Shown: positions 1 through 64,000 of the stretch, piece after piece
Layout: each line of letters opens with the position of its first letter
How positions within the stretch are numbered: position 1 is the stretch's first letter
Virus genome (UHGV): UHGV-0168042
Length of the DNA: 64,000 bases
Reading direction: 5' to 3' (one strand)
Origin: a virus
Translations under genes and position numbers: made by a program
Notes under the pieces: model-generated
Seen by the model: only the letters and a program-made list of their open reading frames with translations
Databases searched by the model: none
Told to the model about the DNA's origin: nothing

Positions 1-1821
1 GTGCCGATTAAGGTACAAAAAGGCGGCAGCATGATGTAGCTGGTCATACTTTCCTCTGTTAAATGCCTCACGCACTTCGAGGTAAGCGTCAGCGTTGTTG
101 TAATTTTGGAAAAAACTATATGACAGCGTGACGAGCGAATGTCCTTCTCGCTGCAATGTCTGATAGAAGTTAATCAGGTCACCGTTAATATCATTAAGCA
201 GGTTGTGGCGAAATCCTGCATTCGTAAATACAGAACCGCCACCAACGAACGGTTCTATTAACCGCTTGCCGTGTGGTAGATGCTCAAGCACTGTAGGCAA
301 CTCTGAGAATTTACCGCCTACCCATTTGAAGATCGGACGCTCATATTCATCCGGAGTCCGGAGTTTTCTTGTGTAGGTAATGGTATTTATTGTTTTTGGC
401 TGTTTAGCTTCCACAGTCGCAAGAATGCGACACCCAATCCATTGCATAACAGGAACTGCCATGCTGTTGCCAATCGCTTTGTAACGCGGCCCGTCAGCAG
501 CGAGCATCGCGGCCTCTTCTTCGCTTAAATCTGGATAGTGATTGCGAAGGTATGCCAGTTCATCTGAGGAAATTGTTTTACGCTTTTCCGTAGGGATCAA
601 CGTATGCCCATCAGGAAAACCTTGCAGCCTTTCACATTCGACAGGGGTAAGACGGCGGACAGCTACTTCTGCGTTTCTTACTTCATAGCAAACGGCTGTT
701 GGATTTTGAGCCATTAGAGATGGTGAAGTATTCTTAGTTGCAGCATGTTGTGTACCGCTCATACGCTCAGGAAAAGCTAATGTAACAAGATGCTCATGGC
801 TTTCTTGCTCACGCGCCCGCAATGTACCATGCCCCTCTGACCAAAAACCTGCTCCTGTGCTGCTAAAAACGGCAAGGTCAGTGGCATCTTTAAAGTCTCT
901 TGCCTTTACTGTCGATGCGGTTTCATCGTCAATATATTCCCCAAATGCCGCCATCCTGAAAGCGTTTACGGCTTTCGTCGATTTCATACCGGGGGGCATG
1001 TCAGCGTGTAGGCATGGATTTAGGCTTTCGCCACTGATTGCAGCGCCATTTGCAATAATGGCGGAAGCGATTTCCTTCTTTTTTCGGCTCGGCGCAATAT
1101 TCCGGCGCACGCCTTCGAACTCAAAAAGTATCGTTGCGGGATCGAGGTCTGTTCGAGCACTTGCGACAACAAACACGCGTCGGCGTCGTTGCGCCACTCC
1201 GAAGTATTGGGCATCAAGGATTCTCCAGGCCACTTTTCGCTGCGGTCCATAAATACAACCACACTGCGGCCACTTTGGAGCATGGCAACTGGTTTTGACA
1301 TCCCACCGCCAGAACGCGTTACTTTTTCGCGATTCAGGTCGAGCACCTGGTTCGAATGGCGCATCTTCTCCAGCCAATCCGGCAAGGAAACATCCGAAGG
1401 CGTTATCTGCCGATGACAAGACTCCTGGGACATTTTCCCAGACGATAACGGCTGGTTTGAGAAATGACTCAGCCCGTTTGTCGTCAATTGCATTTGCAAG
1501 CTCCACATACTTTAAAGTTAGCGCGCCACGCTCATCATCAAGCCCACCACGTAATCCAGCGATACTGAATGCCTGACAAGGTGTTCCCCCGACGAGCACA
1601 TCAGGGGATTCGATTTCCCCAGCCAGGACTTTTTTGGCAAGTTTTGTCATATCGCCAAGGTTGGCGACATGGGGCCAGCGGTGCGCAAGAACGGCAGATG
1701 GAAAAGGCTCGATTTCAGCAAACCACGCCGGACGCATACCCAACGGTTCCCAGGCAATGCTCGCTGCTTCAATTCCACTGCAAACTGAACCATATCTAAG
1801 GTTAACGTTCTGCTTCACCAC
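1..1821 (-). CDS. dmt: Fused DNA methyltransferase: N-terminal C5-cytosine (Dcm-type) domain, C-terminal N6-adenine (Dam-type) domain; 3' end beyond window start
   Basis: Manual minus-strand translation is open from about 1821 to position 1 (not in ORF track because it runs off the edge). Contains GGTPCQAFS (PCQ motif) and WENVPGVL (ENV motif), then in the same frame [16 protein letters not shown] and [10 protein letters not shown] typical of Dam N-termini. GGAGG lies 6 nt upstream of GTG at 1819-1821. Confidence 0.8.
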
Positions 1822-2707
1822 CAACGGCCTCCACTAGCGAAGTGAACATCGCGGATAATTCAGCAGTAAACAGGATAAAGTCAGCGTCAAATCGTTGCGC
1901 AACATCCTCTCGATCAATATCGTCGTTCTGGTCGTACAATTCGTCGCTGAACGACAAAGCCTTGATACTCATATCGTCATTCAGTCTGAAAAATGCACGG
2001 TCTTGCCAGTTAACCGCAACTGTGGTTGCAACCTTACCAGCTTCTATATGACTCATGATCTCGTCGGATAGCAGGTCCACTTTTTTGCAGCGGACCGCGC
2101 CGCCATCATCAAGCAATGCTTTTAAGGTCGCTTCCTCACCGGCACGGAAACCGTTCGGGAAGCCATTTTTAATCCAGCCAGTGATGGTCAGTTCTAATGG
2201 GTCTTTCGGAGAGAAGGGGACAACGGGCAAGCTGCCAAGCGATTTCCGTAACAAAGCCAGCTGATCCTCTGCTTTTTTAGCACTGCTGGCCTCGACAAAA
2301 ACCAGATGATTGCTTCGGTCTATCAGGATTTTAGCTACTGATTTTCTCGTGAAAGCGCGAGGAAGAAGAGAGTGAAGCACTTCATCCTTCAGCGAATCTT
2401 TTTCGGTCTTCTTCAGCTTTCTGTCTTGCTCTTCTTCAAGTTTCAGGATTTTTTTCTGTAACTCTTCTTTGAGTACTTGAGAAGGTAGGATTTTTTCCTC
2501 TCGTTTATGCTGCATCAGAAGAAAACCCTGGTATTCATGGGTGAGGTTGTCGCCAAGAACGGGGGTCCAACCAGCTTTAGCCATATCCTGAGAACCGCAT
2601 GGGGTAAACACAAACTTGCTAAGGGCTGCATTTACTTCTGCAGTATCCCAGCTAACTTCGCGTGAAAGACGATAGATGAAGATATTTTTGAAAGCGACTG
2701 ATCTCAT
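1802..2707 (-). CDS. rdgC: RdgC-like recombination-associated protein
   Basis: 301 aa; N-terminus [17 protein letters not shown] resembles RdgC family; its last codons overlap the start of the methyltransferase gene (operon). Confidence 0.65.
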
Positions 2708-2720
2708 GTCTCACCATATG

Positions 2721-2750
2721 TGTTAGAAAATACATATTAATTATCTAACA
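2721..2750. promoter_or_regulatory. Operator-like inverted repeat TGTTAGA-N16-TCTAACA, 14-43 bp upstream of rdgC/dmt operon start
   Basis: Sequence TGTTAGAAAATACATATTAATTATCTAACA; perfect 7-bp arms, 16-bp AT-rich spacer; same architecture recurs at 4 other sites. Confidence 0.55.
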
Positions 2751-2766
2751 CAAATGGGTGCATTTT

Positions 2767-3420
2767 CTATCCTTTCTTGAAATCGAAGTTGCTAGCAGTG
2801 GCCTGAAAGGTTCCTCCTGCCTTGAAAGCTATGTCTCCGTTAGCGGTGACAGCAATATTTTCCCCTTTAACATTGATGTTGTTGGCTGATTTGACGTTAA
2901 CACTCCCTCCTGCATTCACGATTACATCAGCCGGACCAATGATATATATCTGCCCGGACTCATTCATGCCAATCCTTGAGCCTGCAGCCGTATTGGCAAT
3001 TTCATAGCCGCCACCAGCAGTTCGTACTTCAAGAATATTGTTGCGGTGAATAACGAAGTCTTTCGTTGCTGAGATTTGGGGGCGGGGAGGCGCTCCATCT
3101 ACTTCCGGCGGCGTCCAGCCGTTGCCTTTGCCAGATGCTTCTGGTGCAACGTTTGGAATTCCTCCCGGTGCATCCTGAGCGGCACCAACTATCATTGGGC
3201 GTCTGGTGTCTATTCGACCGTTAACATCTAAATAAGGAAACTCTACCCAGACCAGGTCACCTTTGACTGTGGGTACAAAAGCGTTTCCGATGGGTAACAG
3301 GTATTCCGCCCAGGGTAGATCGTCATCAGGAACGCCATTCCAGTCAGGTAAAACACGGACTTGAGCACGCATAAGCCCTGCCGGGTGCACAGTTCCAACA
3401 ATTTGCGCTCTACGCTTCAT
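2767..3420 (-). CDS. Phage baseplate central spike-like protein (gpV / Mu gp45-like)
   Basis: 217 aa; VKGDLVWVEFP...RRPMIVG resembles the N-terminal OB-fold motif of phage_base_V proteins; Gly-rich beta-helix-like C-terminus. Confidence 0.4.
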   Translation of the reverse strand: MKRRAQIVGTVHPAGLMRAQVRVLPDWNGVPDDDLPWAEYLLPIGNAFVPTVKGDLVWVEFPYLDVNGRIDTRRPMIVGAAQDAPGGIPNVAPEASGKGNGWTPPEVDGAPPRPQISATKDFVIHRNNILEVRTAGGGYEIANTAAGSRIGMNESGQIYIIGPADVIVNAGGSVNVKSANNINVKGENIAVTANGDIAFKAGGTFQATASNFDFKKG

Positions 3421-4397
3421 TTGTTCGGCACTCCCAATATCATTCGTGTTGTGTAGCCTACGCGGTCTTCAAAGTGCGCAACATTTTTTACTATCAGCTT
3501 ACGGGGCATTGATTCATCAATGCGGTTTTCCTGGTCATAGCGGTATACGATAATCTCTATCACCATCCCCGGTTTTATATCAGGATTGCCTGCGACTTCT
3601 ATATCCATTTTGGGGACGAGAGACAGCTGCATATTGCGAAGAGTTTCCATATCAGAGTCGGATATATAACGCACTGGGAGTGAGCTATCGCCATATTCGA
3701 CGTAGCCATCGGTCATGGAATACCCAACAAAACGATATTGATTCTTTGCTGTTGTCGCATGTTCCTGTTGGAGTAGGCGCATTTTGGACAAAGTGTATTC
3801 TGCTTTAGGGTTATTCCCCTCGTAGGTAAATGATGGCGTTTGCTTCATCAGATCAGCCAGGGTGTAAAAGTTAAATTCCCCCCGGCATACCCAACATAAT
3901 GCACCTTTGTCTCGCGCTATCTCCGAAAGCATTTTTGACGGTTTGTCACCGGCATTCAGATGATATGTAACTGCGCGTTTTAGCACGCTGCTGGTAATTT
4001 TAAGCTTGCCGGAATATGCCTTGAATATAGCGTCTGGTGTTTTGTTGGTATGTAAATTTGTGCGCGGGGAGGGGATCTTAAACCTGCGCACGTCTTCACT
4101 GACAGCAATAACGGTAACAACATCACCAGCCAGCATTGCAGACGTAACAAAGAAATCTGTTTTAAAAGTGCCTGCATTACCGTTTGGATCGCCCATTTCA
4201 GCCACCAGCGATGCACCGTATTTGGCTTTCCAGTCATCAATTACGGTGCCGGTAGCGTCATGAATTTCCAGTTTTAGCAAAGGGGCTTTGAGGCTGGTTT
4301 TTTCTACATATACTGCGGTAAAAATCCAGTCTCGTGGCACTTTGTTATCGTTAATGAGCACTGACTGTAGAAAATATTGTTGTAACTCCTGGGCCAC
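3417..4397 (-). CDS. Hypothetical phage protein, possibly baseplate/tail-associated
   Basis: 326-aa ORF overlapping the downstream spike-like gene by 4 nt; function inferred only from position. Confidence 0.35.
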   Translation of the reverse strand: MAQELQQYFLQSVLINDNKVPRDWIFTAVYVEKTSLKAPLLKLEIHDATGTVIDDWKAKYGASLVAEMGDPNGNAGTFKTDFFVTSAMLAGDVVTVIAVSEDVRRFKIPSPRTNLHTNKTPDAIFKAYSGKLKITSSVLKRAVTYHLNAGDKPSKMLSEIARDKGALCWVCRGEFNFYTLADLMKQTPSFTYEGNNPKAEYTLSKMRLLQQEHATTAKNQYRFVGYSMTDGYVEYGDSSLPVRYISDSDMETLRNMQLSLVPKMDIEVAGNPDIKPGMVIEIIVYRYDQENRIDESMPRKLIVKNVAHFEDRVGYTTRMILGVPNK

Positions 4398-4400
4398 TTA

Positions 4401-5168
4401 TCACCCCATAGATATCGAGGTTTCGGTAATAATACGTTTTGCGTCCAACTCCCATGCTGTGATCACGTCTGTAATCACACTTATCGGCGCTTGTGTGGCA
4501 TAAATACGCTCTTCTCCAATTGGTGCTGAAACATCCGTAAAGCCGACTTCTTTGGCATCCTGTATCGAGCAAATCAGCGGGACCGGGACACGAACAAGGT
4601 GAGTGGTTGCTTCAAATTGTGTACCTGTCATCAGGCGAAGCCGTGCGCCCAGCGAATTACACATCAGACTCATGGTCGCTTTATCAGTTGCCATTAACGT
4701 AACGTCATACGTCAGAATGGCCTGGGTGTATTCCAGTTCTGCTAAAGGCATTCCGGTATCTGGTTCGCAAAAACTGGCTACTTTTTTGCGGTCAATCTGC
4801 TGATCATCGTTGATATAATTGATATCCATAGTGCGTGAGATATTGACCAGGGGGAGAGCATCCCGGTTAATGTTCTGGTTTTCAGGTTTTCTCCCTTGCC
4901 CGGCATTTGCGCGACGAACTGCTTTAAGAAACTCGATCGCATTGTCGAAACGGGCCATATAGACACGCTCTGCTGGTGGACGATTCAGGAATGACGCAAA
5001 GCGTTTTTCTTCCGGCGCGGGGGCCACCAGTAAGATATCAGAAAAAATGTTGCTGATTAGCGTCGCAAACGCGTTATCCACGTTTTCAAAGCCCGTGGTC
5101 TGGAATTTTCCTGTGCGTAAGGTTTGCCATTCACCGGTTCGCGCCAGGAGGGTTTTATTTGAAGTCAT
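4401..5168 (-). CDS. Hypothetical phage protein
   Basis: 255-aa ORF in the same minus-strand operon. Confidence 0.35.
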   Translation of the reverse strand: MTSNKTLLARTGEWQTLRTGKFQTTGFENVDNAFATLISNIFSDILLVAPAPEEKRFASFLNRPPAERVYMARFDNAIEFLKAVRRANAGQGRKPENQNINRDALPLVNISRTMDINYINDDQQIDRKKVASFCEPDTGMPLAELEYTQAILTYDVTLMATDKATMSLMCNSLGARLRLMTGTQFEATTHLVRVPVPLICSIQDAKEVGFTDVSAPIGEERIYATQAPISVITDVITAWELDAKRIITETSISMG

Positions 5169-5968
5169 TCGATCACTCCGTTTTGAGTCGTATCAAAATT
5201 TCTGGCAGGTATGCAGTAGTAAAGCGAACCAACATGCTGTGTGCCGTAGCTAAAAATACGGTGCACGTACCACCAGCGGCGGGCTACGCCGTTTACCATC
5301 TCTTCATTCCATTCAAGAATTGAGCCGACGGGGACGTTATTTGCTGCAATACGCAGAATCAGAACATCATCGGTTAAGCCATCCTGCTCACCGTCTGCGT
5401 CAATCGCATGGAAAGAGTCACGCCCGTCAGGGTTATCCAGCACATAAACGATTTCAGGTTCCTGGTAAGTCAGTTCGCGTTGGTTGTTATCCAGTTCAGT
5501 GAATGACTCTTCTCCTGTTTCGTCGCTGACTACCCCATATGTGCCAACATCTGGTCGATATAAGAGAGCCTGAAACGCGTCTGGGCTGGATTCAATAATC
5601 AGCATCCAGTCTGCGCGGATTTGGTCGTTAAAGGCTTTATGCCCGTTATAGCGTGCTTTTAACTGTGGAGTCGGTTCTCTCCCAGCCAGGGAAGATGGAA
5701 GTATGGCTATATCTGATTCGCCAGCATCCGAAGTAAGGCCACCGTTGCTATCAGCAAAATTATCATGGCTATCAGCTTTGGCGGCGGGTTGCTCTTCCAG
5801 AATGCTGAATGAATCCGAACCGGTATTGCCATGTTCCGGCGCGCCTCCTGCATTCGCTTCAATCGGTGCTGGCGTTTCTCTCTGCGTGCTGTCATGTTCT
5901 GACTCCTTACTTGCCAGGTTTGCATCGTCAGCAAACCATTCGTCAAAACGGCCCATAAGCATCCTCAA
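5165..5968 (-). CDS. Hypothetical phage protein with acidic N-terminal region
   Basis: 267-aa ORF; D/E-rich N-terminal half; first gene of the 4-gene minus-strand operon. Confidence 0.35.
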   Translation of the reverse strand: MRMLMGRFDEWFADDANLASKESEHDSTQRETPAPIEANAGGAPEHGNTGSDSFSILEEQPAAKADSHDNFADSNGGLTSDAGESDIAILPSSLAGREPTPQLKARYNGHKAFNDQIRADWMLIIESSPDAFQALLYRPDVGTYGVVSDETGEESFTELDNNQRELTYQEPEIVYVLDNPDGRDSFHAIDADGEQDGLTDDVLILRIAANNVPVGSILEWNEEMVNGVARRWWYVHRIFSYGTQHVGSLYYCIPARNFDTTQNGVIE

Positions 5969-6118
5969 AGGTCGATCTGTCAGGTATCGAAAGGAAGATT
6001 TTCGGGAGATTGTGATTTTGGATGAAGGAGGGGGAATTCATAAAATGCACTTGCGCACAGTGCAACAGTGCGCTATAGTTATGGCATTCGGTAATCATCA
6101 CGGAGGATCAAATGACTA

Positions 6119-6421
6119 ATGACCAAAAAAATTAACATAAAGGATTTCAGGGATGCGTGGCTTGATGATTTTTTTGAATTTTCAACACCACATAGAAAGA
6201 TACCTCCTGATATTCATATGACATTGTCACGGAAGTTGGACATTATCAATGCCGCAACTACCTGTAAGGATTTAAGATCACCACCAGGTAATCGGTATGA
6301 GGAACTGTCAGGGAAGCTAAATGGCTATTCATCAGTAAGGGTGAATAAGCAATATAGGTTAATTTTTAAGTGGGTTAACGGAAAGGCCGAGGACTTGTAT
6401 CTCGACCCTCACAAATACTAA
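6119..6421 (+). CDS. higB: HigB-type toxin (RelE/ParE superfamily, plasmid maintenance killer protein)
   Basis: 100 aa; KDLRSPPGNRYEELSGKLNGYSSVRVNKQYRLIFKW matches HigB killer family; AT-rich; upstream near-palindrome TGCGCAC-N9-GTGCGC in the promoter region. Confidence 0.75.
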   Translation: MTKKINIKDFRDAWLDDFFEFSTPHRKIPPDIHMTLSRKLDIINAATTCKDLRSPPGNRYEELSGKLNGYSSVRVNKQYRLIFKWVNGKAEDLYLDPHKY

Positions 6422-6491
6422 AACAGATACCCGGTTACGGACCGGGTTCTGACCAGAGTCCACTTAATACGCACGCTAGTAAGGGCAAAAA

Positions 6492-6830
6492 ATGAAACAG
6501 GCAACCAGAAAACCGACGACCGTAGGTGATATCCTGCTGTACGAATACCTGGAGCCGTTAGAGCTGAAGATCAACGAGTTAGCAGAAATACTTCATGTTC
6601 ATCGTAACACCGTAAGTGCTCTTGTTAATAATAATCGTAAGCTAACGATGGATATGGCATATCGCCTGGCAAAAGCATTCGATACTTCTGTAGATTTTTG
6701 GATTAATCTCCAGACCGCAGTAGACCTGTGGGAAGTCGAAAATGACATGCGCGTTCAGGAAGAGTTAAGTCGTATCAATACTGCTGAAAAATTTATTTCT
6801 CAGCGGAACCTGAATAAAAAAGCAGCCTGA
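6492..6830 (+). CDS. higA: HigA-type antitoxin (XRE-family HTH, YbaQ-like)
   Basis: 112 aa; TVGDILLYEYLEPL...RNTVSALVNNNRKLT...FWINLQ pattern typical of HigA/VapI antidote proteins; directly downstream of higB. Confidence 0.75.
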   Translation: MKQATRKPTTVGDILLYEYLEPLELKINELAEILHVHRNTVSALVNNNRKLTMDMAYRLAKAFDTSVDFWINLQTAVDLWEVENDMRVQEELSRINTAEKFISQRNLNKKAA

Positions 6831-6851
6831 TATAGTAAAACACATACAAAA

Positions 6852-6881
6852 AGCCCACTTAACAAGTGGGCTTTCCTTTGG
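6852..6881 (+). terminator. Rho-independent terminator-like hairpin after higA
   Basis: AGCCCACTT-AAC-AAGTGGGCT followed by TTCCTTTGG; overlaps the GTG start proposed by the ORF track for the next gene. Confidence 0.4.
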
Positions 6882-6886
6882 AATTA

Positions 6887-7246
6887 ATGAACATTAAAAC
6901 TATCCGTACAGAACAAGATTATGAGGCCGCACTGCGTGCGGTAGAACCGATGTTCGATAACGAACCGGAAACGAACACCCCGGAAGGTAATTTCTTGGAG
7001 GTTATGTGTCTTCTCATTGAGGAGTACGAGAAAAAACATTACCCAATTGAGCCGCCATCACCTATTGAAGCCATTAAATCCCGTATGGAATAGCAAGGGT
7101 TGACCGTGAAGGATCTGGAACCGGCGATTGGTAAGTCAAATCGTGTTTACGAAGTGCTAAATGGGACACGAAATTTAACGTTACCTATGATTCGTCGTTT
7201 ACATTCCCAGTTTGGCATTCCTCTTGAAAGCCTAGTTGGTGTTTAA
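6887..7246 (+). pseudogene. HigA/YgjM-type XRE antitoxin-like gene interrupted by an in-frame amber (TAG) codon at 7091-7093
   Basis: Reading frame MNIKTIRTEQDYEAALRAVEP...IEAIKSRME-TAG-QGLTVKDLEPAIGKSNRVYEVLNGTRNLTLPMIRRLHSQFGIPLESLVGV continues in frame to TAA at 7244-7246; N-domain plus C-terminal HTH architecture matches YgjM-type HigA. Confidence 0.55.
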
Positions 7247-7306
7247 GTTTGGCAGTCTGGAGGGCCGATTTTACATAAAATCAAGGTTTAAATATTTGGT
7301 GATTAT

Positions 7307-8047
7307 ATGAGCACTGATTCATCAATAGAAAAGGAAAATGAAAAATCATCCGCCCAAAATCTGATAGAAGATGCTGTAAAAGATAAGTTGTTTAATAAGG
7401 TTTTTGCCTACATTTTTATTTCATTTTTAATTTCTAACTGGCGAGATATATTTATATTGTTGAAGTCAAAAGATGATGTTATGTATACATTATCTATGGT
7501 GTTTGTTGGGGAAAAGATTCCATTATTTGGGAATGTTTTTGTACCCTCATTCGTAGCTCATTTTGTCTTGCCTTTTATTTATGGTGTTGTGGCTTCAATA
7601 TTAGCCCCAATGTTAACTTTACTAATTTCTATGGTGACTGGCACAATATACGCTAAATTGAGAGAGATAGATAAAATTGAAGACAAAAAAGAACAAGTAA
7701 GAAAAATTAACAGAGACATTAATGATCTTACTAAGAAACGGAAAGACGTTGAAGAGCGTCTTGAAAAAGAAAAAGAAGAACATGAATCATTAAAAAGAAA
7801 GGTAGAAGAAGTTAGGGAACAGATTGAATGTGTGGATAGCGATATCCGTCATGTTATTAAATTATATAGAGAGAAAGGTGAGAGCTTAAATTCGTTGGAT
7901 GATTTTTATGAATTTTTTACTGCCGTGAAAAACTCATCTTTTCGTTCGGGTGATACAAATGACAGGGAGACACTTGAGGAGATTCTCTCAAAGCTTTCTG
8001 ATTCACTTGAAAAAATTAAATGCGATGCTAATAAAAAGGTGGGATAA
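7307..8047 (+). CDS. AT-rich membrane protein with C-terminal coiled coil (function unknown; candidate exclusion/defence cargo)
   Basis: 246 aa; two hydrophobic segments (FAYIFISFLISNW..., VPSFVAHFVLPFIYGVVASILAPMLTLLISMV) then K/E-rich heptad-like region; roughly 30% GC versus about 50% in flanks. Confidence 0.55.
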   Translation: MSTDSSIEKENEKSSAQNLIEDAVKDKLFNKVFAYIFISFLISNWRDIFILLKSKDDVMYTLSMVFVGEKIPLFGNVFVPSFVAHFVLPFIYGVVASILAPMLTLLISMVTGTIYAKLREIDKIEDKKEQVRKINRDINDLTKKRKDVEERLEKEKEEHESLKRKVEEVREQIECVDSDIRHVIKLYREKGESLNSLDDFYEFFTAVKNSSFRSGDTNDRETLEEILSKLSDSLEKIKCDANKKVG

Positions 8048-8068
8048 ACCCACCTTTGTTAATTTTTT
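8036..8068. terminator. Bidirectional rho-independent terminator between convergent genes
   Basis: GGTGGG-ATAAA-CCCACC hairpin flanked by A-run and T-run (TTTGTTAATTTTTT); stop codon of 7307-8047 lies in the loop. Confidence 0.5.
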
Positions 8069-9249
8069 ATGTACTCCATGAACATTTTTTCAGCTTGTGC
8101 TGGTGGTGTTCCAGCCATGACAAGCGCATCAATGAACGCCTGCTTCTTCAGTGCGAACTGATCGGCAAGGCGTTGCTGAAGTTCCTTATTTTTCTGTTTC
8201 TCACGTTGCAAGGCCGCTTCTTTTGCAGCCGCCCGTTTTTTCTGTGCGTCTGACAACTTTCTGGCCCTGGTCAATTGGTCACGTAGCTTGTCGATATTGC
8301 CGTTGTCCTTTGCCAGTTTTGTACTTAAAGCTGCCTGGCGCTTCTGATAGAGCCTCCATTCGCGTTTGGCGGCTTCAACGTTTGTTTTACTGCTTCGATT
8401 GCGATTAAACTCCTTCTCGTCTTCTTTTGAGAAGTGTTTGGTTGTACGGCGGCGATCGTCACCAAATGCAATTTGCGTTGCAGCCTTTTGTAGCGCACGA
8501 GCAATACTCATTTGCCAACTGGCGGACTGTAACCGCGTCATTGAGTGGATCACGTGTTTACAGGCGACGCCTTGCAGCTTCGGGTTGCGAACTTTTGGAT
8601 AGGCGTATTCTTTTGGCGGGGCCAGGGCAAAGTTACCCGCAGTAGCGATGTAACGATACCAGTATTGATGACGACCACAGTCACAATCGAAAGACACTCG
8701 CCCGGCGCACAGTGATTTAGTGATTTTGAGAGCTGATTTATCGTCTTCTGCGATGTCATCGACCATCTGATCCCATTCTTCAAAGCGTATCCGGACGATA
8801 TGGTGCTGGTGGACGGATATATCCGATGCTTCTACGCGGATATTAATCACGTTGTGGCGAAGAGATACGGGGGTAGCTCTTTTGATACCAGATCCGTCAT
8901 CCACGGCGTTATTTGCACGCTTAATATCGATTGCCTGGCTGGATGCCACCAGCTGGGCGTATGTGATGCCAGCCGTCTTGCTGTCATATTTTTCGCGTGT
9001 TTTACTCCGTAGCTTTTCGAAACCTTTCAGGTCGTCTCGCGTGAAGAACGTGCCGCCTTTTTTCTTCCCTAACTTGAGAATATCTTCGGCGGATTTGTTC
9101 CTCAGTCCACCTGGCGTCAGCGTCCGGTGAGCTTGTCGGCGCTTACGGGTTTGTTCTTTCCTGATAATCTCGAATATACGCGTGAAGTCCTTAGAGGACA
9201 GACCGTCAGTGATATAGCGCCCGTCCTGGTTTTTCAGGAAATCAGGCAT
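8059..9249 (-). CDS. Hypothetical protein with SWIM-type zinc-finger-like motif and basic coiled-coil C-terminus
   Basis: 396 aa; FDCDCGRHQYW...CKHVIH fits a CxC-Xn-CxH motif; C-terminal 120 aa K/R/E/Q-rich. Confidence 0.45.
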   Translation of the reverse strand: MPDFLKNQDGRYITDGLSSKDFTRIFEIIRKEQTRKRRQAHRTLTPGGLRNKSAEDILKLGKKKGGTFFTRDDLKGFEKLRSKTREKYDSKTAGITYAQLVASSQAIDIKRANNAVDDGSGIKRATPVSLRHNVINIRVEASDISVHQHHIVRIRFEEWDQMVDDIAEDDKSALKITKSLCAGRVSFDCDCGRHQYWYRYIATAGNFALAPPKEYAYPKVRNPKLQGVACKHVIHSMTRLQSASWQMSIARALQKAATQIAFGDDRRRTTKHFSKEDEKEFNRNRSSKTNVEAAKREWRLYQKRQAALSTKLAKDNGNIDKLRDQLTRARKLSDAQKKRAAAKEAALQREKQKNKELQQRLADQFALKKQAFIDALVMAGTPPAQAEKMFMEYIKN

Positions 9250-9571
9250 TTTCTATCTCCGGTTCCGCGCTTGCGTAATCACGGATCTTGTTCCTCAGCC
9301 ATGCCACATCAGGAAGAGTTAACGTGGTCCCTGCGGGCATTTCTTCCATTTCTGACTCATGGCCCACCAGCACCCGGAATACCCAGCGCAAATCTGCATT
9401 GCCATACGCCCTGTAGGCTGCAAGGTCTGAACGATATACTTCATCAATCTTTATCGTGTACTGGAAATTATCAGAGTGATACTCCGATACCCGCTTAATC
9501 ATTTCCTGGTGAAACAGCGCACGAAAAATATCGTCTTCAATGTACCTATCGTCGAGTCTGCTATAGCCCAT
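9242..9571 (-). CDS. Hypothetical protein
   Basis: 109-aa ORF overlapping the start of the SWIM-motif gene by 8 nt. Confidence 0.4.
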   Translation of the reverse strand: MGYSRLDDRYIEDDIFRALFHQEMIKRVSEYHSDNFQYTIKIDEVYRSDLAAYRAYGNADLRWVFRVLVGHESEMEEMPAGTTLTLPDVAWLRNKIRDYASAEPEIENA

Positions 9572-9764
9572 AACAAAGCCTCTCAGTCATAACCTGGTGG
9601 AAACTGTATGCAGGGTGTGAAATGCGAGAAACAGACAGGCCACCAGTTCAGGGGGATGTGGTTCATAAATCCCCTCACTGGTGACAAGTGACTTTCATTA
9701 ATCTTTATGCGGGGGCCAGCTTCATTTGCTGGCATTAGATTAAAAATTAAACGGAGTGAATGAC

Positions 9765-9899
9765 ATGGATGTTATCTTCGAATTATTAATGCTAATTGAT
9801 CTGTTTATGAACGCTTCATTGACCACGCAAATACTGGCGTCAATATTTTTGTTACTCTTCTACCTGGTATTGAGGGAGTTAACAAAGCTACTAATGTGA
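9765..9899 (+). CDS. Small hydrophobic peptide (44 aa), possible membrane peptide/toxin
   Basis: ATG preceded by GGAG 8 nt upstream; MDVIFELLMLIDLFMNASLTTQILASIFLLLFYLVLRELTKLLM; below ORF-track length cut-off; ends 1 nt before the convergent gene's stop. Confidence 0.25.
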   Translation: MDVIFELLMLIDLFMNASLTTQILASIFLLLFYLVLRELTKLLM

Positions 9900-10553
9900 T
9901 CAAAGTATCACGGTATCTTCATCAACTTCTTTCCCAGCCAGTGACTTTGGCTGGGAGGTGCCTGCTTTAACTTTTTCATGCCCAATAATGGACAGGAACG
10001 AAGCGAGTATGCCTGTTTTTTGCTCTTTCTCGACTGTACCGATCATCTGCTCTACGTAATCCGCACTGGCAACGTTGTGGTATACGGTCGCGTAGCAACA
10101 CAGGACCATCAGAATATGTTCCGGCCTGATATCCTGCCAGTTCACCCGGTAGACTTCTTCTCCGTTACCGTTGTATTCGGTGTCAACGATGGAGTCAGGG
10201 ATTTCGAAAGCACCTTTGTTATTTTGCGGCAGGGATAATAGCTTCTGGAGTTTTAACTCTCTGTATCTTTCCATCCCGACGATGATTGCTGCTCTGCCAT
10301 CGGCATGACGGGTCTTGAGAGTCACCTGGCTTGCTCCGGTGCCAGCGGAGATCGTTGGCGTTATTTCGTCTACCAGTACCTTAAATTTGCTTTTCCGCAG
10401 GGCTGCTATAGCTGGAGGAATTTTTTGCTTTTGCTCCAATGCTGACGCGGGAAGGGGTTTTACTTCGTTAATAATGAGAGCACCGTCTTTCAGTATTGCA
10501 GTGAGCATTTGAGGCTTGCTGGTGGTCAGGCTGAATATTGCGATCTTTTCCAT
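9900..10553 (-). CDS. Hypothetical protein
   Basis: Track ORF 9900-10595; preferred start is internal Met (MEKIAIFSL) with GGAGGA RBS about 8 nt upstream, downstream of a terminator. Confidence 0.45.
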   Translation of the reverse strand: MEKIAIFSLTTSKPQMLTAILKDGALIINEVKPLPASALEQKQKIPPAIAALRKSKFKVLVDEITPTISAGTGASQVTLKTRHADGRAAIIVGMERYRELKLQKLLSLPQNNKGAFEIPDSIVDTEYNGNGEEVYRVNWQDIRPEHILMVLCCYATVYHNVASADYVEQMIGTVEKEQKTGILASFLSIIGHEKVKAGTSQPKSLAGKEVDEDTVIL

Positions 10554-10579
10554 TGTCCTTCCTCCACGGATGACGGATA

Positions 10580-10606
10580 CAAAAAAAGGCCGCACATGGC
10601 GGCCTG
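10580..10606 (-). terminator. Rho-independent terminator on minus strand, immediately upstream of the RBS of 9900-10553
   Basis: Minus strand reads GGCCGCCATGTGCGGCC then TTTTTTT; implies a short leader transcript or sRNA ending here. Confidence 0.45.
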
Positions 10607-10821
10607 CTTTGGCGTTATGACTCCCTACCGCGCTTCGGCTGAAAGTTAATCGTCAAAAGAACCTTCAACGGGAGCCGTTAGCGCGATGGATTATGTGCAG
10701 TTTGTGATTTCCAAAATAGTGTCAACCACTTTTTGTGGATTTTATTTTTTGACCGAAATTTGGCCTAAATCATGTTGATGTAGTTGATTGTTTTTGTAAC
10801 ATAAAACTTCATTTTGTTTAC

Positions 10822-11445
10822 ATGAAGGACGGTGTAGTGAAGTTAAGGGTTTTAGGGACCGCGCTCGCGGCTATGTTGGGATGCGTATCTGTTAATACAG
10901 CCAATGCAACTGCGTTACCTGCACAATTCAGGGCAGGGCAGCAGGTTATGAATAACGCTGGTGGGGATCATTCACAAGCGGCAATTATGGACTTTTGCAA
11001 GAGAGAGGGCATTCCATTACGGCCTGTTGGAACTCAGTTTATTGGTAAAACTGACTTTTGCGTTTTTGCATATACAGCATATCTGACGGACAAAGCTATA
11101 ACAAAAACAGGTTATTCAACCAAAGATACTCTTTCCAGATTAAGTCAGGGATGGCAGCAATTCGAAGTGTATCGCCAGCAAGGATTAGGTGAGTTATTAC
11201 AACCACTTTTTATGCTTGCGTTGGTGCCCGAGGGGCAGCAATTTTTGGTTAAAAAGGGAATGCTTCGCCAAAGTGATATTGCCGGGTTCGATAGCATGAT
11301 GGCTTATGAGCGCAAACTAACCGAGCAGCGAAATAAAAAACCATCTGCTTCATGTGTGCAAAGTAAAACAGCAGAATACAGTGCAGTAGCCGGGCCTTTA
11401 GCCAAACAAATGGCAGAGCAATGGTGTAAAAAATACGGGCAATAA
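10822..11445 (+). CDS. Secreted protein with N-terminal signal peptide (unknown function)
   Basis: 207 aa; MKDGVVKLRVLGTALAAMLGCVSVNTANA signal-like N-terminus; AT-rich promoter region upstream. Confidence 0.5.
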   Translation: MKDGVVKLRVLGTALAAMLGCVSVNTANATALPAQFRAGQQVMNNAGGDHSQAAIMDFCKREGIPLRPVGTQFIGKTDFCVFAYTAYLTDKAITKTGYSTKDTLSRLSQGWQQFEVYRQQGLGELLQPLFMLALVPEGQQFLVKKGMLRQSDIAGFDSMMAYERKLTEQRNKKPSASCVQSKTAEYSAVAGPLAKQMAEQWCKKYGQ

Positions 11446-11465
11446 GTTACGCAGCGGAGGCAGAA

Positions 11466-11858
11466 TTGAAAAGATTGGCTATTGCTTTACTGGCGTCTTT
11501 CCCTTTGATCGCGAGCGCCGGAAATTTACAAGTTAAGTGCGGTCGGTTTGATATAAAAATCTATCCAGATGCCATATTTCTGAATGGGAATAAGGTTGAT
11601 AACGCACACCGAAAAACTGAATCTGACGTAATGAGCTATGTGTTCCAGGAGTATGCGGAGATGGGGGGAACTTACACGCTGTACTCGCTGGATGTTCCTT
11701 CTCGCGGTGATATGACATTATCCCATCAATGGCAGAACGCCGATGGCGAAGCTCTGCGCGAGGTTAAAACAGAAAAATGTGGCACTTTCCATTCTTTTAA
11801 AGGGAAAGCGCCAAATGTTAAATCTGTGCTTGAAAAACAGCGCGCAGGTGAGCTTTAA
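11466..11858 (+). CDS. Small secreted protein with signal peptide (unknown function)
   Basis: 130 aa; MKRLAIALLASFPLIASA then mature domain; RBS GGAGG upstream. Confidence 0.5.
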   Translation: MKRLAIALLASFPLIASAGNLQVKCGRFDIKIYPDAIFLNGNKVDNAHRKTESDVMSYVFQEYAEMGGTYTLYSLDVPSRGDMTLSHQWQNADGEALREVKTEKCGTFHSFKGKAPNVKSVLEKQRAGEL

Positions 11859-12166
11859 ACACCTTTAACCACGGAGATGCCGTTTCCTGCACGATAGCGG
11901 CGGGGAACGGAATTCTCCATCAGGTCACGAATTACTCCCGCCTCATGTAGTTCCTCTGTTTCCCAGTATCTGTTTGTCACCAGATCGAGGCTGGCTATGA
12001 CCTTGTGCCGGTCATTCGGCATAGCCAATTTTTCTGCTATAACCATCAGTGAAAACTCTTCATCCAGTAGGATTTGATACCAGACTTTTGACAGTTCCAA
12101 CTCTCTAATGAGGGTGAAGCGCCGCTCAAGTGTGGCGGCAGAATAAGTGAAATCTATTTTTTTCAT
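11855..12166 (-). CDS. Hypothetical protein
   Basis: 103-aa ORF downstream of the Rha gene on the minus strand. Confidence 0.4.
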   Translation of the reverse strand: MKKIDFTYSAATLERRFTLIRELELSKVWYQILLDEEFSLMVIAEKLAMPNDRHKVIASLDLVTNRYWETEELHEAGVIRDLMENSVPRRYRAGNGISVVKGV

Positions 12167-12225
12167 CGTGCGGATAATCCGATTATTTGGCAGTTAAATC
12201 CCCGGCGTCGCCGGGGATGCAGCAT

Positions 12226-13167
12226 TTAACTAACAATCCAGTCCATAGCAATAACATCCTCTGGAGCTAAATCAATAGCATGGATTTTCCCGTCACGGAT
12301 GGTGCGCCAGTGCTTTCGTGATCCACCTTCGGGCCACACCCATATACCTTCAGGCCAGGAAGAACGACGACACACTGTTGCGTATCCAGTCCTGATCTTC
12401 TCTCTGACGGTATGTAGTGACAGATTATCCTTTGGGCTTTCAGGCACAGGATGGTGGATTGCCTGAAACATCCCCATCTTTGGATGATACCAGCGTTTAT
12501 TGCGTGGTTCTGCCTCCGACATCACCTGCTTAAAGGCTTTCCGGAAGGGGGCCAGGGCCACAATGGAGCGTCGCGCAAGCAAACCATCTGGAGTTAAAAA
12601 CTCATGCGTATCGGTGGGAATCCGGAAAGCGTTAACCAGGTTGCGACATTTGGCTTCAGTCAGGCCACATTTCGCCGCCAGCTGGCGGTAGCCAATGTAG
12701 CCTTCCGGAATATTGCCTTTCTTTATTTGCTCGAGTGTTTCAGCGACCATCGATACTTGTGCTGATACCTCGGCTACCTGGGCATTTACGGCGTTGATCC
12801 GGCGTTCATGCTCAAGATGCATTTGCGCCATTTCAGCCAGGATTTCGGCTTTTGATTTTAACTGTACCCGGGCATTCTCCAGTTCGCGCCAGCGGTCCAC
12901 CAGCCGGGCGGTGAATTCCGGAGAGAGCTGCGCGACGACAATGATGCTGTCTCGTTTTCCTTGTTCGCCTTCAAATATGTAAGCCTTGGAAAATCGACGA
13001 GGGCCAACTGATTGTTTATTTTCAATTTCCACAGATTGTGGAAATTGGATCACACTCTTTTTAGCCAGTGTTTCGATAGTTCTCTTCACACTATCTTGGC
13101 GACTTCCTACCAGTTCCGCGATCTCAATGCTGGTCATTGTCGCTTTTTGAGAGATGGACAGATTCAT
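12226..13167 (-). CDS. Rha-family phage regulatory protein (antirepressor-like), copy 1
   Basis: 313 aa; MTSIEIAELVGSRQDSVKRTIETLA N-terminus typical of Rha family; start ATG overlaps stop of upstream Icd-like gene (ATGA). Confidence 0.65.
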   Translation of the reverse strand: MNLSISQKATMTSIEIAELVGSRQDSVKRTIETLAKKSVIQFPQSVEIENKQSVGPRRFSKAYIFEGEQGKRDSIIVVAQLSPEFTARLVDRWRELENARVQLKSKAEILAEMAQMHLEHERRINAVNAQVAEVSAQVSMVAETLEQIKKGNIPEGYIGYRQLAAKCGLTEAKCRNLVNAFRIPTDTHEFLTPDGLLARRSIVALAPFRKAFKQVMSEAEPRNKRWYHPKMGMFQAIHHPVPESPKDNLSLHTVREKIRTGYATVCRRSSWPEGIWVWPEGGSRKHWRTIRDGKIHAIDLAPEDVIAMDWIVS

Positions 13168-13382
13168 CAGTGCACCTCCACGCAGTTCATTGGCAGATTC
13201 CAGTAATTGAGGATCTCCATCGCATCAAGAGTGAAGCGTGCGGCAAAAATGCAGGGTTCTTCAGGAAGGTATGAACGAGCTTCTGCTTCGGTTGCAGCCA
13301 TGACGCAGATATACAGGTGTTTTTGGCAGGAATAGAAACGCCAGATAAATTCAGAATGAGTTGGGGTAGGGATAGTAGCCAT
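13167..13382 (-). CDS. icd: Icd-like host cell division inhibitor family small protein, copy 1
   Basis: 71 aa; EFIWRF motif shared with second copy at 54099-54323; translationally coupled to Rha. Confidence 0.45.
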   Translation of the reverse strand: MATIPTPTHSEFIWRFYSCQKHLYICVMAATEAEARSYLPEEPCIFAARFTLDAMEILNYWNLPMNCVEVH

Positions 13383-13694
13383 ATTGGCAGCCTCCTTTTG
13401 CTAATTTAAGGAGCTACCGCGTGAGGTTCCAATCTCAATGGCGGTAGCACTGACTGGGTTGGAACTACCGGCGCAAAAGGGAACCGGCCTGCCTTTCGGC
13501 AGCCCAGCCAGCACTACCATTGATCTCTGAGCTAAACGCTACGTATGGCTGTGCGATGGCATGACACAAGAAAAGACGCTTTCGGCGTCTGTGTCGCCTT
13601 TTGCATTATCCGGGGTTCCAATCCCGGCACCCGTTTTTCTAAGGTGCCGTAGAAATATACCCCACGATAATGCCAGGGCGCAACAGTCAGTATT

Positions 13695-13862
13695 TTATGC
13701 TTTGGCGGATTTCTTCCGGGCTTGCTTGCAGGCGTAGGCCATTGCTTTAGCTTTCACTTCATCCAGCTTCCCGGTAATCACTTCTTTTCCGAGAGTGACA
13801 AACCAGTCATAGCAACCGCCAGTAATGTTCTTGATTTGAAAGTTGAGGTAGCGAACAGTCAT
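13695..13862 (-). CDS. Small hypothetical protein (55 aa)
   Basis: ATG with GGGGGAG RBS 6 nt upstream; MTVRYLNFQIKNITGGCYDWFVTLGKEVITGKLDEV...; below ORF-track cut-off. Confidence 0.3.
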   Translation of the reverse strand: MTVRYLNFQIKNITGGCYDWFVTLGKEVITGKLDEVKAKAMAYACKQARKKSAKA

Positions 13863-14182
13863 TTTGACTCCCCCAGCGCGAATAAAGAATGCAGATTATC
13901 GCGTGAGTGGTGGACGACGAGTGATGGGAAAAGACTGTAGTTGTTCATAGTGTAGTGACTCCTTGCTTTCGGAGCCGCCATCGACTGTTCCACGGTCTGG
14001 TGGCGGCGCAATAAAGGCTGGAACACCGTGAGTCAACGGGGGCTTTTCAGCCACCTATATTGCACCGCCATAGGTATGGCGGGGGCAATAATACGAAAAA
14101 CTAAACAGTTTGTCTCAAAAAGTTGACCGGTGTGCCAATCGGTAGTGAATGTACATCGGAGAAATTTACAATTCAACTTAAA

Positions 14183-14212
14183 ATGTTAGAAAACTAATTT
14201 ATTAATTCAATC
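14183..14212. promoter_or_regulatory. Operator-like motif ATGTTAGAAAACTAATTTA (degenerate full site) overlapping the ref stop codon
   Basis: Near-identical 19-mer recurs in reverse orientation at about 43721-43740 and a 15-mer at about 33307-33323. Confidence 0.4.
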
Positions 14213-14772
14213 GCCATCTGATACAACGCCATTTCATCGGCATTGTGCCGTATGAAATCTGCTTTTCCGCCTATTTTTCCATCAGCATGAACAGGGACCA
14301 GCCAGGGATATTGTTCTCGGACCTCGGCTGGCGCTGCGTACTGGTGGTGCCATTTACACAAAGGGAGGACATATTTATGTGCGTTCTCTGCCGTTCTCCC
14401 GAAGATATGGTGCAGGGATACCACTGGGCTATGTTGCCCGTGAATATGGCAGGCAATGCAGGGGAGAGTACCGATAGCGGTCTGTATCCGGCGTTCATCG
14501 GCTGTGAGTGATCTGCCCTTCAGGCCGCGTGACGTGCGTGTTTTTTTGGGCGGAGCGGATACAGCTTTATCTTTTCTCCGCTGTTCATATTGCTTTGCTT
14601 TTTCAATTTTCTTTTGCCGATATTCAGGCGATGCGGCTTTTTCTCTCGCTCGCTGCTGCTGGCGTTGAGCTTGTTGAAGGCGCTTTGCCCTTTGTTCCTC
14701 TCGCCAGGCTGGGTCAGCCAATTTTTGCATGGCTTTTTGTCTCTGTTTCTCCCAATAGCTCTGTTTCTGCAT
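14194..14772 (-). CDS. ref: Ref-family recombination enhancement nuclease (HNH-like)
   Basis: 192 aa; CIACHIHGQHSPVVSLHHIFGRTAENAHKYVLPLCKWHH zinc/HNH-like motif; K/R/Q-rich N-terminus. Confidence 0.6.
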   Translation of the reverse strand: MQKQSYWEKQRQKAMQKLADPAWREEQRAKRLQQAQRQQQRAREKAASPEYRQKKIEKAKQYEQRRKDKAVSAPPKKTRTSRGLKGRSLTADERRIQTAIGTLPCIACHIHGQHSPVVSLHHIFGRTAENAHKYVLPLCKWHHQYAAPAEVREQYPWLVPVHADGKIGGKADFIRHNADEMALYQMAIELIN

Positions 14773-14820
14773 GATGGCTGCCTCTTACTTTTCAGCTATT
14801 TTTCTATGATTGATCAAAAC

Positions 14821-14850
14821 AGTTAGATATTCAAAATTGATTTTCTAACA
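14821..14850. promoter_or_regulatory. Operator-like inverted repeat GTTAGA-N16-TCTAAC upstream of ref
   Basis: AGTTAGATATTCAAAATTGATTTTCTAACA, about 50-78 bp upstream of the ref ATG. Confidence 0.55.
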
Positions 14851-15044
14851 CAAAACATTAATATCATTCCTGATAACTGTTTGGAGGACATGATGCTTAT
14901 AGCTTTAAGTGCGATCCACCAGCCATCTGTGAATGAGATTGGCCTGTTCTATGTGTTGTTTTTCGGGGCGTTGGCGCTACTTGAACTTGGTATTGAGCTT
15001 TTCGCAGTGCTTATGTTTTGCGTCACGATTTTGGGGAAATTTTG

Positions 15045-15668
15045 ATGGTGAAACGTGTTTTGAAAATTTACATCGCGGGGCCGATGACTGGTTATCCAGA
15101 TTACAACCGTGCTGCGTTTAATGCGAAAGCGAGCGAGCTGATGTCTGAAGGGCATATCGTTCTGAATCCAGCTGTGTTACCTGGTGGCCTTTGCCAGAGT
15201 GAATACATGGATATTTGCCTGGCAATGGTGCGTTCTGCTGATGCGATCTATCTGCTCAATCAATGGGAAGAATCGGTTGGTGCTCGCGCAGAGCACGCGC
15301 TGGCTGAAAAGCTGGGGCTGACTGTAATTTATGAGTCACAAACCAACATTGAATGCCAGGTTGCTCCGCATATTTACCGTGAACTGGTAAATGCGTTACG
15401 TGATGTTGCTATTGAATGTCACGGCACGGATCAGCTTCGCGCCCGCTTAAGCAAAACCCTTTCCAGTTACCTGTCTTTGGCTGAAGGATACAACCTCCGG
15501 CAGCGGAGAATGGTCAAATTAATCACGCGTTTATCTCAATCCCTGGCAAATGCCGAACCAACTAATCCGCTACCTAATGACGCAATGAATTATCTGAAGT
15601 CATGCGGCGTTGTTTCTGAAGATGCAGTTCGTTTTGTGGAGTTTATGTCTCAGAGGATGTCAGCGTGA
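15045..15668 (+). CDS. DUF4406 / nucleoside 2-deoxyribosyltransferase-like protein
   Basis: Internal Met start MVKRVLKIYIAGPMTGYPDYN; KIYIAGPMTG is the characteristic N-terminal motif of this family. Confidence 0.5.
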   Translation: MVKRVLKIYIAGPMTGYPDYNRAAFNAKASELMSEGHIVLNPAVLPGGLCQSEYMDICLAMVRSADAIYLLNQWEESVGARAEHALAEKLGLTVIYESQTNIECQVAPHIYRELVNALRDVAIECHGTDQLRARLSKTLSSYLSLAEGYNLRQRRMVKLITRLSQSLANAEPTNPLPNDAMNYLKSCGVVSEDAVRFVEFMSQRMSA

Positions 15669-15982
15669 GCTGGCGGGGATGGGGAAGGGCGGAAATCATG
15701 ATACTCCGCCAGTGCGCCGGGACTATGACAGTCGTGAGTATTGGGAGGCTGATCGGGCGTACCGGTAGTGCTGTCAGAACCAAAGCGCGGCAGCTGCGGA
15801 TCTGCATGATTCTGAAAGGAGACTTTCACCCGTCAGCCAAATACCGGCAGGGCGATATAGAACTGGCACGGCAGCTTCATCGGTGTGGTGTTCCCCGCCG
15901 TGAGATCGCAGAAAAACTCGAAATGCCCTTGAGCATGATTAATCAGTACGTTTATTTCGAAAGGAGAGTACATGAAGTCTGA
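15665..15982 (+). CDS. Small HTH-like regulatory protein
   Basis: 105 aa; overlaps upstream stop by 4 nt; ...GVPRREIAEKLEMPLSMINQYV resembles an HTH. Confidence 0.4.
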   Translation: MSWRGWGRAEIMILRQCAGTMTVVSIGRLIGRTGSAVRTKARQLRICMILKGDFHPSAKYRQGDIELARQLHRCGVPRREIAEKLEMPLSMINQYVYFERRVHEV

Positions 15983-16460
15983 AGGTTTAACGCCAGCACA
16001 ACTGGCAGAGCGTAACGCTGAGTATGTAACGGAAATTTCCCGACTTGAGAAAGAACGCTCGGCGCTGGCGGCGGAGAATGCTGGGCTGAAACATGCAATG
16101 GCTGTAACTCTTGAGCATGTGTCGGTCACGGATGCAGGGCAGGCCGGAGTTGCTGCAATGATTATCAACGATGCCCTGCACCACAGCGAAACTCCAGCCA
16201 CCGATGCTTTTCTGGCTGAAATTCGTGCGGAGGCTCGCAACGAGGGGATTAACTATACCGCAAGCCGTCTTGCTGCTGCTTTCAACCACGGATTTATCAA
16301 TAAGTCTTTACGTGAAGTTTTCGACGTTACACGCATGATTCTGTCAGCGAAAGAAGAGTTGGCTAATGAACCGCACCCGATTGATGGCCTGTCCGGTGAA
16401 TATGCGGAGAAATCCCTTGAAGAATGGGCGGAACAGATTCGCAAAGGAGCTGACAAGTGA
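15972..16460 (+). CDS. Ead/Ea22-like family protein (paralog 1)
   Basis: 162 aa; shares LAAENAGLK and PATDAFLAEIRAEA segments and C-terminal IRKG-x-x-K/Q end with paralogs at 16876, 17673, 22718, 23224. Confidence 0.5.
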   Translation: MKSEGLTPAQLAERNAEYVTEISRLEKERSALAAENAGLKHAMAVTLEHVSVTDAGQAGVAAMIINDALHHSETPATDAFLAEIRAEARNEGINYTASRLAAAFNHGFINKSLREVFDVTRMILSAKEELANEPHPIDGLSGEYAEKSLEEWAEQIRKGADK

Positions 16461-16867
16461 AGAAGATGATTTTTGTCGCGGCATTGTTGGTGAATATCCA
16501 ACAAGTGCATGCTTCAGCAGCTATTGTAGCCTCTACCGCCGCGACTACGGCTGCTGTAGCTGCTGCGAACTCTGCGAATATCGCAAACCAACAGGCACAG
16601 CGTGCTGCTAATGCATCAGCCAGCGTTCACTCAATCACCATTAAGAGCAGTAAGCAAAATCTGGGATTCATAACGTGCGGCACGCGTTCTAATGAAGCTG
16701 TAGGTTCACTTGGATGTACGGTATATGGGGGTAGTGAGAATAGAGAAATTCCATGGAAAACGTGGCCCGGATACGTTCTTGGCTCGAAGCTCCCGGCCAG
16801 TTATGAAGTAAACGCCGTATCGTTTGATCACTATAACGGCGTGGCAACGGTCTATTTTGCATATTGA
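16457..16867 (+). CDS. Secreted Ala/Thr-rich protein with signal peptide
   Basis: GTG start overlapping upstream stop; MKKMIFVAALLVNIQQVHA signal-like N-terminus. Confidence 0.45.
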   Translation: MKKMIFVAALLVNIQQVHASAAIVASTAATTAAVAAANSANIANQQAQRAANASASVHSITIKSSKQNLGFITCGTRSNEAVGSLGCTVYGGSENREIPWKTWPGYVLGSKLPASYEVNAVSFDHYNGVATVYFAY

Positions 16868-16875
16868 GGCTCCGC

Positions 16876-17676
16876 ATGAAATTCTCCAAATTTTCTGAGT
16901 TGGTGAATCGTATTTTGTTGAATCGTATTTTGTCCAACAACCACAGCCATCGTCGCGATATGGATGTAACGATCGTTGTTCATTCGCCTGGCAGCATTGG
17001 TTCAACACCCTCAGTTGAGGTTCAGTCAATTCACGCTGGTTTTGATTGGGATTCCGGGAAAGTGCTGATTTTCCCAGCACAGCCACTGACCACGCTAACA
17101 CCAGAACAGATTACTGATATTACTGATAGTGTGCGCAAAGGTCAGTCCTGGCACGCATATCAGGAATACAAGAAGCATCAAGAGCAGTTGGAAAAATTAT
17201 CGATTGAACTTGATACCGCAAAACAGCGCATTGCAGAGCTGGAGGGTAATCGCGCGGCGCTGGCTGCGGAGAATGCGAGACTGAAGGCGATATGTGAGGA
17301 TCGCCGCACGTTCATTATGAATGGCGTGCAGCTTGGTTTTATCAAGGTGCCAACAGTGGAAATAGATCCAGCTCTTGAAACAATTCGTATCGCCCTATCA
17401 CCACAAAAAACCACTCCTGCGACCGACACTTTCCTGGATGAAGTGAAGACTGAAGCACGCAAGGAGGGCGCTTACTTTGTGGCGAATAGAATGCTGGCTG
17501 CCTGGGAAGCTGGTTTTATTGATGATACTGCGAAGAACGCCGCGGATATTGCCCGGATGATTCTTACCTCTACTGAGTTTATGGCTAATGCGCGGGAAGG
17601 CGATTTTGACCGCTCATTCTCTGATGGTGTTCTCGAAGATATCGCTGAACAGCTTCGCAAAGGAGGCAGCCAGTGA
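16876..17676 (+). CDS. Ead/Ea22-like family protein (paralog 2)
   Basis: Track ORF from TTG 16864; ATG at 16876 preferred; contains AALAAENARLK and ends QLRKGGSQ. Confidence 0.5.
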   Translation: MKFSKFSELVNRILLNRILSNNHSHRRDMDVTIVVHSPGSIGSTPSVEVQSIHAGFDWDSGKVLIFPAQPLTTLTPEQITDITDSVRKGQSWHAYQEYKKHQEQLEKLSIELDTAKQRIAELEGNRAALAAENARLKAICEDRRTFIMNGVQLGFIKVPTVEIDPALETIRIALSPQKTTPATDTFLDEVKTEARKEGAYFVANRMLAAWEAGFIDDTAKNAADIARMILTSTEFMANAREGDFDRSFSDGVLEDIAEQLRKGGSQ

Positions 17677-18314
17677 GCGAGCTTTACTATCAGACGTTAC
17701 GTGAACGTTTTTCACCGAAACCAGCGCCTAAATGCTCTGTTTGTGGCGAGGAAATGTCAATGCAGCGCATATCTGGATCACATGTTGTTTATGCCTGTTC
17801 CGGCATGGAGGACGACGGATGCTTCAAAACTGGACGAACTTATGCTGACGAGCATTACAAAAAATCGCGCATAACAGTAGTTGATGATAGCGATCCTGAT
17901 GTGATTGAACTGCTGGAAGAGAACATGGAGATGGCTCTAACGCTTGAGAAGCTGCGTGTTGAGCTGGAGGCTGCTAAACAGCGTATTGCCGAATATGAAA
18001 GCAATTGCGGGGCGATGGTGGCGGAATGCCAAAGCAAAAAAGCAGCTCTTGAGGCAATTCTTAGCCATTGCCCAATTAATCATCCAGATATAGACATCGC
18101 ATGTATAGCGAACATCGCTCATAACGAATTAGGCGGGGCGAAAAGCACTACATCTAAGGCATACCTTGTAGAAATACAGGCACAAGGGGTGGAGGCATTC
18201 GCTTTGACGATGCGCGATACCGGAGATGATCCATTTTTTGATTCCGTTGCTTCTGCTTGCGCGGATGCAGCTGATAGGTTCGCTGCCCAGCTTCGAAAAG
18301 GAGGCAAACAGTGA
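17673..18314 (+). CDS. Ead/Ea22-like family protein with N-terminal zinc-ribbon (paralog 3)
   Basis: GTG start inside conserved junction; CSVCGEEM...YACSG...DGC; ends QLRKGGKQ. Confidence 0.5.
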   Translation: MSELYYQTLRERFSPKPAPKCSVCGEEMSMQRISGSHVVYACSGMEDDGCFKTGRTYADEHYKKSRITVVDDSDPDVIELLEENMEMALTLEKLRVELEAAKQRIAEYESNCGAMVAECQSKKAALEAILSHCPINHPDIDIACIANIAHNELGGAKSTTSKAYLVEIQAQGVEAFALTMRDTGDDPFFDSVASACADAADRFAAQLRKGGKQ

Positions 18315-18559
18315 GTAATACCGCACGACTACAGCTTGGTTTTTTACCGCTATCAAAAACCATCGTGTTGGCAAAAATGCGTGACTTAGGGGATGGAACA
18401 AAACGTCGTGTCGGCAATGATCGCGGTCGTGATGTAACCAACGAGGCCGCACAACTCGTTTGGCATCTAGTCATGGCTGAAGGCGGTGAAATTAATTGGG
18501 AGCTGGATGATGGTTCTCGCATGGTATTAAAGGCAGAAAAGCAGGAGCCACCACAGTGA
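18311..18559 (+). CDS. Hypothetical early protein
   Basis: 82-aa ORF, GTG start overlapping upstream stop. Confidence 0.4.
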   Translation: MSNTARLQLGFLPLSKTIVLAKMRDLGDGTKRRVGNDRGRDVTNEAAQLVWHLVMAEGGEINWELDDGSRMVLKAEKQEPPQ

Positions 18560-18849
18560 ATATCGACACCACGATAACGATTGATACGGCCCTAAATACC
18601 GGTCTGGCACTTCTCGGTTGGCTTTACATCATGTCCAGTACATGGCGATGGCTGGGTTCCATTTTCCTGAAACAGTGGAAAAAACGGCGCAAACAGGAAT
18701 TACGCCAGAAGGCATTAGAAGCGTTCTATGACGCATTTGAACTTAGCCGCATTGAACCAGGCACAACAGCCAGGATAGCGACAAAAGGCGACCTGATGAT
18801 AGTGATGTTCCGACAGGAGAAAGCAAATGGCAGCAAAGCGAATGACTAA
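18556..18849 (+). CDS. Hypothetical small membrane protein
   Basis: 97 aa; one hydrophobic segment (GLALLGWLYIMSSTW). Confidence 0.4.
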   Translation: MNIDTTITIDTALNTGLALLGWLYIMSSTWRWLGSIFLKQWKKRRKQELRQKALEAFYDAFELSRIEPGTTARIATKGDLMIVMFRQEKANGSKAND

Positions 18850-19051
18850 TCGCGAACTTGTTGATGCCGCGATTGAACTTGCTGGCGATTTTTATTCCAT
18901 GATGGGGTACACGCATCGCCCAGGCTTCAAATATTGGGAGTCTCCGCACCCGCAAGAGCAACGGGTATTTCAAATGGCCTGTCGCGCTTTTGAAGTTATT
19001 CGCGGTTCTGATGTGATGGACGCGGTTGCTGATTTGGAGGATGAAGAGTGA
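18827..19051 (+). CDS. Hypothetical early protein
   Basis: 74-aa ORF in the plus-strand operon. Confidence 0.35.
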   Translation: MAAKRMTNRELVDAAIELAGDFYSMMGYTHRPGFKYWESPHPQEQRVFQMACRAFEVIRGSDVMDAVADLEDEE

Positions 19052-19359
19052 ACACAATTAAAGAAATGCCGGTAGAACGTGATGAATATGGCTGCTGGAC
19101 ACATCCGGAGTATGAAAAGTTTTGCGCAGGTCGTGAATATATATCCACTGAGGAATTTGACGCCTGGATGAAGGAAAATAATCTTCAGTGGACTATTCGC
19201 AGTATGGATGAAGATGATTTTGATCTGGACGCAGCTGGTCCCGATATTGCCGCCTGGGAACCGGAGCGACCAGAGGGTGAAGGCTGGTTTGTTGGCTCTA
19301 TTCATGACACTGAAGATGGTCCAGTTTGTATCTGGCTGCGGGAGAAGGTTGCCGCATGA
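19048..19359 (+). CDS. Hypothetical early protein
   Basis: 103-aa ORF; acidic. Confidence 0.35.
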
Positions 19360-20048
19360 TCCAGACTATGCATGAAGTGAATTTATATAGCCGTATTGAT
19401 GGTTCTGGCTACAGAAACATATGGGTTGTTGGTGATCTGCATGGTTGCTACACCAGACTGATGTCCGAACTCCATCGTGTGGATTTTGACCCGGCGCAGG
19501 ATTTACTGATATCGGTTGGCGACCTTATCGATCGCGGTACTGAAAATGTCGAATGTCTGGAACTATTGCAGATGCCCTGGTTCAGGGCAGTAATGGGGAA
19601 CCATGAGCGGTTGATGCTTGATGCGTTAAGTCCTGATGGCAACGTGAATAACTGGCTAATGAATGGCGGACAATGGTTCTTCATGCTGGGCACTGATCAG
19701 GAAATATTAGCCAAGGCGCTGGTGGAGCTGGTAAAGCGTCTGCCATATATCATTGAGTTGAACACCGGGCATGAAACTATCGTTATAGCCCATGCCGACT
19801 ATCCAGGTGGAGAGTACCAGTTCGGTAAGGATGTGTCGTTTTTTGATGTTGTCTGGTCGCGCAGTCGCGTCGGTGATTCGATAGATGGCATTGGTGGAGA
19901 AATCACAGGCGCAGATCGCTTTATCTTTGGGCACACACCGGTACGAAGACCAAAAGCATACTGGAATCAGCACTACATAGACACGGGCGCGGTTTTTTGC
20001 GGAAATCTGACGCTAATGCAGGTGAAGGGAGGGCAGCTTAAAGTCTGA
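19356..20048 (+). CDS. Serine/threonine protein phosphatase (lambda PPase / PrpA-like metallophosphatase)
   Basis: Start ATG overlapping upstream TGA; [20 protein letters not shown] metallophosphoesterase motifs. Confidence 0.75.
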
Positions 20049-20074
20049 TCAAATCATTTACGCACTCAAAATCA

Positions 20075-20104
20075 CGTTAGAACATTGATTTTAGTTTTCT
20101 AACA
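20075..20104. promoter_or_regulatory. Operator-like inverted repeat GTTAGA-N16-TCTAAC upstream of the 20147 operon
   Basis: CGTTAGAACATTGATTTTAGTTTTCTAACA, about 45-70 bp upstream of the ATG at 20147. Confidence 0.55.
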
Positions 20105-20146
20105 TATTATTTTACCGATCGGAACAAAACAGAGTCGGTATGCATT

Positions 20147-21142
20147 ATGAGTGCAATAATCACCCCATATGTCGTAAATGAAACTGGTGTGGCTGTCTTT
20201 CCTGTAGATAAGCCCACCAGCAATTACATCGGCGCAGGACGCCGTTTTCTTATATCCCCATTGCCGCGTGAACAGGCTGAAAACACCCCTGATGGTGTCG
20301 TTGACCTGAATTATTCACTGGTTGCCAACCAGTCACTGGCACCCTTTTTTCAAAGTGAGCGTGTATTTAACGCGTTAGGTGGTGAGGATTCTCTCGTTCA
20401 CTGGGTTAGCACCAACATTCACGATTGCCAGGCGCATGATAAGCGCGATTGCAGCCACCAGCTAACCACCCATTTCTATAACGGTTCTGCCGTTCGCCTG
20501 TGCTGGAAGCATGATGCGGAATACATGATGAAGGGATACGGCAAGCTGGAAGACCAACTGTCACGGAATCGCGCCAACTGGATTATGAACTGGGCTGCCA
20601 GCGAGTTAAAACTTCCGCCAGATCGCGATCTGAGCATGGTTGAACTCACCTTTTGGGCCATTCGCCGGAATCTTAAAGACGAACTGCCTGATGAAGCTGG
20701 TCGCATTGCATTTTGTCAGCCAAAAACTGAAATCCCTACCGGTACGCTGAAAGAATCAGATATCACCTGGGAGCACAGTACCCGCGAGCTGGTGGACATA
20801 ACCGCAGAGCAGATCGTCAACCTGTCTGTAGATGAGGATTCCGGCCTGCTTTATATGCGCCGACCAAAAGCGGTCCTCGGTAAAAGCCCGGCTTATCTCC
20901 GGTTTGTGGTTTCTCGTCCGTGCATCGGATGCGGTGGCAAAGTTAACCACCCGTTCATGTACCGCGCCCGCTCGTTAAACGAACACGACCGCTGGGCTGT
21001 TCCTCTTTGCGATGACTGCGCCAGAAGCGCAGAAAACGATGTTCGGGCATGGGAAAAAGCACATGGCATACGCCTTTACGTAGCCGCTAACCAGCTTTTT
21101 GACTTCGCCATCGAGCGCGGAGTGATCACGTTCAATAACTGA
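20147..21142 (+). CDS. DUF968-like protein with C-terminal Ref/HNH-like zinc motif
   Basis: 331 aa; C-terminal CIGCGGKVNHPF...NEHDRWAVPLCDDC resembles the Ref HNH-like motif. Confidence 0.45.
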   Translation: MSAIITPYVVNETGVAVFPVDKPTSNYIGAGRRFLISPLPREQAENTPDGVVDLNYSLVANQSLAPFFQSERVFNALGGEDSLVHWVSTNIHDCQAHDKRDCSHQLTTHFYNGSAVRLCWKHDAEYMMKGYGKLEDQLSRNRANWIMNWAASELKLPPDRDLSMVELTFWAIRRNLKDELPDEAGRIAFCQPKTEIPTGTLKESDITWEHSTRELVDITAEQIVNLSVDEDSGLLYMRRPKAVLGKSPAYLRFVVSRPCIGCGGKVNHPFMYRARSLNEHDRWAVPLCDDCARSAENDVRAWEKAHGIRLYVAANQLFDFAIERGVITFNN

Positions 21143-21158
21143 TGAGGTGGATCAAAAA

Positions 21159-21839
21159 ATGAAAGAACGCGGGATGATTTTTAACGATGAGATGGTCAGG
21201 GCCATCCTCGAAGGAAGGAAGACGCAGACTCGCCGACCTGTAAAAAATGTCAGGGCCGATAACTGCCTAGTTATCCGTAAACCGACAAAGAAACGCAATG
21301 GTGTCTATACCCACGTTATGGATGCACCTGAACATGGTTTATGCCCGTTCGGTAACGTTGGTGATCGCATATGGGTCCGTGAGGCGTGGGCGATATTAGG
21401 CAATGAGGATGGTTGCAGTGTGGACTGGAACGACAACCTTTGTCGTGGCGATGAGAAGAACGCAGCAAGGATTTATCGGGCCAGTTGTGAGCAAAAGCCT
21501 GGTGATTACGGTTTGTGGTCGATACCCGATGATGCCGACTGGAAACCTCACACTGTGAATGAAAAGTTTGATGGCGGGTGGCGTCCATCAATTCACATGC
21601 CGCGCTGGGCTTCGCGTATTTTGCTGGAAATTACCGACGTGCGTGTGGAACGGCTGCGTGATATGAGCGAGGCAGATGCTAAAGCAGAAGGCGCATCTCC
21701 GGCGATGTACAAAATTACGCCGCCGGAAGCTGTTTATCGCGTTGGTTTTGGTGACATCTGGCGCAGTATTTACGGGCAGGATAACTGGCTATCTAACCCG
21801 TGGGTATGGGTAATCGAGTTTAAGCGCGTTCAGGAATAA
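21159..21839 (+). CDS. ASCH-domain-like protein
   Basis: Preferred ATG start with GAGGTGG RBS; N-terminal MVRAILEGRKTQTRR fits the GxKxxExR ASCH signature loosely. Confidence 0.4.
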   Translation: MKERGMIFNDEMVRAILEGRKTQTRRPVKNVRADNCLVIRKPTKKRNGVYTHVMDAPEHGLCPFGNVGDRIWVREAWAILGNEDGCSVDWNDNLCRGDEKNAARIYRASCEQKPGDYGLWSIPDDADWKPHTVNEKFDGGWRPSIHMPRWASRILLEITDVRVERLRDMSEADAKAEGASPAMYKITPPEAVYRVGFGDIWRSIYGQDNWLSNPWVWVIEFKRVQE

Positions 21840-21842
21840 ACC

Positions 21843-22721
21843 GTGAGTATGCATCAAGTTGTCAGCTTTTCAGGTGGACGAACATCGGCTTATCTCGTTC
21901 ATCTGATGGAAGCACAGCGAAAAGCTGGCGCTAGCGTCCATTTCATTTTTATGGATACCGGCTGTGAACATCCTCTGACGTATCGCTTTATTCGTGAGGT
22001 TGTGAAGTTCTGGAATGTACCGCTAACGGTGTTGCAGGTCGATATAAATCCAGAACTTGGGCAGCCAAATGGTTATACGGAATGGGAACCAAAGGATATT
22101 CAGACGCGAATGCCGGTGCTTAAACCGTTTATGGACATGGTTAAAAAGTACGGTACGCCATACATCGGCGGCGCGTTCTGTACTGACAGGCTAAAACTAA
22201 CCCCTTTCACGAAATATTGCGATGACCATTTTGGGCGAGGGAATTACATCACATGGCTGGGTATTCGTGCGGACGAACCCCGTAGGCTGAAACCGAAACC
22301 GGGCGTCCGGTATCTTGCCGAGCTGTCAGATTTTGATAAGTCGGATGTTATCCGGTGGTGGCGAAAACAACCTTTTGATTTGCAAATCCCGGAGCACCTC
22401 GGGAACTGTGTTTTTTGCATCAAAAAGTCAACGCAAAAGCTGGGGCTTGCATGTAAAGACGAACCAGGTCTGATGCGGGTTTTTAATGAACTGGTTACAG
22501 GCAAACACGTCAGGGATGGTCATCGCAGAACAGATAAAGACGTTATGTACCGTGGTCACCTGACGCTTGACGGGATTGCCAGAATGTATGCCGACAGCGA
22601 CTACAGAAATTTGTATCAGGCGATGGTGCAGGCCAAGCGGTTTGATACTGGTTCGTGTTCCGAATCATGTGAAATCTGGGGTGACCAATTGGAGTTGAAA
22701 TTCGAAGAGGTAGTGGCATGA
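21843..22721 (+). CDS. PAPS reductase-like PP-loop ATP pyrophosphatase family protein
   Basis: 292 aa; N-terminal SFSGGRTS PP-loop (SGGxDS-type) motif. Confidence 0.65.
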   Translation: MSMHQVVSFSGGRTSAYLVHLMEAQRKAGASVHFIFMDTGCEHPLTYRFIREVVKFWNVPLTVLQVDINPELGQPNGYTEWEPKDIQTRMPVLKPFMDMVKKYGTPYIGGAFCTDRLKLTPFTKYCDDHFGRGNYITWLGIRADEPRRLKPKPGVRYLAELSDFDKSDVIRWWRKQPFDLQIPEHLGNCVFCIKKSTQKLGLACKDEPGLMRVFNELVTGKHVRDGHRRTDKDVMYRGHLTLDGIARMYADSDYRNLYQAMVQAKRFDTGSCSESCEIWGDQLELKFEEVVA

Positions 22722-23227
22722 CAAACAAAATTGACTATCAAAAGCTTCGTGAAATTGCTGAAAAAACAAAAATTGCTGGTGAAGCGCCTGTAATGCCTTT
22801 CGATCAGCGAATTAATGCGCTTAACGATTTTATGAAGCACTTTTCGCCAGATATCGCGTTGGCATTATTGGATGAAGTTAAACGCCTGGAGGACACAAAT
22901 ATTGATGCTATGTGTCGAATTGCAGAGCTTGAGACTAATCTCGCGGCGCTGGCAGCGGAGAATGAGCTGGCTCGTAAGGCAGTTCAGGCATTCTGCGATG
23001 TTGTTGGCGACAACACCGAGGTTATCGCTGAGGTGGTTGGGCGAGATGGCGTTCTGGTTATTTTGGAGGCCATGAAGGCAACAGGAAATATGCCAGCCAC
23101 CGATGCTTTCCTGGCTGAAGTACGGGCGCAGGGCGTGGAGATGTTTGCGGAGTGTGCATACACGCTTGAACATCATGATCACGCAGTAGCCTTCGCCGCT
23201 GAGCTTCGCAAAGGAGGCAACCAGTGA
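22718..23227 (+). CDS. Ead/Ea22-like family protein (paralog 4)
   Basis: 169 aa; KIDYQKLREIAEK N-terminus, AALAAENELARK, PATDAFLAEVRAQG, ends ELRKGGNQ. Confidence 0.5.
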   Translation: MTNKIDYQKLREIAEKTKIAGEAPVMPFDQRINALNDFMKHFSPDIALALLDEVKRLEDTNIDAMCRIAELETNLAALAAENELARKAVQAFCDVVGDNTEVIAEVVGRDGVLVILEAMKATGNMPATDAFLAEVRAQGVEMFAECAYTLEHHDHAVAFAAELRKGGNQ

Positions 23228-23919
23228 GCAAGATTGACTATCAAGAACTGCGCGAGGCGGCGGAGAAGGCTACGAAAGGTAAGTGGGCTGTTGAATTCGA
23301 CGATGAGATTTACTCCACTGACGGCATAAACCATGAGCAAATAGCTATGGTGTTCAGTGAAAACGAATCTCGTGATGCTGAATTCATCGCCGCAGCCAAT
23401 CCGGCTACCGTCTTGGCGCTGCTGGATGAACGGGAAAGAAACCAGCAATACATCAAACGCCGCGACCAGGAGAACGAGGATATTGCGCTAACGGTAGGGA
23501 AACTGCGTGTTGAGCTGGAAGGCAAAGACAGCAAAATAGCCAATCTTACCGCCGAACGCGATGCTCTTCGTGAAGGTGAGATGGGCGACGCTAGGCATAG
23601 CAACACACGGGCCGCAGCTGATATCTACTTCCAACTGGTCGAGGAGTGCGAAATTCCTGCTGGCGGATCTCTGGTCGAGTACGTTGACGATATGCGCGAG
23701 AAGCTGGAAGCCGCAGAGAAGCGCATTGCAGAGTTAGAAAGTGGTTCTCAGGCACAAAAGTTAGTTGAAGCAATCATTGTTGCGATAGAAAACGAACAGG
23801 AAAGGCTTTTTGATGAAGATTACCTAATGGATTCGAAAGAATGCATTGACGTAATTCGTGAAGAAGTAAAGCGATGGAATGATTCCCGCGCCGCTGGCAT
23901 TCGCATCAAAGGAGAGTGA
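23224..23919 (+). CDS. Ead/Ea22-like family protein (paralog 5)
   Basis: 231 aa; GTG start in conserved junction; MSKIDYQELREAAEKATKGKW. Confidence 0.5.
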   Translation: MSKIDYQELREAAEKATKGKWAVEFDDEIYSTDGINHEQIAMVFSENESRDAEFIAAANPATVLALLDERERNQQYIKRRDQENEDIALTVGKLRVELEGKDSKIANLTAERDALREGEMGDARHSNTRAAADIYFQLVEECEIPAGGSLVEYVDDMREKLEAAEKRIAELESGSQAQKLVEAIIVAIENEQERLFDEDYLMDSKECIDVIREEVKRWNDSRAAGIRIKGE

Positions 23920-23920
23920 T

Positions 23921-24184
23921 ATGGCAACTTTGACAAAAAAAGAACAAGCATGGTTGAGCGAATTACAGGACGTTCTTGATCGCTGCCCATCACCGAAAAA
24001 AATTGGTTTTTACACCATTGGCGATAAAAGCATTTACCTGTATGACCTGCGCCGCATGGATGAAATCATGGAGGCTCTTGATAATCGTTCGTCAATGGAT
24101 TGGTGTGTTGCTGTTCATGATATGAATGCCGGATTTGATGAAAAGATTTTATTCCCCTCATCAGTTGAAAGCACTGCGGGTTAA
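23921..24184 (+). CDS. Hypothetical early protein
   Basis: ATG preceded by AGGAG; 87 aa (MATLTKKEQAWLSEL...). Confidence 0.4.
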   Translation: MATLTKKEQAWLSELQDVLDRCPSPKKIGFYTIGDKSIYLYDLRRMDEIMEALDNRSSMDWCVAVHDMNAGFDEKILFPSSVESTAG

Positions 24185-24194
24185 GGAGTAACAC

Positions 24195-25385
24195 ATGACC
24201 ACTATTACCAAAGAACGTATTGAATTGTTCATTAAAAATCCGCTTGAAAACGGGCTTACCCGTGGTGAACAAATGGAACTGGCACGGATTGCGCTGGCAT
24301 CGCTGGAAGCAGATCCAGTTAAACGAGTTAACTCAGATCAGATGCGCCGAGTCTGCTTAGAAGCTAATCGCCATTTAGATAAATATGACGCGATGGCGAA
24401 AGAGGTAAATAAGTTGCTTGGCCGCATCGCCCCGCCAGCGCCGGTAGTGCCGGAAGAAATCAGTACGACCCACACAATGCTGCCCGCCATGAGTGATCAG
24501 TTGATGGCGTTCGGTTATGTGAAGGGGTGGAATGCCTGCCGCGCGGCTATGCTTCATGCCGGAAACTTTCGGAAAAACGCGAATTCGTCAACCAATAATT
24601 TTCGGGATATTGCGGAAACGTCAACCAACTCTCCGGTAATTCCTGGTGAGGTGTTGTCCGCAATCCTGAAGTTTGCCAGAGTTCGTGCTGATTTCGATGA
24701 TTTTGACGGCGACAGACGAGGTATCGGTGATTGTCTGGATGAGGCTGAGCAAGAGCTTATCGTTACCATTAACAAATATGCCAGCCAGTTGGCAGCAGAA
24801 CCGATAGCGACTAATGACGTTCGAGAGCAGCAGACAGCCGTTCCACCAATACAGGCTGATGTCGCACAAGCAATTGAAAATCTCAAGCAGAAGTTAGTGG
24901 AATGCAATCGCTATAACTACTGCGCAGATGCAGTTAAAGGCGTAGAGGATGCCTGCCGTGCTGTTAGCTATAGCCAAGCCGACAATCAACCAGCATCTGG
25001 CAACCAGGCTGCCGAATCCAATCGCGGTAATGAGTGGACCGGCAATCCTGATATTGATAACGCCATCATCATGCTCGACCGCATAGATACGCTGGAAAAT
25101 TGCGATGATGACCGTATTGAGGCTGTTAAGGCTGTTTTGCGCAGACTGGCTGTCAACTCTCCGGTAACTCCGGATGGCTGGATAAGCTGTAGTGAGCGAA
25201 TGCCGGATACCAAAACAGCCGTTCTTGTTGCCGTGGAGTTTGACAGGAAAGGTGACTGGCGAATGAAATGGGCGACTTACATCCCTGGTCATCCTGACGC
25301 TAATGATGGGTGGATAATTCCTGGTGCGTCGTGGAAACCGTCACACTGGATGCAGCTACCAGAACCGCCACAGGAGGCGAAATGA
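24195..25385 (+). CDS. DUF551-like C-terminal domain protein
   Basis: 396 aa; C-terminal GWISCSERMP...WATYIPGHPDANDGWIIPG...SHWMQLPEPP resembles DUF551. Confidence 0.45.
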   Translation: MTTITKERIELFIKNPLENGLTRGEQMELARIALASLEADPVKRVNSDQMRRVCLEANRHLDKYDAMAKEVNKLLGRIAPPAPVVPEEISTTHTMLPAMSDQLMAFGYVKGWNACRAAMLHAGNFRKNANSSTNNFRDIAETSTNSPVIPGEVLSAILKFARVRADFDDFDGDRRGIGDCLDEAEQELIVTINKYASQLAAEPIATNDVREQQTAVPPIQADVAQAIENLKQKLVECNRYNYCADAVKGVEDACRAVSYSQADNQPASGNQAAESNRGNEWTGNPDIDNAIIMLDRIDTLENCDDDRIEAVKAVLRRLAVNSPVTPDGWISCSERMPDTKTAVLVAVEFDRKGDWRMKWATYIPGHPDANDGWIIPGASWKPSHWMQLPEPPQEAK

Positions 25386-25642
25386 TGGATGTAAAAGAGA
25401 AGGTTTTGCAGGTGATGCGTTCCCGTGCTGCCCTACAAGAGAAAGCTCTCGGCGGTGAATATCCATTCACGATAGCAACCTGGAATCTGCGGTTGGCAAT
25501 GGAGAAGGAATTTCCTGATGAAGAATGGCGTTCGGCAGATTTGCGCAAAATTCTTATGGAGCTGGCTAAAGACGGAACAGTATCCAAAGATACCCATGCC
25601 AGCCGGATTGGTCAGGCGGTATGGAGACTGGAGGTGAGGTAA
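25382..25642 (+). CDS. Hypothetical early protein
   Basis: ATG overlapping upstream TGA (ATGA); 86 aa. Confidence 0.4.
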   Translation: MMDVKEKVLQVMRSRAALQEKALGGEYPFTIATWNLRLAMEKEFPDEEWRSADLRKILMELAKDGTVSKDTHASRIGQAVWRLEVR

Positions 25643-25923
25643 TGGCTAACCTGCAACTTGCCGTTAAAGGTGAATACTTCGATGCCATGATTCGAGGGGA
25701 GAAAACGGAAGAGTATCGCCTGTGTAATGACTACTGGAATAAGCGCCTCGTTAACCGTAAGTATGACCGCCTGATTATCACAAAGGGATATCCGAAGCGC
25801 GAAGACTTCAGTCGCAGAATTGACGTCCCGTATAACGGATATGAAATAAAAACAATCACACATCCGCACTTCGGTGATAAACCGGTAAAGGTGTTCGCGA
25901 TAAAAGTGAAGATTAATAGCTAA
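25642..25923 (+). CDS. ASCH-domain-like small protein
   Basis: Start overlaps upstream TAA; GEYFDAMIRGEKTEEYR contains GxKxxExR signature. Confidence 0.4.
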   Translation: MANLQLAVKGEYFDAMIRGEKTEEYRLCNDYWNKRLVNRKYDRLIITKGYPKREDFSRRIDVPYNGYEIKTITHPHFGDKPVKVFAIKVKINS

Positions 25924-25946
25924 ATTTCAATTAACACGGAGTAATT

Positions 25947-26240
25947 ATGTGGCGCGGTAATAATCATGGCGGAAGCCAGATGATACTTACCGAATATACT
26001 TTCGACCACAAAACCAATAAATCACGTTCAGTATATTTGCTTCGGCACAATAGCCGCGTAAGAAATACCGTGCTGGAGCAAAATCTGACCGTCGAAATGG
26101 ATAATTTAGGAAGCTTCAAGCCAACAATATCGCTTGATGATTTTCCGTGTGGTTTAAGCGAAAGAGAAGCAATGCTGAAATTAGCAGAATGGTTACAAAG
26201 ATTAAGCATTGCTATTGAAGATAACTGGATTCAACCATAA
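25947..26240 (+). CDS. Hypothetical protein
   Basis: 97-aa ORF; start uncertain. Confidence 0.3.
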   Translation: MWRGNNHGGSQMILTEYTFDHKTNKSRSVYLLRHNSRVRNTVLEQNLTVEMDNLGSFKPTISLDDFPCGLSEREAMLKLAEWLQRLSIAIEDNWIQP

Positions 26241-26264
26241 TGAAAAACAGAAAGAAAGATTGCT

Positions 26265-26474
26265 ATGGCAACATTTAGTAAATTCGCAGTAATTATTATT
26301 TTATTAATTCCCCTCACTGTTACAGCAGGGGAACAGCAACATTGCACAAAAGAGAATGAACACCCTTTCATCGTTATTCAATGCGATGACGGAACGGTGA
26401 CTGTGGTTAATGTAAGAAATGACCGTGTAGCTGTTTGCCGTAAAGGCGAACCATGCAAGGAAATAAAACTATGA
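26265..26474 (+). CDS. Small secreted Cys-containing protein
   Basis: 69 aa; MATFSKFAVIIILLIPLTVTA signal-like N-terminus; 5 Cys in mature part. Confidence 0.4.
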   Translation: MATFSKFAVIIILLIPLTVTAGEQQHCTKENEHPFIVIQCDDGTVTVVNVRNDRVAVCRKGEPCKEIKL

Positions 26475-27220
26475 CAAGAATCACTAAAGAGCGTATTTCA
26501 GATATTATTTCCCGTATCGAAATGTATGGTCACGGTGCTGGATACACAGCAGATGAAGTATTGGAGCTTGCCAAAATAGCTTTAGCGCCTTGCAAGGATG
26601 GTAAAGCTATGACACTGATTGACTTGTTAGTGAAGGAATTATCTAAGGGGCGTGGATGGCCTGATGGAAAAGATTTTTGCCATCTATCCATTACGATGCC
26701 AGGTAGTAGTCGCGCTACGGTTCTTTTTGGTACGCGCCATAAAAATTACCAATCATCAAAGAATTATTCCATTGATGGCATTATTTGCGATATCAGTGAC
26801 CTTGATCGCAGTGCGTTTACATCGGTTGTCACTCGTGAACAGTATGAAGCAGCTCGCATAGCGTCTCAGAAAGTCAAGTCTGAAAGTAAGGCTTACAAGT
26901 TAGATTTTGAGCAATGGCTGGAGCAGCAACGCGGGGAAATCGATGTGGACTGCGGTTGTGTGTCTGCGGAAACATTCATGCACTGGTTGCGGGTAGCTTA
27001 TGAGGCTGGGAACCATCCGGTTCTTCCGGATAGTTCCCAACAAGCGCCCAGGAAAAGCGTAAAAACCACTCTGGAAAGAGGCTATCTTGAGGCCGCATTA
27101 AAGATTAAGCCGGGCCATACGCTAGGCGTCATTGATGCCATGTTGGTTCATGAAATGGCTAAGGCTTTATTGCCGCTGGTGGCTGATAAACATGAGGCGG
27201 GCCATGCCAACGAAAGCTGA
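26471..27220 (+). CDS. Hypothetical early protein
   Basis: ATG overlapping upstream TGA; 249 aa. Confidence 0.45.
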   Translation: MTRITKERISDIISRIEMYGHGAGYTADEVLELAKIALAPCKDGKAMTLIDLLVKELSKGRGWPDGKDFCHLSITMPGSSRATVLFGTRHKNYQSSKNYSIDGIICDISDLDRSAFTSVVTREQYEAARIASQKVKSESKAYKLDFEQWLEQQRGEIDVDCGCVSAETFMHWLRVAYEAGNHPVLPDSSQQAPRKSVKTTLERGYLEAALKIKPGHTLGVIDAMLVHEMAKALLPLVADKHEAGHANES

Positions 27221-27488
27221 GTTACAGGCTCGCGTAGAGATTCTTGAAAAAGAAAATGCGAGTCTAAAAGGAATGCTGGCGCGGGCGGAAAGGGAATTAT
27301 CAGGCAAATTATTGCCAGAAGAGCTGCCACCAGCAGATATACCTGATCGAGTGTCCTGGTGGATGAAGTATTTCCGTGCACCGTGGGAGGCGTTTTGGTG
27401 CTACGACCATCGCAGATGGTGTGATGAGCTTGATAGCAGTTTCCCCTATTTTGCGGAAGGGAACTCTTGCCCTGAATGTAGGAGTTAA
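27204..27488 (+). CDS. Hypothetical coiled-coil protein with C-terminal Cys motif
   Basis: Start chosen at second in-frame ATG (MPTKAELQARVEILEKENASLK); ends ...EGNSCPECRS. Confidence 0.35.
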   Translation: MPTKAELQARVEILEKENASLKGMLARAERELSGKLLPEELPPADIPDRVSWWMKYFRAPWEAFWCYDHRRWCDELDSSFPYFAEGNSCPECRS

Positions 27489-27757
27489 TGATGACCGGCG
27501 AGCTTTATTTTAAAATGTTTCTCGTTAGGAGTGCAGTCAAAATTTTTGGGCAATACAGGATCGAGAGGAATGCGATTAGGCATAGCCAATTCCTTATTAA
27601 CTGATTGGCAACGAGGTTGCGCTGATCCGTTGGTGATGAATAGTAGCAAAGCGCACAAAATCATCTGCGGTGGTTGATGTACATAACGCGTTTGCACCAA
27701 AGGTGTCTCTTTAATGTATACTGTATAAATGAACAGTATTGTTGAGGTGAAAACGCT

Positions 27758-28147
27758 ATGGGCTTCCCTTCTCCTGCGGCGGATTATGTTGAAAGCAGAA
27801 TTTCTCTTGATCAGCAACTAATCAGGCATCCATCAGCGACATACTTCATGCGGGCGGCAGACAGCCATCACCGTGAGGGAATATTGCAGGGTGCTTTGCT
27901 GGTGGTTGATTCTTCGCTTACTCCAGTTGATGGTTCGCTGCTTGTGTGCGCTATGGAGGGTGAATATCGCATAAAGAGATACAGGAAGTATCCGCGCCAG
28001 CACCTGGAGGATTTAAGCACCGGGAAGAAAGAGGCGTTACCAGTAGATGACGATGGATGCACGGGAAGTAATGCTGTTTTTGGTGTGATCACTCATGTCA
28101 TCAATGATGCCCGAAGTGGGGAGTTTGATGATTGTCCGGTTATTTAA
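27758..28147 (+). CDS. humD: UmuD'-like S24 peptidase-domain protein (P1 HumD-like)
   Basis: 129 aa; DYVESRISLDQQLI...SATYFMRA...GALLVVDSSL...EGEYRIKRY resembles the LexA/UmuD C-terminal domain; sits immediately upstream of phd-doc. Confidence 0.6.
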   Translation: MGFPSPAADYVESRISLDQQLIRHPSATYFMRAADSHHREGILQGALLVVDSSLTPVDGSLLVCAMEGEYRIKRYRKYPRQHLEDLSTGKKEALPVDDDGCTGSNAVFGVITHVINDARSGEFDDCPVI

Positions 28148-28219
28148 GCTGCAAAGTGCTGGTGCTTTATGCCTGTGAGGTTTATAATTGTGTACACATA
28201 ATGAGTACACGAGGTGTTT

Positions 28220-28441
28220 ATGCAATCCATTAACTTCCGTACCGCGCGCGGCAACTTTTCTGAAGTGCTCAACAATGTTGAAGCCGGGGAAGAGGTTGAA
28301 ATCACCCGCAGAGGCCGTGAGCCAGCAGTAATTGTCAGCAAGGCTACTTTCGAAGCCTACAAAAAAGCGGCGCTGGATGCTGAATTTGCATCCCTGTTTG
28401 ACACCCTGGACTCCACCAACAAGGAACTGGTTAACCGATAA
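28220..28441 (+). CDS. phd: Phd antitoxin (Phd/YefM family)
   Basis: [61 protein letters not shown] matches P1 Phd as recalled; GAGGTG RBS. Confidence 0.85.
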
Positions 28442-28821
28442 TGAGGCATATATCACCGGAAGAACTTATTGCGCTTCATGATGCGAATATAAACCGCTAC
28501 GGCGGCCTGCCGGGAATGTCTGATCCGGGTAGGGCAGAGGCCATTATCGGGAGAGTTCAGGCCAGAGTTGCCTACGAAGAGATCACCGACCTTTTCGAAG
28601 TCTCCGCCACCTACCTGGTGGCTACAGCGAGAGGGCATATATTCAATGATGCCAATAAGCGTACCGCGCTAAACAGTGCGCTGCTATTTCTACGCCGTAA
28701 CGGGGTGCAGGTATTTGATTCACCTGAACTGGCAGACCTTACCGTAGGGACTGCGACTGGCGAGATATCTGTATCTACTGTCGCCGCCACGTTACGTAGA
28801 TTGTATGGTTCTGCGGAGTAG
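28441..28821 (+). CDS. doc: Doc toxin (Fic-fold kinase, death on curing)
   Basis: 126 aa; start overlaps phd stop; [40 protein letters not shown]... matches P1 Doc as recalled. Confidence 0.85.
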
Positions 28822-28825
28822 ATTA

Positions 28826-29023
28826 ATGGCACGCAAATGCAACAAATTGTCCCATAAAGCGTTAAAGATGCTTCTTGATGGCGTGAGTCGCCGCGAGGTA
28901 AAGCAATACCTGGTTGGTAAGCAAATTGGTGCCAGGACCGCTATTGCTGTGTTATGCCGTCAGGAAATGGTTGTGCTTAAACAGAGAATGCTTGGTAGCA
29001 GACAAAGTGCTTCCAGTATTTGA
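28826..29023 (+). CDS. Small hypothetical protein
   Basis: Internal ATG with GGAG RBS; 65 aa. Confidence 0.3.
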   Translation: MARKCNKLSHKALKMLLDGVSRREVKQYLVGKQIGARTAIAVLCRQEMVVLKQRMLGSRQSASSI

Positions 29024-29027
29024 AAAG

Positions 29028-29061
29028 AAGCCCGCCATACCAAGCGGGCTTTTTGTTATTT
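29028..29061. terminator. Bidirectional rho-independent terminator
   Basis: AAGCCCGC-loop-GCGGGCTT followed by TTTTGTTATTT; sits between convergent operons. Confidence 0.55.
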
Positions 29062-29832
29062 CACCTCTTCTGTCGCTGTATCATTGGCCTGTTCTTCTTT
29101 GGCCCGTTCTGCAATCGCCGCACGGCATTTCGCCCTGGCTGTAGCGATTGCTTCTGCTCGTACATCGTCTGGAATCGTTGACGTTATATACATATCCAGT
29201 TCTTCGGCACGGAATACTGTTTGGTCCAGATATTCGCGTAGCATCCAGGTAAATTCGAAATCACACGCGATAATCTCTGCGCTACCTTCTGCACCATTTG
29301 GGAAATGAATAAATGCCTGTTTAGCCAAACCGATAACACGACATGCGGTTACCAAAACAGCGACAACCAGGTTTACATTTTCACACGCTACGGGCTGATT
29401 AACGCCGGAGATTACTCCATTTAACTGTCGGTTATATGGAAGGTAGTTTGAGATGCGTTCTACGCGCCATGTGCCAGTCAGGCTGCCATTTTTAAAGATA
29501 ATTGGTGTAACGGATAGCCCAAGCTCGCGTATAAGTCGTTGCGCTATAGCAGGATCATTAAACAGGTCTAATGCTACACATTCGAAAGACTGCGCAAGGG
29601 CAAACAGTTCTTCCAGAGAGTAGTCTTTGCCCCTGGCGGTGATGTAACGACGAACGCCGCTGTCTGCATCACTCCATATAGCTACGCCATGCTCTTCATT
29701 CAGTTCTTCATTAAAGCCGAGATACGTCATGATAGTGCGTTCAATCGTGTCAAACGGCAGTGACATGTCGGCGTTAACAGCCACCAGCAGGCCATTACGC
29801 AAGCGGTATTGAATTGTTTTAGTGCTTTCCAT
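29056..29832 (-). CDS. Hypothetical protein
   Basis: 258-aa ORF. Confidence 0.45.
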   Translation of the reverse strand: MESTKTIQYRLRNGLLVAVNADMSLPFDTIERTIMTYLGFNEELNEEHGVAIWSDADSGVRRYITARGKDYSLEELFALAQSFECVALDLFNDPAIAQRLIRELGLSVTPIIFKNGSLTGTWRVERISNYLPYNRQLNGVISGVNQPVACENVNLVVAVLVTACRVIGLAKQAFIHFPNGAEGSAEIIACDFEFTWMLREYLDQTVFRAEELDMYITSTIPDDVRAEAIATARAKCRAAIAERAKEEQANDTATEEVK

Positions 29833-29838
29833 GTCAAA

Positions 29839-30516
29839 TCACTCCACAACAAACCAGTCACAGGCCAGCAGGTCGCCAACTGAAGGCACCCACGGAACAA
29901 CTACACCTTGTGCATTTTTTAAGGCGAAATAAGCACCATACGGAACGAGGTCGCCGGGGAAATATCCCTTAATGGCTTCCATTCGTGCCGGGTACTGTCC
30001 TTCAGGAACCAGCCAGCAGAATTGGTCTTCGCCGTTCCACCCGCGTCGAGCAACTTTCTTGCCATCCTTCAGCCACATCAGCGCGTCAGAAAAGTCGGCT
30101 GCTTCAAGGTCGATTTCTTCTTGCTGGGTGGTGATGCCACCAGCAGAAATAGTTACGCTCCCGGTAAGATTAATCATCTCGCCGTTGTCATCCGTAATGA
30201 TGACCGTGGTTCCATTTTTGGAGGCGTCGTTAACCAGGCCATAGCGTTCCTCAAATGGTTTCTCCGGGACATAGAACAGATAACCGTTTTCATAAACGAT
30301 CAGATACCCGCCAGTTTTTGGTCGGTGTTTTTGTAAAAAAATTGCGTCAACACAAACTGTTGCCCCTTTAGGTTCAACGAGTTCGATGCTGCCCCAAAGT
30401 GGGGCATCAGTTACTCCGAAAATAACAACATTTTTGATTTTCGATGCACTAACGTTTTTGTGAGCTTTGTATTTGGGAAGGAGCTTAAAAAGCTCTTTCG
30501 TTGCCATGTTATTCAT
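29839..30516 (-). CDS. Hypothetical phage protein
   Basis: 225-aa ORF; C-terminal MWLKDGKKVARRGW motif is shared with the small ORF at 53195-53395. Confidence 0.4.
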   Translation of the reverse strand: MNNMATKELFKLLPKYKAHKNVSASKIKNVVIFGVTDAPLWGSIELVEPKGATVCVDAIFLQKHRPKTGGYLIVYENGYLFYVPEKPFEERYGLVNDASKNGTTVIITDDNGEMINLTGSVTISAGGITTQQEEIDLEAADFSDALMWLKDGKKVARRGWNGEDQFCWLVPEGQYPARMEAIKGYFPGDLVPYGAYFALKNAQGVVVPWVPSVGDLLACDWFVVE

Positions 30517-30530
30517 AGTCTTTTCTCTGC

Positions 30531-31025
30531 TTATAACTTTTCGTACTGAAGCGGTGTACGCTTGATTTCAACGCGGTCTTCCGATGTACTACCAAAGCCA
30601 CCAGCACCTCGCTCTGTTTCATCGAGTTCATCAACTTCTACCAGCGATACCGGTTCAACACGCTCAAAAATGCCTTGCATGACAGCCATTCCAGGCTTGA
30701 GGCAAATGCCTTCCCCGCCGGGATCAGCAATCAGTTTTGCCATGATTTCACCGCGATAATCGGAGTCGATAATTCCTACGCAGTTAGCCAGGCGAGTATG
30801 TTTTTTGCAGCCCAATCCGGATCGTGGATAGAGTTTCAGACACCAGCCGGGCGGGATCTCCATAGCCAGTCCGGTATACACCCACCAGCTTGAGGAAATT
30901 GCCCCATTGCTATCGACGCATGGTTTTATTTCAACAGCCTCAAAATCCATCGCCGCCGATCCGGAGGTGGCATAAGCTGGAAGTTTTGCTGCCGGATGTA
31001 GGCGTTTCACTTTTACGTAAATCAT
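30531..31025 (-). CDS. dut: dUTPase (deoxyuridine triphosphate nucleotidohydrolase)
   Basis: 164 aa; PRSGLG, GIIDSDYRGEI and RGAGGFGSTS dUTPase motifs. Confidence 0.8.
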   Translation of the reverse strand: MIYVKVKRLHPAAKLPAYATSGSAAMDFEAVEIKPCVDSNGAISSSWWVYTGLAMEIPPGWCLKLYPRSGLGCKKHTRLANCVGIIDSDYRGEIMAKLIADPGGEGICLKPGMAVMQGIFERVEPVSLVEVDELDETERGAGGFGSTSEDRVEIKRTPLQYEKL

Positions 31026-31498
31026 TGTTTTTTAGCTCTCTGCGTGAAGGTGTAAACCCGACGTTTGATATGTGGAACGGTAGGAACAGGAAGACAGGAA
31101 CTTTCAATAACTCCTTGCTCCTCCAGCGATCGCACCGCCCGCAAGAACTGCGACGTGTCGCCGCCAAACTGGCGGGCATAGGTGCTGCCGTTATGAAGTA
31201 TTTGAGCTATTACCCGAGCTTTTGTCTGGCTGTCACGATATGCGAATAGCCGCACGGCCTCTTCTGGCGCAATCGCTAACTGATAGCCTTTCCCGGCACG
31301 GTGTCGAATGAATCCATGCGCCAGTAGGTTTTTGAGTTCGTTACGAGTGCGAACAGATCCGTAATCCAGGAAGTGTGGATTGATAACGACTGGCTTAAAC
31401 CATTCCGTAGGTGCTTTAGCTAATAGAGCTAACAGCTTCCCGGACAATTCTGGATAGGAAGACGGGTAACAATTCAGAGATGGGTAATAAGTTTTCAC
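31022..31498 (-). CDS. Hypothetical protein
   Basis: 158-aa ORF overlapping neighbours by 4 nt. Confidence 0.4.
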   Translation of the reverse strand: MKTYYPSLNCYPSSYPELSGKLLALLAKAPTEWFKPVVINPHFLDYGSVRTRNELKNLLAHGFIRHRAGKGYQLAIAPEEAVRLFAYRDSQTKARVIAQILHNGSTYARQFGGDTSQFLRAVRSLEEQGVIESSCLPVPTVPHIKRRVYTFTQRAKKQ

Positions 31499-31839
31499 CG
31501 ACGCCCCCTTGCCGGATATCGACCTGCATTAGTATCCGGTGCAATAAAGCCGGTAGTGGGGCGAGTGAAAGCGAGATTAATCTTCTCGACCATAGTGCGA
31601 TAATTTTCCTGATAGTGGGCCAGGAGTTTTTCGGCGGCAATGATGGTTACTTTCCGGACGTAGCTTTCTGCTTCCTCCAGATTTCGCCAGTTTTTTTCGA
31701 GGGTAAACACAGGGACGGCCTCAAGCCCGGTCATGATGCCGAACACAACGACAGCATGACTGTTCTTAACACCAGCGGCGAAGGTTACGGTGTAACCATC
31801 TACCTTGAAGCGTCTTGATTCCGTGATTTGACTCTGCAA
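31495..31839 (-). CDS. Hypothetical protein (TTG start with AGGAGG RBS)
   Basis: 114 aa; operator-like half-site GTGTTAGAAA lies about 60 bp upstream. Confidence 0.4.
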   Translation of the reverse strand: MQSQITESRRFKVDGYTVTFAAGVKNSHAVVVFGIMTGLEAVPVFTLEKNWRNLEEAESYVRKVTIIAAEKLLAHYQENYRTMVEKINLAFTRPTTGFIAPDTNAGRYPARGRR

Positions 31840-31912
31840 AGCACCCTCCTAAATAGGCGAGGGTACTTTACAGCAAAGGCGTTAATCTAAAAAGATGTGT
31901 TAGAAATTTAAT

Positions 31913-32941
31913 TTACGAATCCATCAGGCGGCTATTAGCCCCCACAGACACGCCGCCACGGCGAAGATACCGCATAAGTGTTTCCGGTTTCTTCCATGTT
32001 CCTTCCTGCATGATCTCCACCATAGACACCTGCTTTTCAGCCATATCAATAGCGGCCCCGACGCGTGCACTATGCCCGGTCCACGTCCGGTATCTTCCTT
32101 TGTTTGGCGTAGCATCTCTTTTATTCAGCAACACCCAGGCGTCGCTGAATATTTTCTCCATTGCAGGTGCAGTAAGGGGCGTTGTCGTGATCCTGGCCTT
32201 ATTGCTACGGTGTATCGGCGGGAACAGCACTGCGTCAGGATGTTCGCGAAGCCCGGAAACATCCAGCCAGTCATTCAGCACAGCGGTAGTGCGACGGGAA
32301 AGCACCTTATCAAGCCCGGCGGCGGTCGTTATTGTCTTCGTGTGTGAAATATGTAGCGTGACAGTGTCACCTGTTTGGTCCAGATCTCCTACACGAATAC
32401 GCGAGATTTCCGACATACGCATCAGCGTATTGTATGCAACAAAGAGAAAAGCCCGGTTGCGCAGGTCCACCAGCCGTTCTGACCTGGACAACAGGACGTC
32501 GAGCAGTTTCAGATCGTCCCACCGCAGCGGTATAGCCTGGCCTGTTCGTTCGCCTTTTTCCGTTGCCGCTTCACGCCGGATGCGCCGCATAGCCAGAGAA
32601 ACACTTTTATCATCCGAAAGTGGCGGAAGGCCACAATGCGAAAGCAGCATGTTAAGCATGGCGTAGTGCTTATCAATGGTGGTCGAAGCCAGATCAGCAT
32701 CATGCAGCTGGAGAAAATACTCGCGGGCCATCTCTGGTGAGATCGGGAACCAGGCGAGCTGGCGAGCGTGACACCATCTCGCCCAGGAGTGAAACACTAA
32801 CCGGAGATCGCGCAAAGTATTCGGCGCGTAAGCCCCCCGGTCATTCATGAACCGCATAAAGTTTTCTGCGGCCTCCTGGTACTCTTTGCCAATGTTGCGC
32901 AGAAAACCACCGGAGCTGCCAGAGATAATTAATTCACTCAT
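31913..32941 (-). CDS. dre: Cre-family tyrosine site-specific recombinase (Dre-like)
   Basis: 342 aa; aligns by eye with P1 Cre: WFPISPEMAREYFLQL vs WFPAEPEDVRDYLLYL, LRNRAFLFVAYNTLMRMSEISRIRVGDL vs IRNLAFLGIAYNTLLRIAEIARIRVKDI, TWTGHSARVGAAIDMA vs AWSGHSARVGAARDMA; palindromic site about 150 bp upstream. Confidence 0.85.
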   Translation of the reverse strand: MSELIISGSSGGFLRNIGKEYQEAAENFMRFMNDRGAYAPNTLRDLRLVFHSWARWCHARQLAWFPISPEMAREYFLQLHDADLASTTIDKHYAMLNMLLSHCGLPPLSDDKSVSLAMRRIRREAATEKGERTGQAIPLRWDDLKLLDVLLSRSERLVDLRNRAFLFVAYNTLMRMSEISRIRVGDLDQTGDTVTLHISHTKTITTAAGLDKVLSRRTTAVLNDWLDVSGLREHPDAVLFPPIHRSNKARITTTPLTAPAMEKIFSDAWVLLNKRDATPNKGRYRTWTGHSARVGAAIDMAEKQVSMVEIMQEGTWKKPETLMRYLRRGGVSVGANSRLMDS

Positions 32942-33093
32942 GAAACTATTTCGCCTCTATATACAGATGACGCTACGCGAAAAATATAAAAATGACAGGG
33001 TAGCTATAAGTTAATTTTCAAAATACAAGCCTTTGATTCGAGGCGCGTATTTTCATTGATGTCAACACTGATCATCTACCCATGATTATAGCC

Positions 33094-33125
33094 TAACTTT
33101 AAATAATGCCAATTATTTAAAGTTA
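33094..33125. other. rox-like recombination target site (32-bp palindrome, 14-bp arms, 4-bp spacer)
   Basis: TAACTTTAAATAAT-GCCA-ATTATTTAAAGTTA; arms perfectly inverted; begins TAACTT like a loxP arm; matches the rox site of Dre recombinase as I recall it. Confidence 0.8.
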
Positions 33126-33306
33126 TAAAATGGCGATTTTTTTTAATCCATCACAGATTGATTCTGACCAGTAACACGTTGCCTTCATGGTCTTTAATTT
33201 GCGAAGTGTGGTTTATACAGTTGGTTTTCTAAAATTGATGACAAAAAATCACAGCTCTATCCTTTACTCACTCTGTTATTCGACATAAATTTGTCATAGT
33301 AATTTT

Positions 33307-33323
33307 ATGTTAGAAAACTAAAT
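33307..33323 (+). promoter_or_regulatory. Operator-like motif ATGTTAGAAAACTAAAT in the leader of the 33336 gene
   Basis: 15-mer identical to sites near 14183 and 43721. Confidence 0.4.
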
Positions 33324-33335
33324 CGAGTAGGAATA

Positions 33336-34373
33336 ATGAGTAAGAAGTCGATCGAGAAAGAGTACAAACGGTTCCTGCAAACCGCTGAACGGTGGAAAGA
33401 GCTGGTGGTCGCAAACTCTGTTTTCCATGATACCAGTTATGCTGGCGAGGAATTCCGCCATGTTGCATTAACGCATGACCAAAACATATTAGAAGAAGCT
33501 GAAAAATGTCTTGCTGAATGGAAAGCCTTCGTTGACATGTGTCGCGATGCCGACGGCAAAGCGTCGAACATTGTTGAGTCTGTATATTCTCCGATCCCAT
33601 TCATCATTGAGGACACCAATCAAAGCACGCATGTTGTTGTGCAAAGCGCTACAACAACACGTACATTTACACGTGAGCAATTGCTCAAAAAATACGACAA
33701 AATCATAAAGAAAAGCCTGAAAAATAGGGTTTTTTCTCAAATCGTAGGTGCTCTTGAAGAAGAACAGCGCTTCTTTGAAGCTGAGCCTGAAGGCGAGATC
33801 TACCGGGCGCGTAAAGAGGCATATACAGATGTTGTGCTGACAACAAACATCGAAGGCAGCAATGCCCTTTCTCGCTTTAGAGTTGGCGCACATGGCGCAT
33901 TGGTTTTCGCAAGACTACCGAAGACAACGATCCCCGTTGTCAATAATGTTGGTGAACGCCGGAGCATTACAATTTATTCTGGCGTCGAATCGGTACCTTG
34001 CAGCCTTCTCGGCGATTTTAACTTATATCGTGTTCGTGACCTGGAAAAACACCAGCCAAGCTACGTTGCGAAGTCGTACATCTTAAGGAACATCGATATT
34101 CGCAACGAAAACCTTAAGCAGAAATCCGCTAAGATGCTGGAGGATGCCGATCCGGCCATTCGCCATATCATTGAACGTAAGATTCGTACATCGCGTGAAG
34201 CAATGGCAAGGCTGGATAAAATGGATCTGGAATTGTTAGACGTAATGATGGCCTCTGGAGACGACCTGACCGGCATCAAACTGAATGAAGCGCGTAAAAA
34301 ATACGGCAAAGCAATCGAAGAACGTTACGGATACACATTCCCCCAAACGCAGCACGCCGCAAAGCTCTGGTAA
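33336..34373 (+). CDS. Hypothetical protein next to recombination site (candidate regulator; function unknown)
   Basis: 345-aa ORF; AGGAA RBS; sits between rox-like site and terminase in the position occupied by immunity genes in P1 (positional inference only). Confidence 0.45.
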   Translation: MSKKSIEKEYKRFLQTAERWKELVVANSVFHDTSYAGEEFRHVALTHDQNILEEAEKCLAEWKAFVDMCRDADGKASNIVESVYSPIPFIIEDTNQSTHVVVQSATTTRTFTREQLLKKYDKIIKKSLKNRVFSQIVGALEEEQRFFEAEPEGEIYRARKEAYTDVVLTTNIEGSNALSRFRVGAHGALVFARLPKTTIPVVNNVGERRSITIYSGVESVPCSLLGDFNLYRVRDLEKHQPSYVAKSYILRNIDIRNENLKQKSAKMLEDADPAIRHIIERKIRTSREAMARLDKMDLELLDVMMASGDDLTGIKLNEARKKYGKAIEERYGYTFPQTQHAAKLW

Positions 34374-34401
34374 TCACCACCGGCCCCGCACCGCGGGGCT
34401 T

Positions 34402-35910
34402 TTATATATCCAGATCCGGCATTTCGATATCCGCCAGAACCTGATCTCGGAAAGTTGCCATTTCGGCACCAATATCTTCATTAGCAGGCACATAGTCCAC
34501 CAGCATAGTGAAGCAGTAGGTATCCCATCGGTCAGGCGATTTGATGTTTAGCTTTTGCCGCATGTGCTCTTTGCGCATCATCGCCATTTTCCCCTCTTCA
34601 TTCAGTAAAAAGGGGATTTTTGACGCTTGCTCTGCCGTTTTAGGGTCACTGTCTATCCGCATACGCCCTGACTTTATGGCATCACGCGCCATAATATTTG
34701 CGTAGGCACGCTGATTAACAAATCGCTCCCTGTCTTTGTTCGCAAACATGGGTTTTCCCCACCGAATACGTACCGGGTTCGCACCACGACGCACCAACTG
34801 CGCACACGTATCAGAACCAAAACCATCAGCATCAACCGCGATTGTTATATTCGGGTATTTTTCCGGCGTACATTCGTTATATATGAAGTCAGCAAAGGCC
34901 AATGGGTCCATAGTGCCAGGCATCTCCATTACCTTAAAGTTAACAACGCGCCGCTTATCCCTGTGACCTGATACCTTGCAGATGTTGAGGACCGACTTAT
35001 CTCGCCCATTACCAACGTCAGCCGTTGCCACCCATCCCCAGTTTTTCTCCAACAACACCTTGCGGCGAGCAGCGCGATCGCATTCATCACGACCAAGCAA
35101 ATAGCCGTTAATTTCTCGTGGGAACTGACCAAGCACCTTGACCATGTACTCAATAGAATCGCGCCCGCCATATTCCAGAAGCTTCTCCTTGATGAATTGT
35201 GGTGTGACGAACGGTGATTCTTCCGAGTTAAGAACAATTGCTGTCCAGATCCCTTTCGGGTTGCCTGGGGTTTTTGCTCGAGAATGGTGCGAATCGTAGA
35301 AATAACCACTTGGCCTTGTTGGCTGGGATAGCATCAACATCCGGTTATCTTCTTCAGTAAGAGCACCGGTCATTACGCCGATCGCCTTATCAGATATACC
35401 AGATGCTTCATCCAGAATTAGAAGCAAATGTGCCGCGTGTTCCCCCGCCAGCGCTTCTTCGTTGCCGAGTCGATAACCTTTGCAGAGAACTTCCCAAATC
35501 CCCTTACGGGAGCGCTCATAAAACATGGTGTCAGAGAGGACAAAATAGGTCTGCAACCACCCATGACGCTTAACTGCATTCGCCCAATACTGTTTAACGT
35601 ATTTGAATACGCCTGTTTTTACCTGGCCTATCTTGTTAGCAACAATGATGACACGGGCATCGGGGAACAGGATCATAAAAATCAACAGCAACATCGCGGT
35701 AAGGGACGACTTCCCCGTTCCGTGTCCGGACGTGACGGTAGTCCTACTCCCCGTTTCCTGTACGGACTGAATGATCTGCTGCTGCTGGTGGGAGGGGAAC
35801 ATCCCAAAAATATCGACAACAGCCTGGGTAAAGTTGTAGCGGTATTTGATTACCATATCGCGCCAGCGTGGATCTCTGGTGACGCATTTAACCTTGCGCC
35901 CGCCAGCCAT
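34402..35910 (-). CDS. pacB: Terminase large subunit
   Basis: 502 aa; Walker A TSGHGTGKS, Walker B LLLILDEAS; immediately downstream of the small-subunit gene. Confidence 0.8.
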   Translation of the reverse strand: MAGGRKVKCVTRDPRWRDMVIKYRYNFTQAVVDIFGMFPSHQQQQIIQSVQETGSRTTVTSGHGTGKSSLTAMLLLIFMILFPDARVIIVANKIGQVKTGVFKYVKQYWANAVKRHGWLQTYFVLSDTMFYERSRKGIWEVLCKGYRLGNEEALAGEHAAHLLLILDEASGISDKAIGVMTGALTEEDNRMLMLSQPTRPSGYFYDSHHSRAKTPGNPKGIWTAIVLNSEESPFVTPQFIKEKLLEYGGRDSIEYMVKVLGQFPREINGYLLGRDECDRAARRKVLLEKNWGWVATADVGNGRDKSVLNICKVSGHRDKRRVVNFKVMEMPGTMDPLAFADFIYNECTPEKYPNITIAVDADGFGSDTCAQLVRRGANPVRIRWGKPMFANKDRERFVNQRAYANIMARDAIKSGRMRIDSDPKTAEQASKIPFLLNEEGKMAMMRKEHMRQKLNIKSPDRWDTYCFTMLVDYVPANEDIGAEMATFRDQVLADIEMPDLDI

Positions 35911-37274
35911 TAATCATCCTCCGGCGGTTCTATCGCGATATCATCATCTCCGGCGTCATACCCTGCATCAGATGCATCATAATCACCGTAAATTTCAGCC
36001 GTTGCCGAAGGGTCAATATCCAGCTCTTCGTCGTTGGCCTCGAATTCTCCAGCTTTACGCTCGCCATTGCGGTCGTAATCTCCGCAACCCAATTCTTCAA
36101 CAATGGTTGCCACATCCGCCCGGCGCTCTGCCAGCCATAGCGGATGGTTAGCCTGAAGCGTTGCAAACTCCCTTGCCTCTTTGTCCAGCTGTTCATCATC
36201 AACATCATTGACGTCAGAAACAGGTGGTTCGAGAAGAGTGATAGCTTTCGCCGCGCGCGCCGCGAGGATAGCCGGGACGCTGACACCCTGGCGCTCGATG
36301 TATTCAGCAACACCGATATCATCCAGTTCCTCGCGCTCACGCATACGTATAGCGGCGGCGATAACTCTGGCTGCGCGTGCGTCAGCGCCAATGCGATATT
36401 CAATCTCTTTGCCACGCTGTTCGGCCTGTAGGCGTGCTAATTCGAGTTTTTCTCTGGCCTCAGCCTCTTTGAATGCTTGCTGGCGAGCGCTCTGACGAAG
36501 CTTTTCATCCCCCTGTCGCAGCTTTTGTTCGGACTGATATATAGCTGCCAACCTACTGATAAAATCATTCATGTAGTAGGCCGCGTCACTGATTAGACCG
36601 AGAAGGCGCTGCCCAGGGTGCATTCCTTCTGGCTCTTTATCGCCCAAGGTGTCTATTTCCGCCTGTAGACGTTCGGCCTCCTGATCAACAATGCTTTGAT
36701 ACTGAAGTGCGCGCTCTTGCGCCATTTGAATTGCTAACCGCAGGTGTTCTTCTGCGCCGTTCTTCATCATATCGCGAGCCACATTCGTAGTTGGCAATGT
36801 GGCACGCTGCACAGCACCGTCAGGGATCATTGCAGAAGATCCCTCAATTTTTGGGGCACTTTTATCTTCTTCGGGGATCATTTTCGCCATTTTTTCGCGC
36901 AATGATCTCCTGACGGATTCTTTTATCTCATTGTTATTATTTAAATTATTTTCATGATCCGAAGTTTTCTTTCTCGGCATACTTCGGAAAGAACCTGCGC
37001 CCTGCGAATTGTCAATTTCTGTAAATTTTGTTTTTTCTGCACCCTCTTCCTGCTTTTTTGTTGCTCTTCCTGCCCGTTTTTTTTCAGGTGATTTGGTGCT
37101 TTTTTTTGTTGTCTTTACCTGCGACCGCACCTCATTTTTTTTCATATTGAGATGCTTTCTGGCTGTATTGAAGCTAAGGCCATGCTCCTCACAGTATTCC
37201 TTTACAGTGATCCCTTTTTCTTCACGCAACGCTATAAAGCGGGCGCGGTGCTCCTCCCAATTAACCAGACTCAT
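35910..37274 (-). CDS. pacA: Terminase small subunit-like protein with N-terminal HTH and acidic C-terminus
   Basis: 454 aa; N-terminal GITVKEYCEEHGLSFNTARKHL HTH; six GATC sites cluster within about 36680-36960. Confidence 0.55.
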   Translation of the reverse strand: MSLVNWEEHRARFIALREEKGITVKEYCEEHGLSFNTARKHLNMKKNEVRSQVKTTKKSTKSPEKKRAGRATKKQEEGAEKTKFTEIDNSQGAGSFRSMPRKKTSDHENNLNNNNEIKESVRRSLREKMAKMIPEEDKSAPKIEGSSAMIPDGAVQRATLPTTNVARDMMKNGAEEHLRLAIQMAQERALQYQSIVDQEAERLQAEIDTLGDKEPEGMHPGQRLLGLISDAAYYMNDFISRLAAIYQSEQKLRQGDEKLRQSARQQAFKEAEAREKLELARLQAEQRGKEIEYRIGADARAARVIAAAIRMREREELDDIGVAEYIERQGVSVPAILAARAAKAITLLEPPVSDVNDVDDEQLDKEAREFATLQANHPLWLAERRADVATIVEELGCGDYDRNGERKAGEFEANDEELDIDPSATAEIYGDYDASDAGYDAGDDDIAIEPPEDD

Positions 37275-37663
37275 AAAGCAACACCACGCTTTTTAACGGC
37301 GGCATTCCACAGCTTATTCGCCATGTCCACCAGCTCTCGTTGCTCTTTTCGCGCCTGTTCGACTGATTTCCTGCTACAGTTTTTAACCAGTAAACTGCCG
37401 TATTCAGGGGTTCGCCCACGCACCTTGAACTGATATCCGTTCAGGCCATGCAACCAGTATTTTCGTGGGTAAACACGATCATCAAGCTCACAGATTGCCC
37501 TGCTTGAACGAACAAAATGACGAATGATGTTAGTTACACTTACTCGTGAAACATGGAGATGAGGGTATTTTTCTTTGGCGAGAGTGGTAATTTCAGTGAC
37601 TGTCAGATAGCAGTCAGCCCTGATCATGATATCCGCAATTTCTGCGCTGCTGATTTGTTCCAT
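37271..37663 (-). CDS. Hypothetical protein upstream of terminase (position of P1 late promoter activator Lpa)
   Basis: 130-aa ORF overlapping the terminase small-subunit start; operator-like site about 80 bp upstream; identity by position only. Confidence 0.3.
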   Translation of the reverse strand: MEQISSAEIADIMIRADCYLTVTEITTLAKEKYPHLHVSRVSVTNIIRHFVRSSRAICELDDRVYPRKYWLHGLNGYQFKVRGRTPEYGSLLVKNCSRKSVEQARKEQRELVDMANKLWNAAVKKRGVAL

Positions 37664-37741
37664 TAATCCCCCGGCAGGAAATGACCGAGGGGATGATAAT
37701 GAGAATGTTAAAACTGTATAGACTGGTAAAAAGATGATTAT

Positions 37742-37769
37742 ATTAGAAAATTAATATTAAATACCTAAC
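37742..37769. promoter_or_regulatory. Operator-like inverted repeat ATTAGA-N16-CCTAAC
   Basis: ATTAGAAAATTAATATTAAATACCTAAC in the 108-bp intergenic region upstream of 37271-37663. Confidence 0.45.
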
Positions 37770-37770
37770 A

Positions 37771-38163
37771 CTACCAGCGAGACAAACGAACAACATGTTT
37801 CACTTTTGCGATCCACTGTCCGCGATAACTATTGATTACGGCCTGTGCCAGCTTCAAATTGGCTTCAAAATCAGCCTTACTACCATCAGACTCCACCAGC
37901 ATTCCTCCATCTATTTCTGGTAAACATAGATAATCCTGCTCAACCTGCAGCGGCATTGATGGCTCTCTGAATGGCGTTACTTGCTCTGCTTTCCAGCGAA
38001 ATCTAACCCTCATCCCCCTGGTGGTCATTACTAGATAGCCTGTTATAGTGCTTTTATGGCCCACATCAGTACGCGTGGCATTGCATGACACGATCTTACA
38101 GTTAGCGATAGACCACTCCATATTGGTGGCCTGTTGAGTGCTTAATTTGGTAGTCCCGTACAT
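37771..38163 (-). CDS. Hypothetical protein
   Basis: 130-aa ORF. Confidence 0.4.
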   Translation of the reverse strand: MYGTTKLSTQQATNMEWSIANCKIVSCNATRTDVGHKSTITGYLVMTTRGMRVRFRWKAEQVTPFREPSMPLQVEQDYLCLPEIDGGMLVESDGSKADFEANLKLAQAVINSYRGQWIAKVKHVVRLSRW

Positions 38164-38738
38164 CAGAAAGCCTCCCAGTCAGTCGCGATAATATCCACAC
38201 CAGTTGCAAACCAGTCTGTCTGCGCCTGTAAATCACCATTCATCATTACCAGGCGAGGCATCACCATCACATCGCACCCTTCCACAATATCGAATGCCTC
38301 TTCCGGCAAGAATTCGAAGAGCTTTTCTTTGCTGCCAATGCTGCCACGGAACATCGATATATAGCTCCCTTTAGGCCATGATGTCCGCCGGGCATCAAGC
38401 CCTTTCATCATCCAGTAAAAAGCCGAGGAAAAAGGGATATTCTTTTTGCCAATGATTACATTATTCGCTTCTGTGTACTTCAGGAACTTAACTAACCTTA
38501 CCATTGACTCGGATAACGCAACGTATGGCTCATGATTGATTGCTGACACGCTTACACCGTGCAAATCCACGCTTACCACTGTCATATCACCGCTCTGTGC
38601 GGTTTCGATATTGACGCCTTTGCGAACTAATGAGGCGTAAAGTTCCTCTCGCTTTTTGGTCCAGCGTTCCCGCTTCCCTATGAAGTCACTCAAAATGAGA
38701 TCTTCTTCTGCATATGCGTTATCGTTCGCCATTAACAT
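38163..38738 (-). CDS. Hypothetical protein
   Basis: 191-aa ORF overlapping the downstream gene by 1 nt. Confidence 0.4.
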   Translation of the reverse strand: MLMANDNAYAEEDLILSDFIGKRERWTKKREELYASLVRKGVNIETAQSGDMTVVSVDLHGVSVSAINHEPYVALSESMVRLVKFLKYTEANNVIIGKKNIPFSSAFYWMMKGLDARRTSWPKGSYISMFRGSIGSKEKLFEFLPEEAFDIVEGCDVMVMPRLVMMNGDLQAQTDWFATGVDIIATDWEAF

Positions 38739-39113
38739 AACGTCTCCTTTTTTACACGCGCGACTATCCCCCGGAAGTACCGGTAGTGATGTCGTAACTT
38801 CGTATTAATTAAGGGGTACAGCCTGAGCGGCTATATGATGAATTGAAAGGAGTTGTGGCGGTGGTGCCTCCACCTGCCAGGTTAGCCACTCCTGGCGACG
38901 TCACTTATCAGAACGTAGTGAATGAAAATGGCTTCGTCACGAGCGCATAGCCGCAATTACCACAACGGAAACGGCGCTCACGCTAATTAAACGCCTTTTC
39001 CTGTTGTGCGCCGTGCTCTTCCGGCTGTCACACCGAATCGCCAGGATGGTGAATCCGCAGTCCGACGCTATGAACGGGGCTTGCACATTCCGGCTACCTG
39101 GTGTGCCCATGCA

Positions 39114-39137
39114 GTGTTAGTAAAAGGTACCTAACAG
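39114..39137. promoter_or_regulatory. Palindrome GTGTTAG-N10-CTAACAG (operator variant with shorter spacer)
   Basis: GTGTTAGTAAAAGGTACCTAACAG between tRNA-Ile and the 38163-38738 operon. Confidence 0.35.
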
Positions 39138-39190
39138 CTACACCAGACCGCTAACGACGCATGTGCCATACGCCGTGTTACAACCAAATG

Positions 39191-39266
39191 TGGTGGCCCC
39201 TACCGGACTTGAACCGGTGACCGTGCGATTATGAGTCGCCCGCTCTAACCACTGAGCTAAAGGGCC
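39191..39266 (-). tRNA. tRNA with CAU anticodon, most similar to tRNA-Ile2 (lysidine-modified, AUA-reading)
   Basis: GGCCCTTTAGCTCAGTGGTTAGAGCGGGCGACTCATAATCGCACGGTCACCGGTTCAAGTCCGGTAGGGGCCACCA; cloverleaf folds; anticodon stem-loop identical to E. coli ileX as recalled. Confidence 0.8.
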
Positions 39267-39420
39267 AGATTACTGTTAATTACGCTTACGCTTTTTGCCA
39301 GAACCGCGTAAGGCTTTTGCCGCTTGCTCTACCCCGTATGCAACCACCAGCAGAAATAAAAATGTCCACCAAGGGTTCTTGTCGGCAAACGTCCAAAATT
39401 CCATCATGTTCTCTATTTGG

Positions 39421-40248
39421 TTATTTCACCGGAACAAACGGAACAGCGGTATTACTGGTCATATACTGCGGTAGCGTTCCGTTCCATTTGTTGATCGCTT
39501 CCAACTCCATAACGCCGGGGTTCTGGCGCAGAGCCTCACCGCGTAAACGAATGGCATCAGCTTCAGCCTGGGCTTTTGTGCGAATGGCATCGGCCTGTCC
39601 GGCAGCTTCTGCGCGCAGCATGTTGGCTTCTGCTTCGCGTTGCTTGACTTCCTGCTCGCGTTGCAGAGTTTTCTGGTTCGCCGTGACTTTGGCATTAATG
39701 CTGTCGATAACGGTTGGCGGGTACTCCGGCTTGCCCACATATGAGAGGCTCATTACCTGAATACCGATGGGCGTCATTTCTTCCTGGATGTCTTTAAGAG
39801 CTGCATCCAGTAGTTCAGACTTGCCACCGTCGATAAATTTGTCGGTGGTCATTTTGCTGGCCAGTCGGTTAAGTGCGTCGGCAATCTTCTGGCGCAGGTC
39901 GGTGTCGGTAATGTCATCCACGCCTTTGCGGTAGGTCTGAAATACAGTTGTGACTTTTGCCGGATCAACCTTGTAAGCTACACCAATGTGGTAACCAATT
40001 GTTGTCCCGTCGCTCATTTGGAAGCTGAACGGATCATCATAGGTCTTCATTTGCTTAAAGGTCGGGAAGATATAAACTTCTGTGTTCCAGCCTGTCCAGT
40101 AGCGACCAACGCCAACTACTTCGCCGACACCTTTATCATCCCCCAGCTTATTTACTTTGATCCCTACATTGCCTGGTTCTACCCGGTCGCATCCGGTCAG
40201 ACATAAAGAACCAAAAATAATCGCTGCACTAATCAACGTTTTTTTCAT
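39421..40248 (-). CDS. SPFH/band-7 domain lipoprotein
   Basis: 275 aa; lipobox LTGC after signal peptide; Ala/Glu/Gln-rich C-terminal region typical of SPFH proteins. Confidence 0.6.
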   Translation of the reverse strand: MKKTLISAAIIFGSLCLTGCDRVEPGNVGIKVNKLGDDKGVGEVVGVGRYWTGWNTEVYIFPTFKQMKTYDDPFSFQMSDGTTIGYHIGVAYKVDPAKVTTVFQTYRKGVDDITDTDLRQKIADALNRLASKMTTDKFIDGGKSELLDAALKDIQEEMTPIGIQVMSLSYVGKPEYPPTVIDSINAKVTANQKTLQREQEVKQREAEANMLRAEAAGQADAIRTKAQAEADAIRLRGEALRQNPGVMELEAINKWNGTLPQYMTSNTAVPFVPVK

Positions 40249-40465
40249 TAATCAATTTCCTGGTTTTTTCACGAAAAAAGACTACTGCAAAAGCCGGGTA
40301 AATGAGCGCGAGAAGGACTCCCAACAATACAAGTATTGTGCTGTCAGATGAGATCATATTTGGCAAAAGCCAAACATACAGAACCAGTGACACAATCAAA
40401 CAGAGGACGACATAAATATATAACCGCACCCATAGCGTTCGACATTTGTTCGGATTGTTCTGCAT
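40229..40465 (-). CDS. Small integral membrane protein (possible SPFH partner)
   Basis: 78 aa; two hydrophobic helices; overlaps start of the SPFH gene. Confidence 0.45.
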   Translation of the reverse strand: MQNNPNKCRTLWVRLYIYVVLCLIVSLVLYVWLLPNMISSDSTILVLLGVLLALIYPAFAVVFFREKTRKLINEKNVD

Positions 40466-40783
40466 CCTCTCACTCCATTATTTAACGAATAAAAAAGCTG
40501 CGGTGCCTGGTGCCTCCAGGTGACGTTAACCAGTTAACAATTAACGCCGGGATGTTTGACTTAACCACTAAGGAGGATTGTTTTAACTGTTCCGCGTGCG
40601 CAATGGGACGGTTTTCAAGACTGCTTGAGCACCATGCTCCCTACTCTCCCGTTATTGTGGCGACCGGTGCTGATCTCCGGCTTGCGGTTATTTCAGACTC
40701 TCACGGGCGTTTAATTGCCCCGCCGAACAGCTCTTTTCCGCAATAGCTGCAATGTCTTTCGCGCATCAGCCTGCGCATTCACC

Positions 40784-40875
40784 ACAATGTTGAGAACACT
40801 GGTTGTCACGCTGCAACGCAACATTTATTCATAGATTGGGATATGACCCCGTTACGCCAGTGTTCTCAACGTTGT
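40784..40875. repeat. Near-perfect 19-bp inverted repeat flanking a 54-bp segment
   Basis: ACAATGTTGAGAACACTGG ... CCAGTGTTCTCAACGTTGT (18/19); intervening segment contains TTGTCA and TAGATT promoter-like hexamers. Confidence 0.4.
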
Positions 40876-41022
40876 AGTGCCGGTTACGGTTCCGGCCAGG
40901 CCTCTTCCTCAACGGGGTGTTCTCCATACGGACTACCGTTTATTGGTCGTTCCTGCGGTTTATGTTGTGAAGCCAGATGCTTATCTTCTGGTTGCTTCAA
41001 AGAGCTGCACTTCATCACAACG

Positions 41023-41096
41023 GTAAGGGTACTTCGTAGGGATTCGAACCCTCTGCCAAGCACGGCGATCTCCGACGTCGCAAAATACCCTTACCT
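41023..41096 (-). other. tRNA-like fragment (T-arm GGTTCGAATCC plus acceptor-like stem); probable tRNA remnant
   Basis: Contains GAGGGTTCGAATCCCTA and terminal GGTAAGG/CCTTACC pairing but cannot be folded into a canonical cloverleaf. Confidence 0.3.
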
Positions 41097-41103
41097 GTTG
41101 TGT

Positions 41104-41179
41104 TGGTGCCGGTTAACGGACTCGAACCGCTGACATCCTGCTTACAAGGCAGGCGCTCTACCAACTGAGCTAAACCGGC
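41104..41179 (-). tRNA. tRNA-Thr (anticodon UGU)
   Basis: GCCGGTTTAGCTCAGTTGGTAGAGCGCCTGCCTTGTAAGCAGGATGTCAGCGGTTCGAGTCCGTTAACCGGCACCA; canonical stems. Confidence 0.8.
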
Positions 41180-41181
41180 AT

Positions 41182-41258
41182 TGGCGATGGTGGGTGGATT
41201 CGAACCACCGACCGACAGCTTAGAAGGCTGCTGCTCTATCCTACTGAGCTACACCATC
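41182..41258 (-). tRNA. tRNA-Arg (anticodon UCU, AGA/AGG-reading)
   Basis: GATGGTGTAGCTCAGTAGGATAGAGCAGCAGCCTTCTAAGCTGTCGGTCGGTGGTTCGAATCCACCCACCATCGCCA; 2 nt from tRNA-Thr. Confidence 0.8.
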
Positions 41259-41710
41259 ACTTGCCGGGTACGTCTCCGGCGAGGGCTTCCACCTCCGTAT
41301 GCTTTTCGGCGCACCGCGCCCTGGCTGCAATTCGGTAACAGGGGATGCACAACCCTGGCTTCCAGCGTGATTAGCGCCTTCAGCATGACGGGATATACCC
41401 GTAGTAGGATGTTATCCCAGAAAGCCATTAATCAATGGCTGTTACGCGGGAGGGACGTAACAGGTAAGGGCGCTGACCAGAAAGACCTGACCCTTCTCAT
41501 TCATCTGGTTAATCACACCAGCGCCCTTGCCTGTTATGCCTCCCCGTTCCCTAATACACAGACGGGGACACTCTGCGGTCGATTTTTTGACGGGGGACGA
41601 CTCATACCCCGTGGCGTCTGGCTTCTTAGGCCGCTACCATCATCAGATCATCGTTTGCATTTACTTTAATGGTCAGTTTATAAACCGCCGCAAAGTCGCT
41701 AACCATGACG

Positions 41711-41742
41711 AAAACCCTAAAAAAGCCCACCCGAAGATGGGC
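41711..41742 (-). terminator. Rho-independent terminator on minus strand
   Basis: Minus strand: GCCCATCTTCGGGTGGGC followed by TTTTTTAGGGTTTT. Confidence 0.5.
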
Positions 41743-41761
41743 AAATACGCTACATCTCACA

Positions 41762-41840
41762 CAAGAAAGAAGCCGACTGCCTGAGCTGGATTCACTTTCA
41801 AATGCCCGCTGAAAGGGATCACAAGTCGGCTTCTTTCTTG
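41762..41840. repeat. Perfect 16-bp inverted repeat (long stem-loop) with about 45-nt loop
   Basis: AAGAAAGAAGCCGACT ... AGTCGGCTTCTTTCTT; lies just upstream (minus strand) of the terminator in an ORF-poor region. Confidence 0.4.
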
Positions 41841-42463
41841 ATGCGGCACTCTCTCCGCCCGTCACCGCTCTGTCTCGGTTGTCGCGTTTGCCACGCCAGC
41901 CGTAACGAGGTTTAAAGTCTTTGCACGTTTCCATCACTCGACTGCCGTCTGTGGCTGTTCGTTGCAGCGGGGGTGCCTCCCCCTGGGGATATCCCCGGCC
42001 TTACCCCATTCTTTCAAGACACAATGCAAGGCCACATCCGCATAGGTGCATTACCGCAACATTAAGGAGACTCAGGGCAAAAGGTAACCGCCACAAAAAT
42101 CCCTATGCCTCCTTAATGTTGAAGATGTGCATTGATGATTAGATGCAGCATGTACCGTTACTCTCTGCCGGACCATCATCAATAAACACCTTAAAAAGGC
42201 CTTCCGTGGCTCAACATGTATTGTCGTTTACTCCGCAAAGTGCTCTCTCTGAAACCACTTTCCGCACTAAACCTGCTGAACTTTGGCCTGCACGGTGCCA
42301 AAGCGTGCTCTTGCGTTACTATACTTTTCTAACACTTTAATTTGTTAAATGCTGGTGGGCGAACAATAACCAATAAGTGACTATCAAGCCCAGCAAGCGA
42401 AACGTGGGTACCGCCCACCAGCAAGGAAAATTCTATGTTAAGTTACCTTCACAATCAATACAT

Positions 42464-42491
42464 TCGAATTGTGATTTTAGATTTCTAACAC
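42464..42491. promoter_or_regulatory. Operator-like site ATTCGA-N16-TCTAAC (left half degenerate)
   Basis: Spacer ATTGTGATTTTAGATT resembles the spacer of the 20075 site; a second half-site TTTTCTAACAC lies at about 42325-42335. Confidence 0.35.
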
Positions 42492-42492
42492 A

Positions 42493-43701
42493 TTATTTCC
42501 CGTAAAGATCTTCTACACCCCCATTATTCTTATCCCATTCGTTCGCCCATACCCGGCAAGCGTCAATGATTTCCTGACGACGATCTCCTTGCATGAACGG
42601 AATGCTTTCATGGAAACAGCTTGGAATGCAGGCCACACTGAATACAGTATCAAACTCCGTCTGCTTGATTGCCTCCAGCGTCTCCGGACGCATTTTTAAT
42701 TCATCGATTGGCGCATCCTTAGAGTCCATAATCCGGCGATATAAGCACGGAAAATCCGTCTCCAGGTACGCCATAATTTTATCTGCGAGACATTCGTCTA
42801 TGTCGGTATTCCAGTCCTTTTCGAAGCCCGGCAGGCGATAGTAAAGCGGCGTTCCCCATACCGATGGGATCACATCCATCGTTAACAGGCGATTGGTTCT
42901 GATTTGTTGATGGTAATTAGCCGTCAGCAGTGCTTCGCCACGCTGCCCAGTTTCCGCAACCAGGCCGTGCGGATACTCATGGATGTAGGCAATGGCATCC
43001 CTTCCGTCATACATAAGTGGAAATGTCTCTGGTCTTTGTCCCATGCCACAAGCACGGTTCAGATCGTGACCAAGCTGTGAGCACTCTCGCTTTAATGTTT
43101 CGATAATGCTCTGCGCTGTAGCCAACTTTTTACGCAGTGTGACGCCTTCGCCTTGATAATCAATGCATTGCTGATTGAGCTTGGTTAAACGCTCTTTTAG
43201 TTCCCGGCGCTCTCTTTTCAGCGTGCGGTTATCCTTCTCCGCAACATCCAGCCGCTTTGTCAGGCTGGGCGGATAGTCTTTTTTGTAACGGTTCAAATCG
43301 GCTTCGGCAGATTTACGCAGTGTATTTGCCTGTTCAAGACGCGCTTCCAGATTGCCGATCTCATTACGCATATTCGCGGCAAATTGATTAACTGCATCAC
43401 CCAGGCTTTCAACTGTCGCTGATACGCCTGTGACTTGTGAAAAACGGATCAAGCCATCATTAACGGCTTGTTGGTATTCCTCAAACTGATCCACCAGCTT
43501 ATTGTAATCAACTGCCCCATCATCAAGCAGCTTGTTGATTTCCGCCACCAGGTTATCTGTAGTGGCAATGACACTCTCGTGCAGTCGCTTTGACAGGTCA
43601 TCACCCGGATTCCGTTTCTGTATAAGAGCGATTTGTGTGCGCAGCGTTTCAATTGCTGTCGAGATAATTTCCAGATTAGAAGTATCAGTGTGTTGACTCA
43701 T
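42493..43701 (-). CDS. Hypothetical protein with N-terminal coiled coil
   Basis: 402-aa ORF; operator-like 19-mer about 20-38 nt upstream of the ATG. Confidence 0.5.
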   Translation of the reverse strand: MSQHTDTSNLEIISTAIETLRTQIALIQKRNPGDDLSKRLHESVIATTDNLVAEINKLLDDGAVDYNKLVDQFEEYQQAVNDGLIRFSQVTGVSATVESLGDAVNQFAANMRNEIGNLEARLEQANTLRKSAEADLNRYKKDYPPSLTKRLDVAEKDNRTLKRERRELKERLTKLNQQCIDYQGEGVTLRKKLATAQSIIETLKRECSQLGHDLNRACGMGQRPETFPLMYDGRDAIAYIHEYPHGLVAETGQRGEALLTANYHQQIRTNRLLTMDVIPSVWGTPLYYRLPGFEKDWNTDIDECLADKIMAYLETDFPCLYRRIMDSKDAPIDELKMRPETLEAIKQTEFDTVFSVACIPSCFHESIPFMQGDRRQEIIDACRVWANEWDKNNGGVEDLYGK

Positions 43702-43720
43702 TGCTGTTCCCGTTACTTTG

Positions 43721-43740
43721 TTAAATTAGTTTTCTAACAT
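43721..43740 (-). promoter_or_regulatory. Operator-like motif ATGTTAGAAAACTAATTTAA (minus orientation) upstream of 42493-43701
   Basis: 19/20 identical to the site at 14183-14202. Confidence 0.45.
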
Positions 43741-43814
43741 ATTTTATTAGTTTGATGACGGTATCGGAAGATGCAATAAACAAAAAACCCGCTAATTGGC
43801 GGGTTTTTATGCAA

Positions 43815-44129
43815 TTACTGTGTTGCAGCCTGATAAATAAGATACGCGATAAATACAGGTACGATGGCCCATTGCAGCAATGAAAGTAGCCTCATTACTG
43901 TTATTGGGGTAACTCCATCCACGTATTGTTTCTCTGACATTTTCCCTAACCAACTAACCGACAACAGTGCCGAGTTTTCACCCAATTCCAGCTCTCTGAG
44001 AGCTTCACGGATTAACGGCGCTGTCACAGCCTTAACCGGTGTGCTCAACGTGATACTCCGCGTCCTCCCCGCATCGTCAGCGAACGCCAGACTCACATAA
44101 TATTTTTTGCTCAATGTACAAACTCCCAA
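43815..44129 (-). CDS. Hypothetical small membrane protein (start uncertain)
   Basis: Track ORF 104 aa; C-terminal hydrophobic helix LLSLLQWAIVPVFIAYLIY. Confidence 0.3.
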   Translation of the reverse strand: MGVCTLSKKYYVSLAFADDAGRTRSITLSTPVKAVTAPLIREALRELELGENSALLSVSWLGKMSEKQYVDGVTPITVMRLLSLLQWAIVPVFIAYLIYQAATQ

Positions 44130-44311
44130 TCATCAGCGCTTGCACTTTCCGGGGTTATGTGAACCTTATCGCCAGTAACAATATTGCGAGCTTCAAAACT
44201 TCCATTGATACGTTTCGAGATCTCAATACATAGAGCCTGCTGCCATGAGCGACGACGAGCGATAGCATTAGTTCCTGCAGGGATAAGTTCTGCCACGTTA
44301 AGTAAACGCAA
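44111..44311 (-). CDS. Hypothetical small protein
   Basis: 66-aa ORF. Confidence 0.3.
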   Translation of the reverse strand: MRLLNVAELIPAGTNAIARRRSWQQALCIEISKRINGSFEARNIVTGDKVHITPESASADDWEFVH

Positions 44312-44325
44312 AACGATTTCTCCGT

Positions 44326-44820
44326 TTAATCAAGACAAACATACTCCGTGATAGCTTTTATGGCTTCAGCGGCACTGCGCGCCTCAAAGCAGTAGTAACC
44401 GGCTTCAGTGAGGCGAGTCATCCAGACGAGTTGTTCGGGAGTCAGGCGATTTCTCCCATGTTTCATCTCAATGCGCATTCCGTGGTATCCCCCACAAGCA
44501 AGGTCTATAGAAAGATCGGGATATCCCTTCTTTTGGCCCTCTGCCACCATTTTTATTGCCGTCCTTATGCCTCGCAGGCCACCGTTTGGAGTGGCGTGAG
44601 TATGCTCATACACATAACGCATATTGCGATACAACCAGTCCAGGACGCGAACCTGCTCGTAATGCTCATGGTTCCTTTTGATTAGATCTGGGTTTTTCTC
44701 CAGTTCTCTAAGAGCTGCGGCATGTGGGGATGTTTCAGAATATTCACTGCGACGCCTTCTCTTTCGCGCTATTTTTCTAACACACCCATTGATACTGAAT
44801 ATGCGAAATAATAACAACAA
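44326..44820 (-). CDS. VRR-NUC domain nuclease-like protein (start uncertain)
   Basis: C-terminal YPDLSIDLACGGYHGMRIEMKHGRNRLTPEQLVWMTRL resembles VRR-NUC (PD-(D/E)xK); track start is TTG and an operator half-site TTTTCTAACAC lies inside the first 15 codons. Confidence 0.5.
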   Translation of the reverse strand: MLLLFRIFSINGCVRKIARKRRRRSEYSETSPHAAALRELEKNPDLIKRNHEHYEQVRVLDWLYRNMRYVYEHTHATPNGGLRGIRTAIKMVAEGQKKGYPDLSIDLACGGYHGMRIEMKHGRNRLTPEQLVWMTRLTEAGYYCFEARSAAEAIKAITEYVCLD

Positions 44821-44956
44821 CGTTAGATTTGTAAAACAAGAGAGATACTACTCAAGGATGGTCTATATGCAACAGGTCGGATTTGCTTTTAGAGTAAAGA
44901 GTGACCTTAATCAACAAGGAGGGTAAATCGCATGGCATTTACCCAACCTGTTATTT

Positions 44957-45217
44957 TTAAAGGGTTATTTTATCCTGTTCGGATAATTCTTTGATTGTCT
45001 TGTCGATTGCGATCAACCAACCTTCATAGGTTAAATCATCAACAAGTTCTACCAACTTATCATCGGTGTGAGGAAAGTATATCCAGCTCCAGTTCGCAGG
45101 GTTTTCTGCTTTTCGCAGCGTAAAAACCTTCTTGTATCGGTGGAACTCAAGGATATACCCCTTCGATATGGAATATTCCTTTAGGTCTTCGACCGTAAAC
45201 CTACGATTCTTTCGCAT
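44957..45217 (-). CDS. Hypothetical protein
   Basis: 86-aa ORF downstream of the DarB-like gene. Confidence 0.4.
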   Translation of the reverse strand: MRKNRRFTVEDLKEYSISKGYILEFHRYKKVFTLRKAENPANWSWIYFPHTDDKLVELVDDLTYEGWLIAIDKTIKELSEQDKITL

Positions 45218-45219
45218 GG

Positions 45220-45654
45220 CTACCCCATGATTCGATATTTCTCTATAGACTCGTCGTAACTTATGTACACGTATGGCTCTGTATCATCAGCATAAGGTGC
45301 GACTTCCAGAGCATGAACGGGATTGTATACCGCGTCATTTTCCAGGCGATCGCTCGAATACAGATGCCCAGCCAAAACCGTAAGCGCCGGGCGACTCATT
45401 TTGTAGATCTCTGCCACATCACTATCTACAACTTGTCCAAATGATATGTCGCCGCGCTCCAGCAATATCGTTTTGAGCGCGGGCCACCACGGACCATAAA
45501 GGTGATAAAGCTGTGGATTTTTCTTCAGTCTTTCTACCATGCCATCAAGATAAACTGTCAGGTATTCTTCTTCACTCCTGCCATTGAGCGCCTGCGGCAA
45601 GATTTCCTCAAGGTAGGATTCCGTCGGTTTTACAGTGTCAATTAGTGTCGTCAT
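45220..45654 (-). CDS. Hypothetical protein
   Basis: 144-aa ORF; AAGGAG lies 25 nt upstream of the ATG with a hairpin in between. Confidence 0.45.
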   Translation of the reverse strand: MTTLIDTVKPTESYLEEILPQALNGRSEEEYLTVYLDGMVERLKKNPQLYHLYGPWWPALKTILLERGDISFGQVVDSDVAEIYKMSRPALTVLAGHLYSSDRLENDAVYNPVHALEVAPYADDTEPYVYISYDESIEKYRIMG

Positions 45655-45690
45655 TCAAATTCGGCCCCGGTTGGGGCCGCTCCTTATCTG
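45655..45690 (-). promoter_or_regulatory. Hairpin inserted between Shine-Dalgarno and start codon (split RBS)
   Basis: Minus strand: AAGGAG-CGGCCCC-AACC-GGGGCCG-AATTTGA-ATG; folding brings the SD to about 7 nt from the ATG. Confidence 0.35.
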
Positions 45691-48600
45691 TTAGGCCGCA
45701 TCGGCGATTATTTTACGCAGTTCATCTACCGAGTAACGCGTAGATACCATCCACGCCGGACGGTCAAAGTTCACATCAGCAACCGGGTTTGCTTCAAAAT
45801 TCCAGAAACGCCCGCCAATCTTCTTAATCGCGTCTTTGGCGTTCCGTATTGTCGAGGAACCTGGCTGGTCGGCAATGAGATAAACCGCGCCAACGTCTTC
45901 GCTGACGCTCCACCAGCGCCCGCGAACACGCGCCTTAGCGCGAATCGGCTTATCATTAACCACAATGATATAGTCATCATTCGCCGCTTCATCAGCTCTG
46001 GCTTCAGCCACTGCCGCCTGCTCTTCTCTTTTGCTTTCAGCCTGCTCAAGCCTTTCCGCGATCTCTGATTCAGTGGCCCCGCCGTTTTTCAGCGATACAT
46101 AGTCCTGCCATGTTGCCGATTTGAGCGTATCCGGCAACTCATTCACATAGTCGCCGTCTTTCAACTCACGGGCGCGACGGGTAGCCATTTCTACCAGGCG
46201 ATTAACAGAAACAGCATCAGCAAAATCGTCCTTACTAATGTGTTTTTCATCAAATGCATTGATGACAGCCCCCACCTTAATCCACTGTGCTGCTGGTGAT
46301 TCCAGGGGGTTATCAGCCTGAACAATGGCAAGTTTCGCTCCATCTACCCCATTATTCGCCAGCTGTTCCAGTGCCGCCCATCCATCTGCATCACTGAGTG
46401 ATTTATATTGCTCAAACAATGCATCGCGCCAGGCCACCAGCGCAGAACGTGTTTTTTCGATCTTCGCCTTAATTTTCGCGATCTTGACCTGATTAAACAT
46501 CCGTTCAATATCATCGATATTGCTAAAGGCTTTCATCCTGCCCTGGAATAAACGGTATGCCAGCACGGTCCTCCAGAATGATTCCAGACCTTCTCCGGAC
46601 GGTTTGCGGAACAAGCTAAGAATATCTTCAGAAGTGACTTTATTAAGCGAACGACCTGACAGACCACGCCCAGCCATCCAGTTTTCGAACTCCTGGGCAA
46701 CATCATCCATCGTTGCCTGTGCGCCCCATGCCTGCATTCCCTGGATGTAATCATACCCATACAATGCCTGGAGGAATCCCTCGCCGTCCACGATATTCAG
46801 CGGGTTATCACTGGCTTGTATTTTTGCCACTTCACGCTTCAGCGCCTCGTCGTTGCCATCAGGATATATCCATCGCTCAGGTGCTATATCCGATGCTCGC
46901 CCGATTTTTTGGCCTATCACGCCATCATAGGTCGATGACAGCGCGATCTGACCATCATCTGTGCGATAAGCCCAGTATTTAATAGCTGACCCACCGCCCC
47001 ATGCATTACCAGGTTTACCAGCAATAACATTCATTACCCCATTGCGAATAGCATCATAGAACTGATCGCGAGTAAGTATTGTTGATAGCTGGTGGCACTG
47101 AACACCACGCGCAGCCGTTGCGCGCGATTCAGCTACCCCCTCTTCAAAAGTTACCGCTTCAATCACTGAGTCAAACGGTAATGTTACGATTGATCCAGGT
47201 GATCGAGCGTAACGGCTTGCTCTATCCAGCCAGGCGATACGACAGAGGTATTGTGCTTTTTCACCATCAATTTTTTCCACCCGGACAATCGCTGTTGTTT
47301 CGCGATCATCAATGACTGCACGGTAATAACTACCTTTATGCAACAGAATGTTCTTGTCAGTGCGCATATATTCTTGCGGGTTCTGAATAACATCGATACT
47401 GATATCCAGCACACCAGACTTAATAGCGCGCTCCACATCACCACGAGAGCGTTTCATTATGGTATCCGCGTCTTTTGCCCTGGTGATCGCAAACCGCAGC
47501 ACCCGCGCACGTTTTCTGTAGCTACTCAACTGCTCAAGCGCGTATTTTTGCCCATTCCTGTTCGTACCCGCTTTTATCAGGTCGTCAAGATTGCGCTGGT
47601 AATACTCTATCTGTTCCATCGCGCTTTTCAGTTCTGTCTCCATCATGCCGATATCTTTTCCGGCGGCGTTTGCCGCTTTCAGGTAGATATCGAGAGCATT
47701 GTTGGCCTCGCGCTGTGCTTTCAGTTTCAGACGTTCTTCACGCTCTTGCGCCTGGCGAGTCATGATTGCGCGGCGTTCTTCCGGGTTTGCCGCCAGCATA
47801 ATGGCGCGTTCATCAGCATCATCCGCATCACCATTGGCGATCTCTGACATGTCGGAGGTCATCACCATCTTGATCCAGTCTTTCTTACGTTTCAGCGTAT
47901 CCAGACGGAAGTCGTCGAATGTGCCTTTGCCACAATAGTAGTGAACATTGACCTTCTCTTGCGGTGAACCTACGCGCGCACCGCGCCCATTTCGTTGGTC
48001 GATACTGGCTGGTGTCCAGGGTAGTGTCAGGTGGTGGATATCGGTTGTCCCGATGTGCAGGTTAATACCTACTTCAGCCTTCTTGTTACAGATTATGATA
48101 CGCGTGCGACCTTCGTTATAGTCGGCGGCAATACCTTCCATGCCCTCAAGGCCAGCATCATTTTTAGCTGAGAGATAATCCTCATATTGGGCAAGTTTGC
48201 TGTAGTAGGTTTCCCATGCCCCTTCTTTGTATTCACCGTTTTTGTTTGGAGTAGGTTCGGTCGGCTTATTCACCTTCTTCAGCTTGATGCCGCCAGCCTG
48301 GCTAACTGTCGTCGCATTGATAATGCCAATCTCCTGCTCCGGCATTTGCAGTGCACTGGCGATAATACGGCGCAGCTTCTGGTGCTGGGCTTTTTCATCA
48401 ATAAAGACGATCTGCTTACCGTTCTTCAGACCTTCACGAAGATTTTCGATCAGCGCGGCATACTTCGGCGGGATGGGGTGCGATACCTGCTGCATATCAA
48501 TGCCGGCAGCCGCAATGGCCTTCAGTATTTCAGCTTCCAGTTCAATGCTGGCACGTATTTCAACATGCGTCGGATGTTCACTAAAAGCGGTCTTCACTAC

Positions 48601-51600
48601 CTTGCTGGTACGCGTACTGACCAGCCCGCCAGCGCCGTCTTCCTCGGCCTCATCAACATCATCTGCCACTTTACCGCCAGCTACTTTTGGCAAGGCATCA
48701 GCAATAGCTTTTACCTGGTCTGCAAGCTCAACGGGGAACTGGAATGTAATCGCACTGGCATACAGATCCGGGTCTATAGCAACCTTGTCCATGTCACGGA
48801 TGATGGAGAAGATGAAATCATCCGGTTTGTCGTTAGTGATATGCCCGTTTTCATCGACTGTCAGCTCATCATTGCGACTTAACTCCTGAGCACGCTTACG
48901 AAGCTCTTCATAAGCAGTCTCCTGCTCCCCTGTCATCGGGATCTGCAAGGTGTTCTCGATGATGTCGGGAATTTTAACCGTCGCTCCGACATCTGCAGCA
49001 GTCTTCAGAGTGGTCCAACGATGGAAAATACCACGCAGGCCGTCAAGGTTCTGGAAGCCCACCAGCCCCTGCTTCTCTTCCACTTCCCCGGAAATTTTCT
49101 GGACCTGAACTGTGGCTGTTTTGCCAAACACACGAACGAAATCATCAGGCGTAATGATGCCCATGCGCATCCACTCTTCCTGCGGAATGACAGTAGACAG
49201 CATGTTGAAGGCATCAATCGGACTGTTCACCAGCGGTGTTGCCGTCAGCATGACTACACCACGCCCGTTGTTGCGTTTCATCATGTACGCAGCTTTTACA
49301 ACCATGTCGCGGGCCATCTTGGATACTGCCGGGTTAGGCAAATATGCCAATTGTCCCGCTTCACGCCCGGCATTAAAGGAGTTGCGGTAGTTATGCCCCT
49401 CGTCGGCAATCACGCTATCGAAGTTCATATCCTCAAAGTACGGGATATTCTGCTTCTTCGTTGTACCGGTATTCGCGGCCTGATCCTTAATCTTGTTCTT
49501 CTTCTGCGCATCACGGTGTTTACCGGACGCCAGGTCAAGACGCCCCATTTCCACAGCATTAAAGACAGCTTGCTGTGAGTTCTCCTCGATGGTTTTTTCT
49601 CGTAGCGGGATAGACGCGAATTGTTCTTTTGTCATGATGACCGTTCGCCAATTTGACGACGGGATCATGTTCATGCGCTGAACGATAACGGCGCTGGCGG
49701 ACTCTTTCACAACATTTCTGGTAAGAGGCTGCCCGTTACTGTCGAGGCGTGGTTCGCCATTTTCATCAAGCACCGGCGCGGTCAGAATATTTCCGCTGTC
49801 ATCACGAACTTCATCCAAACCGATAAACATCATATTGGCGAAGGCATCAGCACTGTAGAAACTCTGTGCCTCGTGATACCAGTTCTGATAAACCGCCTTC
49901 GGAACAACAATACACGTGCGTTTAGTGCGACCTGTTTCGAAGTTATACGCCTCAAGCGCAAGCGCGGTCGTGGTTTTACCCAGCCCGGTACCAAATCCCA
50001 TGATGCCGCGCCCATCTTCTGACAAGCGCCGAACTTCTTCATTCTGATAAGTAAGAGGAATGCGCTTTCCACTAAGCCCTTCCAGGCCAAGCGGTGCGTC
50101 AGAATGCGTGAACGGAATGAAACCATTGAATGCGTCGTTATACTCGCGGGCTATCTGATCAGCCTGCGGGTGAGTGCGTAACCAGTCGTTAAAACTAACT
50201 TCCAGTTGAGCAATTTTATCCAGGTACTCGTTAGCGTTCTGCCCACGCGGTTTAACACCGTTCAGGTAGTTTTCTAACTGGTTCAGGAAGCCGTCTTTAT
50301 TGTTGGCCTTCTTGAACTCATTCCCGTTTTTGCCGTTTACGGTTCGTAGCTGATAGCCGGTAAATACCCCGTCCTTACCTTCGTAATCGTCCGGAGATAC
50401 CAGAATGCCATCGACGACCTTCAGATCAGGTTCAGTGTACTTAAACTCGTCATAGCCCTGCTCTGCCAGGAACTCTTTTATCAAGCGGCGATCCAGCCAG
50501 CGGGCATTCAGATTAACGGTGACTTTATTTAGTGGCGTGAAAATGCGTTTCTCTTCGATTTTCGCCAACTGACGCTCAAAGTTCGCTTTCTGCTCACCTG
50601 TTGACGCATCACGCCAGCCCACCAGCAATGCTGTTTTGGTTGCAACATCGCCGCTGGTGGCGCGGTCCATCGGCAGCAGACAGCCATACCCATCAATAGC
50701 GATATCATCAAATTTCGCCAGGTATTCAAGGGCCGCGTCGTCGTCCTCTGGCAGTTCACCAGCAAACGCCTCACGAAAGTCTCCCAGCGTTATAGGATTA
50801 AGGGCTACATCACTGAAAAGATGTGCTATCACTTGTTCAGGACGTGTAAAGTCAATACCGGCAGCACCATCCGTTACATCAAGTCGCCCTGCCAGAAGGT
50901 CAGAAGTGGAACCATCCTGTTTCACATTGCCAGTGAACGTCATCCAGTTTTTAGCGCCAGCTTCAGCAAGCCCATTCAGCTTAATGGCGTGCGGTGGTCC
51001 ATACTTCGCAACTTCTGCTGCCGCCAAGCGGGATGCATCTGCCAGTTTGTCATCAACGTTCACACCCAGGTTACGCAAATCAAGTGCCTTGTTGATCAAC
51101 TGACCTATCAGCGCACCGCGCATAACGCGCTCCCTGTCTTTTTCTCGCTGCTTGCCAGCAAAGCGAATCATTGCTGCCACTTCATCACTGACAACCGATG
51201 GATAGTCGGACGCGATCGCCGATATCTGGTCCCATGACAAAGCCAGAATCCCGTTTGTTGACTGGAACGCGATCTGCAGATCGCCAAACGTCGAAACACC
51301 ATATCGACTTACATCAAGCGCGGAGGATTTGGTTGTCGTGTCCTTAACCCATTTCAGACCATCAAACTCATGCCAGATACCGCCTACAAGGCGTTTATCG
51401 CCCACTTTCGCGCCCTGCCATGCCTGAGTAGTTACGCCGAGCAAATCCCAATTGATGCGACTATCAAAGCGACGAGATAGCGCGGTTTTCATCGACTCAT
51501 TGGATACACGACCGTCTTTTTTCACCACCAGGGTATTGCGGAAGCTGGTACGTTCCATGTCGCCGTAAACAAATCGCTTCCCTTCGGTTGTAAACCATTT

Positions 51601-52527
51601 TCCTTTGAGGAAGGTATCCCAAAGGACGTTTGCCGATTTGAGTGTTGAATCATCCGTGTCGGGGATCATCTCCAGGAAGGTTTCCGGGTGTTTACGCAAT
51701 ACCCATACGTCCACCACGGTATCTGTACCGGATTCGCTGAACGTACCAGAAGGCATACGATGTGCGCCCAAAAATTCCGCTTTACGGCTGACTTTATCGC
51801 GCAATTTTTTATATTTCGCACCATCGGTCATGCCATTCGGCACCACCAATACGATAAGCCCACCAGGCTTAACCTTGTCGATCGTGCGCAGCACAAAGTA
51901 ATTGCCAACGTTCTTCTCGTTTGCATATGCCGGATCAAGCCCGGCGACACCGGAACGCCCTTCACCAAACGGTACGTTACCAACAGCGTGGTCATACATT
52001 GCGTCTTTCGCCGCCAGTGCCTCAAACGCCCCGATATTCACATCGTCTTCCGGGTGCAAAAGCTGGTTTATTCGACCAGAAATCGGAGACAGTTCGGCGC
52101 TGGTCATTATCATGCCCTGCCGTTTTGTCTCCTGGAAAATACCTGTGCCCGCTGATGGTTCCAGTACGTGCCCGTCATCAATACCGTAGTCAGCAAACAG
52201 ATCCCATATACCTTCAGCCATAAACTGTGGCGTGTAGTATTCGTATTGGCTGCCCTCACCATCTGTCAGGCCACCTTCACCGGTATACCCGGCAAGAATC
52301 TGACGTTGTTCGTCAGTTAATTTCGCCCCATCGAAGCCGGGCGGAAGGGAATTAAGAAGATTTACTGCGGCGTTGTTTGCTGCCCGGCGTGTTTTCTGAA
52401 TACTGACGCCATCGGCTTTCCTGACGCCAAAGGTCGCAACAGCACGTAATTTATGCAACCGACTAACAATCTCAATCAGTTCGCCTAAGCTGGAGGCTTC
52501 ACTGATTGAATGAAGTAGTTTGTCCAA
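45691..52527 (-). CDS. darB: DarB-like giant methyltransferase-helicase protein
   Basis: 2278 aa; N-terminal N6-adenine MTase-like region (VGNVPFGE, DPPY-like), central SF2 helicase motifs (GFGTGLGKTTTALAL Walker A, ADEGHNYRN DExH box, QRNGRGARVGSPQ motif VI); TTG start with GAGGGGG RBS. Confidence 0.8.
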   Translation of the reverse strand: MDKLLHSISEASSLGELIEIVSRLHKLRAVATFGVRKADGVSIQKTRRAANNAAVNLLNSLPPGFDGAKLTDEQRQILAGYTGEGGLTDGEGSQYEYYTPQFMAEGIWDLFADYGIDDGHVLEPSAGTGIFQETKRQGMIMTSAELSPISGRINQLLHPEDDVNIGAFEALAAKDAMYDHAVGNVPFGEGRSGVAGLDPAYANEKNVGNYFVLRTIDKVKPGGLIVLVVPNGMTDGAKYKKLRDKVSRKAEFLGAHRMPSGTFSESGTDTVVDVWVLRKHPETFLEMIPDTDDSTLKSANVLWDTFLKGKWFTTEGKRFVYGDMERTSFRNTLVVKKDGRVSNESMKTALSRRFDSRINWDLLGVTTQAWQGAKVGDKRLVGGIWHEFDGLKWVKDTTTKSSALDVSRYGVSTFGDLQIAFQSTNGILALSWDQISAIASDYPSVVSDEVAAMIRFAGKQREKDRERVMRGALIGQLINKALDLRNLGVNVDDKLADASRLAAAEVAKYGPPHAIKLNGLAEAGAKNWMTFTGNVKQDGSTSDLLAGRLDVTDGAAGIDFTRPEQVIAHLFSDVALNPITLGDFREAFAGELPEDDDAALEYLAKFDDIAIDGYGCLLPMDRATSGDVATKTALLVGWRDASTGEQKANFERQLAKIEEKRIFTPLNKVTVNLNARWLDRRLIKEFLAEQGYDEFKYTEPDLKVVDGILVSPDDYEGKDGVFTGYQLRTVNGKNGNEFKKANNKDGFLNQLENYLNGVKPRGQNANEYLDKIAQLEVSFNDWLRTHPQADQIAREYNDAFNGFIPFTHSDAPLGLEGLSGKRIPLTYQNEEVRRLSEDGRGIMGFGTGLGKTTTALALEAYNFETGRTKRTCIVVPKAVYQNWYHEAQSFYSADAFANMMFIGLDEVRDDSGNILTAPVLDENGEPRLDSNGQPLTRNVVKESASAVIVQRMNMIPSSNWRTVIMTKEQFASIPLREKTIEENSQQAVFNAVEMGRLDLASGKHRDAQKKNKIKDQAANTGTTKKQNIPYFEDMNFDSVIADEGHNYRNSFNAGREAGQLAYLPNPAVSKMARDMVVKAAYMMKRNNGRGVVMLTATPLVNSPIDAFNMLSTVIPQEEWMRMGIITPDDFVRVFGKTATVQVQKISGEVEEKQGLVGFQNLDGLRGIFHRWTTLKTAADVGATVKIPDIIENTLQIPMTGEQETAYEELRKRAQELSRNDELTVDENGHITNDKPDDFIFSIIRDMDKVAIDPDLYASAITFQFPVELADQVKAIADALPKVAGGKVADDVDEAEEDGAGGLVSTRTSKVVKTAFSEHPTHVEIRASIELEAEILKAIAAAGIDMQQVSHPIPPKYAALIENLREGLKNGKQIVFIDEKAQHQKLRRIIASALQMPEQEIGIINATTVSQAGGIKLKKVNKPTEPTPNKNGEYKEGAWETYYSKLAQYEDYLSAKNDAGLEGMEGIAADYNEGRTRIIICNKKAEVGINLHIGTTDIHHLTLPWTPASIDQRNGRGARVGSPQEKVNVHYYCGKGTFDDFRLDTLKRKKDWIKMVMTSDMSEIANGDADDADERAIMLAANPEERRAIMTRQAQEREERLKLKAQREANNALDIYLKAANAAGKDIGMMETELKSAMEQIEYYQRNLDDLIKAGTNRNGQKYALEQLSSYRKRARVLRFAITRAKDADTIMKRSRGDVERAIKSGVLDISIDVIQNPQEYMRTDKNILLHKGSYYRAVIDDRETTAIVRVEKIDGEKAQYLCRIAWLDRASRYARSPGSIVTLPFDSVIEAVTFEEGVAESRATAARGVQCHQLSTILTRDQFYDAIRNGVMNVIAGKPGNAWGGGSAIKYWAYRTDDGQIALSSTYDGVIGQKIGRASDIAPERWIYPDGNDEALKREVAKIQASDNPLNIVDGEGFLQALYGYDYIQGMQAWGAQATMDDVAQEFENWMAGRGLSGRSLNKVTSEDILSLFRKPSGEGLESFWRTVLAYRLFQGRMKAFSNIDDIERMFNQVKIAKIKAKIEKTRSALVAWRDALFEQYKSLSDADGWAALEQLANNGVDGAKLAIVQADNPLESPAAQWIKVGAVINAFDEKHISKDDFADAVSVNRLVEMATRRARELKDGDYVNELPDTLKSATWQDYVSLKNGGATESEIAERLEQAESKREEQAAVAEARADEAANDDYIIVVNDKPIRAKARVRGRWWSVSEDVGAVYLIADQPGSSTIRNAKDAIKKIGGRFWNFEANPVADVNFDRPAWMVSTRYSVDELRKIIADAA

Positions 52528-52536
52528 AGGATTACC

Positions 52537-52581
52537 CCCTCTAAACCGTAAAAATTCCGCTATGCGGTACGGTTGAGAGGG
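52537..52581 (-). promoter_or_regulatory. 14-bp-stem hairpin that occludes the Shine-Dalgarno of the DarB-like gene
   Basis: CCCTCTAAACCGTA-N17-TACGGTTGAGAGGG (13/14 pairs); on the mRNA the 3' arm contains the AGAGGG of the SD, 7 nt before the TTG start. Confidence 0.4.
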
Positions 52582-52677
52582 TATGGAGAATGTTATTTTC
52601 AGGGGGACGATACTACCGTCAAAATCACATACTCCCCATAGTTTGCCTACTTATTAACCCATGACCGGGAGAAAAAT

Positions 52678-53163
52678 ATGGCAAACATTGAACCTCGCTG
52701 GCTAATTGAAGCCCGTAAGCACATTGGCCTGACTGAAATAAAAGGCGCTAAACACAACCCTGAAATCGTTCAGTTCTGGCGCGACATCAAGCGCGGCGGA
52801 ATTAAAGACGATGAAACGCCGTGGTGCGCAGCATTTGTCGGTGCAATGCTGGAACGTGTAGGCATCCGCTCAACAAGATTTGAGTCGGCAAAATCCTATC
52901 TGGATTGGGGCGAGAAATTAGATACACCGGCATACGGATGTATCGTTGTATTTACCCGCGTAGGCGGTGGGCACGTAGGCTTCGTTGTCGGACGCCGCGC
53001 CAATGGCGATCTGCTTGTCCTGGGTGGGAACCAGGGGGATGCGGTTAATATTCGCGCATTCCCAACATCAAGAGTGTCTGGCTATCGCTGGCCTGCTGGC
53101 GAACCACGCAATACCGCTCTGTTACCAGTCGGAGACGCAGCAACCTCAACTAATGAGGCATGA
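52678..53163 (+). CDS. TIGR02594-family protein (putative cell-wall hydrolase-like)
   Basis: 161 aa; W..EAR.HIGL.EI.G...NP.I..FW...PWCAAFVGA...GGGHVGFVVG pattern. Confidence 0.45.
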   Translation: MANIEPRWLIEARKHIGLTEIKGAKHNPEIVQFWRDIKRGGIKDDETPWCAAFVGAMLERVGIRSTRFESAKSYLDWGEKLDTPAYGCIVVFTRVGGGHVGFVVGRRANGDLLVLGGNQGDAVNIRAFPTSRVSGYRWPAGEPRNTALLPVGDAATSTNEA

Positions 53164-53194
53164 AAAAGCCCCGGCCAGGCCGGGGCATCACGCT

Positions 53195-53395
53195 TCAAGT
53201 CACCATCCAATCATTACCGATTATATCAGCCGTCGATAAATCAACTTCCCGGATCTGGAGTCCATTAATACAAAACCATCCGGTAGTAGAGTAATTATCA
53301 GGCCAGGCCCATACACCAACACTCCATGCTTTACGGCGGCACACTTCAGCCTGTCCTTCCCTGATTTTTTTTACCGCCTGCATGATGTCCATCAC
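53195..53395 (-). CDS. Small hypothetical protein
   Basis: 66 aa; start overlaps stop of Rha copy 2; shares KKxxRxxW motif with the C-terminus of 29839-30516. Confidence 0.3.
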   Translation of the reverse strand: MMDIMQAVKKIREGQAEVCRRKAWSVGVWAWPDNYSTTGWFCINGLQIREVDLSTADIIGNDWMVT

Positions 53396-54099
53396 TCACC
53401 TCCCCAACCGATCACCTGGAATTGCCCCATTTTGGGGTGATACCAGCGTTTTCCTCGGTGTTCAGCCTCCGACATCATCCGGTTAAAAGCATTCATGAAG
53501 GGAGATAAGGCCACGATGGAACGACGCGACAATACCCCCTCTGGAGTTAAAAACTCATGCGTATCGGTGGGAATCCGGTAAGCGTTAACCAGGTTGCGAC
53601 ATTTGGCTTCAGTCAGGCCGCATTTCGCCGCCAGCTGGCGGTAGCCAATGTAGCCATCTGGCATATTGCCCTTCTTGATTTGCTCGACGGTTTCAGCGAC
53701 CTGGCTAACCTTTGACTCAACAGCATGAAGCCGCTTTTGCTGCTGAACTGCATTTGCAGCCATTGCGGCGATCATCTCTATTTCGGTCAACGGCTGGCGT
53801 ACTTGTTCTTCCAGTTCGCGCCAGCGGTCCACCAGCCGGGCAGTAAACTCAGGACAAAGCTGTGCGACTACAATGATACTGTCTCGTTTGCCTTGCTCGT
53901 CGCTAAATCGGAACACCTGAATTAATCGAGAACGCCCCATTACATCTATTTTTGGTTCATCCTCAATTTGAGGACGAACAATAACGCCGGATTCGGCTAA
54001 TGTTTCAATGGTACGCTTCACATTGTCATGACGTTTTCCCACCAGCTCCGCGATCTCAATGCTGGTCATTGATGGCTTTTCAAGAATGCAGATATCCAT
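53392..54099 (-). CDS. Rha-family phage regulatory protein (antirepressor-like), copy 2
   Basis: 235 aa; MTSIEIAELVGKRHDNVKRTIETLA; central region near-identical to copy 1 (KRDSIIVVAQL, TARLVDRWRELE, GYIGYRQLAAKCGLTEAKCRNLVNA). Confidence 0.65.
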   Translation of the reverse strand: MDICILEKPSMTSIEIAELVGKRHDNVKRTIETLAESGVIVRPQIEDEPKIDVMGRSRLIQVFRFSDEQGKRDSIIVVAQLCPEFTARLVDRWRELEEQVRQPLTEIEMIAAMAANAVQQQKRLHAVESKVSQVAETVEQIKKGNMPDGYIGYRQLAAKCGLTEAKCRNLVNAYRIPTDTHEFLTPEGVLSRRSIVALSPFMNAFNRMMSEAEHRGKRWYHPKMGQFQVIGWGGE

Positions 54100-54323
54100 C
54101 AGTGTGCCTCCGCAATGCCGGGATTGGTAATATTGCGATACCAGGGATTAGTGTTTGGTTGTGGGGAAGTAGAGAAACGACCAGTAAGAACACCATGCTG
54201 ATCAGGGATCAGAGAACGGGCTTCTTTTTCGGTTGCGGCAATTGCGAAGTGATCGCAGTGTTTTTGCAGGGAGTGGAAACGCCAGATGAATTCTGGACGT
54301 GAGCAAGGATTGGCATTAACCAT
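54099..54323 (-). CDS. icd: Icd-like small protein, copy 2
   Basis: 74 aa; EFIWRFHSLQKH; coupled to Rha by ATGA overlap. Confidence 0.45.
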   Translation of the reverse strand: MVNANPCSRPEFIWRFHSLQKHCDHFAIAATEKEARSLIPDQHGVLTGRFSTSPQPNTNPWYRNITNPGIAEAH

Positions 54324-54653
54324 AGTTACGGCCTCACTAACAGGTTTAACAACCTGCTACCCGCTGTCAAACAGGTGGCAGGACGTGACAGGGTTGACAG
54401 ACTGGCGTTAGTGAAACCAGCAGGCCGAAGCCTCCCCATCACGCCCCACCATAATTCGGGCGTAACGCGGTTTACGGACACAAAAATACCGCAATATCGG
54501 AAATCTGCGGTTGTCCGCACTAACATTCAGGCTGTCAAACCTGGTCGCAGAATTTGCTACGACGGCATGAATATAAGCCTGAAAACATGGAAGATCAACT
54601 AAAAATTTCAGCAATGGATGACTTCAGTCGATGATGCAGATCATACATTCCGA

Positions 54654-54681
54654 TTTAGAAACAGCAAATTAATTTTCTAAC
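54654..54681. promoter_or_regulatory. Operator-like inverted repeat TTTAGA-N16-TCTAAC upstream of icd/rha copy 2
   Basis: TTTAGAAACAGCAAATTAATTTTCTAAC, about 330 bp upstream of the icd-like ATG. Confidence 0.5.
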
Positions 54682-54736
54682 ACAAATCATCGAGCGAGCA
54701 TTTTCCGATCATTGGGATGCTTTGTAGACACACAGG

Positions 54737-55699
54737 TCATCCCCTAAATCCCGCAGGGATTGACCAATCCTCCCGGTCAAATTCAGACCGATAGCCACGC
54801 TGTTTCATCAGGTCAAAGGCTTCACCAATGGTTACACACCCCTGGGAGCCAGAATAATCCATTGAGAAATCCAGGGCACTGGATTGTTTAGGCTTATTCA
54901 CTGCGGTAGCGGCACTACGTATCCATGCAAATTTTTTTGCCAGCTTTTCAGCGGTACGATACAGAGCCTGCCGTTTTGCGTGCCCCTCGTCTGAACGACG
55001 CTTTGCAGCTCTCGCTTTTGCCGCCGCCAGGCAGTGGTTGGTATGTTCTTCACTGATTACTGGTTTTTTATCCAGCCCCCCATTATCCGCTTGAGAACTA
55101 TTTGCTGGTGAAGCCTTTGGCTGAACCGCGCATGATCTTTCTCTTCTTTTGGCTATAGAGTGACTCTTATTTTCTATTGGCTGTTCATTTTGAACATGGG
55201 GGGACTTGTTCAATTTGAACAGGGGGTTCCCAGTTTCAAAAAAATAACGAACCTTTGAAATCAACTGCTTAACCAGTTTTGTGGCGTTGGCAAATTTGAT
55301 GCCCTGCTTACCCCCTATCTCCATTGCTACATGAATAAAGTGGAGAAATTGTGTCGTAAACCGATATACGTTACACACCTGGGCATTGTTATTCGCTACC
55401 TGATGTTGCTTAACAAGCATTCCGCACTTCGTCGCTTCAGCAAATGCCCGGCGCACAGTAGAAATACTGCGTCCTGTAATCTCGGACATATCAGCATATG
55501 AGCGACGGATCATGTATTCATCGGTAGACCCTGCCAGGTTGGCGAACTCGGCAATAATGGCGCTATGTGAAGGGGAAAGAAGACCGCTATGACGAGCAAA
55601 AAAACTCAACTGATGACCTTTGATTTTTTTGTGGTATTCAGTGTTGTTTTTATACTCAGAAGTGTTGAAAGTTACTGAAACTGAATTTAAAATACTCAC
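54737..55699 (-). CDS. HTH-domain protein, possible replication/regulatory protein
   Basis: 320 aa, GTG start; N-terminal third AT-rich with HTH-like ...MSEITGRSISTVRRAFAEATKCGML; inverted repeats upstream. Confidence 0.4.
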   Translation of the reverse strand: MSILNSVSVTFNTSEYKNNTEYHKKIKGHQLSFFARHSGLLSPSHSAIIAEFANLAGSTDEYMIRRSYADMSEITGRSISTVRRAFAEATKCGMLVKQHQVANNNAQVCNVYRFTTQFLHFIHVAMEIGGKQGIKFANATKLVKQLISKVRYFFETGNPLFKLNKSPHVQNEQPIENKSHSIAKRRERSCAVQPKASPANSSQADNGGLDKKPVISEEHTNHCLAAAKARAAKRRSDEGHAKRQALYRTAEKLAKKFAWIRSAATAVNKPKQSSALDFSMDYSGSQGCVTIGEAFDLMKQRGYRSEFDREDWSIPAGFRG

Positions 55700-55729
55700 C
55701 AGATAGTTCCGTGAAAAAATCTATCTACC

Positions 55730-55757
55730 GTATAAATCTATGGCAGTGGATTTATAC
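55730..55757. repeat. Inverted repeat GTATAAATC-N10-GATTTATAC upstream of 54737-55699
   Basis: Perfect 9-bp arms; a second palindrome AGTGTAT-ATAA-ATACACT at about 55854-55871. Confidence 0.45.
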
Positions 55758-55762
55758 ACCCA

Positions 55763-55796
55763 AAAAGCCGCTTCTCAGCGGCTTTTGCTTTTTTGG
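55763..55796. terminator. Rho-independent terminator (bidirectional) after the upstream minus-strand operon
   Basis: AAGCCGC-TTCTCA-GCGGCTT flanked by A-run and TTTTGCTTTTTT. Confidence 0.55.
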
Positions 55797-55899
55797 CAGT
55801 CGCTACCGGAGCAGTGACCGCGATCCTACTCGATCCCATCCACCAGGATCAACAGTGTATATAAATACACTATGTTAGAAATTTAACTTAACAAGGCGA

Positions 55900-56898
55900 T
55901 TACCCCCTTCTGGAAACAAAGAGTAACGGGGTGGTGTTTTTGTTCTCCTTCGGTGATAACTCTGGTTCTTTCTTGCCTGATACCGGTAAGCCATAAGTAG
56001 CATTTGCCCCAAGAGATTCAAGCATCGCAGCCACTATGCGGGCATCATCTTCAGACTGCATACGGCAAAGCGCCCGGCGCTGTTCTGCGCTGATAAAAAC
56101 AGGCATTTCCTGGATAGCATCACGCAAAATCCGGCGGCATTGCTTTGCATTTTCCCCCTGGCTTTCCATCATCGCTGTTTGAGCGCGCAGCTTTTCTCGA
56201 AGCTGTATGTTTTCCACTTCAAGGAGCATCAATTCTGATTCCAGGGCTTCACGATGTGCAGATTCGAGCATGGCTTGCTGATTTTTCATTGCTGAAAAGT
56301 GGTGAACCAGATCCGTAGCAGCGTTATCGGTAAAACCTTGTTCGATAAGTGCTGCATGAATAGCCGCATCGCGCTCTTCTGCTGATTCAAGCATCAGGCT
56401 TTTCTTGTCGAGGCTGATATAGTTAGGCACAGTTACGTAATCAAAGCCGTGGAAAGACTTTACCAGGGATACAGATGAATCTGGACCAGATGTAGCCCAC
56501 GACCAACCACCAGCACCAGAATTAATCATGCCCTGAACAATACGCCCGGTGTCTGTATCCAGTATTTCCTGCGTATGCGTAACAATGCCGTTGTCGTCAA
56601 TCGAAATGTCGATAGTCCTGTTTGACGGCACGTTCTCCAATACAACAGGCTTCCCATCTACCATCACAACAGAGACTTCCGGCAAGTTCAGGCTTTTCGT
56701 TTTGTTATAGTGCATCGCCCGGCGACCATGACCGTAATAACCATACATCTCACCCAGCGCGATACGCTCTTTTGTTTCTGGCGAGTTGAATGTGTCTCGT
56801 ACCGACTGAATGACATAATTTCGGTTGTTCTGCGGTGTGTGTTTGCGGATTTTCTCTACCAGGGAGAAGCGATCCGTAACAGTATTCAGTGATTGCAT
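55900..56898 (-). CDS. Hypothetical head-module protein (possible prohead protease/scaffold; positional)
   Basis: 332 aa; C-terminal half coiled-coil-like; lies downstream of the portal-like gene. Confidence 0.35.
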   Translation of the reverse strand: MQSLNTVTDRFSLVEKIRKHTPQNNRNYVIQSVRDTFNSPETKERIALGEMYGYYGHGRRAMHYNKTKSLNLPEVSVVMVDGKPVVLENVPSNRTIDISIDDNGIVTHTQEILDTDTGRIVQGMINSGAGGWSWATSGPDSSVSLVKSFHGFDYVTVPNYISLDKKSLMLESAEERDAAIHAALIEQGFTDNAATDLVHHFSAMKNQQAMLESAHREALESELMLLEVENIQLREKLRAQTAMMESQGENAKQCRRILRDAIQEMPVFISAEQRRALCRMQSEDDARIVAAMLESLGANATYGLPVSGKKEPELSPKENKNTTPLLFVSRRG

Positions 56899-56911
56899 TA
56901 TTTCCCTCCGG

Positions 56912-58594
56912 TTAATTGCTCATCACAAATTTTGCAAAGTTTATTAACTGTTCTGGCGTCCAGTTTTCCGGATCGTCACCGGACGACAACGGCGCGGATT
57001 CGTACATACCATGCTCGTTGTTTTGCTCTGATTCATTCGCCTTAAACTCTTTGATCATGGTGTTGAGAGTGTCATCGTCGATGTGCAACTGCTCAGTGAA
57101 CAGATAACGCATAAACGCGTCACTACCAGCCAGTTTCGGGTTGTTCTGGATCTGGTCCATAATTTGGGAGATGACAGCAACAAAGTTGGCGCGTGCATCC
57201 AGTTCCCGGTTTTCCTCTTCCTGGATAGCAGTGTTCATTGAGTTGAATTGCACGTCATAAGGGCGGTTTGTTTCGGTGTAAACCTTGCCGTATTTATAAG
57301 CGAGGTGAATGTCCAGAAGCCGATAAATAGTTCGCTGGGCGGCCTGTCTGATCCAGTTCGCACGCAATGCAGCCTGGATAGCAGTTTGCTGCCAGCCGCC
57401 TTCTCCAAGCCCTCCGCTCATCTGATCAGCCCAGCCAAGCATTGTTGCGTCAATGCCGAGGCTTGCAGCAAGCTGCCGGAGGTGAAACATAACGTCTTCG
57501 ATACCACTGATATCTGCGGGTATGGATTGCGTATCAATGGTGATGCCGTTCTTCCCGTCTCCCATAACAGGTATCAGATGGTTAAGCACAGTCGGAATAG
57601 CGTTGGCATTAATCGACCTTTGCGCCACCAGGTCACTATGACGCTTCAATGCCTGGCTGACGCCACGCGTATAGTTCGCCGCATTAACCGGGTCCAGTGT
57701 GTTCGTCGTAAGAGCAATCAGGCGGTCAATTTTGGCTGCATTATTTCGCGTTGATTTCAGCGCGGCGAGCGAAGCACATAAATTAAGGTAAGGTTCATAG
57801 CTGTATTCCAGGAATGAAGTTCCGTAATTCTGCGTCTCCATTAACGGCTTATCAGCCTGATCACTTAACAGTGAGTACCCTTTTGTGCCGTAGCTAACCG
57901 GAATAACTTTATGCTGTGGCGTCCAATAGGGATTTTTCATGGAAACCAGATTCCACGGTTCGGTTATTACTCTGCGCAAACTATGCGTATCCAGAATGTA
58001 ATCACCACTGAAACCTACCAGCTGGCTACCACGATAAAACTCCTGGACGAAGTGTGGCAGAGTGTAATAACTGGACTCAATGCCTGTTATCCCCCTGCCC
58101 TGTTCAGCATAAGGTCGGACATAAGACACCCCAAAGATCGCCATAATCATGGCCCATGAAGGAAGTCCGTCATTAATCATCGCCCCCAAATCAGCGGTTA
58201 ACTCTTCACATCTACTTACTGCCTCGGCATCGGAACCATCCTTTGGCGAAAGGATGAATGCTTGTCCGGTTTTTTTTGAAGGCGCAAGCGCATGTGCAAT
58301 GTGAATATTTAAAGCCGTCGAGATAGTCGGGCTTTTAGCCATCGTTTCCAGGATGTTGTACTTTTGCAGGCGCTCGCCGGGCAGTTCAGCGGATAAAGAA
58401 ATTGAATCTGCTTCACTCGTCATGCCATCGCTATTGCTCCCCAGGATGCCTGGACGTAAAGCAGACAGGCCGGAACGAGCAACGACACTATGTCCGCTCG
58501 TAAAAACGACCGGATCGGCGGGCGTAACATCACCACCGTTGAAGGCTTTCTTCAATGCTGACAGAAAGCCTTTGTTTTTGTCTTTCGTTGCCAT
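56912..58594 (-). CDS. Putative portal-like protein (positional/size inference)
   Basis: 560-aa ORF; acidic C-terminus; no motif confirmation possible. Confidence 0.35.
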   Translation of the reverse strand: MATKDKNKGFLSALKKAFNGGDVTPADPVVFTSGHSVVARSGLSALRPGILGSNSDGMTSEADSISLSAELPGERLQKYNILETMAKSPTISTALNIHIAHALAPSKKTGQAFILSPKDGSDAEAVSRCEELTADLGAMINDGLPSWAMIMAIFGVSYVRPYAEQGRGITGIESSYYTLPHFVQEFYRGSQLVGFSGDYILDTHSLRRVITEPWNLVSMKNPYWTPQHKVIPVSYGTKGYSLLSDQADKPLMETQNYGTSFLEYSYEPYLNLCASLAALKSTRNNAAKIDRLIALTTNTLDPVNAANYTRGVSQALKRHSDLVAQRSINANAIPTVLNHLIPVMGDGKNGITIDTQSIPADISGIEDVMFHLRQLAASLGIDATMLGWADQMSGGLGEGGWQQTAIQAALRANWIRQAAQRTIYRLLDIHLAYKYGKVYTETNRPYDVQFNSMNTAIQEEENRELDARANFVAVISQIMDQIQNNPKLAGSDAFMRYLFTEQLHIDDDTLNTMIKEFKANESEQNNEHGMYESAPLSSGDDPENWTPEQLINFAKFVMSN

Positions 58595-58658
58595 GAATCA
58601 CCGCAAATTGTTTCCAGTTTTGCGGCAGCATAATCAGTATGTGATTTCAGCGGTTGGT

Positions 58659-60056
58659 TTAGTTTTCCGTACGGCAATTATTTAGATCTGTAGAATTTTC
58701 AAACATAGCAAAGTTCAGACCTTTCCCTTCGCCAAATTCACCCTCAATTTCATCAGATACAGCAGACAAAATACGACGCAGATCAACATCGCCACCGCCG
58801 AACATATCGCCCAATGCCTGTTGTTTATGAGTCAGCTCGTCGTTGATTTTTTGCGCCATTTTTTTGAATGCTGCCCCCATACGCTTCGCACTGCGATTAT
58901 TTGCTACGATGAATAACGCCAATGCCTCAGCTTCCGGTGTACTGTCGCCGAATAACCCCCTTTGGGCGATCACTTCTTCAACGGCCTGACCGTTGTCTTT
59001 GGCTTCACGTACAAGATTAATTGCTTCCTGGAGTGCTGCTATCGCCTGTGTATCCAGGCCATTAACCTGCTCTATACCGTCCACTAAGCCTGTTACTGCG
59101 TCATGGTGAGCGTCGCCAGACAGCGACTGCATTTGCGCAAAATCGCTGGCTGCCGTATTTAATGCGGTCAGGATATTACGCATTTCCGGATCTGGCTCTT
59201 CCGACACCAGCCGAACAAGCCTTTCATCCTTGTACGCTTTGGCAAAAATTGCATTCTGGATGCGATCGATAAGCTGTTTCGTGGGACGCCCATCGGCAGT
59301 AAGCAAGCCTGCCGTCGCTGTATCGCCAATTTCGCGCAAAAACGCACGAATAAACGCATCATTGGACCGCGCCAGCAGATTTCCATCATCTGAAGGATTA
59401 AATAGCGCCATGACGCTCTCAGTGAGAAATTGCGCATCCGCATACGCTTTTTCACTTGCTGCCATCTCTTGCAGATCGCTAATGTTTGAATCGCGGGCAA
59501 ATTGAGCGCGGTCTACATCTGTGAGTCTTTCTCGCACCAGTACGGGCATAGACATTTGCGAAATTTCGTCAGGATTCAGACCAAACTCTTTCGCATGGTC
59601 GATCAGGTACTGGCGATACTCATCCGCCTGTCCTTGCTCATAGGCACGCCAGATACCCATACTCCTTCCGTTGCCGGATTCAACAACGTTGTCCGGACCA
59701 ACTATCGGCGCTCCGTGGCTGCTCATACCGGAATCCGTTAATTGTGCCGGGCGTAAATTGGAGGCAATACGGTTAACCTGGAGTTTGCTGGATAACCGGG
59801 TACGATCTCGTGGTTGGAGTTCTTCCGGGAAGGCCGGGTTAATCGTACCGTCAAGGTTGTTCGAAATGATCAGACTGCTGGCATCAACGACCTTAAAAGC
59901 CGTCTTTACCTCTGCACCTTTGCTGGTGACTACGTAGCTACTTCGCCCCAGGCGTGTTTCTTTCCTCTCTAATGAAGAAACCAGAGCAATGACGCTGTTA
60001 ATATCTGTGGCCCCGGAAAGCGCAGAAGTAACTGATTTGTTCAAAATACACTCCAA
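58659..60056 (-). CDS. Hypothetical structural/internal protein
   Basis: 465-aa ORF. Confidence 0.4.
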   Translation of the reverse strand: MECILNKSVTSALSGATDINSVIALVSSLERKETRLGRSSYVVTSKGAEVKTAFKVVDASSLIISNNLDGTINPAFPEELQPRDRTRLSSKLQVNRIASNLRPAQLTDSGMSSHGAPIVGPDNVVESGNGRSMGIWRAYEQGQADEYRQYLIDHAKEFGLNPDEISQMSMPVLVRERLTDVDRAQFARDSNISDLQEMAASEKAYADAQFLTESVMALFNPSDDGNLLARSNDAFIRAFLREIGDTATAGLLTADGRPTKQLIDRIQNAIFAKAYKDERLVRLVSEEPDPEMRNILTALNTAASDFAQMQSLSGDAHHDAVTGLVDGIEQVNGLDTQAIAALQEAINLVREAKDNGQAVEEVIAQRGLFGDSTPEAEALALFIVANNRSAKRMGAAFKKMAQKINDELTHKQQALGDMFGGGDVDLRRILSAVSDEIEGEFGEGKGLNFAMFENSTDLNNCRTEN

Positions 60057-60138
60057 CGATAGAGAAAGCTGTGAGTGTAAAAAGTGTGTGATTTATGTGA
60101 GAACAGATAAGTGAAAGGGGCATTTCAGCCCCTTTTGA

Positions 60139-60507
60139 TTACCCGGCATAACCGTTAGCTTTCACCCAGCTTATGGTCTGCTCTTTAGCCTGCTCCAACG
60201 TAAGGAACTCGCCAACATAGTTTGATATCCCACGCAGCGCATCAATAAATTCCATTTGTGTGGACTTTGTGAAGACACCGCCCAGGAAGTCAGTCACTAT
60301 CTTAGGGACTTCATCTACAACAGGATCAGTCTGTTGTTGCGGTTCCGCTGCCGGTTGCGCGGCAGTCCCCAGGCCCAATTTCAGCATCACATCAACAATC
60401 TGCTTACCAATGGTGACGCGTTGCAATACTGGCGCAGTTTTCTGCGCCTGCATTAGATCTGATAGCTCTTTACCTAATTTCAGGCGGTCTAAAACAGAGA
60501 TGGTCAT
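60139..60507 (-). CDS. Hypothetical protein
   Basis: 122-aa ORF; start overlaps upstream stop. Confidence 0.4.
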   Translation of the reverse strand: MTISVLDRLKLGKELSDLMQAQKTAPVLQRVTIGKQIVDVMLKLGLGTAAQPAAEPQQQTDPVVDEVPKIVTDFLGGVFTKSTQMEFIDALRGISNYVGEFLTLEQAKEQTISWVKANGYAG

Positions 60508-62471
60508 TAAGCACCTCCCTGCTGAATTTCAGCCAGAATGTTGATCAGGTAGTCAACTGCTGCACCAACAGTGGCTTCGTTCTCGTCGTATCGACCTGCA
60601 CTGATTAGAGCGTTTGCTGCTTCCTGCACATGATCAAGTTCAGCACTGATGACCGTCAGATCGCGGGATGTAAACTGCTCCGGCACGGATTTCAGGTACT
60701 CCAGTGCTTTATCTGCCTCCTGATCAGCTTCACTTGCTGATTCACCAGCTTCTTCTGGCTCCGGCTCCTGTTCTGGTGCTGGTTGTGGTTGTGATTCCGG
60801 CTCAACCACATGCTCTGTTTTTACTTCGCTTGAATGATTTTGAAGGGCGTTATACACGTCCATAATGAAAAGGTTCTCCCCATCACCAAGTGGATACGCC
60901 ACGTTTGGAAACGCTTTGCGGAAAAGAATTTTCACTTGCGCCTTGAATGTTTTCAGGTCACTGCCAAACAGGTCTACATAGCCATCAATATGTTTCGACA
61001 TGCTGGACACAACCAATTGGCCTGCAAAATCTTTCAGCTCATCTTCATCAGGAAGATAAAGCAACTCGTACTGGCTGACTTCTTCATCTGTCAGTTTACG
61101 GTCATACGTAATGATACCGTGACGAGCATATTCGTAATACTGATCAGCCTGGTCAGGACGATCAAGCACGGCTTTATTTCCATCCGGCACAGCACCAACA
61201 CCAGCCGGGCGAGATTGAAGTGCATAGTGGTATTTACCTACATCCTGGCTCTCTGGTTGTGATACTGGGTTCGTCTCGGGGTCTGTCTGTGGTGGTTCGG
61301 GGTCTTCCTGCTGGCCTGGTAACACATCAACTTTATATTTATCTGCGTTATGCTCTCGGTAGGCTTTAAGTAATTTGGTTGCAGCATCTGCCAAACTGCC
61401 TCCTTTGACAGCACTGGCATCAATACTGAATTTACCTTCAGGTGCTACTATCGTAACGAAATTGTCACTGCCGGACGTGATATAATTAACTTCAGCGCCA
61501 TTATCCAGCACTGTTTTTCCGTCAATGGCAAGATTATGTTTTACATGTCGCAGCTGGTCACTAAACGCTCGTTCCTTCGTTTTTTCACCTTTAGCAGACA
61601 ACAATTTATCGCGTTTTTCTTGTAATTCCTCGTTGATGGCTTTCTGGGCATCAAGTTTTTTTTGCATCTCCGTAAGAGCAGCACGCTTTTCAGTCAGCCC
61701 ACGTTGCGCAACGTCCACCTGATCAATCATTATTGACCGTTCTTCTGCCAGTTTATCTGCTTCATTGAGATAACTCTCAATATCTGCCTTCATTTTGTCC
61801 TGGCGCTCTTTTGCTTTCTTAAATTTTTCGCTGTTACGCTCAATCAAATTAGATAGCGCCTGGCATACCTGGCTTAAAGAAACATCTCTCCCACCAATCG
61901 GGGCGACAACGTGAGTTACGTTACGCTTATTAAGTAAAAACTGAAATGCAACAAGCTCGTCGTTACTCTTTATTTTTGCCCCGTCAGCTGTTGGAGAGTG
62001 GAAAATTATGCTTGTACTCTGCCCGTCAGTAAGCGGTATCTGCGCGGTCAAAACAGGGATATTAGCTACCCGGCGTACACGACCGATAATCGCACCACCA
62101 ATACAATTACGTCCATTTTCATCGGTCCCGGCTTCATCAGTCCCTGCCATAATATTCGTACCATTCAGGCCACGATTCAGCGCACGGACGAAAGCTCGCA
62201 TTGTTTGAGCTAACCGAATTCTGGTTGTAGTTATGGACTCAAACATAGCTTCGTCAGACACAACCAGAATTTCATTGCCCATATAGGCAAGCTCAATATC
62301 TTCTAAGGTCGCCGCCTCAAAAATCAGGTCATCTTCGCTTAATTCTTCTGAAGACCAGCGACTTGGCACATAGCCGGGGATCGTATCAGCAAAAGTAGAC
62401 TGAATATTAATTCGTAAAGGATTGTTAATCATGCTCATCCTCCAGGCGCGCGATTTCTTCTTTAAGAGCAC
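60507..62471 (-). CDS. Large hypothetical protein with central coiled coil and acidic tail (DarA-like by size/position only)
   Basis: 654-aa ORF. Confidence 0.35.
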   Translation of the reverse strand: MLLKKKSRAWRMSMINNPLRINIQSTFADTIPGYVPSRWSSEELSEDDLIFEAATLEDIELAYMGNEILVVSDEAMFESITTTRIRLAQTMRAFVRALNRGLNGTNIMAGTDEAGTDENGRNCIGGAIIGRVRRVANIPVLTAQIPLTDGQSTSIIFHSPTADGAKIKSNDELVAFQFLLNKRNVTHVVAPIGGRDVSLSQVCQALSNLIERNSEKFKKAKERQDKMKADIESYLNEADKLAEERSIMIDQVDVAQRGLTEKRAALTEMQKKLDAQKAINEELQEKRDKLLSAKGEKTKERAFSDQLRHVKHNLAIDGKTVLDNGAEVNYITSGSDNFVTIVAPEGKFSIDASAVKGGSLADAATKLLKAYREHNADKYKVDVLPGQQEDPEPPQTDPETNPVSQPESQDVGKYHYALQSRPAGVGAVPDGNKAVLDRPDQADQYYEYARHGIITYDRKLTDEEVSQYELLYLPDEDELKDFAGQLVVSSMSKHIDGYVDLFGSDLKTFKAQVKILFRKAFPNVAYPLGDGENLFIMDVYNALQNHSSEVKTEHVVEPESQPQPAPEQEPEPEEAGESASEADQEADKALEYLKSVPEQFTSRDLTVISAELDHVQEAANALISAGRYDENEATVGAAVDYLINILAEIQQGGA

Positions 62472-63045
62472 GTGTCTTAGCTACTTCCTGAGACAAGGCA
62501 GCTTTAACGTTACCCGTATCTTGCATTACTTTGTCTGACTTGCTCTGGAGTTTAGACAGTTTGTCGTTAGCATTAGCGATATCTTCACGGAGTGCATCAC
62601 GTGATTCTTTCGCTTCAGCTAATTTCTGAGCGTTAGATTTAACTCCCTGCCGCTTCTTATTTCCGTCATCAATATTTTTTGCTGCACGAGCAAGTTTTCG
62701 AGCTAATGACTTCTGGAAAGAAGTTGCTCCGCGATTAAATAAAGCCGCAAGAGATTGCCCCAAAGCCGACATTGTTTTTCCTGGCTTGAACGGTACTGTT
62801 TTACCATTCAGTTTGATCCCAGATATATCACCGGTATCGTTAACCTGAACTTCCATTGTCTGTTCATCAATACCAATAAGGGTAAACGTGCGCGTCATGA
62901 TCCCATCTTTCTTCCTGCCATTACTTGCAGGGATCACCCTCGCTATCTTGTAACCACCTTTGCTGATTTCTTTGACGAGTTTTGCCAGCCCCTTTTCGTT
63001 TAACTCATCATAATTAAGAAGAACATAATTATTCTTATTTGACAT
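62425..63045 (-). CDS. Hypothetical coiled-coil protein
   Basis: 206-aa ORF. Confidence 0.35.
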   Translation of the reverse strand: MSNKNNYVLLNYDELNEKGLAKLVKEISKGGYKIARVIPASNGRKKDGIMTRTFTLIGIDEQTMEVQVNDTGDISGIKLNGKTVPFKPGKTMSALGQSLAALFNRGATSFQKSLARKLARAAKNIDDGNKKRQGVKSNAQKLAEAKESRDALREDIANANDKLSKLQSKSDKVMQDTGNVKAALSQEVAKTRALKEEIARLEDEHD

Positions 63046-63481
63046 CCCAGTCTCCTTTACGCTTTTCGATCGTAAACTGGCGCTCTATGCAGTCATTGAT
63101 AGGGAAAATGCGATAAAGCGGATTCAGTCGGCAGTTACCGTTAGTCAATGTGACTTTCAGATCCCACTTCGTTGGCTCAAGATATTTCGTATCGATGAGC
63201 AAATACTCTTCTCTCTCACCGCGTTTTGAGGCGTCAACTGGTCGCGTTTTCCCTGAAATAACCACAGATGGATTTTTCAGGTCTTGCAACCAATATTCGA
63301 TTTGAGCATTGCTGACCCAGCTTCGCTTAACACGTAGCGAAACAGGAAATGCTATAGCGGATTCTTTCACTACAGCGTCTCCAATACTCAAAATCTCAAC
63401 ACTCTTGCGACGAAAAATGAAACGGTCAATGATGGCAACAAATGCCATGATAAAAATGAAATAATTTCCAAAGTTACCCAT
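63035..63481 (-). CDS. Membrane-anchored protein, possible lysis regulator (antiholin-like by position)
   Basis: 148 aa; N-terminal hydrophobic helix YFIFIMAFVAIIDRFIF. Confidence 0.3.
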   Translation of the reverse strand: MGNFGNYFIFIMAFVAIIDRFIFRRKSVEILSIGDAVVKESAIAFPVSLRVKRSWVSNAQIEYWLQDLKNPSVVISGKTRPVDASKRGEREEYLLIDTKYLEPTKWDLKVTLTNGNCRLNPLYRIFPINDCIERQFTIEKRKGDWDVK

Positions 63482-63807
63482 TATTTCTCTCCACCTTTTC
63501 CCCCATTCGCTATTACGCTTAAGAGATTCAAGACGTTACTAGCTCTGGACTTCAAGCCCTGTAAAATTTCACTACCGTTGTTACTGGCAATCAGAACAAC
63601 GCAGAAAATGATACCTTCAGGCCATTCTTGGCTAACCGCCACCCCATACCCCGCAAGCCCGGCTGTTACCGCAGTAAACAATTCACTCGCAAGATTGAGC
63701 AGGGACGCAGAAATGCGCCCGTCTCTAACTCCGAGAAGGAATACGCCGGTTCCACTTAGTAGGGATGTTATGACTACTACAGCCAGATTTTCATAATCTG
63801 CAAACAT
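63481..63807 (-). CDS. Holin-like small membrane protein
   Basis: 108 aa; 2-3 hydrophobic segments, charged C-terminus GGKGGEK; GGAGGGG RBS. Confidence 0.4.
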   Translation of the reverse strand: MFADYENLAVVVITSLLSGTGVFLLGVRDGRISASLLNLASELFTAVTAGLAGYGVAVSQEWPEGIIFCVVLIASNNGSEILQGLKSRASNVLNLLSVIANGGKGGEK

Positions 63808-63910
63808 ACCCCTCCAGAAATAACATCTAATGCGCCACTAACTTAGTCAGTTTGTTATTTCCTTACAGGACATCTTCTAGGATCGTATCCTTAGCATACA
63901 AGGGAGACAT

Positions 63911-64000
63911 ATGCTTATTGGATACATTCGCATATCAACAAATGATGATGCGCCGCGCGATAAATGCACTCTATCTTGTGCGATAAATGGCATCCACGCG
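63911..64000 (+). CDS. Serine recombinase (invertase/resolvase family) N-terminus; continues past window end
   Basis: MLIGYIRISTNDD... matches the conserved MxIGYxRVSTxxQ start with catalytic Ser; AGGGAG RBS 5 nt upstream; only 30 codons in window. Confidence 0.4.
   Translation, partial: MLIGYIRISTNDDAPRDKCTLSCAINGIHA

Follow-up and report, generated by a model that had tools for sequence, protein, structure and literature searches.

One end of the viral genome UHGV-0168042 (64,000 nucleotides; this whole stretch is called the window below) carries an open reading frame in which a C5-cytosine and an N6-adenine methyltransferase appear to be joined, next to an rdgC gene. The question is whether these domains form one polypeptide, whether such a gene is new, and what the enzyme might do. 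The dmt-like ORF lies on the minus strand (1..1818). It starts with a GTG at 1818, a start also chosen by PGAP in a relative, and stays open for 606 codons to base 1, the window edge; the gene probably has 762 codons in all. The original prediction of a single frame of at least 606 aa, with the C5 domain first, the Dam domain second, and no intervening stop, was borne out. The junction of the two domains (aa about 470-495, window about 335-410) is located within the window, so nothing past base 1 can part them, and a stop or frameshift beyond the window that splits the domains is ruled out. The RefSeq protein WP_047648400.1 (762 aa, our P0001), which is recorded on 73 contigs, is identical to the window ORF over its first 606 aa.

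The C5-cytosine methyltransferase half (aa 1-470; 409..1818, minus strand) contains motifs I, IV, VI, VIII, IX, and X, all in order. Read from the sequence, these are motif I (aa 9-20, window 1759-1794), motif IV (GGTPCQ; aa 77-85, window 1564-1590, with PCQ at 1573-1581), motif VI (WENVPG; aa 127-132, window 1423-1440, with ENV at 1429-1437), motif VIII (QxRxR; aa 210-218), motif IX (aa 388-402), and motif X (GN; aa 448-457). The Pfam profile PF00145 matched the window ORF with 129.7 bits (cut-off 22), TIGR00675 matched the C5 half with 120.3 bits (cut-off 100.65), and M.HhaI matched it with E=5e-9. The AF2 model of the C5 core has a pLDDT mostly above 90. The inter-domain linker (aa about 471-492; 343..408, minus strand) follows, probably a flexible tether of about 25 residues, and the pLDDT falls below 50 for aa 477-500.

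The N-terminal 114 residues of the Dam domain (D12-class N6-adenine; 1..342, minus strand) carry the KWxGGK, FxGxG, and NDIN motifs. As predicted from PCQ and ENV followed by a Dam-type motif set, they are in the same frame: FKWVGGK at aa 497-503, the FxGxG segment at aa 522-531, and LLNDIN at aa 540-545. PF02086 matched aa 499-606 with 76.4 bits (cut-off 22); the window edge truncates this match at position 116 of the 253-position profile. The DPPY motif and the GATC-reading segment of Dam lie beyond this edge; WP_047648400.1 has FCDPPYEPL, and TIGR00571 matched its full domain with 245.9 bits (cut-off 114.85). The Dam half of P0001 belongs to the same D12-class fold family as E. coli Dam (PDB 2g1p; E=1.4e-57) and DpnM (2dpm; E=1.8e-45), with K-W-x-G-G-K, FxGxG, and DPPY in common. 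However, several DNA-contact positions differ from these two enzymes (L to V, P to G, R to K). They differ likewise in P1 Dmt, and across the residues that align to YNGLCRYNLRGEFNVPFGRYK of E. coli Dam, the Dam half of P0001 and P1 Dmt are the same. Unlike E. coli Dam and DpnM, this Dam is phage-borne, fused behind another methyltransferase, and probably repressor-controlled. The sequence evidence already fixes both methyltransferase folds.

The upstream gene is rdgC (301 aa; 1802..2707, minus strand), a homologue of P1 hrdC, with the gene order of P1, P7, and D6. It belongs to the RdgC family by PF04381 (341.4 bits, profile positions 3-298 of 298) and NF001462 (386.5 bits, cut-off 330). The tight coupling to rdgC in the original prediction agrees with the arrangement: the dmt-like start overlaps the end of rdgC by 17 nt. 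At this candidate translational-coupling junction (1802..1832, minus strand), a GGAGG at 1832-1828 precedes GTG 1818 by 9 nt, and the rdgC stop codon is at 1804-1802. The 17-nt overlap and the GGAGG within the rdgC end suggest that rdgC and dmt may be translated in a coupled manner from one transcript.

The same pair is known from phage P1. P1 Dmt (YP_006537.1, 754 aa) has the same C5-then-Dam order, and its coding region overlaps that of the upstream rdgC-family gene, hrdC; in P7 the hrdC-dmt order and a C5-then-Dam protein are annotated as in P1. The window ORF is likewise one C5-Dam polypeptide directly after an rdgC-family gene of a P1-related plasmid prophage. The E. coli plasmid p702_18_3 shares 99.6% DNA identity with the window over 2750 nt, and D6-type c1, dre, lpa, pacA, and pacB are also present in the window. 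By these comparisons, rdgC and the dmt-like ORF are the known hrdC-dmt operon of phage P1, within a D6-like, P1-related E. coli plasmid prophage. The double methyltransferase ORF is therefore ordinary. The gene is not new: the hrdC-dmt pair of P1 has this domain order too, and RefSeq already contains an identical protein. The original prediction was correct on the structure, but it did not recognise the known operon.

Sequence comparison also showed that the locus is mosaic. Its flanks are D6-type, while the C5 core is about 96% identical to P1 dmt. The C5 halves of the window protein and P1 Dmt share about 96% aa identity and the same 142-aa variable-region allele (98.6%), whereas the Dam halves share only about 70%, and the linker and Dam half of the window are D6-type, not P1-type. 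In P1, uhr precedes hrdC; in the window uhr is absent, and baseplate genes lie directly upstream. In D6, orf65-orf64-orf63 encode HrdC, a small cytosine methylase, and Dam at the same position as the window locus, between the baseplate genes and glnS. D6 and the window are 97-100% identical in the first 360 nt of rdgC and in the Dam gene (98% DNA identity of the Dam part to orf63), and they have the same upstream intergenic region. However, D6 has two separate, overlapping methylase genes, whereas the window has one fused gene. The 226-aa cytosine methylase of D6 is unrelated to the P1-type C5 module, which replaces it in the window from codon 5 to the linker and so produces the fusion. On this comparison, the gene is a recombinant, with a P1-type C5 module in frame with a D6-type linker and Dam module. 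The DNA breakpoints of the P1-like/D6-like junction fall in the linker region (window about 360-434), and the exact C5/Dam junction was found in 11 of 5426 complete E. coli genomes.

The control region bears on when the enzyme would be made. A candidate rdgC-dmt promoter (2714..2769, minus strand) has a -35 element TAGAAA at 2769-2764 and a -10 element GATAAT at 2745-2740. An inverted pair of the motif TGTGTTAGA (2719-2727, plus strand; 2744-2752, minus strand) lies over it as a candidate repressor operator, and a pair with the same 25-nt geometry was also found upstream of lpa. In the window, the motif occurs 15 times, compared with 0-2 times in shuffled sequences. Among the loci with a site upstream are c1, lpa, ref, the tRNA operon, and rdgC, a set that parallels the C1 regulon of P1. 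From this position and recurrence, we infer that the paired motif is a repressor operator. P1 and P7 annotate a C1 operator (Odmt/Op68, Op(dam)) at the same spot upstream of hrdC-dmt. The P1-type C1 operator is absent from the window, which has the different recurrent motif instead; a scan of the whole window for the P1 consensus ATTGCTCTAATAAATTT, allowing up to 3 mismatches, found none. The recurrent motif, in the form TrTGTTAGAAAAnTAAttt, was also considered as a late promoter of the P1 kind (9-bp box, 4 nt, -10 hexamer; cf. LPpac). This was rejected, as the supposed spacer is itself conserved and the motif occurs 30 nt upstream of c1 and, in paired form, ahead of lpa, which encodes the late activator. 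For the predicted internal late promoter LPdam2 of P7, the window matches only 6 of the 9 box positions.

The paired operator-like motif over the promoter suggests that the operon is off in lysogens. The methylome of an uninduced lysogen may therefore show nothing. This arrangement also weighs on another possible role, that of an epigenetic regulator expressed in the lysogen and acting on host or plasmid DNA (for example, on plasmid replication or host genes) and not in the lytic cycle. GATC methylation controls the P1 origin oriR, where five Dam sites are annotated in the P1 record, and orphan epigenetic methyltransferases are common in prophages (PMC12707154). However, the inverted pair overlaps the -10 element of the only upstream promoter-like site, the C1 operator of P1 and P7 occupies the same spot, and Dam is already supplied by E. 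coli hosts. Such a regulator is thus considered unlikely.

From homology to P1, the most likely function would be phage-borne GATC adenine methylation that licenses pac cleavage, combined with orphan protective m5C methylation. In the lysogen, the promoter immediately ahead of rdgC would be covered by a C1-type repressor bound to the paired operator. Derepression would then give rdgC and dmt on one transcript with coupled translation. As in P1, the Dam half would methylate GATC on replicating phage DNA without need of host Dam. The C5 half would add m5C, without a partner endonuclease, at targets set by its variable region, and this modification might shield injected DNA from cytosine-targeting restriction in new hosts. 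P1 Dmt methylates GATC, and P1 needs GATC methylation at pac if the host lacks Dam (P1 annotation; PMC12707154; PMC11437467). Any phenotype may be conditional, because P1 can do without hrdC and dmt when the host is dam+ (PMC10695390). The anti-restriction or epigenetic roles first proposed for the window ORF match the record of its P1 homologue, although the P1 and P7 annotations give C5-cytosine methylation by Dmt only as 'perhaps'.

Dam activity was also predicted to connect to GATC sites in the terminase gene. Five GATC sites (36825..36959, minus strand) are present within the D6-type pacA (37274..35910, minus strand), 316-447 nt from its start, and their positions are identical in D6. They might be the counterpart of a pac site and a target of the Dam half. 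In P1, eight GATC sites at 195-376 nt flank the mapped pac cut. However, the cluster of 5 sites in 131 nt is not significant alone, as an equally tight cluster occurred in 23% of random placements over the 64 kb (P=0.23). The D6-type PacA also differs from that of P1: tblastn detected no similarity between the two, and tblastn and blastn searches against phages found D6 only, with no link to P1. Since the cluster is weak alone and PacA lacks similarity to P1, the Dam-pac link in the D6-type element is drawn by analogy only.

The protein might also be the modification half of a restriction-modification system with its endonuclease elsewhere on the element. In favour of this possibility, P1 does carry a type III system (EcoP1I res/mod) elsewhere in its genome; one record is named 'del res del mod'. 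However, both halves, Dam and C5, belong to orphan phage types, and the gene sits between hrdC and unrelated genes in P1, P7, and D6. In agreement with the prediction of no cognate endonuclease nearby, the annotation of the 99.6%-identical plasmid shows none over about 4 kb on the downstream side or 50 kb on the upstream side. The gene is flanked there by baseplate and tail genes and a RelE/HigA pair in one direction and by glnS and par genes in the other; none is the adjacent endonuclease of a type II system. Thus, a restriction-modification half is highly improbable.

It might also be that only the Dam half works and that the C5 half is a catalytically dead remnant, scaffold, or DNA-binding module. 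The 'perhaps' in the P1 annotation would fit this, as would the low AF2 confidence on the variable region and the P1 reference sequence itself, in which the nearly invariant Gly77 of motif IV is Trp (WGTPCQ). The window copy differs from that reference in having the canonical GGTPCQ, along with all six motifs. The catalytic residues G78, P80, C81, Q82, E128, N129, and V130 are invariant in 149 representatives, among which the Dam domain was sought by a local phmmer search. The dN/dS against P1 is 0.12 for the C5 half as a whole and 0.08 for its variable region; by this measure, the C5 half is under purifying selection. Moreover, the same C5 module exists in a stand-alone 473-aa form with 123 member sequences (P0115), and this would be difficult to reconcile with a dead domain. 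A dead C5 half is accordingly improbable.

A functional C5 half would owe its targets to the variable (target-recognition) region between motifs VIII and IX (aa 246-386; 661..1083, minus strand), which is the P1-type allele. This region contains four TLxA-like motifs (aa 268, 302, 331, and 366), 29-35 aa apart, where about 0.5 are expected. At least six mosaic cassette alleles were found among near relatives, whose cores are near-identical yet whose variable regions, of 60 to 250 aa, are mosaics of common blocks. The variable region of P7 and of P0112 is one 60-aa block; P0120 combines this block with another, which is also the last in the P0096 array. The P0098 region corresponds to the initial 96 aa of the arrays in P0096 and P0094, and the middle 75 aa of the window/P1 allele are common to these two. 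A multispecific enzyme would fit such alleles. The orphan multispecific C5 enzymes of the Bacillus phages SPR, phi3T, and rho11s, a principle cited in PMC12707154, have, like the Dmt C5 half, an invariant catalytic core and a long, module-wise variable region. Unlike these enzymes, the window protein is fused to Dam, and its multispecificity is a candidate reading. The AF2 model built with 149 homologues has a pLDDT below 50 over aa 245-373 and is uninformative on tandem modules. A PDB sequence search with the variable region alone returned nothing meaningful, and no sequence similarity of this region to any solved enzyme was detected. It is a tentative and rather doubtful suggestion that the C5 half is multispecific, with the variable region as an array of exchangeable target-recognition cassettes.

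Overall, we give a probability of about 0.85 to the whole reading, that is, the hrdC-dmt operon of a D6-like plasmid prophage encoding one C5-linker-Dam polypeptide, probably of 762 aa, with the mechanism proposed above. As found, the locus has little significance beyond a correctly read case of a gene described with the P1 genome. The dmt-like gene can serve as a marker identifying the window as a D6-like phage-plasmid, and it provides a clean example of an in-frame domain swap between the P1 and D6 lineages. If the cassette reading is true, the window allele, which has four TLxA motifs, would modify several target sites unrelated to one another. Were each block to recognise a sequence of its own, phage-plasmids of the P1/D6 type would shuffle anti-restriction specificities in the manner of the Bacillus phages. 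Only if the cassette reading is right, Dmt alleles could explain host-range differences among resistance-carrying P1-like phage-plasmids.

The left end of the window carries genes on the minus strand only. The rdgC gene (2707..1802, -) encodes 301 aa (Pfam RdgC, 341 bits), and its 3' end overlaps the start of the dmt-like ORF by 17 nt. This ORF starts at GTG 1818 (alternative starts, GTG 1821 and TTG 1824), 9 nt downstream of a GGAGG at 1832-1828 (-), and stays open on the minus strand for 606 codons to base 1. It contains all six C5-cytosine methyltransferase motifs in canonical order, with PCQ at 1573-1581 (-) and ENV at 1429-1437 (-). Dam-type N-terminal motifs, LLNDIN among them, come after a short linker. 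Pfam assigned PF00145 (129.7 bits) and PF02086 (76.4 bits, the match being cut by the window edge). The original prediction of a single ORF, C5 then Dam with no stop between, was accurate to the residue, in the 606 open codons as in the motifs. The domain junction is itself within the window (about 335-410), so a stop or frameshift past base 1 would leave the two domains joined and at most truncate Dam.

The same arrangement is found in P1, where hrdC, a gene of the RdgC family, is followed by dmt with overlapping ends; the P1 Dmt protein also has the domain order C5 then Dam. The P1 record describes dmt as a 754-aa 'bifunctional DNA methyltransferase' acting on N6 of adenine in GATC and 'perhaps' on C5 of cytosine, with transcription from Pdmt controlled by the C1 operator Odmt; the P7 annotation is the same. 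The window feature is therefore the P1 hrdC-dmt operon, found again in a D6-like relative. As P1 Dmt with hrdC it was known before, and RefSeq has an identical protein. The 2750 nt share 99.6% identity with the E. coli plasmid p702_18_3, in which the ORF immediately 3' of rdgC bears the annotation 'Dam family' methyltransferase, with a length of 762 aa (WP_047648400.1). Residues 1-606 of this protein are identical to those of the window; the protein collection lists it on 73 contigs and has dozens of 762-aa clusters that are nearly identical to it. What was seen at first reading was thus correct, and its interpretation essentially right. Some database copies of the methyltransferase (P0014, P0042, P0097) are named 'multidrug DMT transporter permease', which looks like an annotation error spread from the gene name dmt.

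The ORF is set in the gene context of phage D6, a plasmid prophage related to P1. D6-type genes in the window include c1, the Dre recombinase, lpa, pacA, and pacB. Homologues of Dre, the Cre-like recombinase of D6 used with rox sites (31913-32941, -), and of the D6 C1 repressor (33336-34373, +) confirm a D6-type immC region. Homologues of the P1 baseplate/tail genes 5, 6, 24, and 7 are also present, as is a RelE/HigA pair. The next gene past the window edge, in D6 and p702_18_3, is glnS, in the opposite orientation. Collinearity with the closest plasmid (NZ_CP074704.1), at 98-99%, extends over the packaging, immunity, and tail regions; the accessory early region (7069-30455) is rearranged, with blocks missing, replaced, or reordered. 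A 191-aa ORF (38163-38738, -) has a counterpart in a relative annotated as 'Thoeris anti-defense Tad2 family protein', and a large SNF2-related (DarB-like) gene begins near 45.7 kb; these two genes add to the counter-defence cargo of the element.

The dmt-like ORF is a mosaic of P1 and D6. Its product shares about 96% identity with P1 Dmt over residues 1 to about 460. From the linker on, it matches without a difference the Dam that D6 encodes as a separate 301-aa protein (orf63), against only about 70% identity to the Dam half of P1. At the DNA level, about 1790 to about 470 is P1-like (90-100% identity) and 360 to 1 is D6-like (98%). D6 has instead an unrelated 226-aa cytosine methylase (orf64), encoded by a separate overlapping gene, which opens with the same four codons, VKQN, as the window ORF. 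The window gene is thus the product of a C5-module exchange from codon 5 to the linker, which placed a P1-type module in frame with a D6-type Dam. Among 5426 complete E. coli genomes, 11 share this junction, and several hundred more have either the gene in its P1-type form or the separate genes of the D6 type. The rdgC gene is mosaic too. It shares 97-100% identity with D6 over the first 360 nt, and the rest, with 62-85% identity to D6 and about 50-77% to P1, is divergent from both and therefore comes from a third lineage.

The Dam half of the full-length relative matches E. coli Dam (PDB 2g1p, E=1.4e-57) and TIGR00571 (246 bits, cut-off 115), and contains DPPY. At the positions that differ from the E. 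coli Dam segment YNGLCRYNLRGEFNVPFGRYK, its residues are the same as in P1 Dmt, which is on record as GATC-specific; from these common residues the window copy is predicted to be GATC-specific as well. The C5 half carries a canonical GGTPCQ, and its catalytic residues do not vary among 149 representatives of the subfamily, a very large one with 4482 clusters at E<=1e-30. Overall dN/dS against P1 is 0.12, and that of the variable region 0.08, which argues against a decaying C5 domain. The AlphaFold model has confident cores in both halves, but low confidence in the variable region and in the linker (aa 477-500); the latter fits two autonomous, tethered domains. With the C5 subfamily clustered at 50% identity, 10 of the 148 closest representatives also carry a Dam-like domain, so the C5-Dam fusion recurs outside this lineage.

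Codon 75 of dmt in the P1 reference (NC_005856.1) is Trp (VWGTPCQ), and aligns with window aa 77 (1588-1590). The residue at this position is Gly in 141 and Ala in 8 of the 149 representatives, and Gly in the window, P7, JL22, and all other relatives examined. The Trp could be the reason why the C5 activity of P1 Dmt stayed 'perhaps'. Some Dmt relatives (the database proteins P0093 and P0121, and OP279344.1) contain an intein exactly at the catalytic Cys of PCQ (GGTP/C...VVHN/CQAFS). In OP279344.1 ('P1 del res del mod', 286-2738) it is full-size with LAGLIDADG-like motifs, giving a Dmt of 1013 aa; P0093 has a Pfam Hint domain (PF13403) on record. In P7 (NC_050152.1), a predicted late promoter, LPdam2, is annotated inside the C5-coding part of the dam gene (2474-2492), and a separate Dam product late in infection is a possibility there; at about 560-580 of the window, only 6 of 9 positions match the LPdam2 box.

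Relatives with almost identical catalytic cores have a motif VIII-IX region in at least six forms, 60 to 250 aa long. Pairwise comparison showed that these forms are mosaics of common blocks. P7 and P0112 have a single 60-aa block; P0120 has this block and a second one, which also ends the P0096 array. The P0096 and P0094 arrays both begin with the 96 aa that make up the P0098 region, and both share the central 75 aa of the window/P1 allele. The window allele contains four TLxA-like motifs (aa 268, 302, 331, and 366; about 0.5 expected from shuffled sequence). No relative of the variable region was detectable among solved structures, and the AlphaFold model is uninformative over it. The multispecific C5 enzymes of Bacillus phages, an anti-restriction strategy (PMC12707154), are built in this way. 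A multispecific C5 half of this design is a tentative and rather doubtful reading of the block pattern.

The neighbouring genes contain no endonuclease, as had been noted at the outset. This absence and the phage-type family point to orphan protective methylation by the C5 half. For the Dam half, a link to the GATC cluster in the terminase gene had been proposed. P1 packaging needs Dam methylation of GATC at pac, so dmt is essential for P1 only in Dam- hosts (PMC12707154, PMC11437467); a CRISPRi screen found hrdC and dmt non-essential in a dam+ host (PMC10695390). P1 pacA has eight GATC at 195-376 nt, on either side of the mapped pac cuts. The D6-type pacA of the window (37274..35910, -) does contain five GATC at 316-447 nt, at the same positions as in D6. 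However, random placement of the sites gives an equally tight cluster somewhere in 64 kb in 23% of trials, and similarity between the D6 and P1 PacA proteins was undetectable. GATC is otherwise neither enriched nor depleted in the window (230 observed, 250 expected). The analogy with P1 pac is reasonable, if weak.

The only promoter-like site lies in the 59-nt gap 5' of rdgC (-35, 2769-2764; -10, 2745-2740), together with an 18-nt inverted repeat at 2714-2757. The 9-mer TGTGTTAGA in its arms belongs to a 17-20 nt asymmetric motif, TrTGTTAGAAAAnTAAttt. This motif occurs 15 times in the window (2719-2752, 14182, 14844, 20098, 31896, 33306, 37739-37772, 42328, 42484, 43733, 44776, 54676, and 55871), compared with 0-2 times in shuffled sequence. 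Two inverted pairs with the same 25-nt geometry are located upstream of rdgC and of lpa. A single site precedes c1 by 30 nt, and further sites lie upstream of the ref homologue and the tRNA cluster. The P1 records list the C1 operators Odmt, Olpa, and Oban; Oref is also among the P1 operons controlled by C1. The P1 C1 operator consensus is absent from the window. Since the sites fall at operons that C1 controls in P1, the motif is probably the D6-type C1 operator, in place of the P1 consensus. From its position, rdgC-dmt would be silent in the lysogen and expressed once repression is lifted, so methylation is expected in virion DNA or after induction, not in quiescent lysogens. To a known system, the window adds two minor points, the D6/P1 recombinant form and the candidate operator.

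Follow-up and report, generated by a model that had tools for sequence, protein, structure and literature searches.

A dispersed motif in a D6-like phage-plasmid

The 64,000-nucleotide stretch analysed here (the window) belongs to an E. coli phage-plasmid of the D6-like type, related to P1, along which a short motif is scattered at hrdC/rdgC, ref, c1, lpa, pmgS, pmgM, repL and two icd-antirepressor modules. A first-pass annotation, made from the letters of the window, had reported five full sites of the form GTTAGA-N16-TCTAAC and had read them as operators of the phage's master repressor. Three of these are exact (2722-2749, 14822-14849 and 20076-20103) and none was matched in 100 dinucleotide shuffles, which confirms that the dispersed motif is real. 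The other two are degenerate, with one mismatch at 54654-54681 (TTTAGA...TCTAAC) and two at 37742-37769 (ATTAGA...CCTAAC); the palindromes at these positions are perfect or near-perfect in the relatives L007 and L008. Two further degenerate pairs, at 14185-14212 and 42462-42489, had not been among the full sites. The asymmetric form that had been described does recur, at 14182-14198(-), 33306-33322(-) and 43725-43741(+), all five half-sites (31899, 42328, 42484, 44776 and 55874) are present, and the gene contexts had been named correctly (rdgC/dmt, ref, the 20147 operon, lpa as the gene before the terminase, and the second icd/rha module).

The motif is far more frequent than chance would predict. 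There are 12 copies of TTCTAACAY where 0.67 are expected, and 14 of the 17-mer ATTARTTTTCTAACAYA, allowing at most three mismatches, where 0.62 are expected; a k-mer census of the window returned TGTTAGAAA(A) as its commonest non-Chi word. In the complete D6 replicon, where a position weight matrix (PWM) finds 14 sites, 11 of the 12 core copies are intergenic, the intergenic share of the sequence being 10.2% (P=1.4e-10); the expectation for D6 intergenic composition is 0.23. The operator cores form phylogenetic footprints, remaining invariant while their flanks diverge. All the in-silico tests proposed with the original reading as master-repressor operators came out in its favour.

The recognition unit is asymmetric

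The basic unit, ATTARTTTTCTAACAYA, is some 17-19 bp long and asymmetric rather than palindromic; its core, TTTCTAACA, is invariant. Single units lie at six places and head-to-head pairs with a fixed 16-bp spacer at seven, and the GTTAGA-N16-TCTAAC palindrome is such a pair, 34 bp in total with hexamer centres 22 bp apart. We take the asymmetric unit as basic because the six single sites are without a partner half: only 0-2 of 6 bases match at the partner position, against a background of 1.6. Orientation with respect to the downstream gene is not uniform (the units at 43725 and 54668 read against the gene), and units are found in either orientation, while their placement with respect to candidate promoters varies, some lying downstream. 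Candidate -35/-10 elements overlap most units, although these do no more than match the consensus, and scanning for promoters yielded fewer sites overall than in shuffles. TAACAT inside the unit can itself act as a -10-like hexamer.

Proposed operator sites along the genome

The leftmost bivalent operator (2719..2752; units 2719-2735(-) and 2736-2752(+), perfect palindrome 2722-2749) lies between gene 5 and hrdC/rdgC. Its right unit is overlapped by a candidate leftward promoter (-35 at 2769-2764, -10 GATAAT at 2745-2740). Its P1 counterpart is Odmt, ahead of uhr-hrdC-dmt, and a Citrobacter plasmid carries ATTCTAAGG at the equivalent position. A possible weak unit upstream of a simB-like gene (ATTGTTTTTGTAACATA, 10787..10803(+)), overlapping the candidate promoter TTGATG-16-TAACAT, is doubtful, with three mismatches and 18 bits.

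Around ref, a strong unit (14182-14198(-)) with a degenerate partner (14199-14215, 4/6 matches) makes up the site 14182..14215(-). The strong unit overlaps the ref stop codon and lies upstream of orf86/85 and of module 1, with its C4 RNA (13437-13524(-)), icd and ant; candidate leftward promoters are TTGAAT-16-TAACAT (14210-14183) and TTGAAT-17-TACATT (14176-14148). Its P1 counterparts are Omat, likewise over the ref 3' end, and Oc4. In the divergent control region of ref and orf88-ppp lies the bivalent operator 14819..14852 (palindrome 14822-14849), whose centre TTCAAAATTGA forms two back-to-back -35 boxes for the candidate promoters P(orf88) TTGATT-16-TAATAT and P(ref) TTGAAT-17-AATCAT. Here GTTAGAnATTCAAAATTGAnTTTCTAACACA is unchanged in four genomes with diverging flanks; Oref and Oppp are the P1 counterparts. 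The next bivalent operator, 20073..20106 (palindrome 20076-20103, strong unit 20090-20106(+)), lies between ppp and the pdcB-like/DUF968 operon with a candidate promoter TTGATT-17-TATTTT (20085-20113), and is kept in D6, L007 and L009.

Near c1, a monovalent operator (31896..31912(-)) covers the dre/cre stop codon upstream of the orf117-dut-isaA operon. Its partner position matches at 1/6 bases, the site is kept in D6, L007, L008, L009 and L015, and Leclercia and Citrobacter plasmids have ATTCTAAGG at the equivalent position. About 100 bp upstream of c1 is a weak unit, GGTTTTCTAAA (33220..33236(+), PWM 21.6 bits), in which TTTTCTAA is unchanged across six genomes although the flanks do not align. 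The monovalent operator 33306..33322(-), 14-30 bp upstream of the c1 start codon, is the probable autoregulation site of c1; here TTTTATGTTAGAAAA is unchanged in six genomes, and Oc1a to Oc1e are the P1 counterparts. A candidate c1 promoter, TTTACT-17-TAAATT (33263-33291), lies between these two units near c1. Upstream of lpa is the bivalent operator 37739..37772 (degenerate palindrome 37742-37769, strong unit 37739-37755(-)), the counterpart of P1 Olpa, with a palindrome that is perfect in L007 and near-perfect in L008; ATTCTAAGG lies upstream of the lpa homologues in Leclercia and Citrobacter.

In the pmgS region, the untranslated stretch that separates pmgS from the tRNA genes contains a monovalent unit (42320..42336(+), 0/6 bases matching at the partner position), which is kept in D6, L007, L008, L009 and L015. 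The bivalent operator 42459..42492 (palindrome 42462-42489, perfect in L008; strong unit 42476-42492(+)) abuts the pmgS stop codon and adjoins a candidate promoter, TTGATT-17-TAGAAT (42458-42430), that points leftward to the minus-strand tRNA genes at 41182, 41104 and 39191; its P1 analogue is the bivalent Obanab, ahead of the tRNA/ban operon. The monovalent operator 43725..43741(+), 24 bp upstream of the pmgS start, is the perfect consensus ATTAGTTTTCTAACATA (0 mismatches, 31.7 bits), overlapped by TAAAAT (43746-43741), a candidate -10 reading leftward, and by a candidate promoter reading rightward, TTGTTA-16-TATTTT, and corresponds to OpmgRa and OpmgRb. The monovalent unit 44768..44784(+), at the 5' end of, or upstream of, pmgM (VRR-NUC), is the sole core copy within an annotated D6 ORF; it is kept in L007, L008 and L015, and Leclercia and Citrobacter have their own motif upstream of VRR-NUC.

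Finally, the bivalent operator 54651..54684 (palindrome 54654-54681, left hexamer TTTAGA; strong unit 54668-54684(+)) lies between repL and module 2, which comprises C4 RNA (54371-54456(-)), a1b1 targets (54524-54576(-)), icd and ant. Its P1 counterpart is Oc4, formerly Op51. The monovalent operator 55871..55887(-), upstream of the lytic replication gene repL, corresponds to OrepL, formerly Op53, and Citrobacter has ATTCTAAGG at the analogous position.

A C1-family protein is the candidate repressor

The first-pass annotation had named the product of 33336..34373(+) as a candidate repressor, and this 345-aa protein does belong to the C1 family. It is 99.4% identical to D6 gene 1, annotated as 'prophage repressor, similar to P1 C1'; it matches phrog_1678 (E 2e-169), as does P1 C1 (E 3e-140); its homologues carry PF27008 (Phage_P7_repressor_C1); and BLASTP aligns it with P1 C1 over 240 aa at 21% identity (pairwise E 2e-8). 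Its gene lies between dre/rox and pacB, the position of immC between recombinase and pac genes.

A search of a local library detected no Pfam domain in the protein, HTH or otherwise. A fold search with its AF2 model returned Tus of E. coli as the only match, and models of both D6-type and P1-type C1 match only Tus. Tus (structure 1ECR) binds an asymmetric site of about 23 bp as a monomer, and a monomer on an asymmetric site is the binding mode long inferred for C1. A Tus-like predicted fold would therefore explain the asymmetric sites, and fits a single C1 molecule on each. The likeness is one of fold: a PDB sequence search with the product gave no hit, hhalign gave a probability of 1-3%, and PF05472 was found in none of nine weak family hits, and we reject membership of the Tus family (PF05472). 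The operator and the TerB complement have TTAGTT..AACATA in common, a likeness that falls short of significance (P=0.077 against shuffles). Tus-Ter serves in fork arrest, whereas the role inferred for C1 is transcriptional repression.

We also considered and rejected a dimeric HTH repressor with palindromic operators: six sites are without a second half, no HTH was found and the predicted fold is not HTH. Repressors of the lambda CI type are likewise master lysogeny repressors acting on promoters, and some of the sites here are two-fold symmetric like theirs, but lambda CI-type operators are clustered in one immunity region whereas these are dispersed over the genome.

Relation to the P1 operator network and covariation with C1

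The C1 protein of P1 has 22 dispersed operators, each asymmetric and 17 bp long, to which it binds, and repL and lpa are under its control (PMC8546580). The gene set had been said to match that of P1, and it agrees one-to-one with the annotated P1 C1 operators Odmt, Oref, Omat, Oc4, OrepL, Obanab, OpmgRa/b, Olpa and Oc1a-e. In common with P1/P7 are the repressor family (phrog_1678/PF27008), scattered asymmetric operators of about 17 bp (PMC8546580) and the controlled genes c1, lpa, repL, c4-icd-ant, ref, hrdC-dmt, the tRNA/ban region and pmgR/S; P1 likewise has mono- and bivalent operators and an operator on the ref 3' end. The recognition sequence, in contrast, is ATTARTTTTCTAACAYA here and ATTGCTCTAATAAATTT in P1/P7. 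The sites do not match the latter consensus, as the same immunity specificity would require: GCTCTAAT occurs once in the window against nine times in half of P1, and the D6-type PWM finds no site in P1. This is therefore an operator system of the P1 C1 kind with a different recognition specificity. The core described as shared with the P1 consensus cannot be told apart statistically from chance in a comparison of consensuses (P=0.44), although TCTAA is seen in all three operator types.

The systems differ in other respects. Bivalent sites here are head to head and abutting (34 bp, hexamers 16 bp apart), whereas those of P1 are tail to tail with a 6-bp overlap (28 bp, TCTAAT-N6-ATTAGA). The repressor has 345 aa against 283 aa in P1, with an extra C-terminal helical region; there is no coi/imcAB upstream of c1, unlike in P1; and there are two ImmI modules against one. 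D6-like phages are reported to lack the co-repressor Lxc (PMC6799933), and the P1 model may therefore not apply to them in every detail.

Relatives with C1 44-100% identical have matching sites with an unchanged core, and covariation is therefore visible only at deep divergence. The D6-type PWM finds no site in Leclercia pE1_003. Where C1 is about 30% identical, the plasmids have (A/T)ATTCTAAGG in orthologous places, downstream of cre and upstream of c1, lpa, rdgC, ref, pmgS and VRR-NUC; this word occurs 12 times in Citrobacter against 2.4 expected, but its counts in Leclercia and Pantoea fall within the shuffle range, and the class is well supported only in Citrobacter. P1 carries TGCTCTAAT, its C1 operator word being the top non-Chi word of a P1 k-mer census as TGTTAGAAA is here. 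Together, ATTCTAAGG with C1 of about 30% identity and TGCTCTAAT in P1 show that the motif covaries with the repressor clade.

Alternative explanations

Could the motif be bound by another regulator, from the host or encoded by the phage (the early operon's small 'DNA-binding protein', for instance, or a factor linked to an antirepressor), with the C1 homologue recognising something else? The link from the C1 homologue to DNA, drawn as it is from sequence, is indirect; the early operon does encode an annotated DNA-binding protein, and a core that is constant down to 44% identical C1 could also be explained by a more conserved protein. We nevertheless consider this unlikely, since the k-mer census shows no competing dispersed motif, the positions are those of P1 C1 operators, including the one ahead of c1, and the motif changes where C1 is about 30% or 21% identical while the positions are kept.

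Less probable still is that the word belongs to a promoter of a special type or to the binding site of an activator, such as Lpa or one acting on early genes, and is not a repressor operator. Overlap of units with the -35/spacer or -10 regions of candidate promoters, and the usable TAACAT hexamer, would suit such a site. However, the word has no copy upstream of the late operons pacA, gene 7, gene 26, darB, prt, ddrB and lydA, and both orientations with variable position relative to candidate promoters are typical of operators. The P1-type Lpa-dependent late promoter, with its AAGTGACTT-like -22 box and -10, is rejected, being of different sequence; moreover, a site precedes lpa here just as one does in P1, and there lpa is under C1 repression (PMC8546580). 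We give very little credence to the idea that the copies mark module boundaries and have been preserved by recombination among mosaic phage-plasmids, or that they arose by chance from the AT-rich composition of intergenic DNA. The sites do lie at junctions of mosaic, variable gene blocks with sharply diverging flanks, but homologous exchange needs sequence longer than 17 bp, the D6 intergenic copies far outnumber those expected from composition, partner spacing is strictly 16 bp, and distant lineages have different motifs at equivalent positions.

A model for control of lysogeny

With a probability of about 0.8, the motif would be the operator set of the master lysogeny repressor, the C1-family protein of 33336-34373. 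In the model that we infer for C1 binding, stoichiometry, promoter occlusion and co-derepression, one repressor molecule would bind one unit, and the units would sit on or beside candidate sigma-70 promoters of genes silent in the plasmid prophage. These would include the late-gene activator lpa, repL, both c4-icd-antirepressor modules, ref, hrdC-dmt, two accessory early operons, the tRNA region, pmgS/pmgM and, by autoregulation, c1 itself. Bound repressor may block RNA polymerase or act as a roadblock, and its inactivation by antirepressor would release all of these operons together. The control design is very probably that of phage P1, implemented with a different recognition sequence.

An asymmetric unit recurs alone and in head-to-head pairs

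The first-pass annotation proposed that palindromic operators of a master repressor, GTTAGA-N16-TCTAAC, are dispersed through the window, and listed five full sites. Three of these (at 2722, 14822 and 20076) are exact, and no exact copy arose in 100 shuffles; the sites at 37742 and 54654 are inexact, with two mismatches and one mismatch, respectively. Allowing up to two mismatches there are seven matches in the window versus 1.45 expected, with degenerate matches also at 14185 and 42462. Tabulating every TCTAAC in the window together with its context revealed that the recurring sequence is longer and asymmetric, aAATTAGTTTTCTAACAya. TTCTAACAY is present in 12 copies in the window versus 0.67 expected, and the 17-mer ATTARTTTTCTAACAYA, with up to three mismatches, in 14 copies versus 0.62 expected. 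An unbiased k-mer census of the window ranked TGTTAGAAA(A) first after Chi, the same rank that the C1 operator word ATTGCTCTAA holds in a census of P1. In a logo built from 57 distinct sites in eight sequences, information spans −9 to +9 around the anchored core. Chi itself (GCTGGTGG) is the top over-represented 8-mer of the 64-kb window, where 28 of its 42 copies lie on the − strand, and is also in excess in P1 and in plasmids of Leclercia, Pantoea and Citrobacter.

Scoring the expected position of the second hexamer at each site separated two classes. A partner hexamer beyond a spacer of exactly 16 bp is present at seven loci: hrdC, ref/orf88, pdcB, lpa, the tRNA side of pmgS, icd module 2 and, in weak form, the ref 3′ end. 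Of the pairs with mismatches in the window, that at lpa is perfect in the related sequence L007 and the tRNA-side one in the relative L008. At six loci (31896, 33306, 42320, 43725, 44768 and 55871) the partner position is at background level, with zero to two of six matches against a background of 1.6. The mean GTTAGA match has its sole peak at offset −22. From the two classes and this single peak we conclude that the palindromes and the asymmetric forms of the first-pass annotation are both real, and that a palindrome arises where two 17-mers meet head to head, together spanning 34 bp. We rejected a purely palindromic operator since six sites lack the partner half and the partner signal sits at one fixed offset at seven loci.

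Unit positions correspond to the C1 operators of P1

Over 77% of their length, bases 13000–21000 of the window match Escherichia phage D6 at 94.9% identity; with E. coli plasmids of about 92–94 kb, such as pF374-2, identity is 95–98% over 99% of the length. On these matches, the window represents roughly two thirds of a phage-plasmid that is D6-like and related to P1. Gene names were therefore taken over from the D6 annotation, which gives c1 at 33336–34373 adjoining rox and dre, lpa-pacA-pacB at 34402–37663, repL at 54737–55699, ref at 14194–14772, hrdC/rdgC at 1802–2707, and two c4-icd-antirepressor modules.

A position weight matrix found 14 sites in the complete D6 genome. The association with intergenic sequence held for this whole replicon: 11 of the 12 TTCTAACAY copies fall in the 10.2% of D6 that is intergenic by annotation (binomial P = 1.4e-10), versus 0.23 expected in shuffled intergenic sequence. 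Units lie upstream of c1, lpa, repL and both c4-icd-ant modules; of ref and the divergent orf88-ppp operon, the pdcB-pmgU operon and hrdC-dmt; of orf117-dut-isaA, the tRNA region, pmgS and pmgM; and, beyond the window, of orf52 in D6. The C1 protein of P1 binds 22 operators scattered over the genome, whose consensus ATTGCTCTAATAAATTT is asymmetric, and repL and lpa are under its control (PMC8546580). In the P1 RefSeq record C1 operators occupy matching places, namely Odmt, Oref, Omat, Oc4, OrepL, Obanab, OpmgRa/b, OpmgT, Oppp, Olpa and Oc1a–e, and both Omat and the window unit at 14182 overlap the ref stop codon. The GenBank records of D6 contain no operator features. In contrast to these positions, pairing differs: P1 bivalent units are arranged tail to tail with a 6-bp overlap (TCTAAT-N6-ATTAGA), whereas those of the window are head to head. 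As for the core that the first-pass annotation saw as shared with P1, the similarity between the D6 and P1 consensus sequences is not significant (P = 0.44).

The two ImmI-type modules (13437–13647 and 54371–54576) are both complete, in the order C4 antisense RNA, icd, antirepressor, and each is preceded by a putative operator. Rfam places the C4 antisense RNAs on the − strand at 13437–13524 and 54371–54456. Module 1 has a Rha/KilA-type antirepressor and an isrK-like element (13569–13647); module 2 has a Roi/Rha-type antirepressor and c4-a1b1 targets (54524–54576). A perfect LexA-box-like sequence, CTGTATAAATGAACAG, lies at 27721–27736 directly upstream of a humD/umuD-like gene (27758–28147), as in P1; this single copy is not above chance window-wide.

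The putative operator word varies with C1

Upstream of c1, an alignment of six genomes whose C1 proteins are 68–100% identical shows TTTTCTAA, TCCTTTACTCA and TTTTATGTTAGAAAA to be invariant while the flanks become unalignable, and in the ref/orf88 region the entire palindrome is invariant in the aligned genomes. Contigs with C1 at 51% and 44% identity still carry TTTTCTAACA at the same loci. The D6-type motif was found neither in P1 nor in Leclercia pE1_003. In place of it pE1_003, Pantoea pPA-MXU-90 and a Citrobacter plasmid, with C1 about 30% identical, carry (A/T)ATTCTAAGG, which follows cre and precedes c1, lpa, rdgC, ref, pmgS and VRR-NUC, positions orthologous to those of the D6-type sites. 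This class is significant in Citrobacter (12 versus 2.4 expected) and not significant by counts alone in Leclercia and Pantoea; some Pantoea copies pair as TCTAAG-N6-CTTAGA and look P1-like in bivalent geometry. GTGATCAC was rejected as the Leclercia operator since it clusters at the pac/Dam-site region and within genes. A count matrix of words by lineages shows each word enriched in its own lineage only, and we regard this as the strongest available argument that the C1 homologue reads the word.

The invariant TCCTTTACTCA(C) at 33260–33271 sits between two c1-proximal units and may be part of the c1 promoter (TTTACT as −35) or another binding site. A c1 gene 68% identical to that of the window, together with its putative upstream operator, is also present in Salmonella Typhi pK91 (NZ_CP029871.1), a conjugative IncFIB multiresistance plasmid with a D6-like element remnant that includes hot, humD, phd/doc, dut and a dre-like gene and is truncated by IS26 adjoining c1.

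The same distribution could reflect sites for some other binding protein, a promoter or activator element, recombination boundaries or chance, but even taken together we consider these explanations unlikely: they are disfavored by the agreement in position with the P1 C1 regulon, by the covariation of motif and C1, by the motif statistics and by the lack of motif copies at late operons. That same lack, together with the different sequence of P1-type late −22 boxes, led us to reject the motif as a late promoter or Lpa box. We rate the window system, as judged from sequence, as probably the same kind as P1 C1 and its operators, but with another word and another pairing geometry. P1-type late-promoter −22 boxes (AAGTGACTT-like) occur at 9686–9694 and also at 42375, 46632 and 63148; the 9686 box alone, situated between gene 26 and mat with TAATCT after it, looks like a real late promoter.

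Units overlap candidate promoters

A stringent promoter scan of bases 2000–21000 detected a site at an operator only once, and its yield of promoter-like sites was below that of shuffled sequence; we therefore assigned promoters by a looser scan, from which we infer the operator–promoter relationships. Units cover the candidate −35 and spacer at orf88 (TTGATT-16-TAATAT), ref (TTGAAT-17-AATCAT) and pdcB, and the candidate −10 and transcription start region at pmgS and at hrdC (TAGAAA-18-GATAAT, detected by the stringent scan too). On the tRNA side the unit adjoins a candidate −35 (TTGATT-17-TAGAAT), and units flank the candidate c1 promoter on both sides. P1 shows the same variety of geometries. 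At ref/orf88 the palindrome center consists of two candidate −35 boxes back to back, and thus one pair could shut both divergent promoters. A candidate rightward promoter (TTGTTA-16-TATTTT) overlaps the 43725 unit, and a strong hairpin followed by a T-run lies about 40 nt beyond it (43787–43812); the 43718–43812 region could yield a short + strand transcript that is under C1 control and antisense to the pmgR–pmgS junction.

C1 and a possible relationship to Tus

The 345-aa C1 product had no match in a local copy of Pfam-A or in a PDB sequence search. Its match to phrog_1678 is shared by P1 C1 and by the proteins from Leclercia and Citrobacter; its database homologues carry PF27008 (Phage_P7_repressor_C1), and in a pairwise BLASTP it is 21% identical to P1 C1 over 240 aa (E 2e-8). 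The family is small: clustering at 50% leaves 129 representatives among 1.84 billion proteins. D6-type and 30%-type C1 proteins are longer at the C terminus by about 60 residues of predicted helical structure, which may serve the D6-type head-to-head pairs, whose hexamer centers are 22 bp apart.

Tus, the E. coli replication terminator protein and the only fold-search match of predicted C1 models, binds its asymmetric Ter site as a monomer, and a Tus-like C1 would explain asymmetric operators. We put at slightly under even odds the possibility that the C1 proteins of P1-like phage-plasmids are structural relatives of Tus, acting as single-molecule clamps on asymmetric sites, with operators of at least three specificities, all built on a TCTAA core: TGCTCTAAT in P1, TTTCTAACA in D6 and ATTCTAAGG in Leclercia, Citrobacter and Pantoea. 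On this reading the three classes would also be unlike in pairing geometry, and the central β-strands, which carry the invariant residues R157/R159 and P86/P88, would be expected in the major groove over TCTAAC. Sequence methods, including hhalign, gave no C1–Tus link; the weak hhalign alignments consistently place C1 residues 84–176 on Tus 146–248. The complement of TerB, read beside tus, and the D6-type unit have TTAGTT..AACATA in common; this similarity is not significant (P = 0.077). Neither the P1 operator nor the third operator type resembles TerB. No paper in the searchable literature connects Tus with C1.

Implications

A full-text literature search, with the primary D6 papers beyond its reach, found no description of a D6 operator and no mention of the motif in this context. 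A c1 of this type is present in about 150 plasmid records, D6-like phage-plasmids being frequent in both E. coli and Salmonella. The operator word provides a map of the putative lysogeny regulon in these elements and a means of calling immunity types among P1-like elements from sequence, and the repressor with its 17-bp operator, for which binding is predicted, would be engineering parts orthogonal to P1 C1. If C1 is Tus-like, C1 roadblocks may depend on orientation, as Tus does. The resemblance, if it holds, would give a structural rationale for the asymmetric operators of P1, described in 1987 according to the reference list of PMC8546580, and would tie a family of phage repressors to the fold of a replication-fork barrier.

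Follow-up and report, generated by a model that had tools for sequence, protein, structure and literature searches.

A swapped toxin cassette, a decaying antitoxin gene and a candidate exclusion protein in the tail-operon cargo slot of a D6-like plasmid prophage

Introduction

HigBA-type toxin–antitoxin systems with a third gene are proven defences, as represented by HigBAC and by the three-part PD-lambda-2 (Vassallo et al. 2022, PMC9519451). A higBA pair has also been described as the D6 addiction, or post-segregational killing, system of D6-like plasmids (PMC6799933). In phage D6 (MF356679), four genes, orf70–orf73, occupy a slot flanked by counterparts of tail genes 7 and 25 of P1, a slot shared by plasmid prophages of the D6 type from E. 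coli, Salmonella and Shigella. Another relevant system is the E. coli K-12 HigB–HigA pair (YgjN/YgjM; PDB 5IFG, 5YCL), the antitoxin of which is built of an N-terminal domain followed by a C-terminal HTH_3.

Here we describe the corresponding slot in a 64-kb stretch of DNA, hereafter the window, by which we mean the whole stretch analysed. The window belongs to a D6-like plasmid prophage of E. coli, and its block at 5969–8068 is an AT-rich cargo cassette that lies reversed within the tail operon. Judged by sequence, the block is not new as a unit, being already present as orf70–73 of phage D6. On balance, we favour the explanation that it is a three-layer cargo cassette, composed of an addiction pair, a decaying antitoxin and a membrane protein with a possible exclusion role.

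Results

The GC content of the block was 0.381, against 0.481 in the left flank, 0.477 in the right flank and 0.479 in the window, in line with the low GC noted in a preliminary description of this DNA. The block was itself layered, with values of 0.413 for higBA, 0.436 for the HigA-like gene and 0.320 for the gene of the 246-aa protein. The two genes that flank it, homologous to tail genes 7 and 25 of P1, are both encoded by the minus strand, and the block itself by the opposite one. In P1 itself, genes 25 and 7 are separated by 3 nt and there is no cargo slot between them. The earlier reading of the block as phage-borne cargo running against the surrounding operons was upheld, the operon in question being that of the tail genes. 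The region matched phage D6 orf69–74 and about 119 plasmids at 96% identity. Slot, gene number and gene order were those of D6, and higB and higA were 100% identical between the two. The 119-aa HigA, in contrast, is intact in D6 and amber-interrupted in the window, and D6 orf73 (242 aa) was 58% identical to the window's 246-aa protein in the N-terminal part and 28% identical in the C-terminal part. Each element named in the preliminary description was present at the position given there, and the features of the block are listed in Table 1.

Table 1. Features of the cargo block, with window coordinates
Feature	Position	Strand	Basis
Divergent intergenic region, likely higBA promoter/operator	5969–6118	+	Read from sequence
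Swapped segment	6019–6886	.	blastn breakpoints 6018/6019 and 6886/6887 vs L006, L007, L016
higB toxin, RelE-fold, 100 aa	6119–6421	+	PF05015, 4.4e-35
higA antitoxin, YbaQ-like HTH, 112 aa	6492–6830	+	TIGR02607, 7.9e-30
Hairpin with perfect 11-bp stem in the spacer between higA and the orphan HigA gene	6848–6876	.	-15.7/-17.3 kcal/mol
K-12 (YgjM)-type HigA pseudogene, 119 codons	6887–7246	+	ATG at 6887; in-frame TAG
Membrane-anchored coiled-coil protein, 246 aa, PHROG 8191	7307–8047	+	ORF, PHROG match
Allele-specific 3' part (coiled coil, C-terminal domain, terminator)	7600–8062	+	blastn breakpoints 7599 and 8063
Two-way intrinsic-terminator-like hairpin	8035–8057	.	-14.1 kcal/mol on each strand, T-run on each

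By its profile matches, higBA (6119–6830) is an intact and complete type II toxin–antitoxin pair (PF05015 plus TIGR02607), which had already been annotated as such and which the preliminary description had recognized. HigB residues 8–98 aligned to positions 1–91 of the 91-position PF05015 profile. The protein also matched phrog_3066 ('toxin of TA system', 3.7e-37), was 100% identical to D6 orf70 and to WP_000162415, and had no PADLOC match. HigA scored 102.5 bits against TIGR02607 (cut-off 47.7), with further matches to HTH_3 (7e-11) and to the E. coli YbaQ structure PDB 2EBY (1e-53). The toxin gene precedes the antitoxin gene on the same strand (toxin end, 6421; antitoxin start, 6492), the reversed order typical of higBA. 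Family membership and the literature on D6-like plasmids suggest that the pair is working and would keep the plasmid prophage stable through the death of cells from which it is lost.

A promoter for higBA is likely in the divergent intergenic region, where we recognized a putative −35 element (TTGCGC, 6051–6056) and −10 element (TATAGT, 6074–6079), with inverted repeats at 6046–6064 and 6053–6073 in the putative promoter spacer; this assignment is our own reading and is absent from the list of the consensus promoter scan. A 9-mer identical to the P1 LP26 late-promoter box was found at 6110–6118, but had no rightly spaced −10 element and was treated as chance. The hairpin that follows higA, which the preliminary description did not mention, divides higBA from the two downstream genes. 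Its minus-strand T-run is good but the plus-strand one is poor, and for rightward transcription it would therefore be a leaky stop at best. No convincing promoter was seen directly upstream of 7307, and expression of the 246-aa gene in the window would therefore rely on read-through of this hairpin; the amber codon of the intervening gene could add polarity. At the right end, the 246-aa gene has its stop codon within the two-way hairpin, and the stop codon of the convergent gene-25 homologue lies immediately next to it. The hairpin is common to both genes, in agreement with the bidirectional terminator described earlier, and is also present in pGF4-B.

The second HigA gene is interrupted by a TAG at 7091–7093 (codon 69), where D6 has CAG. 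The intact 119-aa version of D6 matched E. coli K-12 HigA (YgjM; PDB 5IFG) at 8.7e-8; the similarity to 5IFG and 5YCL (about 8e-8) extended across residues 6–112, and HTH_3 was located at residues 63–115. In PADLOC, the HigA-like protein matched positions 1–119 of the 402 in PD-Lambda-2_B (4e-43). RefSeq flags the amber gene as a pseudogene, with an 'internal stop' note in pGF60-C, and a 68-aa N-terminal fragment is still encodable. Amber suppression was considered and rejected, as the tRNA genes encoded in the window are those for tRNA-Met, tRNA-Thr and tRNA-Arg only and none has a CUA anticodon. A search of the whole 64 kb for a PF09907-type HigB found none. The gene is accordingly what the preliminary description took it to be, a YgjM-type HigA that carries an amber codon and has no toxin. 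Compared with pGF4-B, the pseudogene still had a dN/dS of 0.09, so that the loss was recent.

Sister plasmids provided direct comparative evidence, at the level of sequence, for a swap followed by decay. The right breakpoint of the swapped segment is exactly the ATG of the 119-codon HigA gene. At the position of this segment, class-A sister plasmids have a PF09907 higB and a promoter with two GTCCCA-N3-TGGGAC operators, which were identified in L006. For this operator, the window contained only matches with one mismatch, at chance level (3 found vs 1.56 expected). The PF09907 HigB was present in L006, L007, L016, L032, L040, L041, L043 and L044 (PADLOC PD-Lambda-2_A, 3.4e-42), and all eight loci had the order PF09907 higB, a 3-nt gap from stop codon to ATG, 119-aa higA and the membrane gene.

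The 119-aa HigA was intact in 8/8 toxin-keeping loci and had been lost from toxin-less loci in three independent ways, namely the amber codon (window, L015 and L025), a frameshift (L038) and, in 10 loci, a deletion after which 66 aa remain; the locus counts are phylogenetically non-independent, and only the distinct inactivation events (three, plus one on another backbone) are independent of each other. On an unrelated SSU5-like backbone, L021 had HigB, HigA and the membrane gene, and L008–10 and L022 had TacAT with a truncated HigA. HigA fragments without the HTH have arisen by the amber codon in the window, by deletion in ten plasmids and by truncation in SSU5-like plasmids.

We propose that the first occupant of the slot was an operon of a K-12-type higB (PF09907), the 119-aa higA and the membrane/coiled-coil gene. 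Its promoter and PF09907 higB were then exchanged, in the lineage leading to the window, for an unrelated higBA pair plus the hairpin. The 119-aa antitoxin, left with neither toxin nor operator, is now decaying because its own toxin was replaced, here through a CAG>TAG change at codon 69. We also considered the orphan HigA as an independent regulator and rejected this, as the sister plasmids identify it as a leftover of the toxin-cassette swap.

We then turn to the 246-aa protein. Hydrophobic segments were predicted at about residues 32–52 and 73–116, and a charged helix of about 75 residues follows, with hydrophobic residues at 68% of its a/d heptad positions. These features reproduce the two membrane segments and the coiled coil of the preliminary description. 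The layout comprises a conserved membrane module (about 1–116), a coiled coil (about 117–190) and a small helical C-terminal domain (197–245). The family had 69 representatives at E ≤ 1e-3 among 1.84 billion proteins, with one architecture throughout, kept down to about 20% identity and with N44, P89, G93 and P101 invariant. In longer relatives (316–379 aa), only the coiled coil was longer, and no additional Pfam domain was present.

The Pfam, NCBIfam and PADLOC matches of the 246-aa protein amounted to no more than coiled-coil noise (SMC, JetC, LmuB and similar), different from one member to the next, and 24 family members searched against Pfam and PADLOC gave no consistent family and no SecB. 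The sole consistent family was PHROG 8191, to which no function is assigned. Models from two AlphaFold runs (13 and 27 sequences) were poor (pLDDT 63–66), and Foldseek returned nothing below E 0.5 in viral and PDB libraries. Likewise, nothing specific was found in the literature on the protein accessions, PHROG 8191 or similar membrane/coiled-coil defence genes. A relationship to SieB was rejected, as there was no match to the SieB Pfam (PF14163) at E ≤ 1 and hhalign of the family profile with lambda SieB gave a probability of 0.1%. By these profile and structure searches, the protein, which the preliminary description could not place in a known family, is a member of an undescribed one, and no homology pointing to a function was detected.

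A virion-assembly or lysis component, whether spanin-like, holin-like or a tail-assembly factor, is a very improbable identity for this protein. Although the gene is located between tail genes 7 and 25 and gave weak, coiled-coil-driven matches to an Rz-like spanin (E 0.008) and to tape-measure PHROGs, these matches all fall in the coiled coil and are inconsistent between members. The gene has the opposite strand and its own terminator, is absent from P1 and from L004-type D6-like plasmids, and has relatives in immunity regions, replication-proximal hotspots and chromosomal islands.

Among 10 D6-like loci, median identities were 97% for gp7 and 98% for gp25, compared with 56% for the membrane module and 32% for the C-terminal part of the 246-aa protein. 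The dN/dS was lowest for gp25 (0.05), somewhat higher for the membrane module (0.12) and highest for the coiled coil (0.77). The allele-specific 3' part could not be aligned to D6 at the DNA level, whereas the flanks on either side were 95–98% identical. The window's allele is rare, with at least 80% of its length covered in 3 of 5426 complete E. coli genomes. Weak constraint is enough to let coiled coils change quickly, and dN/dS was never above 1; hypervariability alone is therefore no proof of an arms race. Furthermore, one membrane allele was paired with either toxin cassette (L007 vs L036/L039), and the modules therefore reassort freely. The 246-aa gene was frameshifted in L032 and L042 and missing from L004; it is therefore dispensable.

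Relatives of the 246-aa protein recurred in defence islands and phage variability hotspots, the type of location that characterizes the defence class. Family members occupy cargo or defence slots in several types of phage (P1-like, SSU5-like, P2-like, lambdoid and T7-portal-type) and in chromosomal islands. In a distant P1-like phage (L018/L019), the relative is in the gene7/gene25 slot. In L062, it immediately follows P2 gpA and precedes an ORF that we read as the gpQ portal, a position within the published gpA–gpQ defence hotspot (PMC9122126). Other relatives directly follow an S24 CI-like repressor (L059), adjoin AbiTii (L051; 9.5e-41), adjoin a PARIS-like AriA ATPase and a DUF4435 protein (L011), or are flanked by a Tiamat/Mokosh-like helicase (TmtA/MkoA-like) and a mad6/PD-T4-6-like kinase (L013).

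A non-defence role for the 246-aa protein, or none, is a reading that we consider rather unlikely while giving it some weight. It could be a selfish hitchhiker, a modulator of the host membrane or envelope, or a maintenance factor of the plasmid prophage. The dispensability of the gene (L004, L032, L042) and the relative in L017, which sits amid ordinary Enterobacter chromosomal genes, are consistent with this, and recurrence beside toxin–antitoxin pairs could reflect a common insertion hotspot. However, an architecture retained to about 20% identity, the invariant residues and the low dN/dS of the membrane module point to function, relatives are repeatedly in lysogen-expressed or defence positions of unrelated phages, and many deeply divergent alleles are kept in near-identical backbones.

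The linkage to HigB and HigA bears on two further explanations. By analogy with PD-lambda-2 or HigBAC, which are proven defences, HigB, HigA and the membrane/coiled-coil protein might form one three-part defence system with the membrane protein as sensor, effector or anchor, and the window would be a broken remnant that keeps only the third component. Consistent with this, a K-12-type HigB–HigA is found 55–70 nt upstream of the membrane gene on three unrelated or distant backbones (D6-like class A, distant P1-like L045 and SSU5-like L021), and the pairing persists despite identities of 32% for HigA and 19–33% for the membrane protein. HigB and HigA also match the A model and B positions 1–119 of 402 of PD-lambda-2 at about 1e-42. 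We nevertheless consider a three-part system unlikely, as the membrane gene stays intact after loss of toxin and antitoxin in at least 14 loci, is also found with a different pair (TacAT), occurs as one allele with either toxin cassette, and has no toxin–antitoxin genes at all nearby in L011–14, L017–20, L024 and L051–62.

In an extended form, which we regard as quite improbable, K-12-type HigB, HigA and the membrane protein would be an unrecognised membrane-linked three-part defence module moving between phage-plasmid families, and the 66–68-aa HigA fragments without the HTH would be selected rather than decaying. Such a fragment could, for instance, counteract HigB toxins that enter the cell or act together with the membrane protein.

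The other explanation, a pairing of the HTH gene with the membrane protein as implied by the preliminary description, did not hold. An antitoxin–toxin or repressor–effector pair, in which the membrane protein would be toxic unless held by the HigA-like protein, has in our view hardly any likelihood. The two genes are neighbours on one strand, separated in the window by 60 nt that include no strong terminator, and small membrane proteins are often toxic when over-expressed. Against this, the HTH gene has been inactivated in the window, L015, L025, L038 and the ten deletion-class loci while the membrane gene remains full-length, the toxin cognate to HigA is the PF09907 protein of the sister plasmids, and stand-alone membrane genes are common, being found alone in many phages.

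Discussion

In the three-layer cassette that we favour, the 246-aa protein would be an independent module expressed in the lysogen. From the positive-inside rule, its two hydrophobic segments are predicted to anchor it in the inner membrane, with the coiled coil and C-terminal domain in the cytoplasm. The membrane module is conserved, and plasmids that are otherwise near-identical differ by exchange or diversification of the coiled coil. Our best guess, drawn from context, is that the protein blocks or aborts infection by competing phages, the variable cytoplasmic part setting specificity and the conserved membrane part doing the work. This genomic context makes the protein a reasonable candidate for a phage-exclusion or abortive-infection role. 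The defence or exclusion island of the preliminary description thus gained circumstantial support from hypervariability and from the positions of relatives; the block as a unit was already known from D6 orf70–73.

Taken singly, higBA and the pseudogene are ordinary. Jointly, they are a natural example in which replacement of a cassette orphans an antitoxin that is then lost repeatedly and independently, and this example bears on the turnover of toxin–antitoxin repertoires on phage-plasmids. The 246-aa protein is the more useful lead, as it represents a family, so far without annotation, in which the membrane module is conserved and the coiled coil can be swapped. Should it turn out to be an exclusion or abortive protein, it would be a further membrane-based system, one made of a single gene and with targeting that depends on the allele. 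It would also help to account for the way in which D6-like plasmids, frequent in E. coli and Salmonella from clinical and food-chain sources, compete with one another.

Compared with K-12 HigB–HigA, the 119-codon gene shares the two-part build, and in sister plasmids the 119-aa HigA follows a PF09907 HigB at the 3-nt gap (stop codon to ATG); the window, in contrast, lacks the toxin and operators, and its antitoxin gene is stop-interrupted. The sister-plasmid HigB matches PD-Lambda-2_A over its full length (3.4e-42), and PD-lambda-2 and the sister-plasmid cassette both comprise three genes, the third of which is not a toxin–antitoxin gene. However, PD-lambda-2 B has a C-terminal peptidase that the 119-aa HigA lacks, the latter ending at profile position 119 of 402. 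The third gene of PD-lambda-2 is P4-antitoxin-like, whereas here it encodes a membrane/coiled-coil protein, for which PADLOC gave no PD-Lambda-2_C match and only coiled-coil noise. In the toxin–antitoxin–chaperone systems HigBAC and CmdTAC, the third gene encodes a SecB-like chaperone, whereas the protein described here matched neither SecB nor any other Pfam family.

The 246-aa protein has no detectable homology to the exclusion and abortive proteins of prophages, but resembles them in kind. Like lambda SieB and RexB and the genes of the P2 Old/Tin locus, it is predicted to be small inner-membrane cargo that has its own signals and is expressed from the prophage. HK97 gp15 is likewise a small inner-membrane exclusion protein encoded as prophage cargo.

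Gene content and genomic setting of the cassette

The block at 5969-8068 has a GC content of 0.381, against 0.47-0.48 in its flanks and in the window as a whole, and its last gene is the poorest in GC (0.32). GC content, open reading frames, the in-frame TAG and the hairpin were checked, and every feature listed for this AT-rich block in the preliminary description was found to be present.

Features of the cassette between the gene 7 and gene 25 homologues
Feature	Coordinates	Strand	Remarks
higB	6119-6421	plus	PF05015, 4.4e-35
higA	6492-6830	plus	TIGR02607, 7.9e-30; E. coli YbaQ structure, 1e-53
Additional perfect hairpin	6848-6876		between higBA and the two downstream genes
119-codon HigA-like gene	ATG 6887 to 7246	plus	TAG at 7091-7093
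246-aa ORF	7307-8047	plus	hydrophobic at ~32-52 and ~73-116, then coiled coil and C-terminal domain
Two-way hairpin	8035-8057	both	equal folding on either strand, T-run on each side

Over 5000-9300, the window is 96% identical to Escherichia phage D6, a P1-related plasmid prophage, and to ~119 plasmids of E. coli, Salmonella and Shigella, which are non-mobilizable and measure about 90 kb. The cassette is already annotated in D6, where its four plus-strand genes (orf70-73) are flanked by minus-strand tail genes that resemble P1 genes 6, 24 and 7 (left side) and P1 genes 25 and 26 (right side). P1 itself has one late operon (26-25-7-24-6-5) with a gap of 3 nt between genes 25 and 7, which indicates that the cassette is an insertion peculiar to D6 and its lineage and that it runs counter to the tail operon. 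In the window, the counterpart of this operon (3417-9571) is split by the reversed 2.1-kb cassette, which ends in the two-way hairpin.

The segment 6840-8070 is 100% identical, amber codon included, to pGF60-C of E. coli GF60, in which RefSeq records a HigA pseudogene with an internal stop. pGF60-C is a different plasmid, showing 99.4% identity over 4340-9631 and diverging outside this range. An IMG/VR contig (L025 among the related loci compared here) is identical to the window through gene 7, the cassette and gene 25. A second cargo slot (9572-9899), between the gene 26 homologue (9242-9571) and the mat homologue (9900-10595), is empty in the window and occupied by another small higBA pair (93 + 93 aa) in pGF60-C, pGF4-B, L004, L005, L031 and L038.

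Replacement of the toxin genes

The higA-higB pair has been named as a post-segregational killing system of D6-like plasmids (PMC6799933), and we count this addiction module among the settled parts. A plausible higBA promoter can be read at 6051-6079, its spacer containing inverted repeats. A 9-mer matching the -22 box of the P1 late promoter LP26 (AAATGACTA, 6110-6118) abuts the higB start, a match at chance level.

Eight loci (L006, L007, L016 (pGF4-B), L032, L040, L041, L043 and L044) carry another arrangement in the slot, with a PF09907 HigB followed by the 119-aa HigA and the membrane/coiled-coil gene. This HigB has 100 aa and matches the PADLOC PD-Lambda-2_A model at 3.4e-42; 3 nt separate its stop codon from the ATG of the 119-aa HigA. 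The K-12 higBA pair likewise combines a PF09907 toxin with an antitoxin of the YgjM type. The window is homologous to these loci up to 6018 and again from exactly 6887, the ATG of the 119-codon gene. Sequence comparison thus indicates that the promoter and higB of an older operon were exchanged for an unrelated higBA pair plus hairpin, which we regard as settled.

In the older arrangement, two GTCCCA-N3-TGGGAC palindromes flank a TTTACA/TACTAT promoter. No exact copy of this operator occurs in the window, and the three matches with one mismatch are at chance level. One such copy (TCCCAGTTTGGCA, 7205-7217), likewise at chance level, lies inside the HigA pseudogene. A search of the 64-kb window for a PF09907 HigB found none. 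The 119-aa antitoxin is therefore left without a toxin to neutralise and without a binding site.

Decay of the orphaned antitoxin

The intact 119-aa protein resembles the solved E. coli K-12 HigA (YgjM; about 8e-8). Codon 69 is TAG in the window and CAG in D6, so a single C-to-T change separates the two. When the gene was translated in 30 loci, it was intact in all eight that have the cognate toxin. Among loci with a replaced toxin, it was intact in nine and inactivated in the remainder by three different events: the amber codon (the window, L015 and L025), a deletion in ten loci including CP020051, which shortens the product to 66 aa and moves the membrane gene nearer, and a frameshift at about codon 53 (L038).

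A comparable situation was found in an unrelated group, the SSU5-like phage-plasmids (~95 kb). Here, L021 encodes a PF09907 HigB, a HigA of 138 aa and a distantly homologous membrane/coiled-coil protein; in its sisters L008-L010 and L022, TacA/TacT takes the place of HigB, and HigA is reduced to an N-terminal remnant of ~68 aa. The turnover upstream of the membrane/coiled-coil gene spans 4781-5621 in L008-L010 (TacA/TacT, GNAT toxin) and 5206-5930 in L021 (K-12-type HigBA). Independent losses numbered four without the toxin and none with it, the locus counts themselves being non-independent.

The dN/dS of the window pseudogene against pGF4-B was 0.09, so its inactivation is recent. No amber-suppressor tRNA is encoded in the window, whose three tRNA genes, all on the minus strand, are Met-CAT (39191-39266), Thr-TGT (41104-41179) and Arg-TCT (41182-41258). 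The best explanation of the amber codon is that an antitoxin gene, once orphaned, underwent ordinary pseudogenisation, and we consider the cassette swap with a decaying orphan antitoxin settled.

Three of the four loss events leave an N-terminal HigA fragment of 66-68 aa that lacks the HTH: 68 aa in the window (6887-7093), 66 aa in L003 (2888-3090) and ~68 aa in L009 (5710-5916). PHROG 10398 (66 aa) appears to be such a fragment. The similar lengths could be a coincidence of decay at a domain boundary, or fragments without the HTH may have been selected.

A hypervariable membrane/coiled-coil family

In the 246-aa protein, the second hydrophobic stretch is followed by a charged helix of ~75 residues with a clear heptad pattern and then by a small helical C-terminal domain. 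The 75 residues after that stretch include 23 K/R, and the N-terminus and coiled coil are predicted, under the positive-inside rule, to face the cytoplasm. A word-indexed search of 5.8 billion proteins returned only 12 relatives; when 1.84 billion cluster representatives were searched exhaustively with a profile, 69 reached E<=1e-3 and 23 reached E<=1e-10. Members have 205-380 aa and a single common build. Their N-terminal module carries the signature F-x-Y-x(3)-S-F-x(3)-N-W-x(2)-I-x-I-L-x-K-S-K and is followed by another long hydrophobic stretch, in which P89, G93 and P101 are invariant; a coiled coil that varies in length and a short helical end complete the protein.

As first suspected, the protein fits no known family. 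Its relatives are named only "hypothetical" or "coiled-coil domain-containing" in their sources, and Pfam, NCBIfam and PADLOC gave only coiled-coil noise that differed from member to member. It matches PHROG 8191, to which no function is assigned. AlphaFold models built from 13 or 27 sequences were of low confidence, and fold searches with them returned nothing. A relationship to lambda SieB was rejected by profile comparison.

The family is well delimited, uncharacterised and hypervariable. Across ten D6-like loci with different alleles, median pairwise identity was 97% for gp7 and 98% for gp25, the flanking tail-gene products, and fell to 56% in the membrane module and 32% in the remainder of the protein. 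DNA homology between the window and D6 stops at 7599 and returns at 8063; the coiled coil, C-terminal domain and terminator were therefore exchanged as a unit. In the closest pair, the window and pGF4-B, dN/dS was 0.12 for the membrane module, 0.77 for the coiled coil, 0.26 for the C-terminal domain and 0.05 for gp25. The window allele is rare (at least 80% coverage in 3 of 5426 complete E. coli genomes). A frameshift disrupts the gene in L032 and in L042, and L004 has lost it by deletion.

Genomic neighbourhoods of the relatives

The gene 7/gene 25 slot is also used in distant P1-like elements. In L018/L019 (gp25 72% identical), it holds a homologue of ~20% identity on the opposite strand with no toxin-antitoxin genes, and in L045 a PF09907 HigB, a 138-aa-type HigA and a homologue. 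In P2-like elements, the homologue is flanked by ogr and gene D (L020) or placed immediately after gpA (L062), ahead of an ORF read as the gpQ portal; this gpA-gpQ region has been described as a defence hotspot containing old and tin (PMC9122126). Elsewhere, it directly follows a same-strand S24 CI-like repressor (L059) or, in L056, L058 and L061, separates the terminase gene from a T7-type portal gene and is encoded on the opposite strand.

Other copies adjoin an AbiTii protein (L051, 9.5e-41) or an AAA_15/AAA_21 ATPase and a cytosine methylase (L023). In a Lelliottia chromosome (L011, 1209-3529), the neighbours are a split PARIS-like AriA ATPase, a DUF4435 protein and an Ogr/Delta gene. A Citrobacter chromosome (L013, 802-8619) has the homologue in an integrase-bounded island, between a 1589-aa TmtA/MkoA-like (Tiamat/Mokosh-like) helicase and a 535-aa mad6/PD-T4-6-like kinase. 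The chromosomal neighbours of one Enterobacter copy (L017) are ordinary.

Possible function of the 246-aa protein

The idea that the 246-aa protein is a toxin restrained by the HigA-like protein is ruled out, because the gene is full-length at every locus with a dead HTH gene, one membrane allele occurs behind either toxin cassette (L007 versus L036/L039), and stand-alone relatives exist in many genomes. By guilt by association, it may instead be expressed by the lysogen and act against competing phages, a reading to which we give slightly less than even odds. It would either prevent entry at the inner membrane or abort the infection. This reading draws on the conserved membrane module, the predicted cytoplasmic and swappable coiled coil, dispensability for the phage, and recurrence in cargo/defence slots of unrelated temperate phages. 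The defence or superinfection-exclusion island first proposed is partly supported: the placement in such slots and the variable coiled coil fit it. The block is largely known or ordinary.

Expression of the gene in the window is uncertain. No convincing promoter was found before 7307. On the plus strand, the T-run of the hairpin ahead of the HigA-like gene is weak, and in pGF4-B a small hairpin separates higA from the third gene. Late antisense transcription might silence the cassette. The locus offers a toxin swap that is documented, together with repeated loss of the antitoxin, and a membrane/coiled-coil family that is now directly testable.

Of the alternatives, the main one to have real support treats HigB, HigA and the 246-aa protein as a single functional module. 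The HigB-HigA-membrane gene synteny recurs on three backbones despite deep divergence. Its HigBA core is the one used by PD-lambda-2, and other HigBA-type pairs carry a SecB chaperone as their third gene. Against a single module, the parts reassort freely and the membrane gene persists alone.

Follow-up and report, generated by a model that had tools for sequence, protein, structure and literature searches.

A HigA-type antitoxin gene with an in-frame amber codon on a D6-like phage-plasmid, very likely the decaying remnant of an orphaned antitoxin

In this paper we describe an antitoxin gene of the YgjM-type HigA family that is interrupted by an in-frame amber codon. It lies in a 64-kb stretch of DNA (called the window here, by which we mean the whole stretch analysed) that we identify as a D6-like phage-plasmid of the P1 family. 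We consider it very likely that the feature reflects ordinary decay, and that the gene is the non-functional remnant of an orphaned type II antitoxin gene on a P1/D6-like phage-plasmid. RefSeq already flags the identical copy on plasmid pGF60-C of E. coli GF60 as a pseudogene, with the label 'type II toxin-antitoxin system HigA family antitoxin; internal stop'. The gene is of little importance in itself, since a toxin-less antitoxin gene is expected to decay. The locus is nevertheless a clean small example of toxin-antitoxin (TA) cassette swapping at a tail-gene hot-spot in P1/D6-like phage-plasmids, and it also illustrates the fate of the antitoxin that is left over. The gene and its parts are arranged as follows:

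6887 to 7246, plus strand: pseudogene of a YgjM-type HigA antitoxin, 119 codons with one in-frame amber codon (translation, Pfam, PDB sequence search, orthology with D6 orf72)
6887 to 7090, plus strand: remaining 68-codon N-terminal ORF, with the two-helix N-domain and the first XRE helix (domain limits from an AlphaFold model)
7091 to 7093, plus strand: amber codon TAG, codon 69, a C>T nonsense mutation of CAG (alignment, codon table, family representatives)
7094 to 7246, plus strand: cut-off 3' part encoding HTH helices 2 to 5, with zero private amino-acid changes (Pfam, model, codon table)

The frame runs from the ATG at 6887 over 68 codons to the TAG at 7091-7093, and over a further 50 codons to the TAA at 7244-7246. 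The pieces given in the ORF listing (6866/6887-7093 and 7100-7246) share this one frame. When the stop is read as Gln, the resulting read-through protein matches E. coli K-12/Shigella HigA (YgjM; PDB 5ifg, 5ycl) with an E-value of 6e-9 over residues 6-112, a match that spans the stop, and Pfam HTH_3 covers its residues 63-115. An earlier reading of the sequence alone (the sequence-only reading) had noted that the frame continues cleanly across the TAG and that both halves are HigA-like; the translation, the match crossing the stop and the HTH_3 domain bear this out. The read-through protein thus has the two-domain architecture of YgjM, with an N-terminal helical domain and a C-terminal XRE HTH domain. 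The AlphaFold model we used is that of an intact relative, 90% identical to the window protein and not the window protein itself, and has a mean pLDDT of 92.8. It contains a two-helix N-domain (helices 9-23 and 32-51) followed by a five-helix XRE domain (59-70, 74-81, 84-91, 99-109 and 113-117). Among solved structures, Foldseek ranks HigA chains of E. coli HigBA complexes as its best matches; these align over about 120 columns with 32-33% identity (33% over 120 in the case of 6kml_B). Placed on this model, codon 69 falls at the end of the first XRE helix, and the stop is predicted to remove helices 2 to 5 of the DNA-binding domain.

The region is 93.5% identical to Escherichia phage D6, a P1-family plasmid prophage, and the 2.1 kb surrounding the gene are likewise about 93.5% identical at the DNA level. 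Around 110 non-mobilisable plasmids of E. coli, Salmonella and Shigella also match, with sizes of 90-97 kb in the records inspected. According to the D6 annotation the locus is flanked by homologues of the P1 tail/baseplate genes 7 and 25, and the order of genes in D6 is orf70 (a RelE-family toxin), orf71 (a HigA) and orf72, a second HigA, which is the intact orthologue of the window gene. The window and D6 copies differ at 20 of their 360 positions. The 119-codon frame is not a chance frame: phage D6 and many plasmids have an intact, annotated orthologue of the same 360 bp.

Other parts of the neighbourhood vary as well. An ORF of 246 aa at 7307-8047 (plus strand), which has a long coiled coil and, by prediction, membrane segments at its N-terminus, is found 3' of the HigA gene in paired and orphan arrangements alike; Pfam, NCBIfam and PADLOC give it no family beyond coiled-coil noise. 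It is missing in several plasmids of each arrangement (L002, L010, L012, L016 and L029) and so varies independently. A few kb away there is a second TA cassette polymorphism: in the interval from the P1 gene 26 homologue to mat the window has about 200 bp (approximately 9634-9838), whereas pGF60-C (44997-45872) and several further amber-allele plasmids and contigs possess an additional RelE/ParE-HigA pair there. An Rfam scan of 5900-8200 gave no family near its gathering score, only hairpin-like chance matches.

The ancestral state of codon 69 can be read from relatives of the gene. We collected 12 distinct intact alleles from D6 and 13 plasmids, and the codon is CAG (Gln) in 11 of these and CTG in one. 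In the wider family, for which 120 cluster representatives were compared out of 4,536 matches at E<=1e-5, Gln is found at this position in 119. Because the relatives have a sense codon here, which is nearly always that for Gln, the TAG is a nonsense mutation, C>T, in what is otherwise a conserved codon for Gln. A sense codon at this site in related genomes was one of the checks proposed with the sequence-only reading, and all 12 distinct intact alleles have one. The CTG allele belongs to a plasmid of E. coli JS316, where an orphan copy that is otherwise intact has the same codon changed in a different way (CAG>CTG, Q69L).

The amber codon might also be a sequencing or assembly error in an otherwise intact gene. 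That the difference concerns a single base is the only point in favour of such an error, and the recurrence of the allele refutes it. In an exact-sequence look-up covering NCBI, ENA and Logan assemblies, the truncated product was found on 174 contigs as a 75-aa form starting at GTG 6866 and on 28 contigs as the 68-aa form starting at the ATG, that is, on about 200 contigs in independent assemblies. We read ten of these places, which come from different samples, and all had the amber allele and the same gene order. Over 441 bp around the gene the window is 100% identical to pGF60-C. We had at first assumed from this match that the window is pGF60-C, but blastn shows the backbones to be 91-99% identical with indels; they are two different elements that share the amber allele. 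In its first 50 kb pGF60-C has just three pseudogenes and zero frameshifts, and therefore its assembly is not error-ridden. We also had a candidate for an intact copy of the same allele, with all five of the amino acid replacements described below, in a database protein of 119 aa with Gln69. The DNA of both contigs behind it (268-627 of L019 and 145-504 of L020, ENA metagenome contigs) has TAG at this codon, which the gene caller had read as Gln. Some metagenome callers apply a code with TAG=Gln to short contigs, and this can make a pseudogene appear intact in protein databases. The sole Gln69 entry is an artefact of gene calling. We regard the probability of a sequencing error as virtually negligible.

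The recurrence of the allele also bears on its age. Pseudogenisation, which had been suggested as a recent event, is supported by the sense codon in relatives, by the relaxed constraint described below and by the RefSeq 'internal stop' label, but the word recent needs to be qualified. Amber copies that share the downstream context of the window show 0-1 differences per approximately 2 kb, and the allele is young; it is however not private to the window, being present on about 200 contigs and at least two plasmid backbones. Three of the amber copies (L019, L020 and L029) have a different 3' end and downstream context, and therefore recombination has taken place near the end of the gene.

A further possibility raised from the sequence was that the gene depends on amber suppression or programmed read-through, with full-length HigA produced in small, regulated amounts or in hosts with a suppressor. 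Suppressors of the supE type insert Gln, which is exactly the ancestral residue. The closest phage, D6, was grown on C600, which is a supE strain, and the stop codon is followed by C, a comparatively weak termination context in E. coli. The tRNAs of the element itself do not fit this possibility. ARAGORN finds Met/Ile(CAT), Thr(TGT) and Arg(TCT) tRNAs in the window, to which pGF60-C adds Ser(TGA), and no suppressor tRNA with a CTA anticodon in the 64-kb window or in pGF60-C; the source plasmid extends about 30 kb beyond the window. TAG is moreover an ordinary terminator in the window: it ends 5 of the 68 long non-overlapping ORFs (7%), ORFs in the standard code cover 82% of the sequence, and we see neither avoidance of TAG as a terminator nor in-frame TAGs in many genes, as would be expected from stop reassignment. 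The stop is found in one near-clonal allele only, with a sense codon in relatives, and a read-through protein would retain five damaging replacements. Dependence on amber suppression is thus not supported, and we hold it to be very improbable.

We prefer decay as the explanation, and the surroundings of the gene provide a reason for it, since the partner of the antitoxin is gone. In what we call the paired arrangement, present in some sibling plasmids, for example pF374-2, FDAARGOS_1059, PEC399, MINF_7C, pTB423 and GZ2408P, a 100-aa HigB of family PF09907 (WP_021551810.1) is followed, after 3 bases, by the same 360-bp higA. The toxin-first pairing with PF09907 is also seen for family members in Kluyvera, Providencia and Xenorhabdus relatives. 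NCBIfam has no family for this toxin, nor for the read-through protein. The window has no PF09907 toxin, nor do D6 and many other plasmids, and a complete but unrelated pair of a PF05015 toxin and a TIGR02607 antitoxin stands in its place:

6030 to 6886, plus strand: replacement cassette, approximate limits, with its own promoter region, toxin, antitoxin and hairpin (joints from alignments)
6119 to 6421, plus strand: intact HigB-like toxin of the RelE/ParE superfamily, part of the cassette (Pfam PF05015, E 4e-35; WP_000162415.1 in sibling plasmids)
6492 to 6830, plus strand: intact HigA antitoxin of 112 aa, cognate partner of the toxin at 6119-6421 (TIGR02607 antidote_HigA, E 8e-30; HTH_3)
6848 to 6876, no strand assigned: G+C-rich hairpin with a T-rich run, terminator-like, part of the cassette (RNA fold -15.7 kcal/mol, z = -3.9)

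The alignments place the left recombination joint near 6030 and the right one a few bases before the ATG at 6887. The terminator-like hairpin is located between the stop codon of the upstream antitoxin and the ATG of the pseudogene. The swap has also taken away the native promoter region, which in the paired arrangement contains two GTCCCA-N3-TGGGAC palindromes, TCCCAGCATGGGAC and GTCCCATATTGGGAC (L004, 2120-2164), upstream of the PF09907 higB. These palindromes are likely to be HigA operators that overlap the promoter, and they have 0 matches in the 64-kb window at up to 3 mismatches, so that the gene in the window has no promoter of its own with palindromic operators. A consensus scan found no promoter-like site at 6830-6887, from the hairpin region to the ATG; the overall count of promoter-like sites equals the expectation from shuffled sequence, which makes the scan informative only for the absence in this interval. 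The Shine-Dalgarno sequence before the start is GGAG in the paired arrangement and a weaker GGA in the window. The higA that is left over is thus without toxin and operator and, as the consensus scans suggest, without recognisable expression signals of its own.

The gene had been called an orphan antitoxin. This holds in that it has no cognate PF09907 HigB, and it is an orphan because the toxin, promoter and operators have been replaced by a different complete TA pair and a hairpin. The description had however left unmentioned that the gene sits directly behind this complete, unrelated HigB-like/HigA pair. Another toxin loss, or orphan antitoxin, may exist in two Kluyvera contigs (L032 and L033, 1103-1501). 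They share an identical HigA member with L031, but the 400 bp that contain the PF09907 toxin in L031 have no called gene in them.

The substitutions in the window allele give a further sign of decay. Relative to the 12 intact alleles it has ten private nucleotide changes, which amount to five replacements, one nonsense change and four synonymous changes. The replacements are P5T (6899), M29T (6972), D35N (6989), F37L (6997) and F65S (7080). Four of them affect positions that are close to invariant among the 120 family representatives, with P5 conserved in 110, D35 and F37 in 118 each, and F65 in 119; at position 29 almost all representatives have a hydrophobic residue, and only 2 of the 120 have Thr. 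The amber-allele branch has 6 non-synonymous to 4 synonymous changes, against 5 to 38 for the sites segregating among intact alleles (Fisher p=0.003). Pairwise pN/pS is 0.009 for paired copies and 0.05 for intact orphans; comparing the window allele with all others gives 0.14. Judged by these sequence comparisons, constraint is relaxed on the amber allele's own branch. The pseudogene has 10 private substitutions in 360 bp and the adjacent TA pair 2 in 712 bp, densities that fit neutral versus constrained evolution, with counts that are too small for proof. The multiple alignment is unreliable downstream of 7300.

Some of our observations fit the decay reading less well. The intact orphans, in D6 and about 24 E. 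coli plasmids, are strongly constrained (pN/pS 0.05), which counts against it. This constraint may reflect only recent exchange with, or derivation from, paired copies; the protein WP_021551809.1 occurs in both paired and orphan settings, and one identical DNA allele is found in a paired and in an orphan plasmid. It could also reflect some use of the intact orphan. The ratio of non-synonymous to synonymous segregating sites is 1:28 in paired copies and at least 5:31 in intact orphans, a difference that is not significant (p=0.21). In the amber allele all six non-synonymous changes are at or before the stop and none after it, which has a chance of about 0.04 and is not predicted by simple neutral decay. 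That the N-domain is spared by both known lesions, and that the amber allele is so common in public assemblies, likewise count against the decay reading.

That the orphan gene is dispensable is shown by a second lesion, which is independent of the amber codon. At two loci (L003 and L011) a 3' deletion takes away everything after about codon 60, and RefSeq describes the L011 copy as 'incomplete; missing C-terminus'. In both the upstream TA pair is still annotated as intact next to the deleted orphan, and therefore the orphan is not needed to neutralise the upstream toxin. Sorting the 93 complete E. coli genomes that contain the locus by the extent of their match to the query puts about 51 in the deletion class, about 24 among the intact orphans and about 17 in the paired class, while 1 has the amber allele; 6 paired, 7 intact orphan, 1 amber and 2 deletion copies were verified directly and the rest inferred.

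Both lesions leave an ORF that comprises the N-domain only, raising the question whether the truncated alleles might be functional mini-antitoxins. The N-terminal helical hairpin is the toxin-binding part of E. coli HigA, as known from HigBA crystal structures. A truncated protein consisting of this hairpin alone might be a decoy, for anti-addiction or anti-defence, that binds the PF09907 HigB made by competing sibling phage-plasmids or by host systems. In support of this possibility, each of the two independent lesions cuts off the HTH but spares 60-68 codons at the N-terminus. The amber allele is also widespread, on about 200 contigs, and the cognate toxin is carried by sibling plasmids of the same family. 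In addition, the toxin is closely related to component A, and the antitoxin to component B, of PD-lambda-2, a phage-defence system (PMC9519451). Two events are however too few for a pattern, and the near-clonal alleles leave no power to detect selection. Furthermore, P5T, D35N, F37L and F65S all fall within the N-terminal fragment at near-invariant positions, no promoter is detected, the terminator-like hairpin is situated upstream, and the Shine-Dalgarno sequence is less strong than that of the paired arrangement. We therefore consider functional mini-antitoxins to be decidedly unlikely. For the amber allele in particular a decoy role, which the sequence-only reading had mentioned for an orphan antitoxin on a phage, is unlikely because the DNA-binding helices are lost, near-invariant residues are replaced, and the native promoter and ribosome binding site are gone. 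We strongly doubt that an N-domain-only peptide, if expressed, protects the phage-plasmid against the PF09907 HigB of incompatible siblings (as anti-addiction) or against PD-lambda-2-like host defences. If this were true, decoy peptides would add a mechanism to plasmid competition and anti-defence, but the support amounts to a coincidence at most.

It is also conceivable that the gene now works as a split gene, in which translation ends at the TAG and restarts 6-12 nt further on, at TTG 7100 or GTG 7106, and the two polypeptides reassemble or act as separate toxin-binding and DNA-binding modules. The window allele has a private synonymous C>T change at 7100, which turns the CTG of Leu72 into TTG two codons after the stop. 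GTG 7106 is in frame, and the part after the stop has zero private amino-acid changes. Yet GTG 7106 is present in all alleles, so the TTG adds little, and with 10 private changes in 360 bp one that falls near the stop is unremarkable; the new TTG, 6 nt past the amber codon, is probably a coincidence. There is no Shine-Dalgarno sequence at a workable distance from 7100 or 7106, and a fragment starting at either codon would, according to the model, be without the first of the five XRE helices. Neither the cognate toxin gene nor the putative operator palindromes are found at the locus or elsewhere in the window. We give such a split gene very little credence.

Returning to ordinary decay, we propose the following course of events. 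An ancestral D6-like phage-plasmid would have carried a higBA operon of the YgjN/YgjM type between its homologues of P1 genes 7 and 25, made up of a promoter with two putative operator palindromes, a PF09907 HigB and a 119-aa HigA. Recombination then exchanged the promoter and higB for a self-sufficient cassette, in which a PF05015 toxin is combined with a TIGR02607 HigA and the terminator-like hairpin. For the higA left behind there was neither a toxin to neutralise nor an operator to bind, its promoter was gone and its ribosome binding site weakened, and it drifted without constraint. The lineage of the window acquired the five replacements at near-invariant positions and the CAG>TAG change, with the loss of helices 2 to 5, and in another lineage the 3' half of the gene was deleted. 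The comparisons above show the stop and its ancestral state, the exchange of cassettes, the surplus of replacements, the second and independent lesion, and the recurrence of the allele; the lack of expression and the order of the mutations are what we infer.

The relationship to known systems helps to place the gene. E. coli K-12 HigA (YgjM; PDB 5ifg, 6kml, 6jq4) shares the architecture of an N-terminal helical domain and an XRE HTH domain, at about 32-33% identity and an E-value of 6e-9. The YgjN/YgjM-type HigBA arrangement has been described for E. coli K-12 (PMC2814082), and the relatives of the window gene share its toxin-first order, with a PF09907 HigB directly upstream. The relationship is a distant one, and the window gene differs from a HigBA module in that it has no cognate toxin, no cognate operator and no uninterrupted frame, given the TAG at 7091-7093.

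PD-lambda-2 provides a second comparison. The read-through protein matches positions 1-119 of the 402-position PD-Lambda-2_B profile in PADLOC with an E-value of 4e-42, and the HigB of a sibling plasmid (L004, 2195-2497) matches PD-Lambda-2_A with an E-value of 1e-41. In this system the toxic component is B, a fusion of Xre and peptidase domains; it is neutralised by A, and defence also needs a third gene, C (Vassallo et al. 2022, PMC9519451). We considered whether the window locus is itself a PD-lambda-2 system and rejected this. B has a C-terminal peptidase domain, whereas in the window both this domain and an A gene are missing and a C gene was not detected; PADLOC finds no PD-Lambda-2 match for the 246-aa ORF downstream. 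The higBA of phage-plasmids may be a two-gene relative from which the Xre-peptidase defence system was built, or the reverse.

Orphan antitoxins that act as anti-addiction modules or as antitoxin mimics of phages are known, for instance chromosomal ccd against the ccd of the F plasmid, and T4 Dmd against RnlA. Like these, the window gene encodes an antitoxin, has no toxin of its own beside it, and belongs to a mobile element that competes with carriers of the matching toxin. Unlike the window copy, which is truncated, mutated at conserved positions and without recognisable expression signals, ccd and Dmd are intact, expressed and shown to work.

The nearest comparison is orf72 of D6 (ASR76362.1, annotated as 'HigA family addiction module anti-toxin', with plasmid orthologues such as WP_021551809.1). 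For D6-like prophages, higA-higB has been described as a post-segregational killing system, and a literature search on this D6 gene gave only such general mentions (PMC6799933). D6 orf72 resembles the window gene in occupying the same locus behind the same RelE/ParE-HigA pair (orf70 and orf71). It differs in that its frame is intact, codon 69 is CAG and the five replacements are absent, where the window copy has the amber codon.
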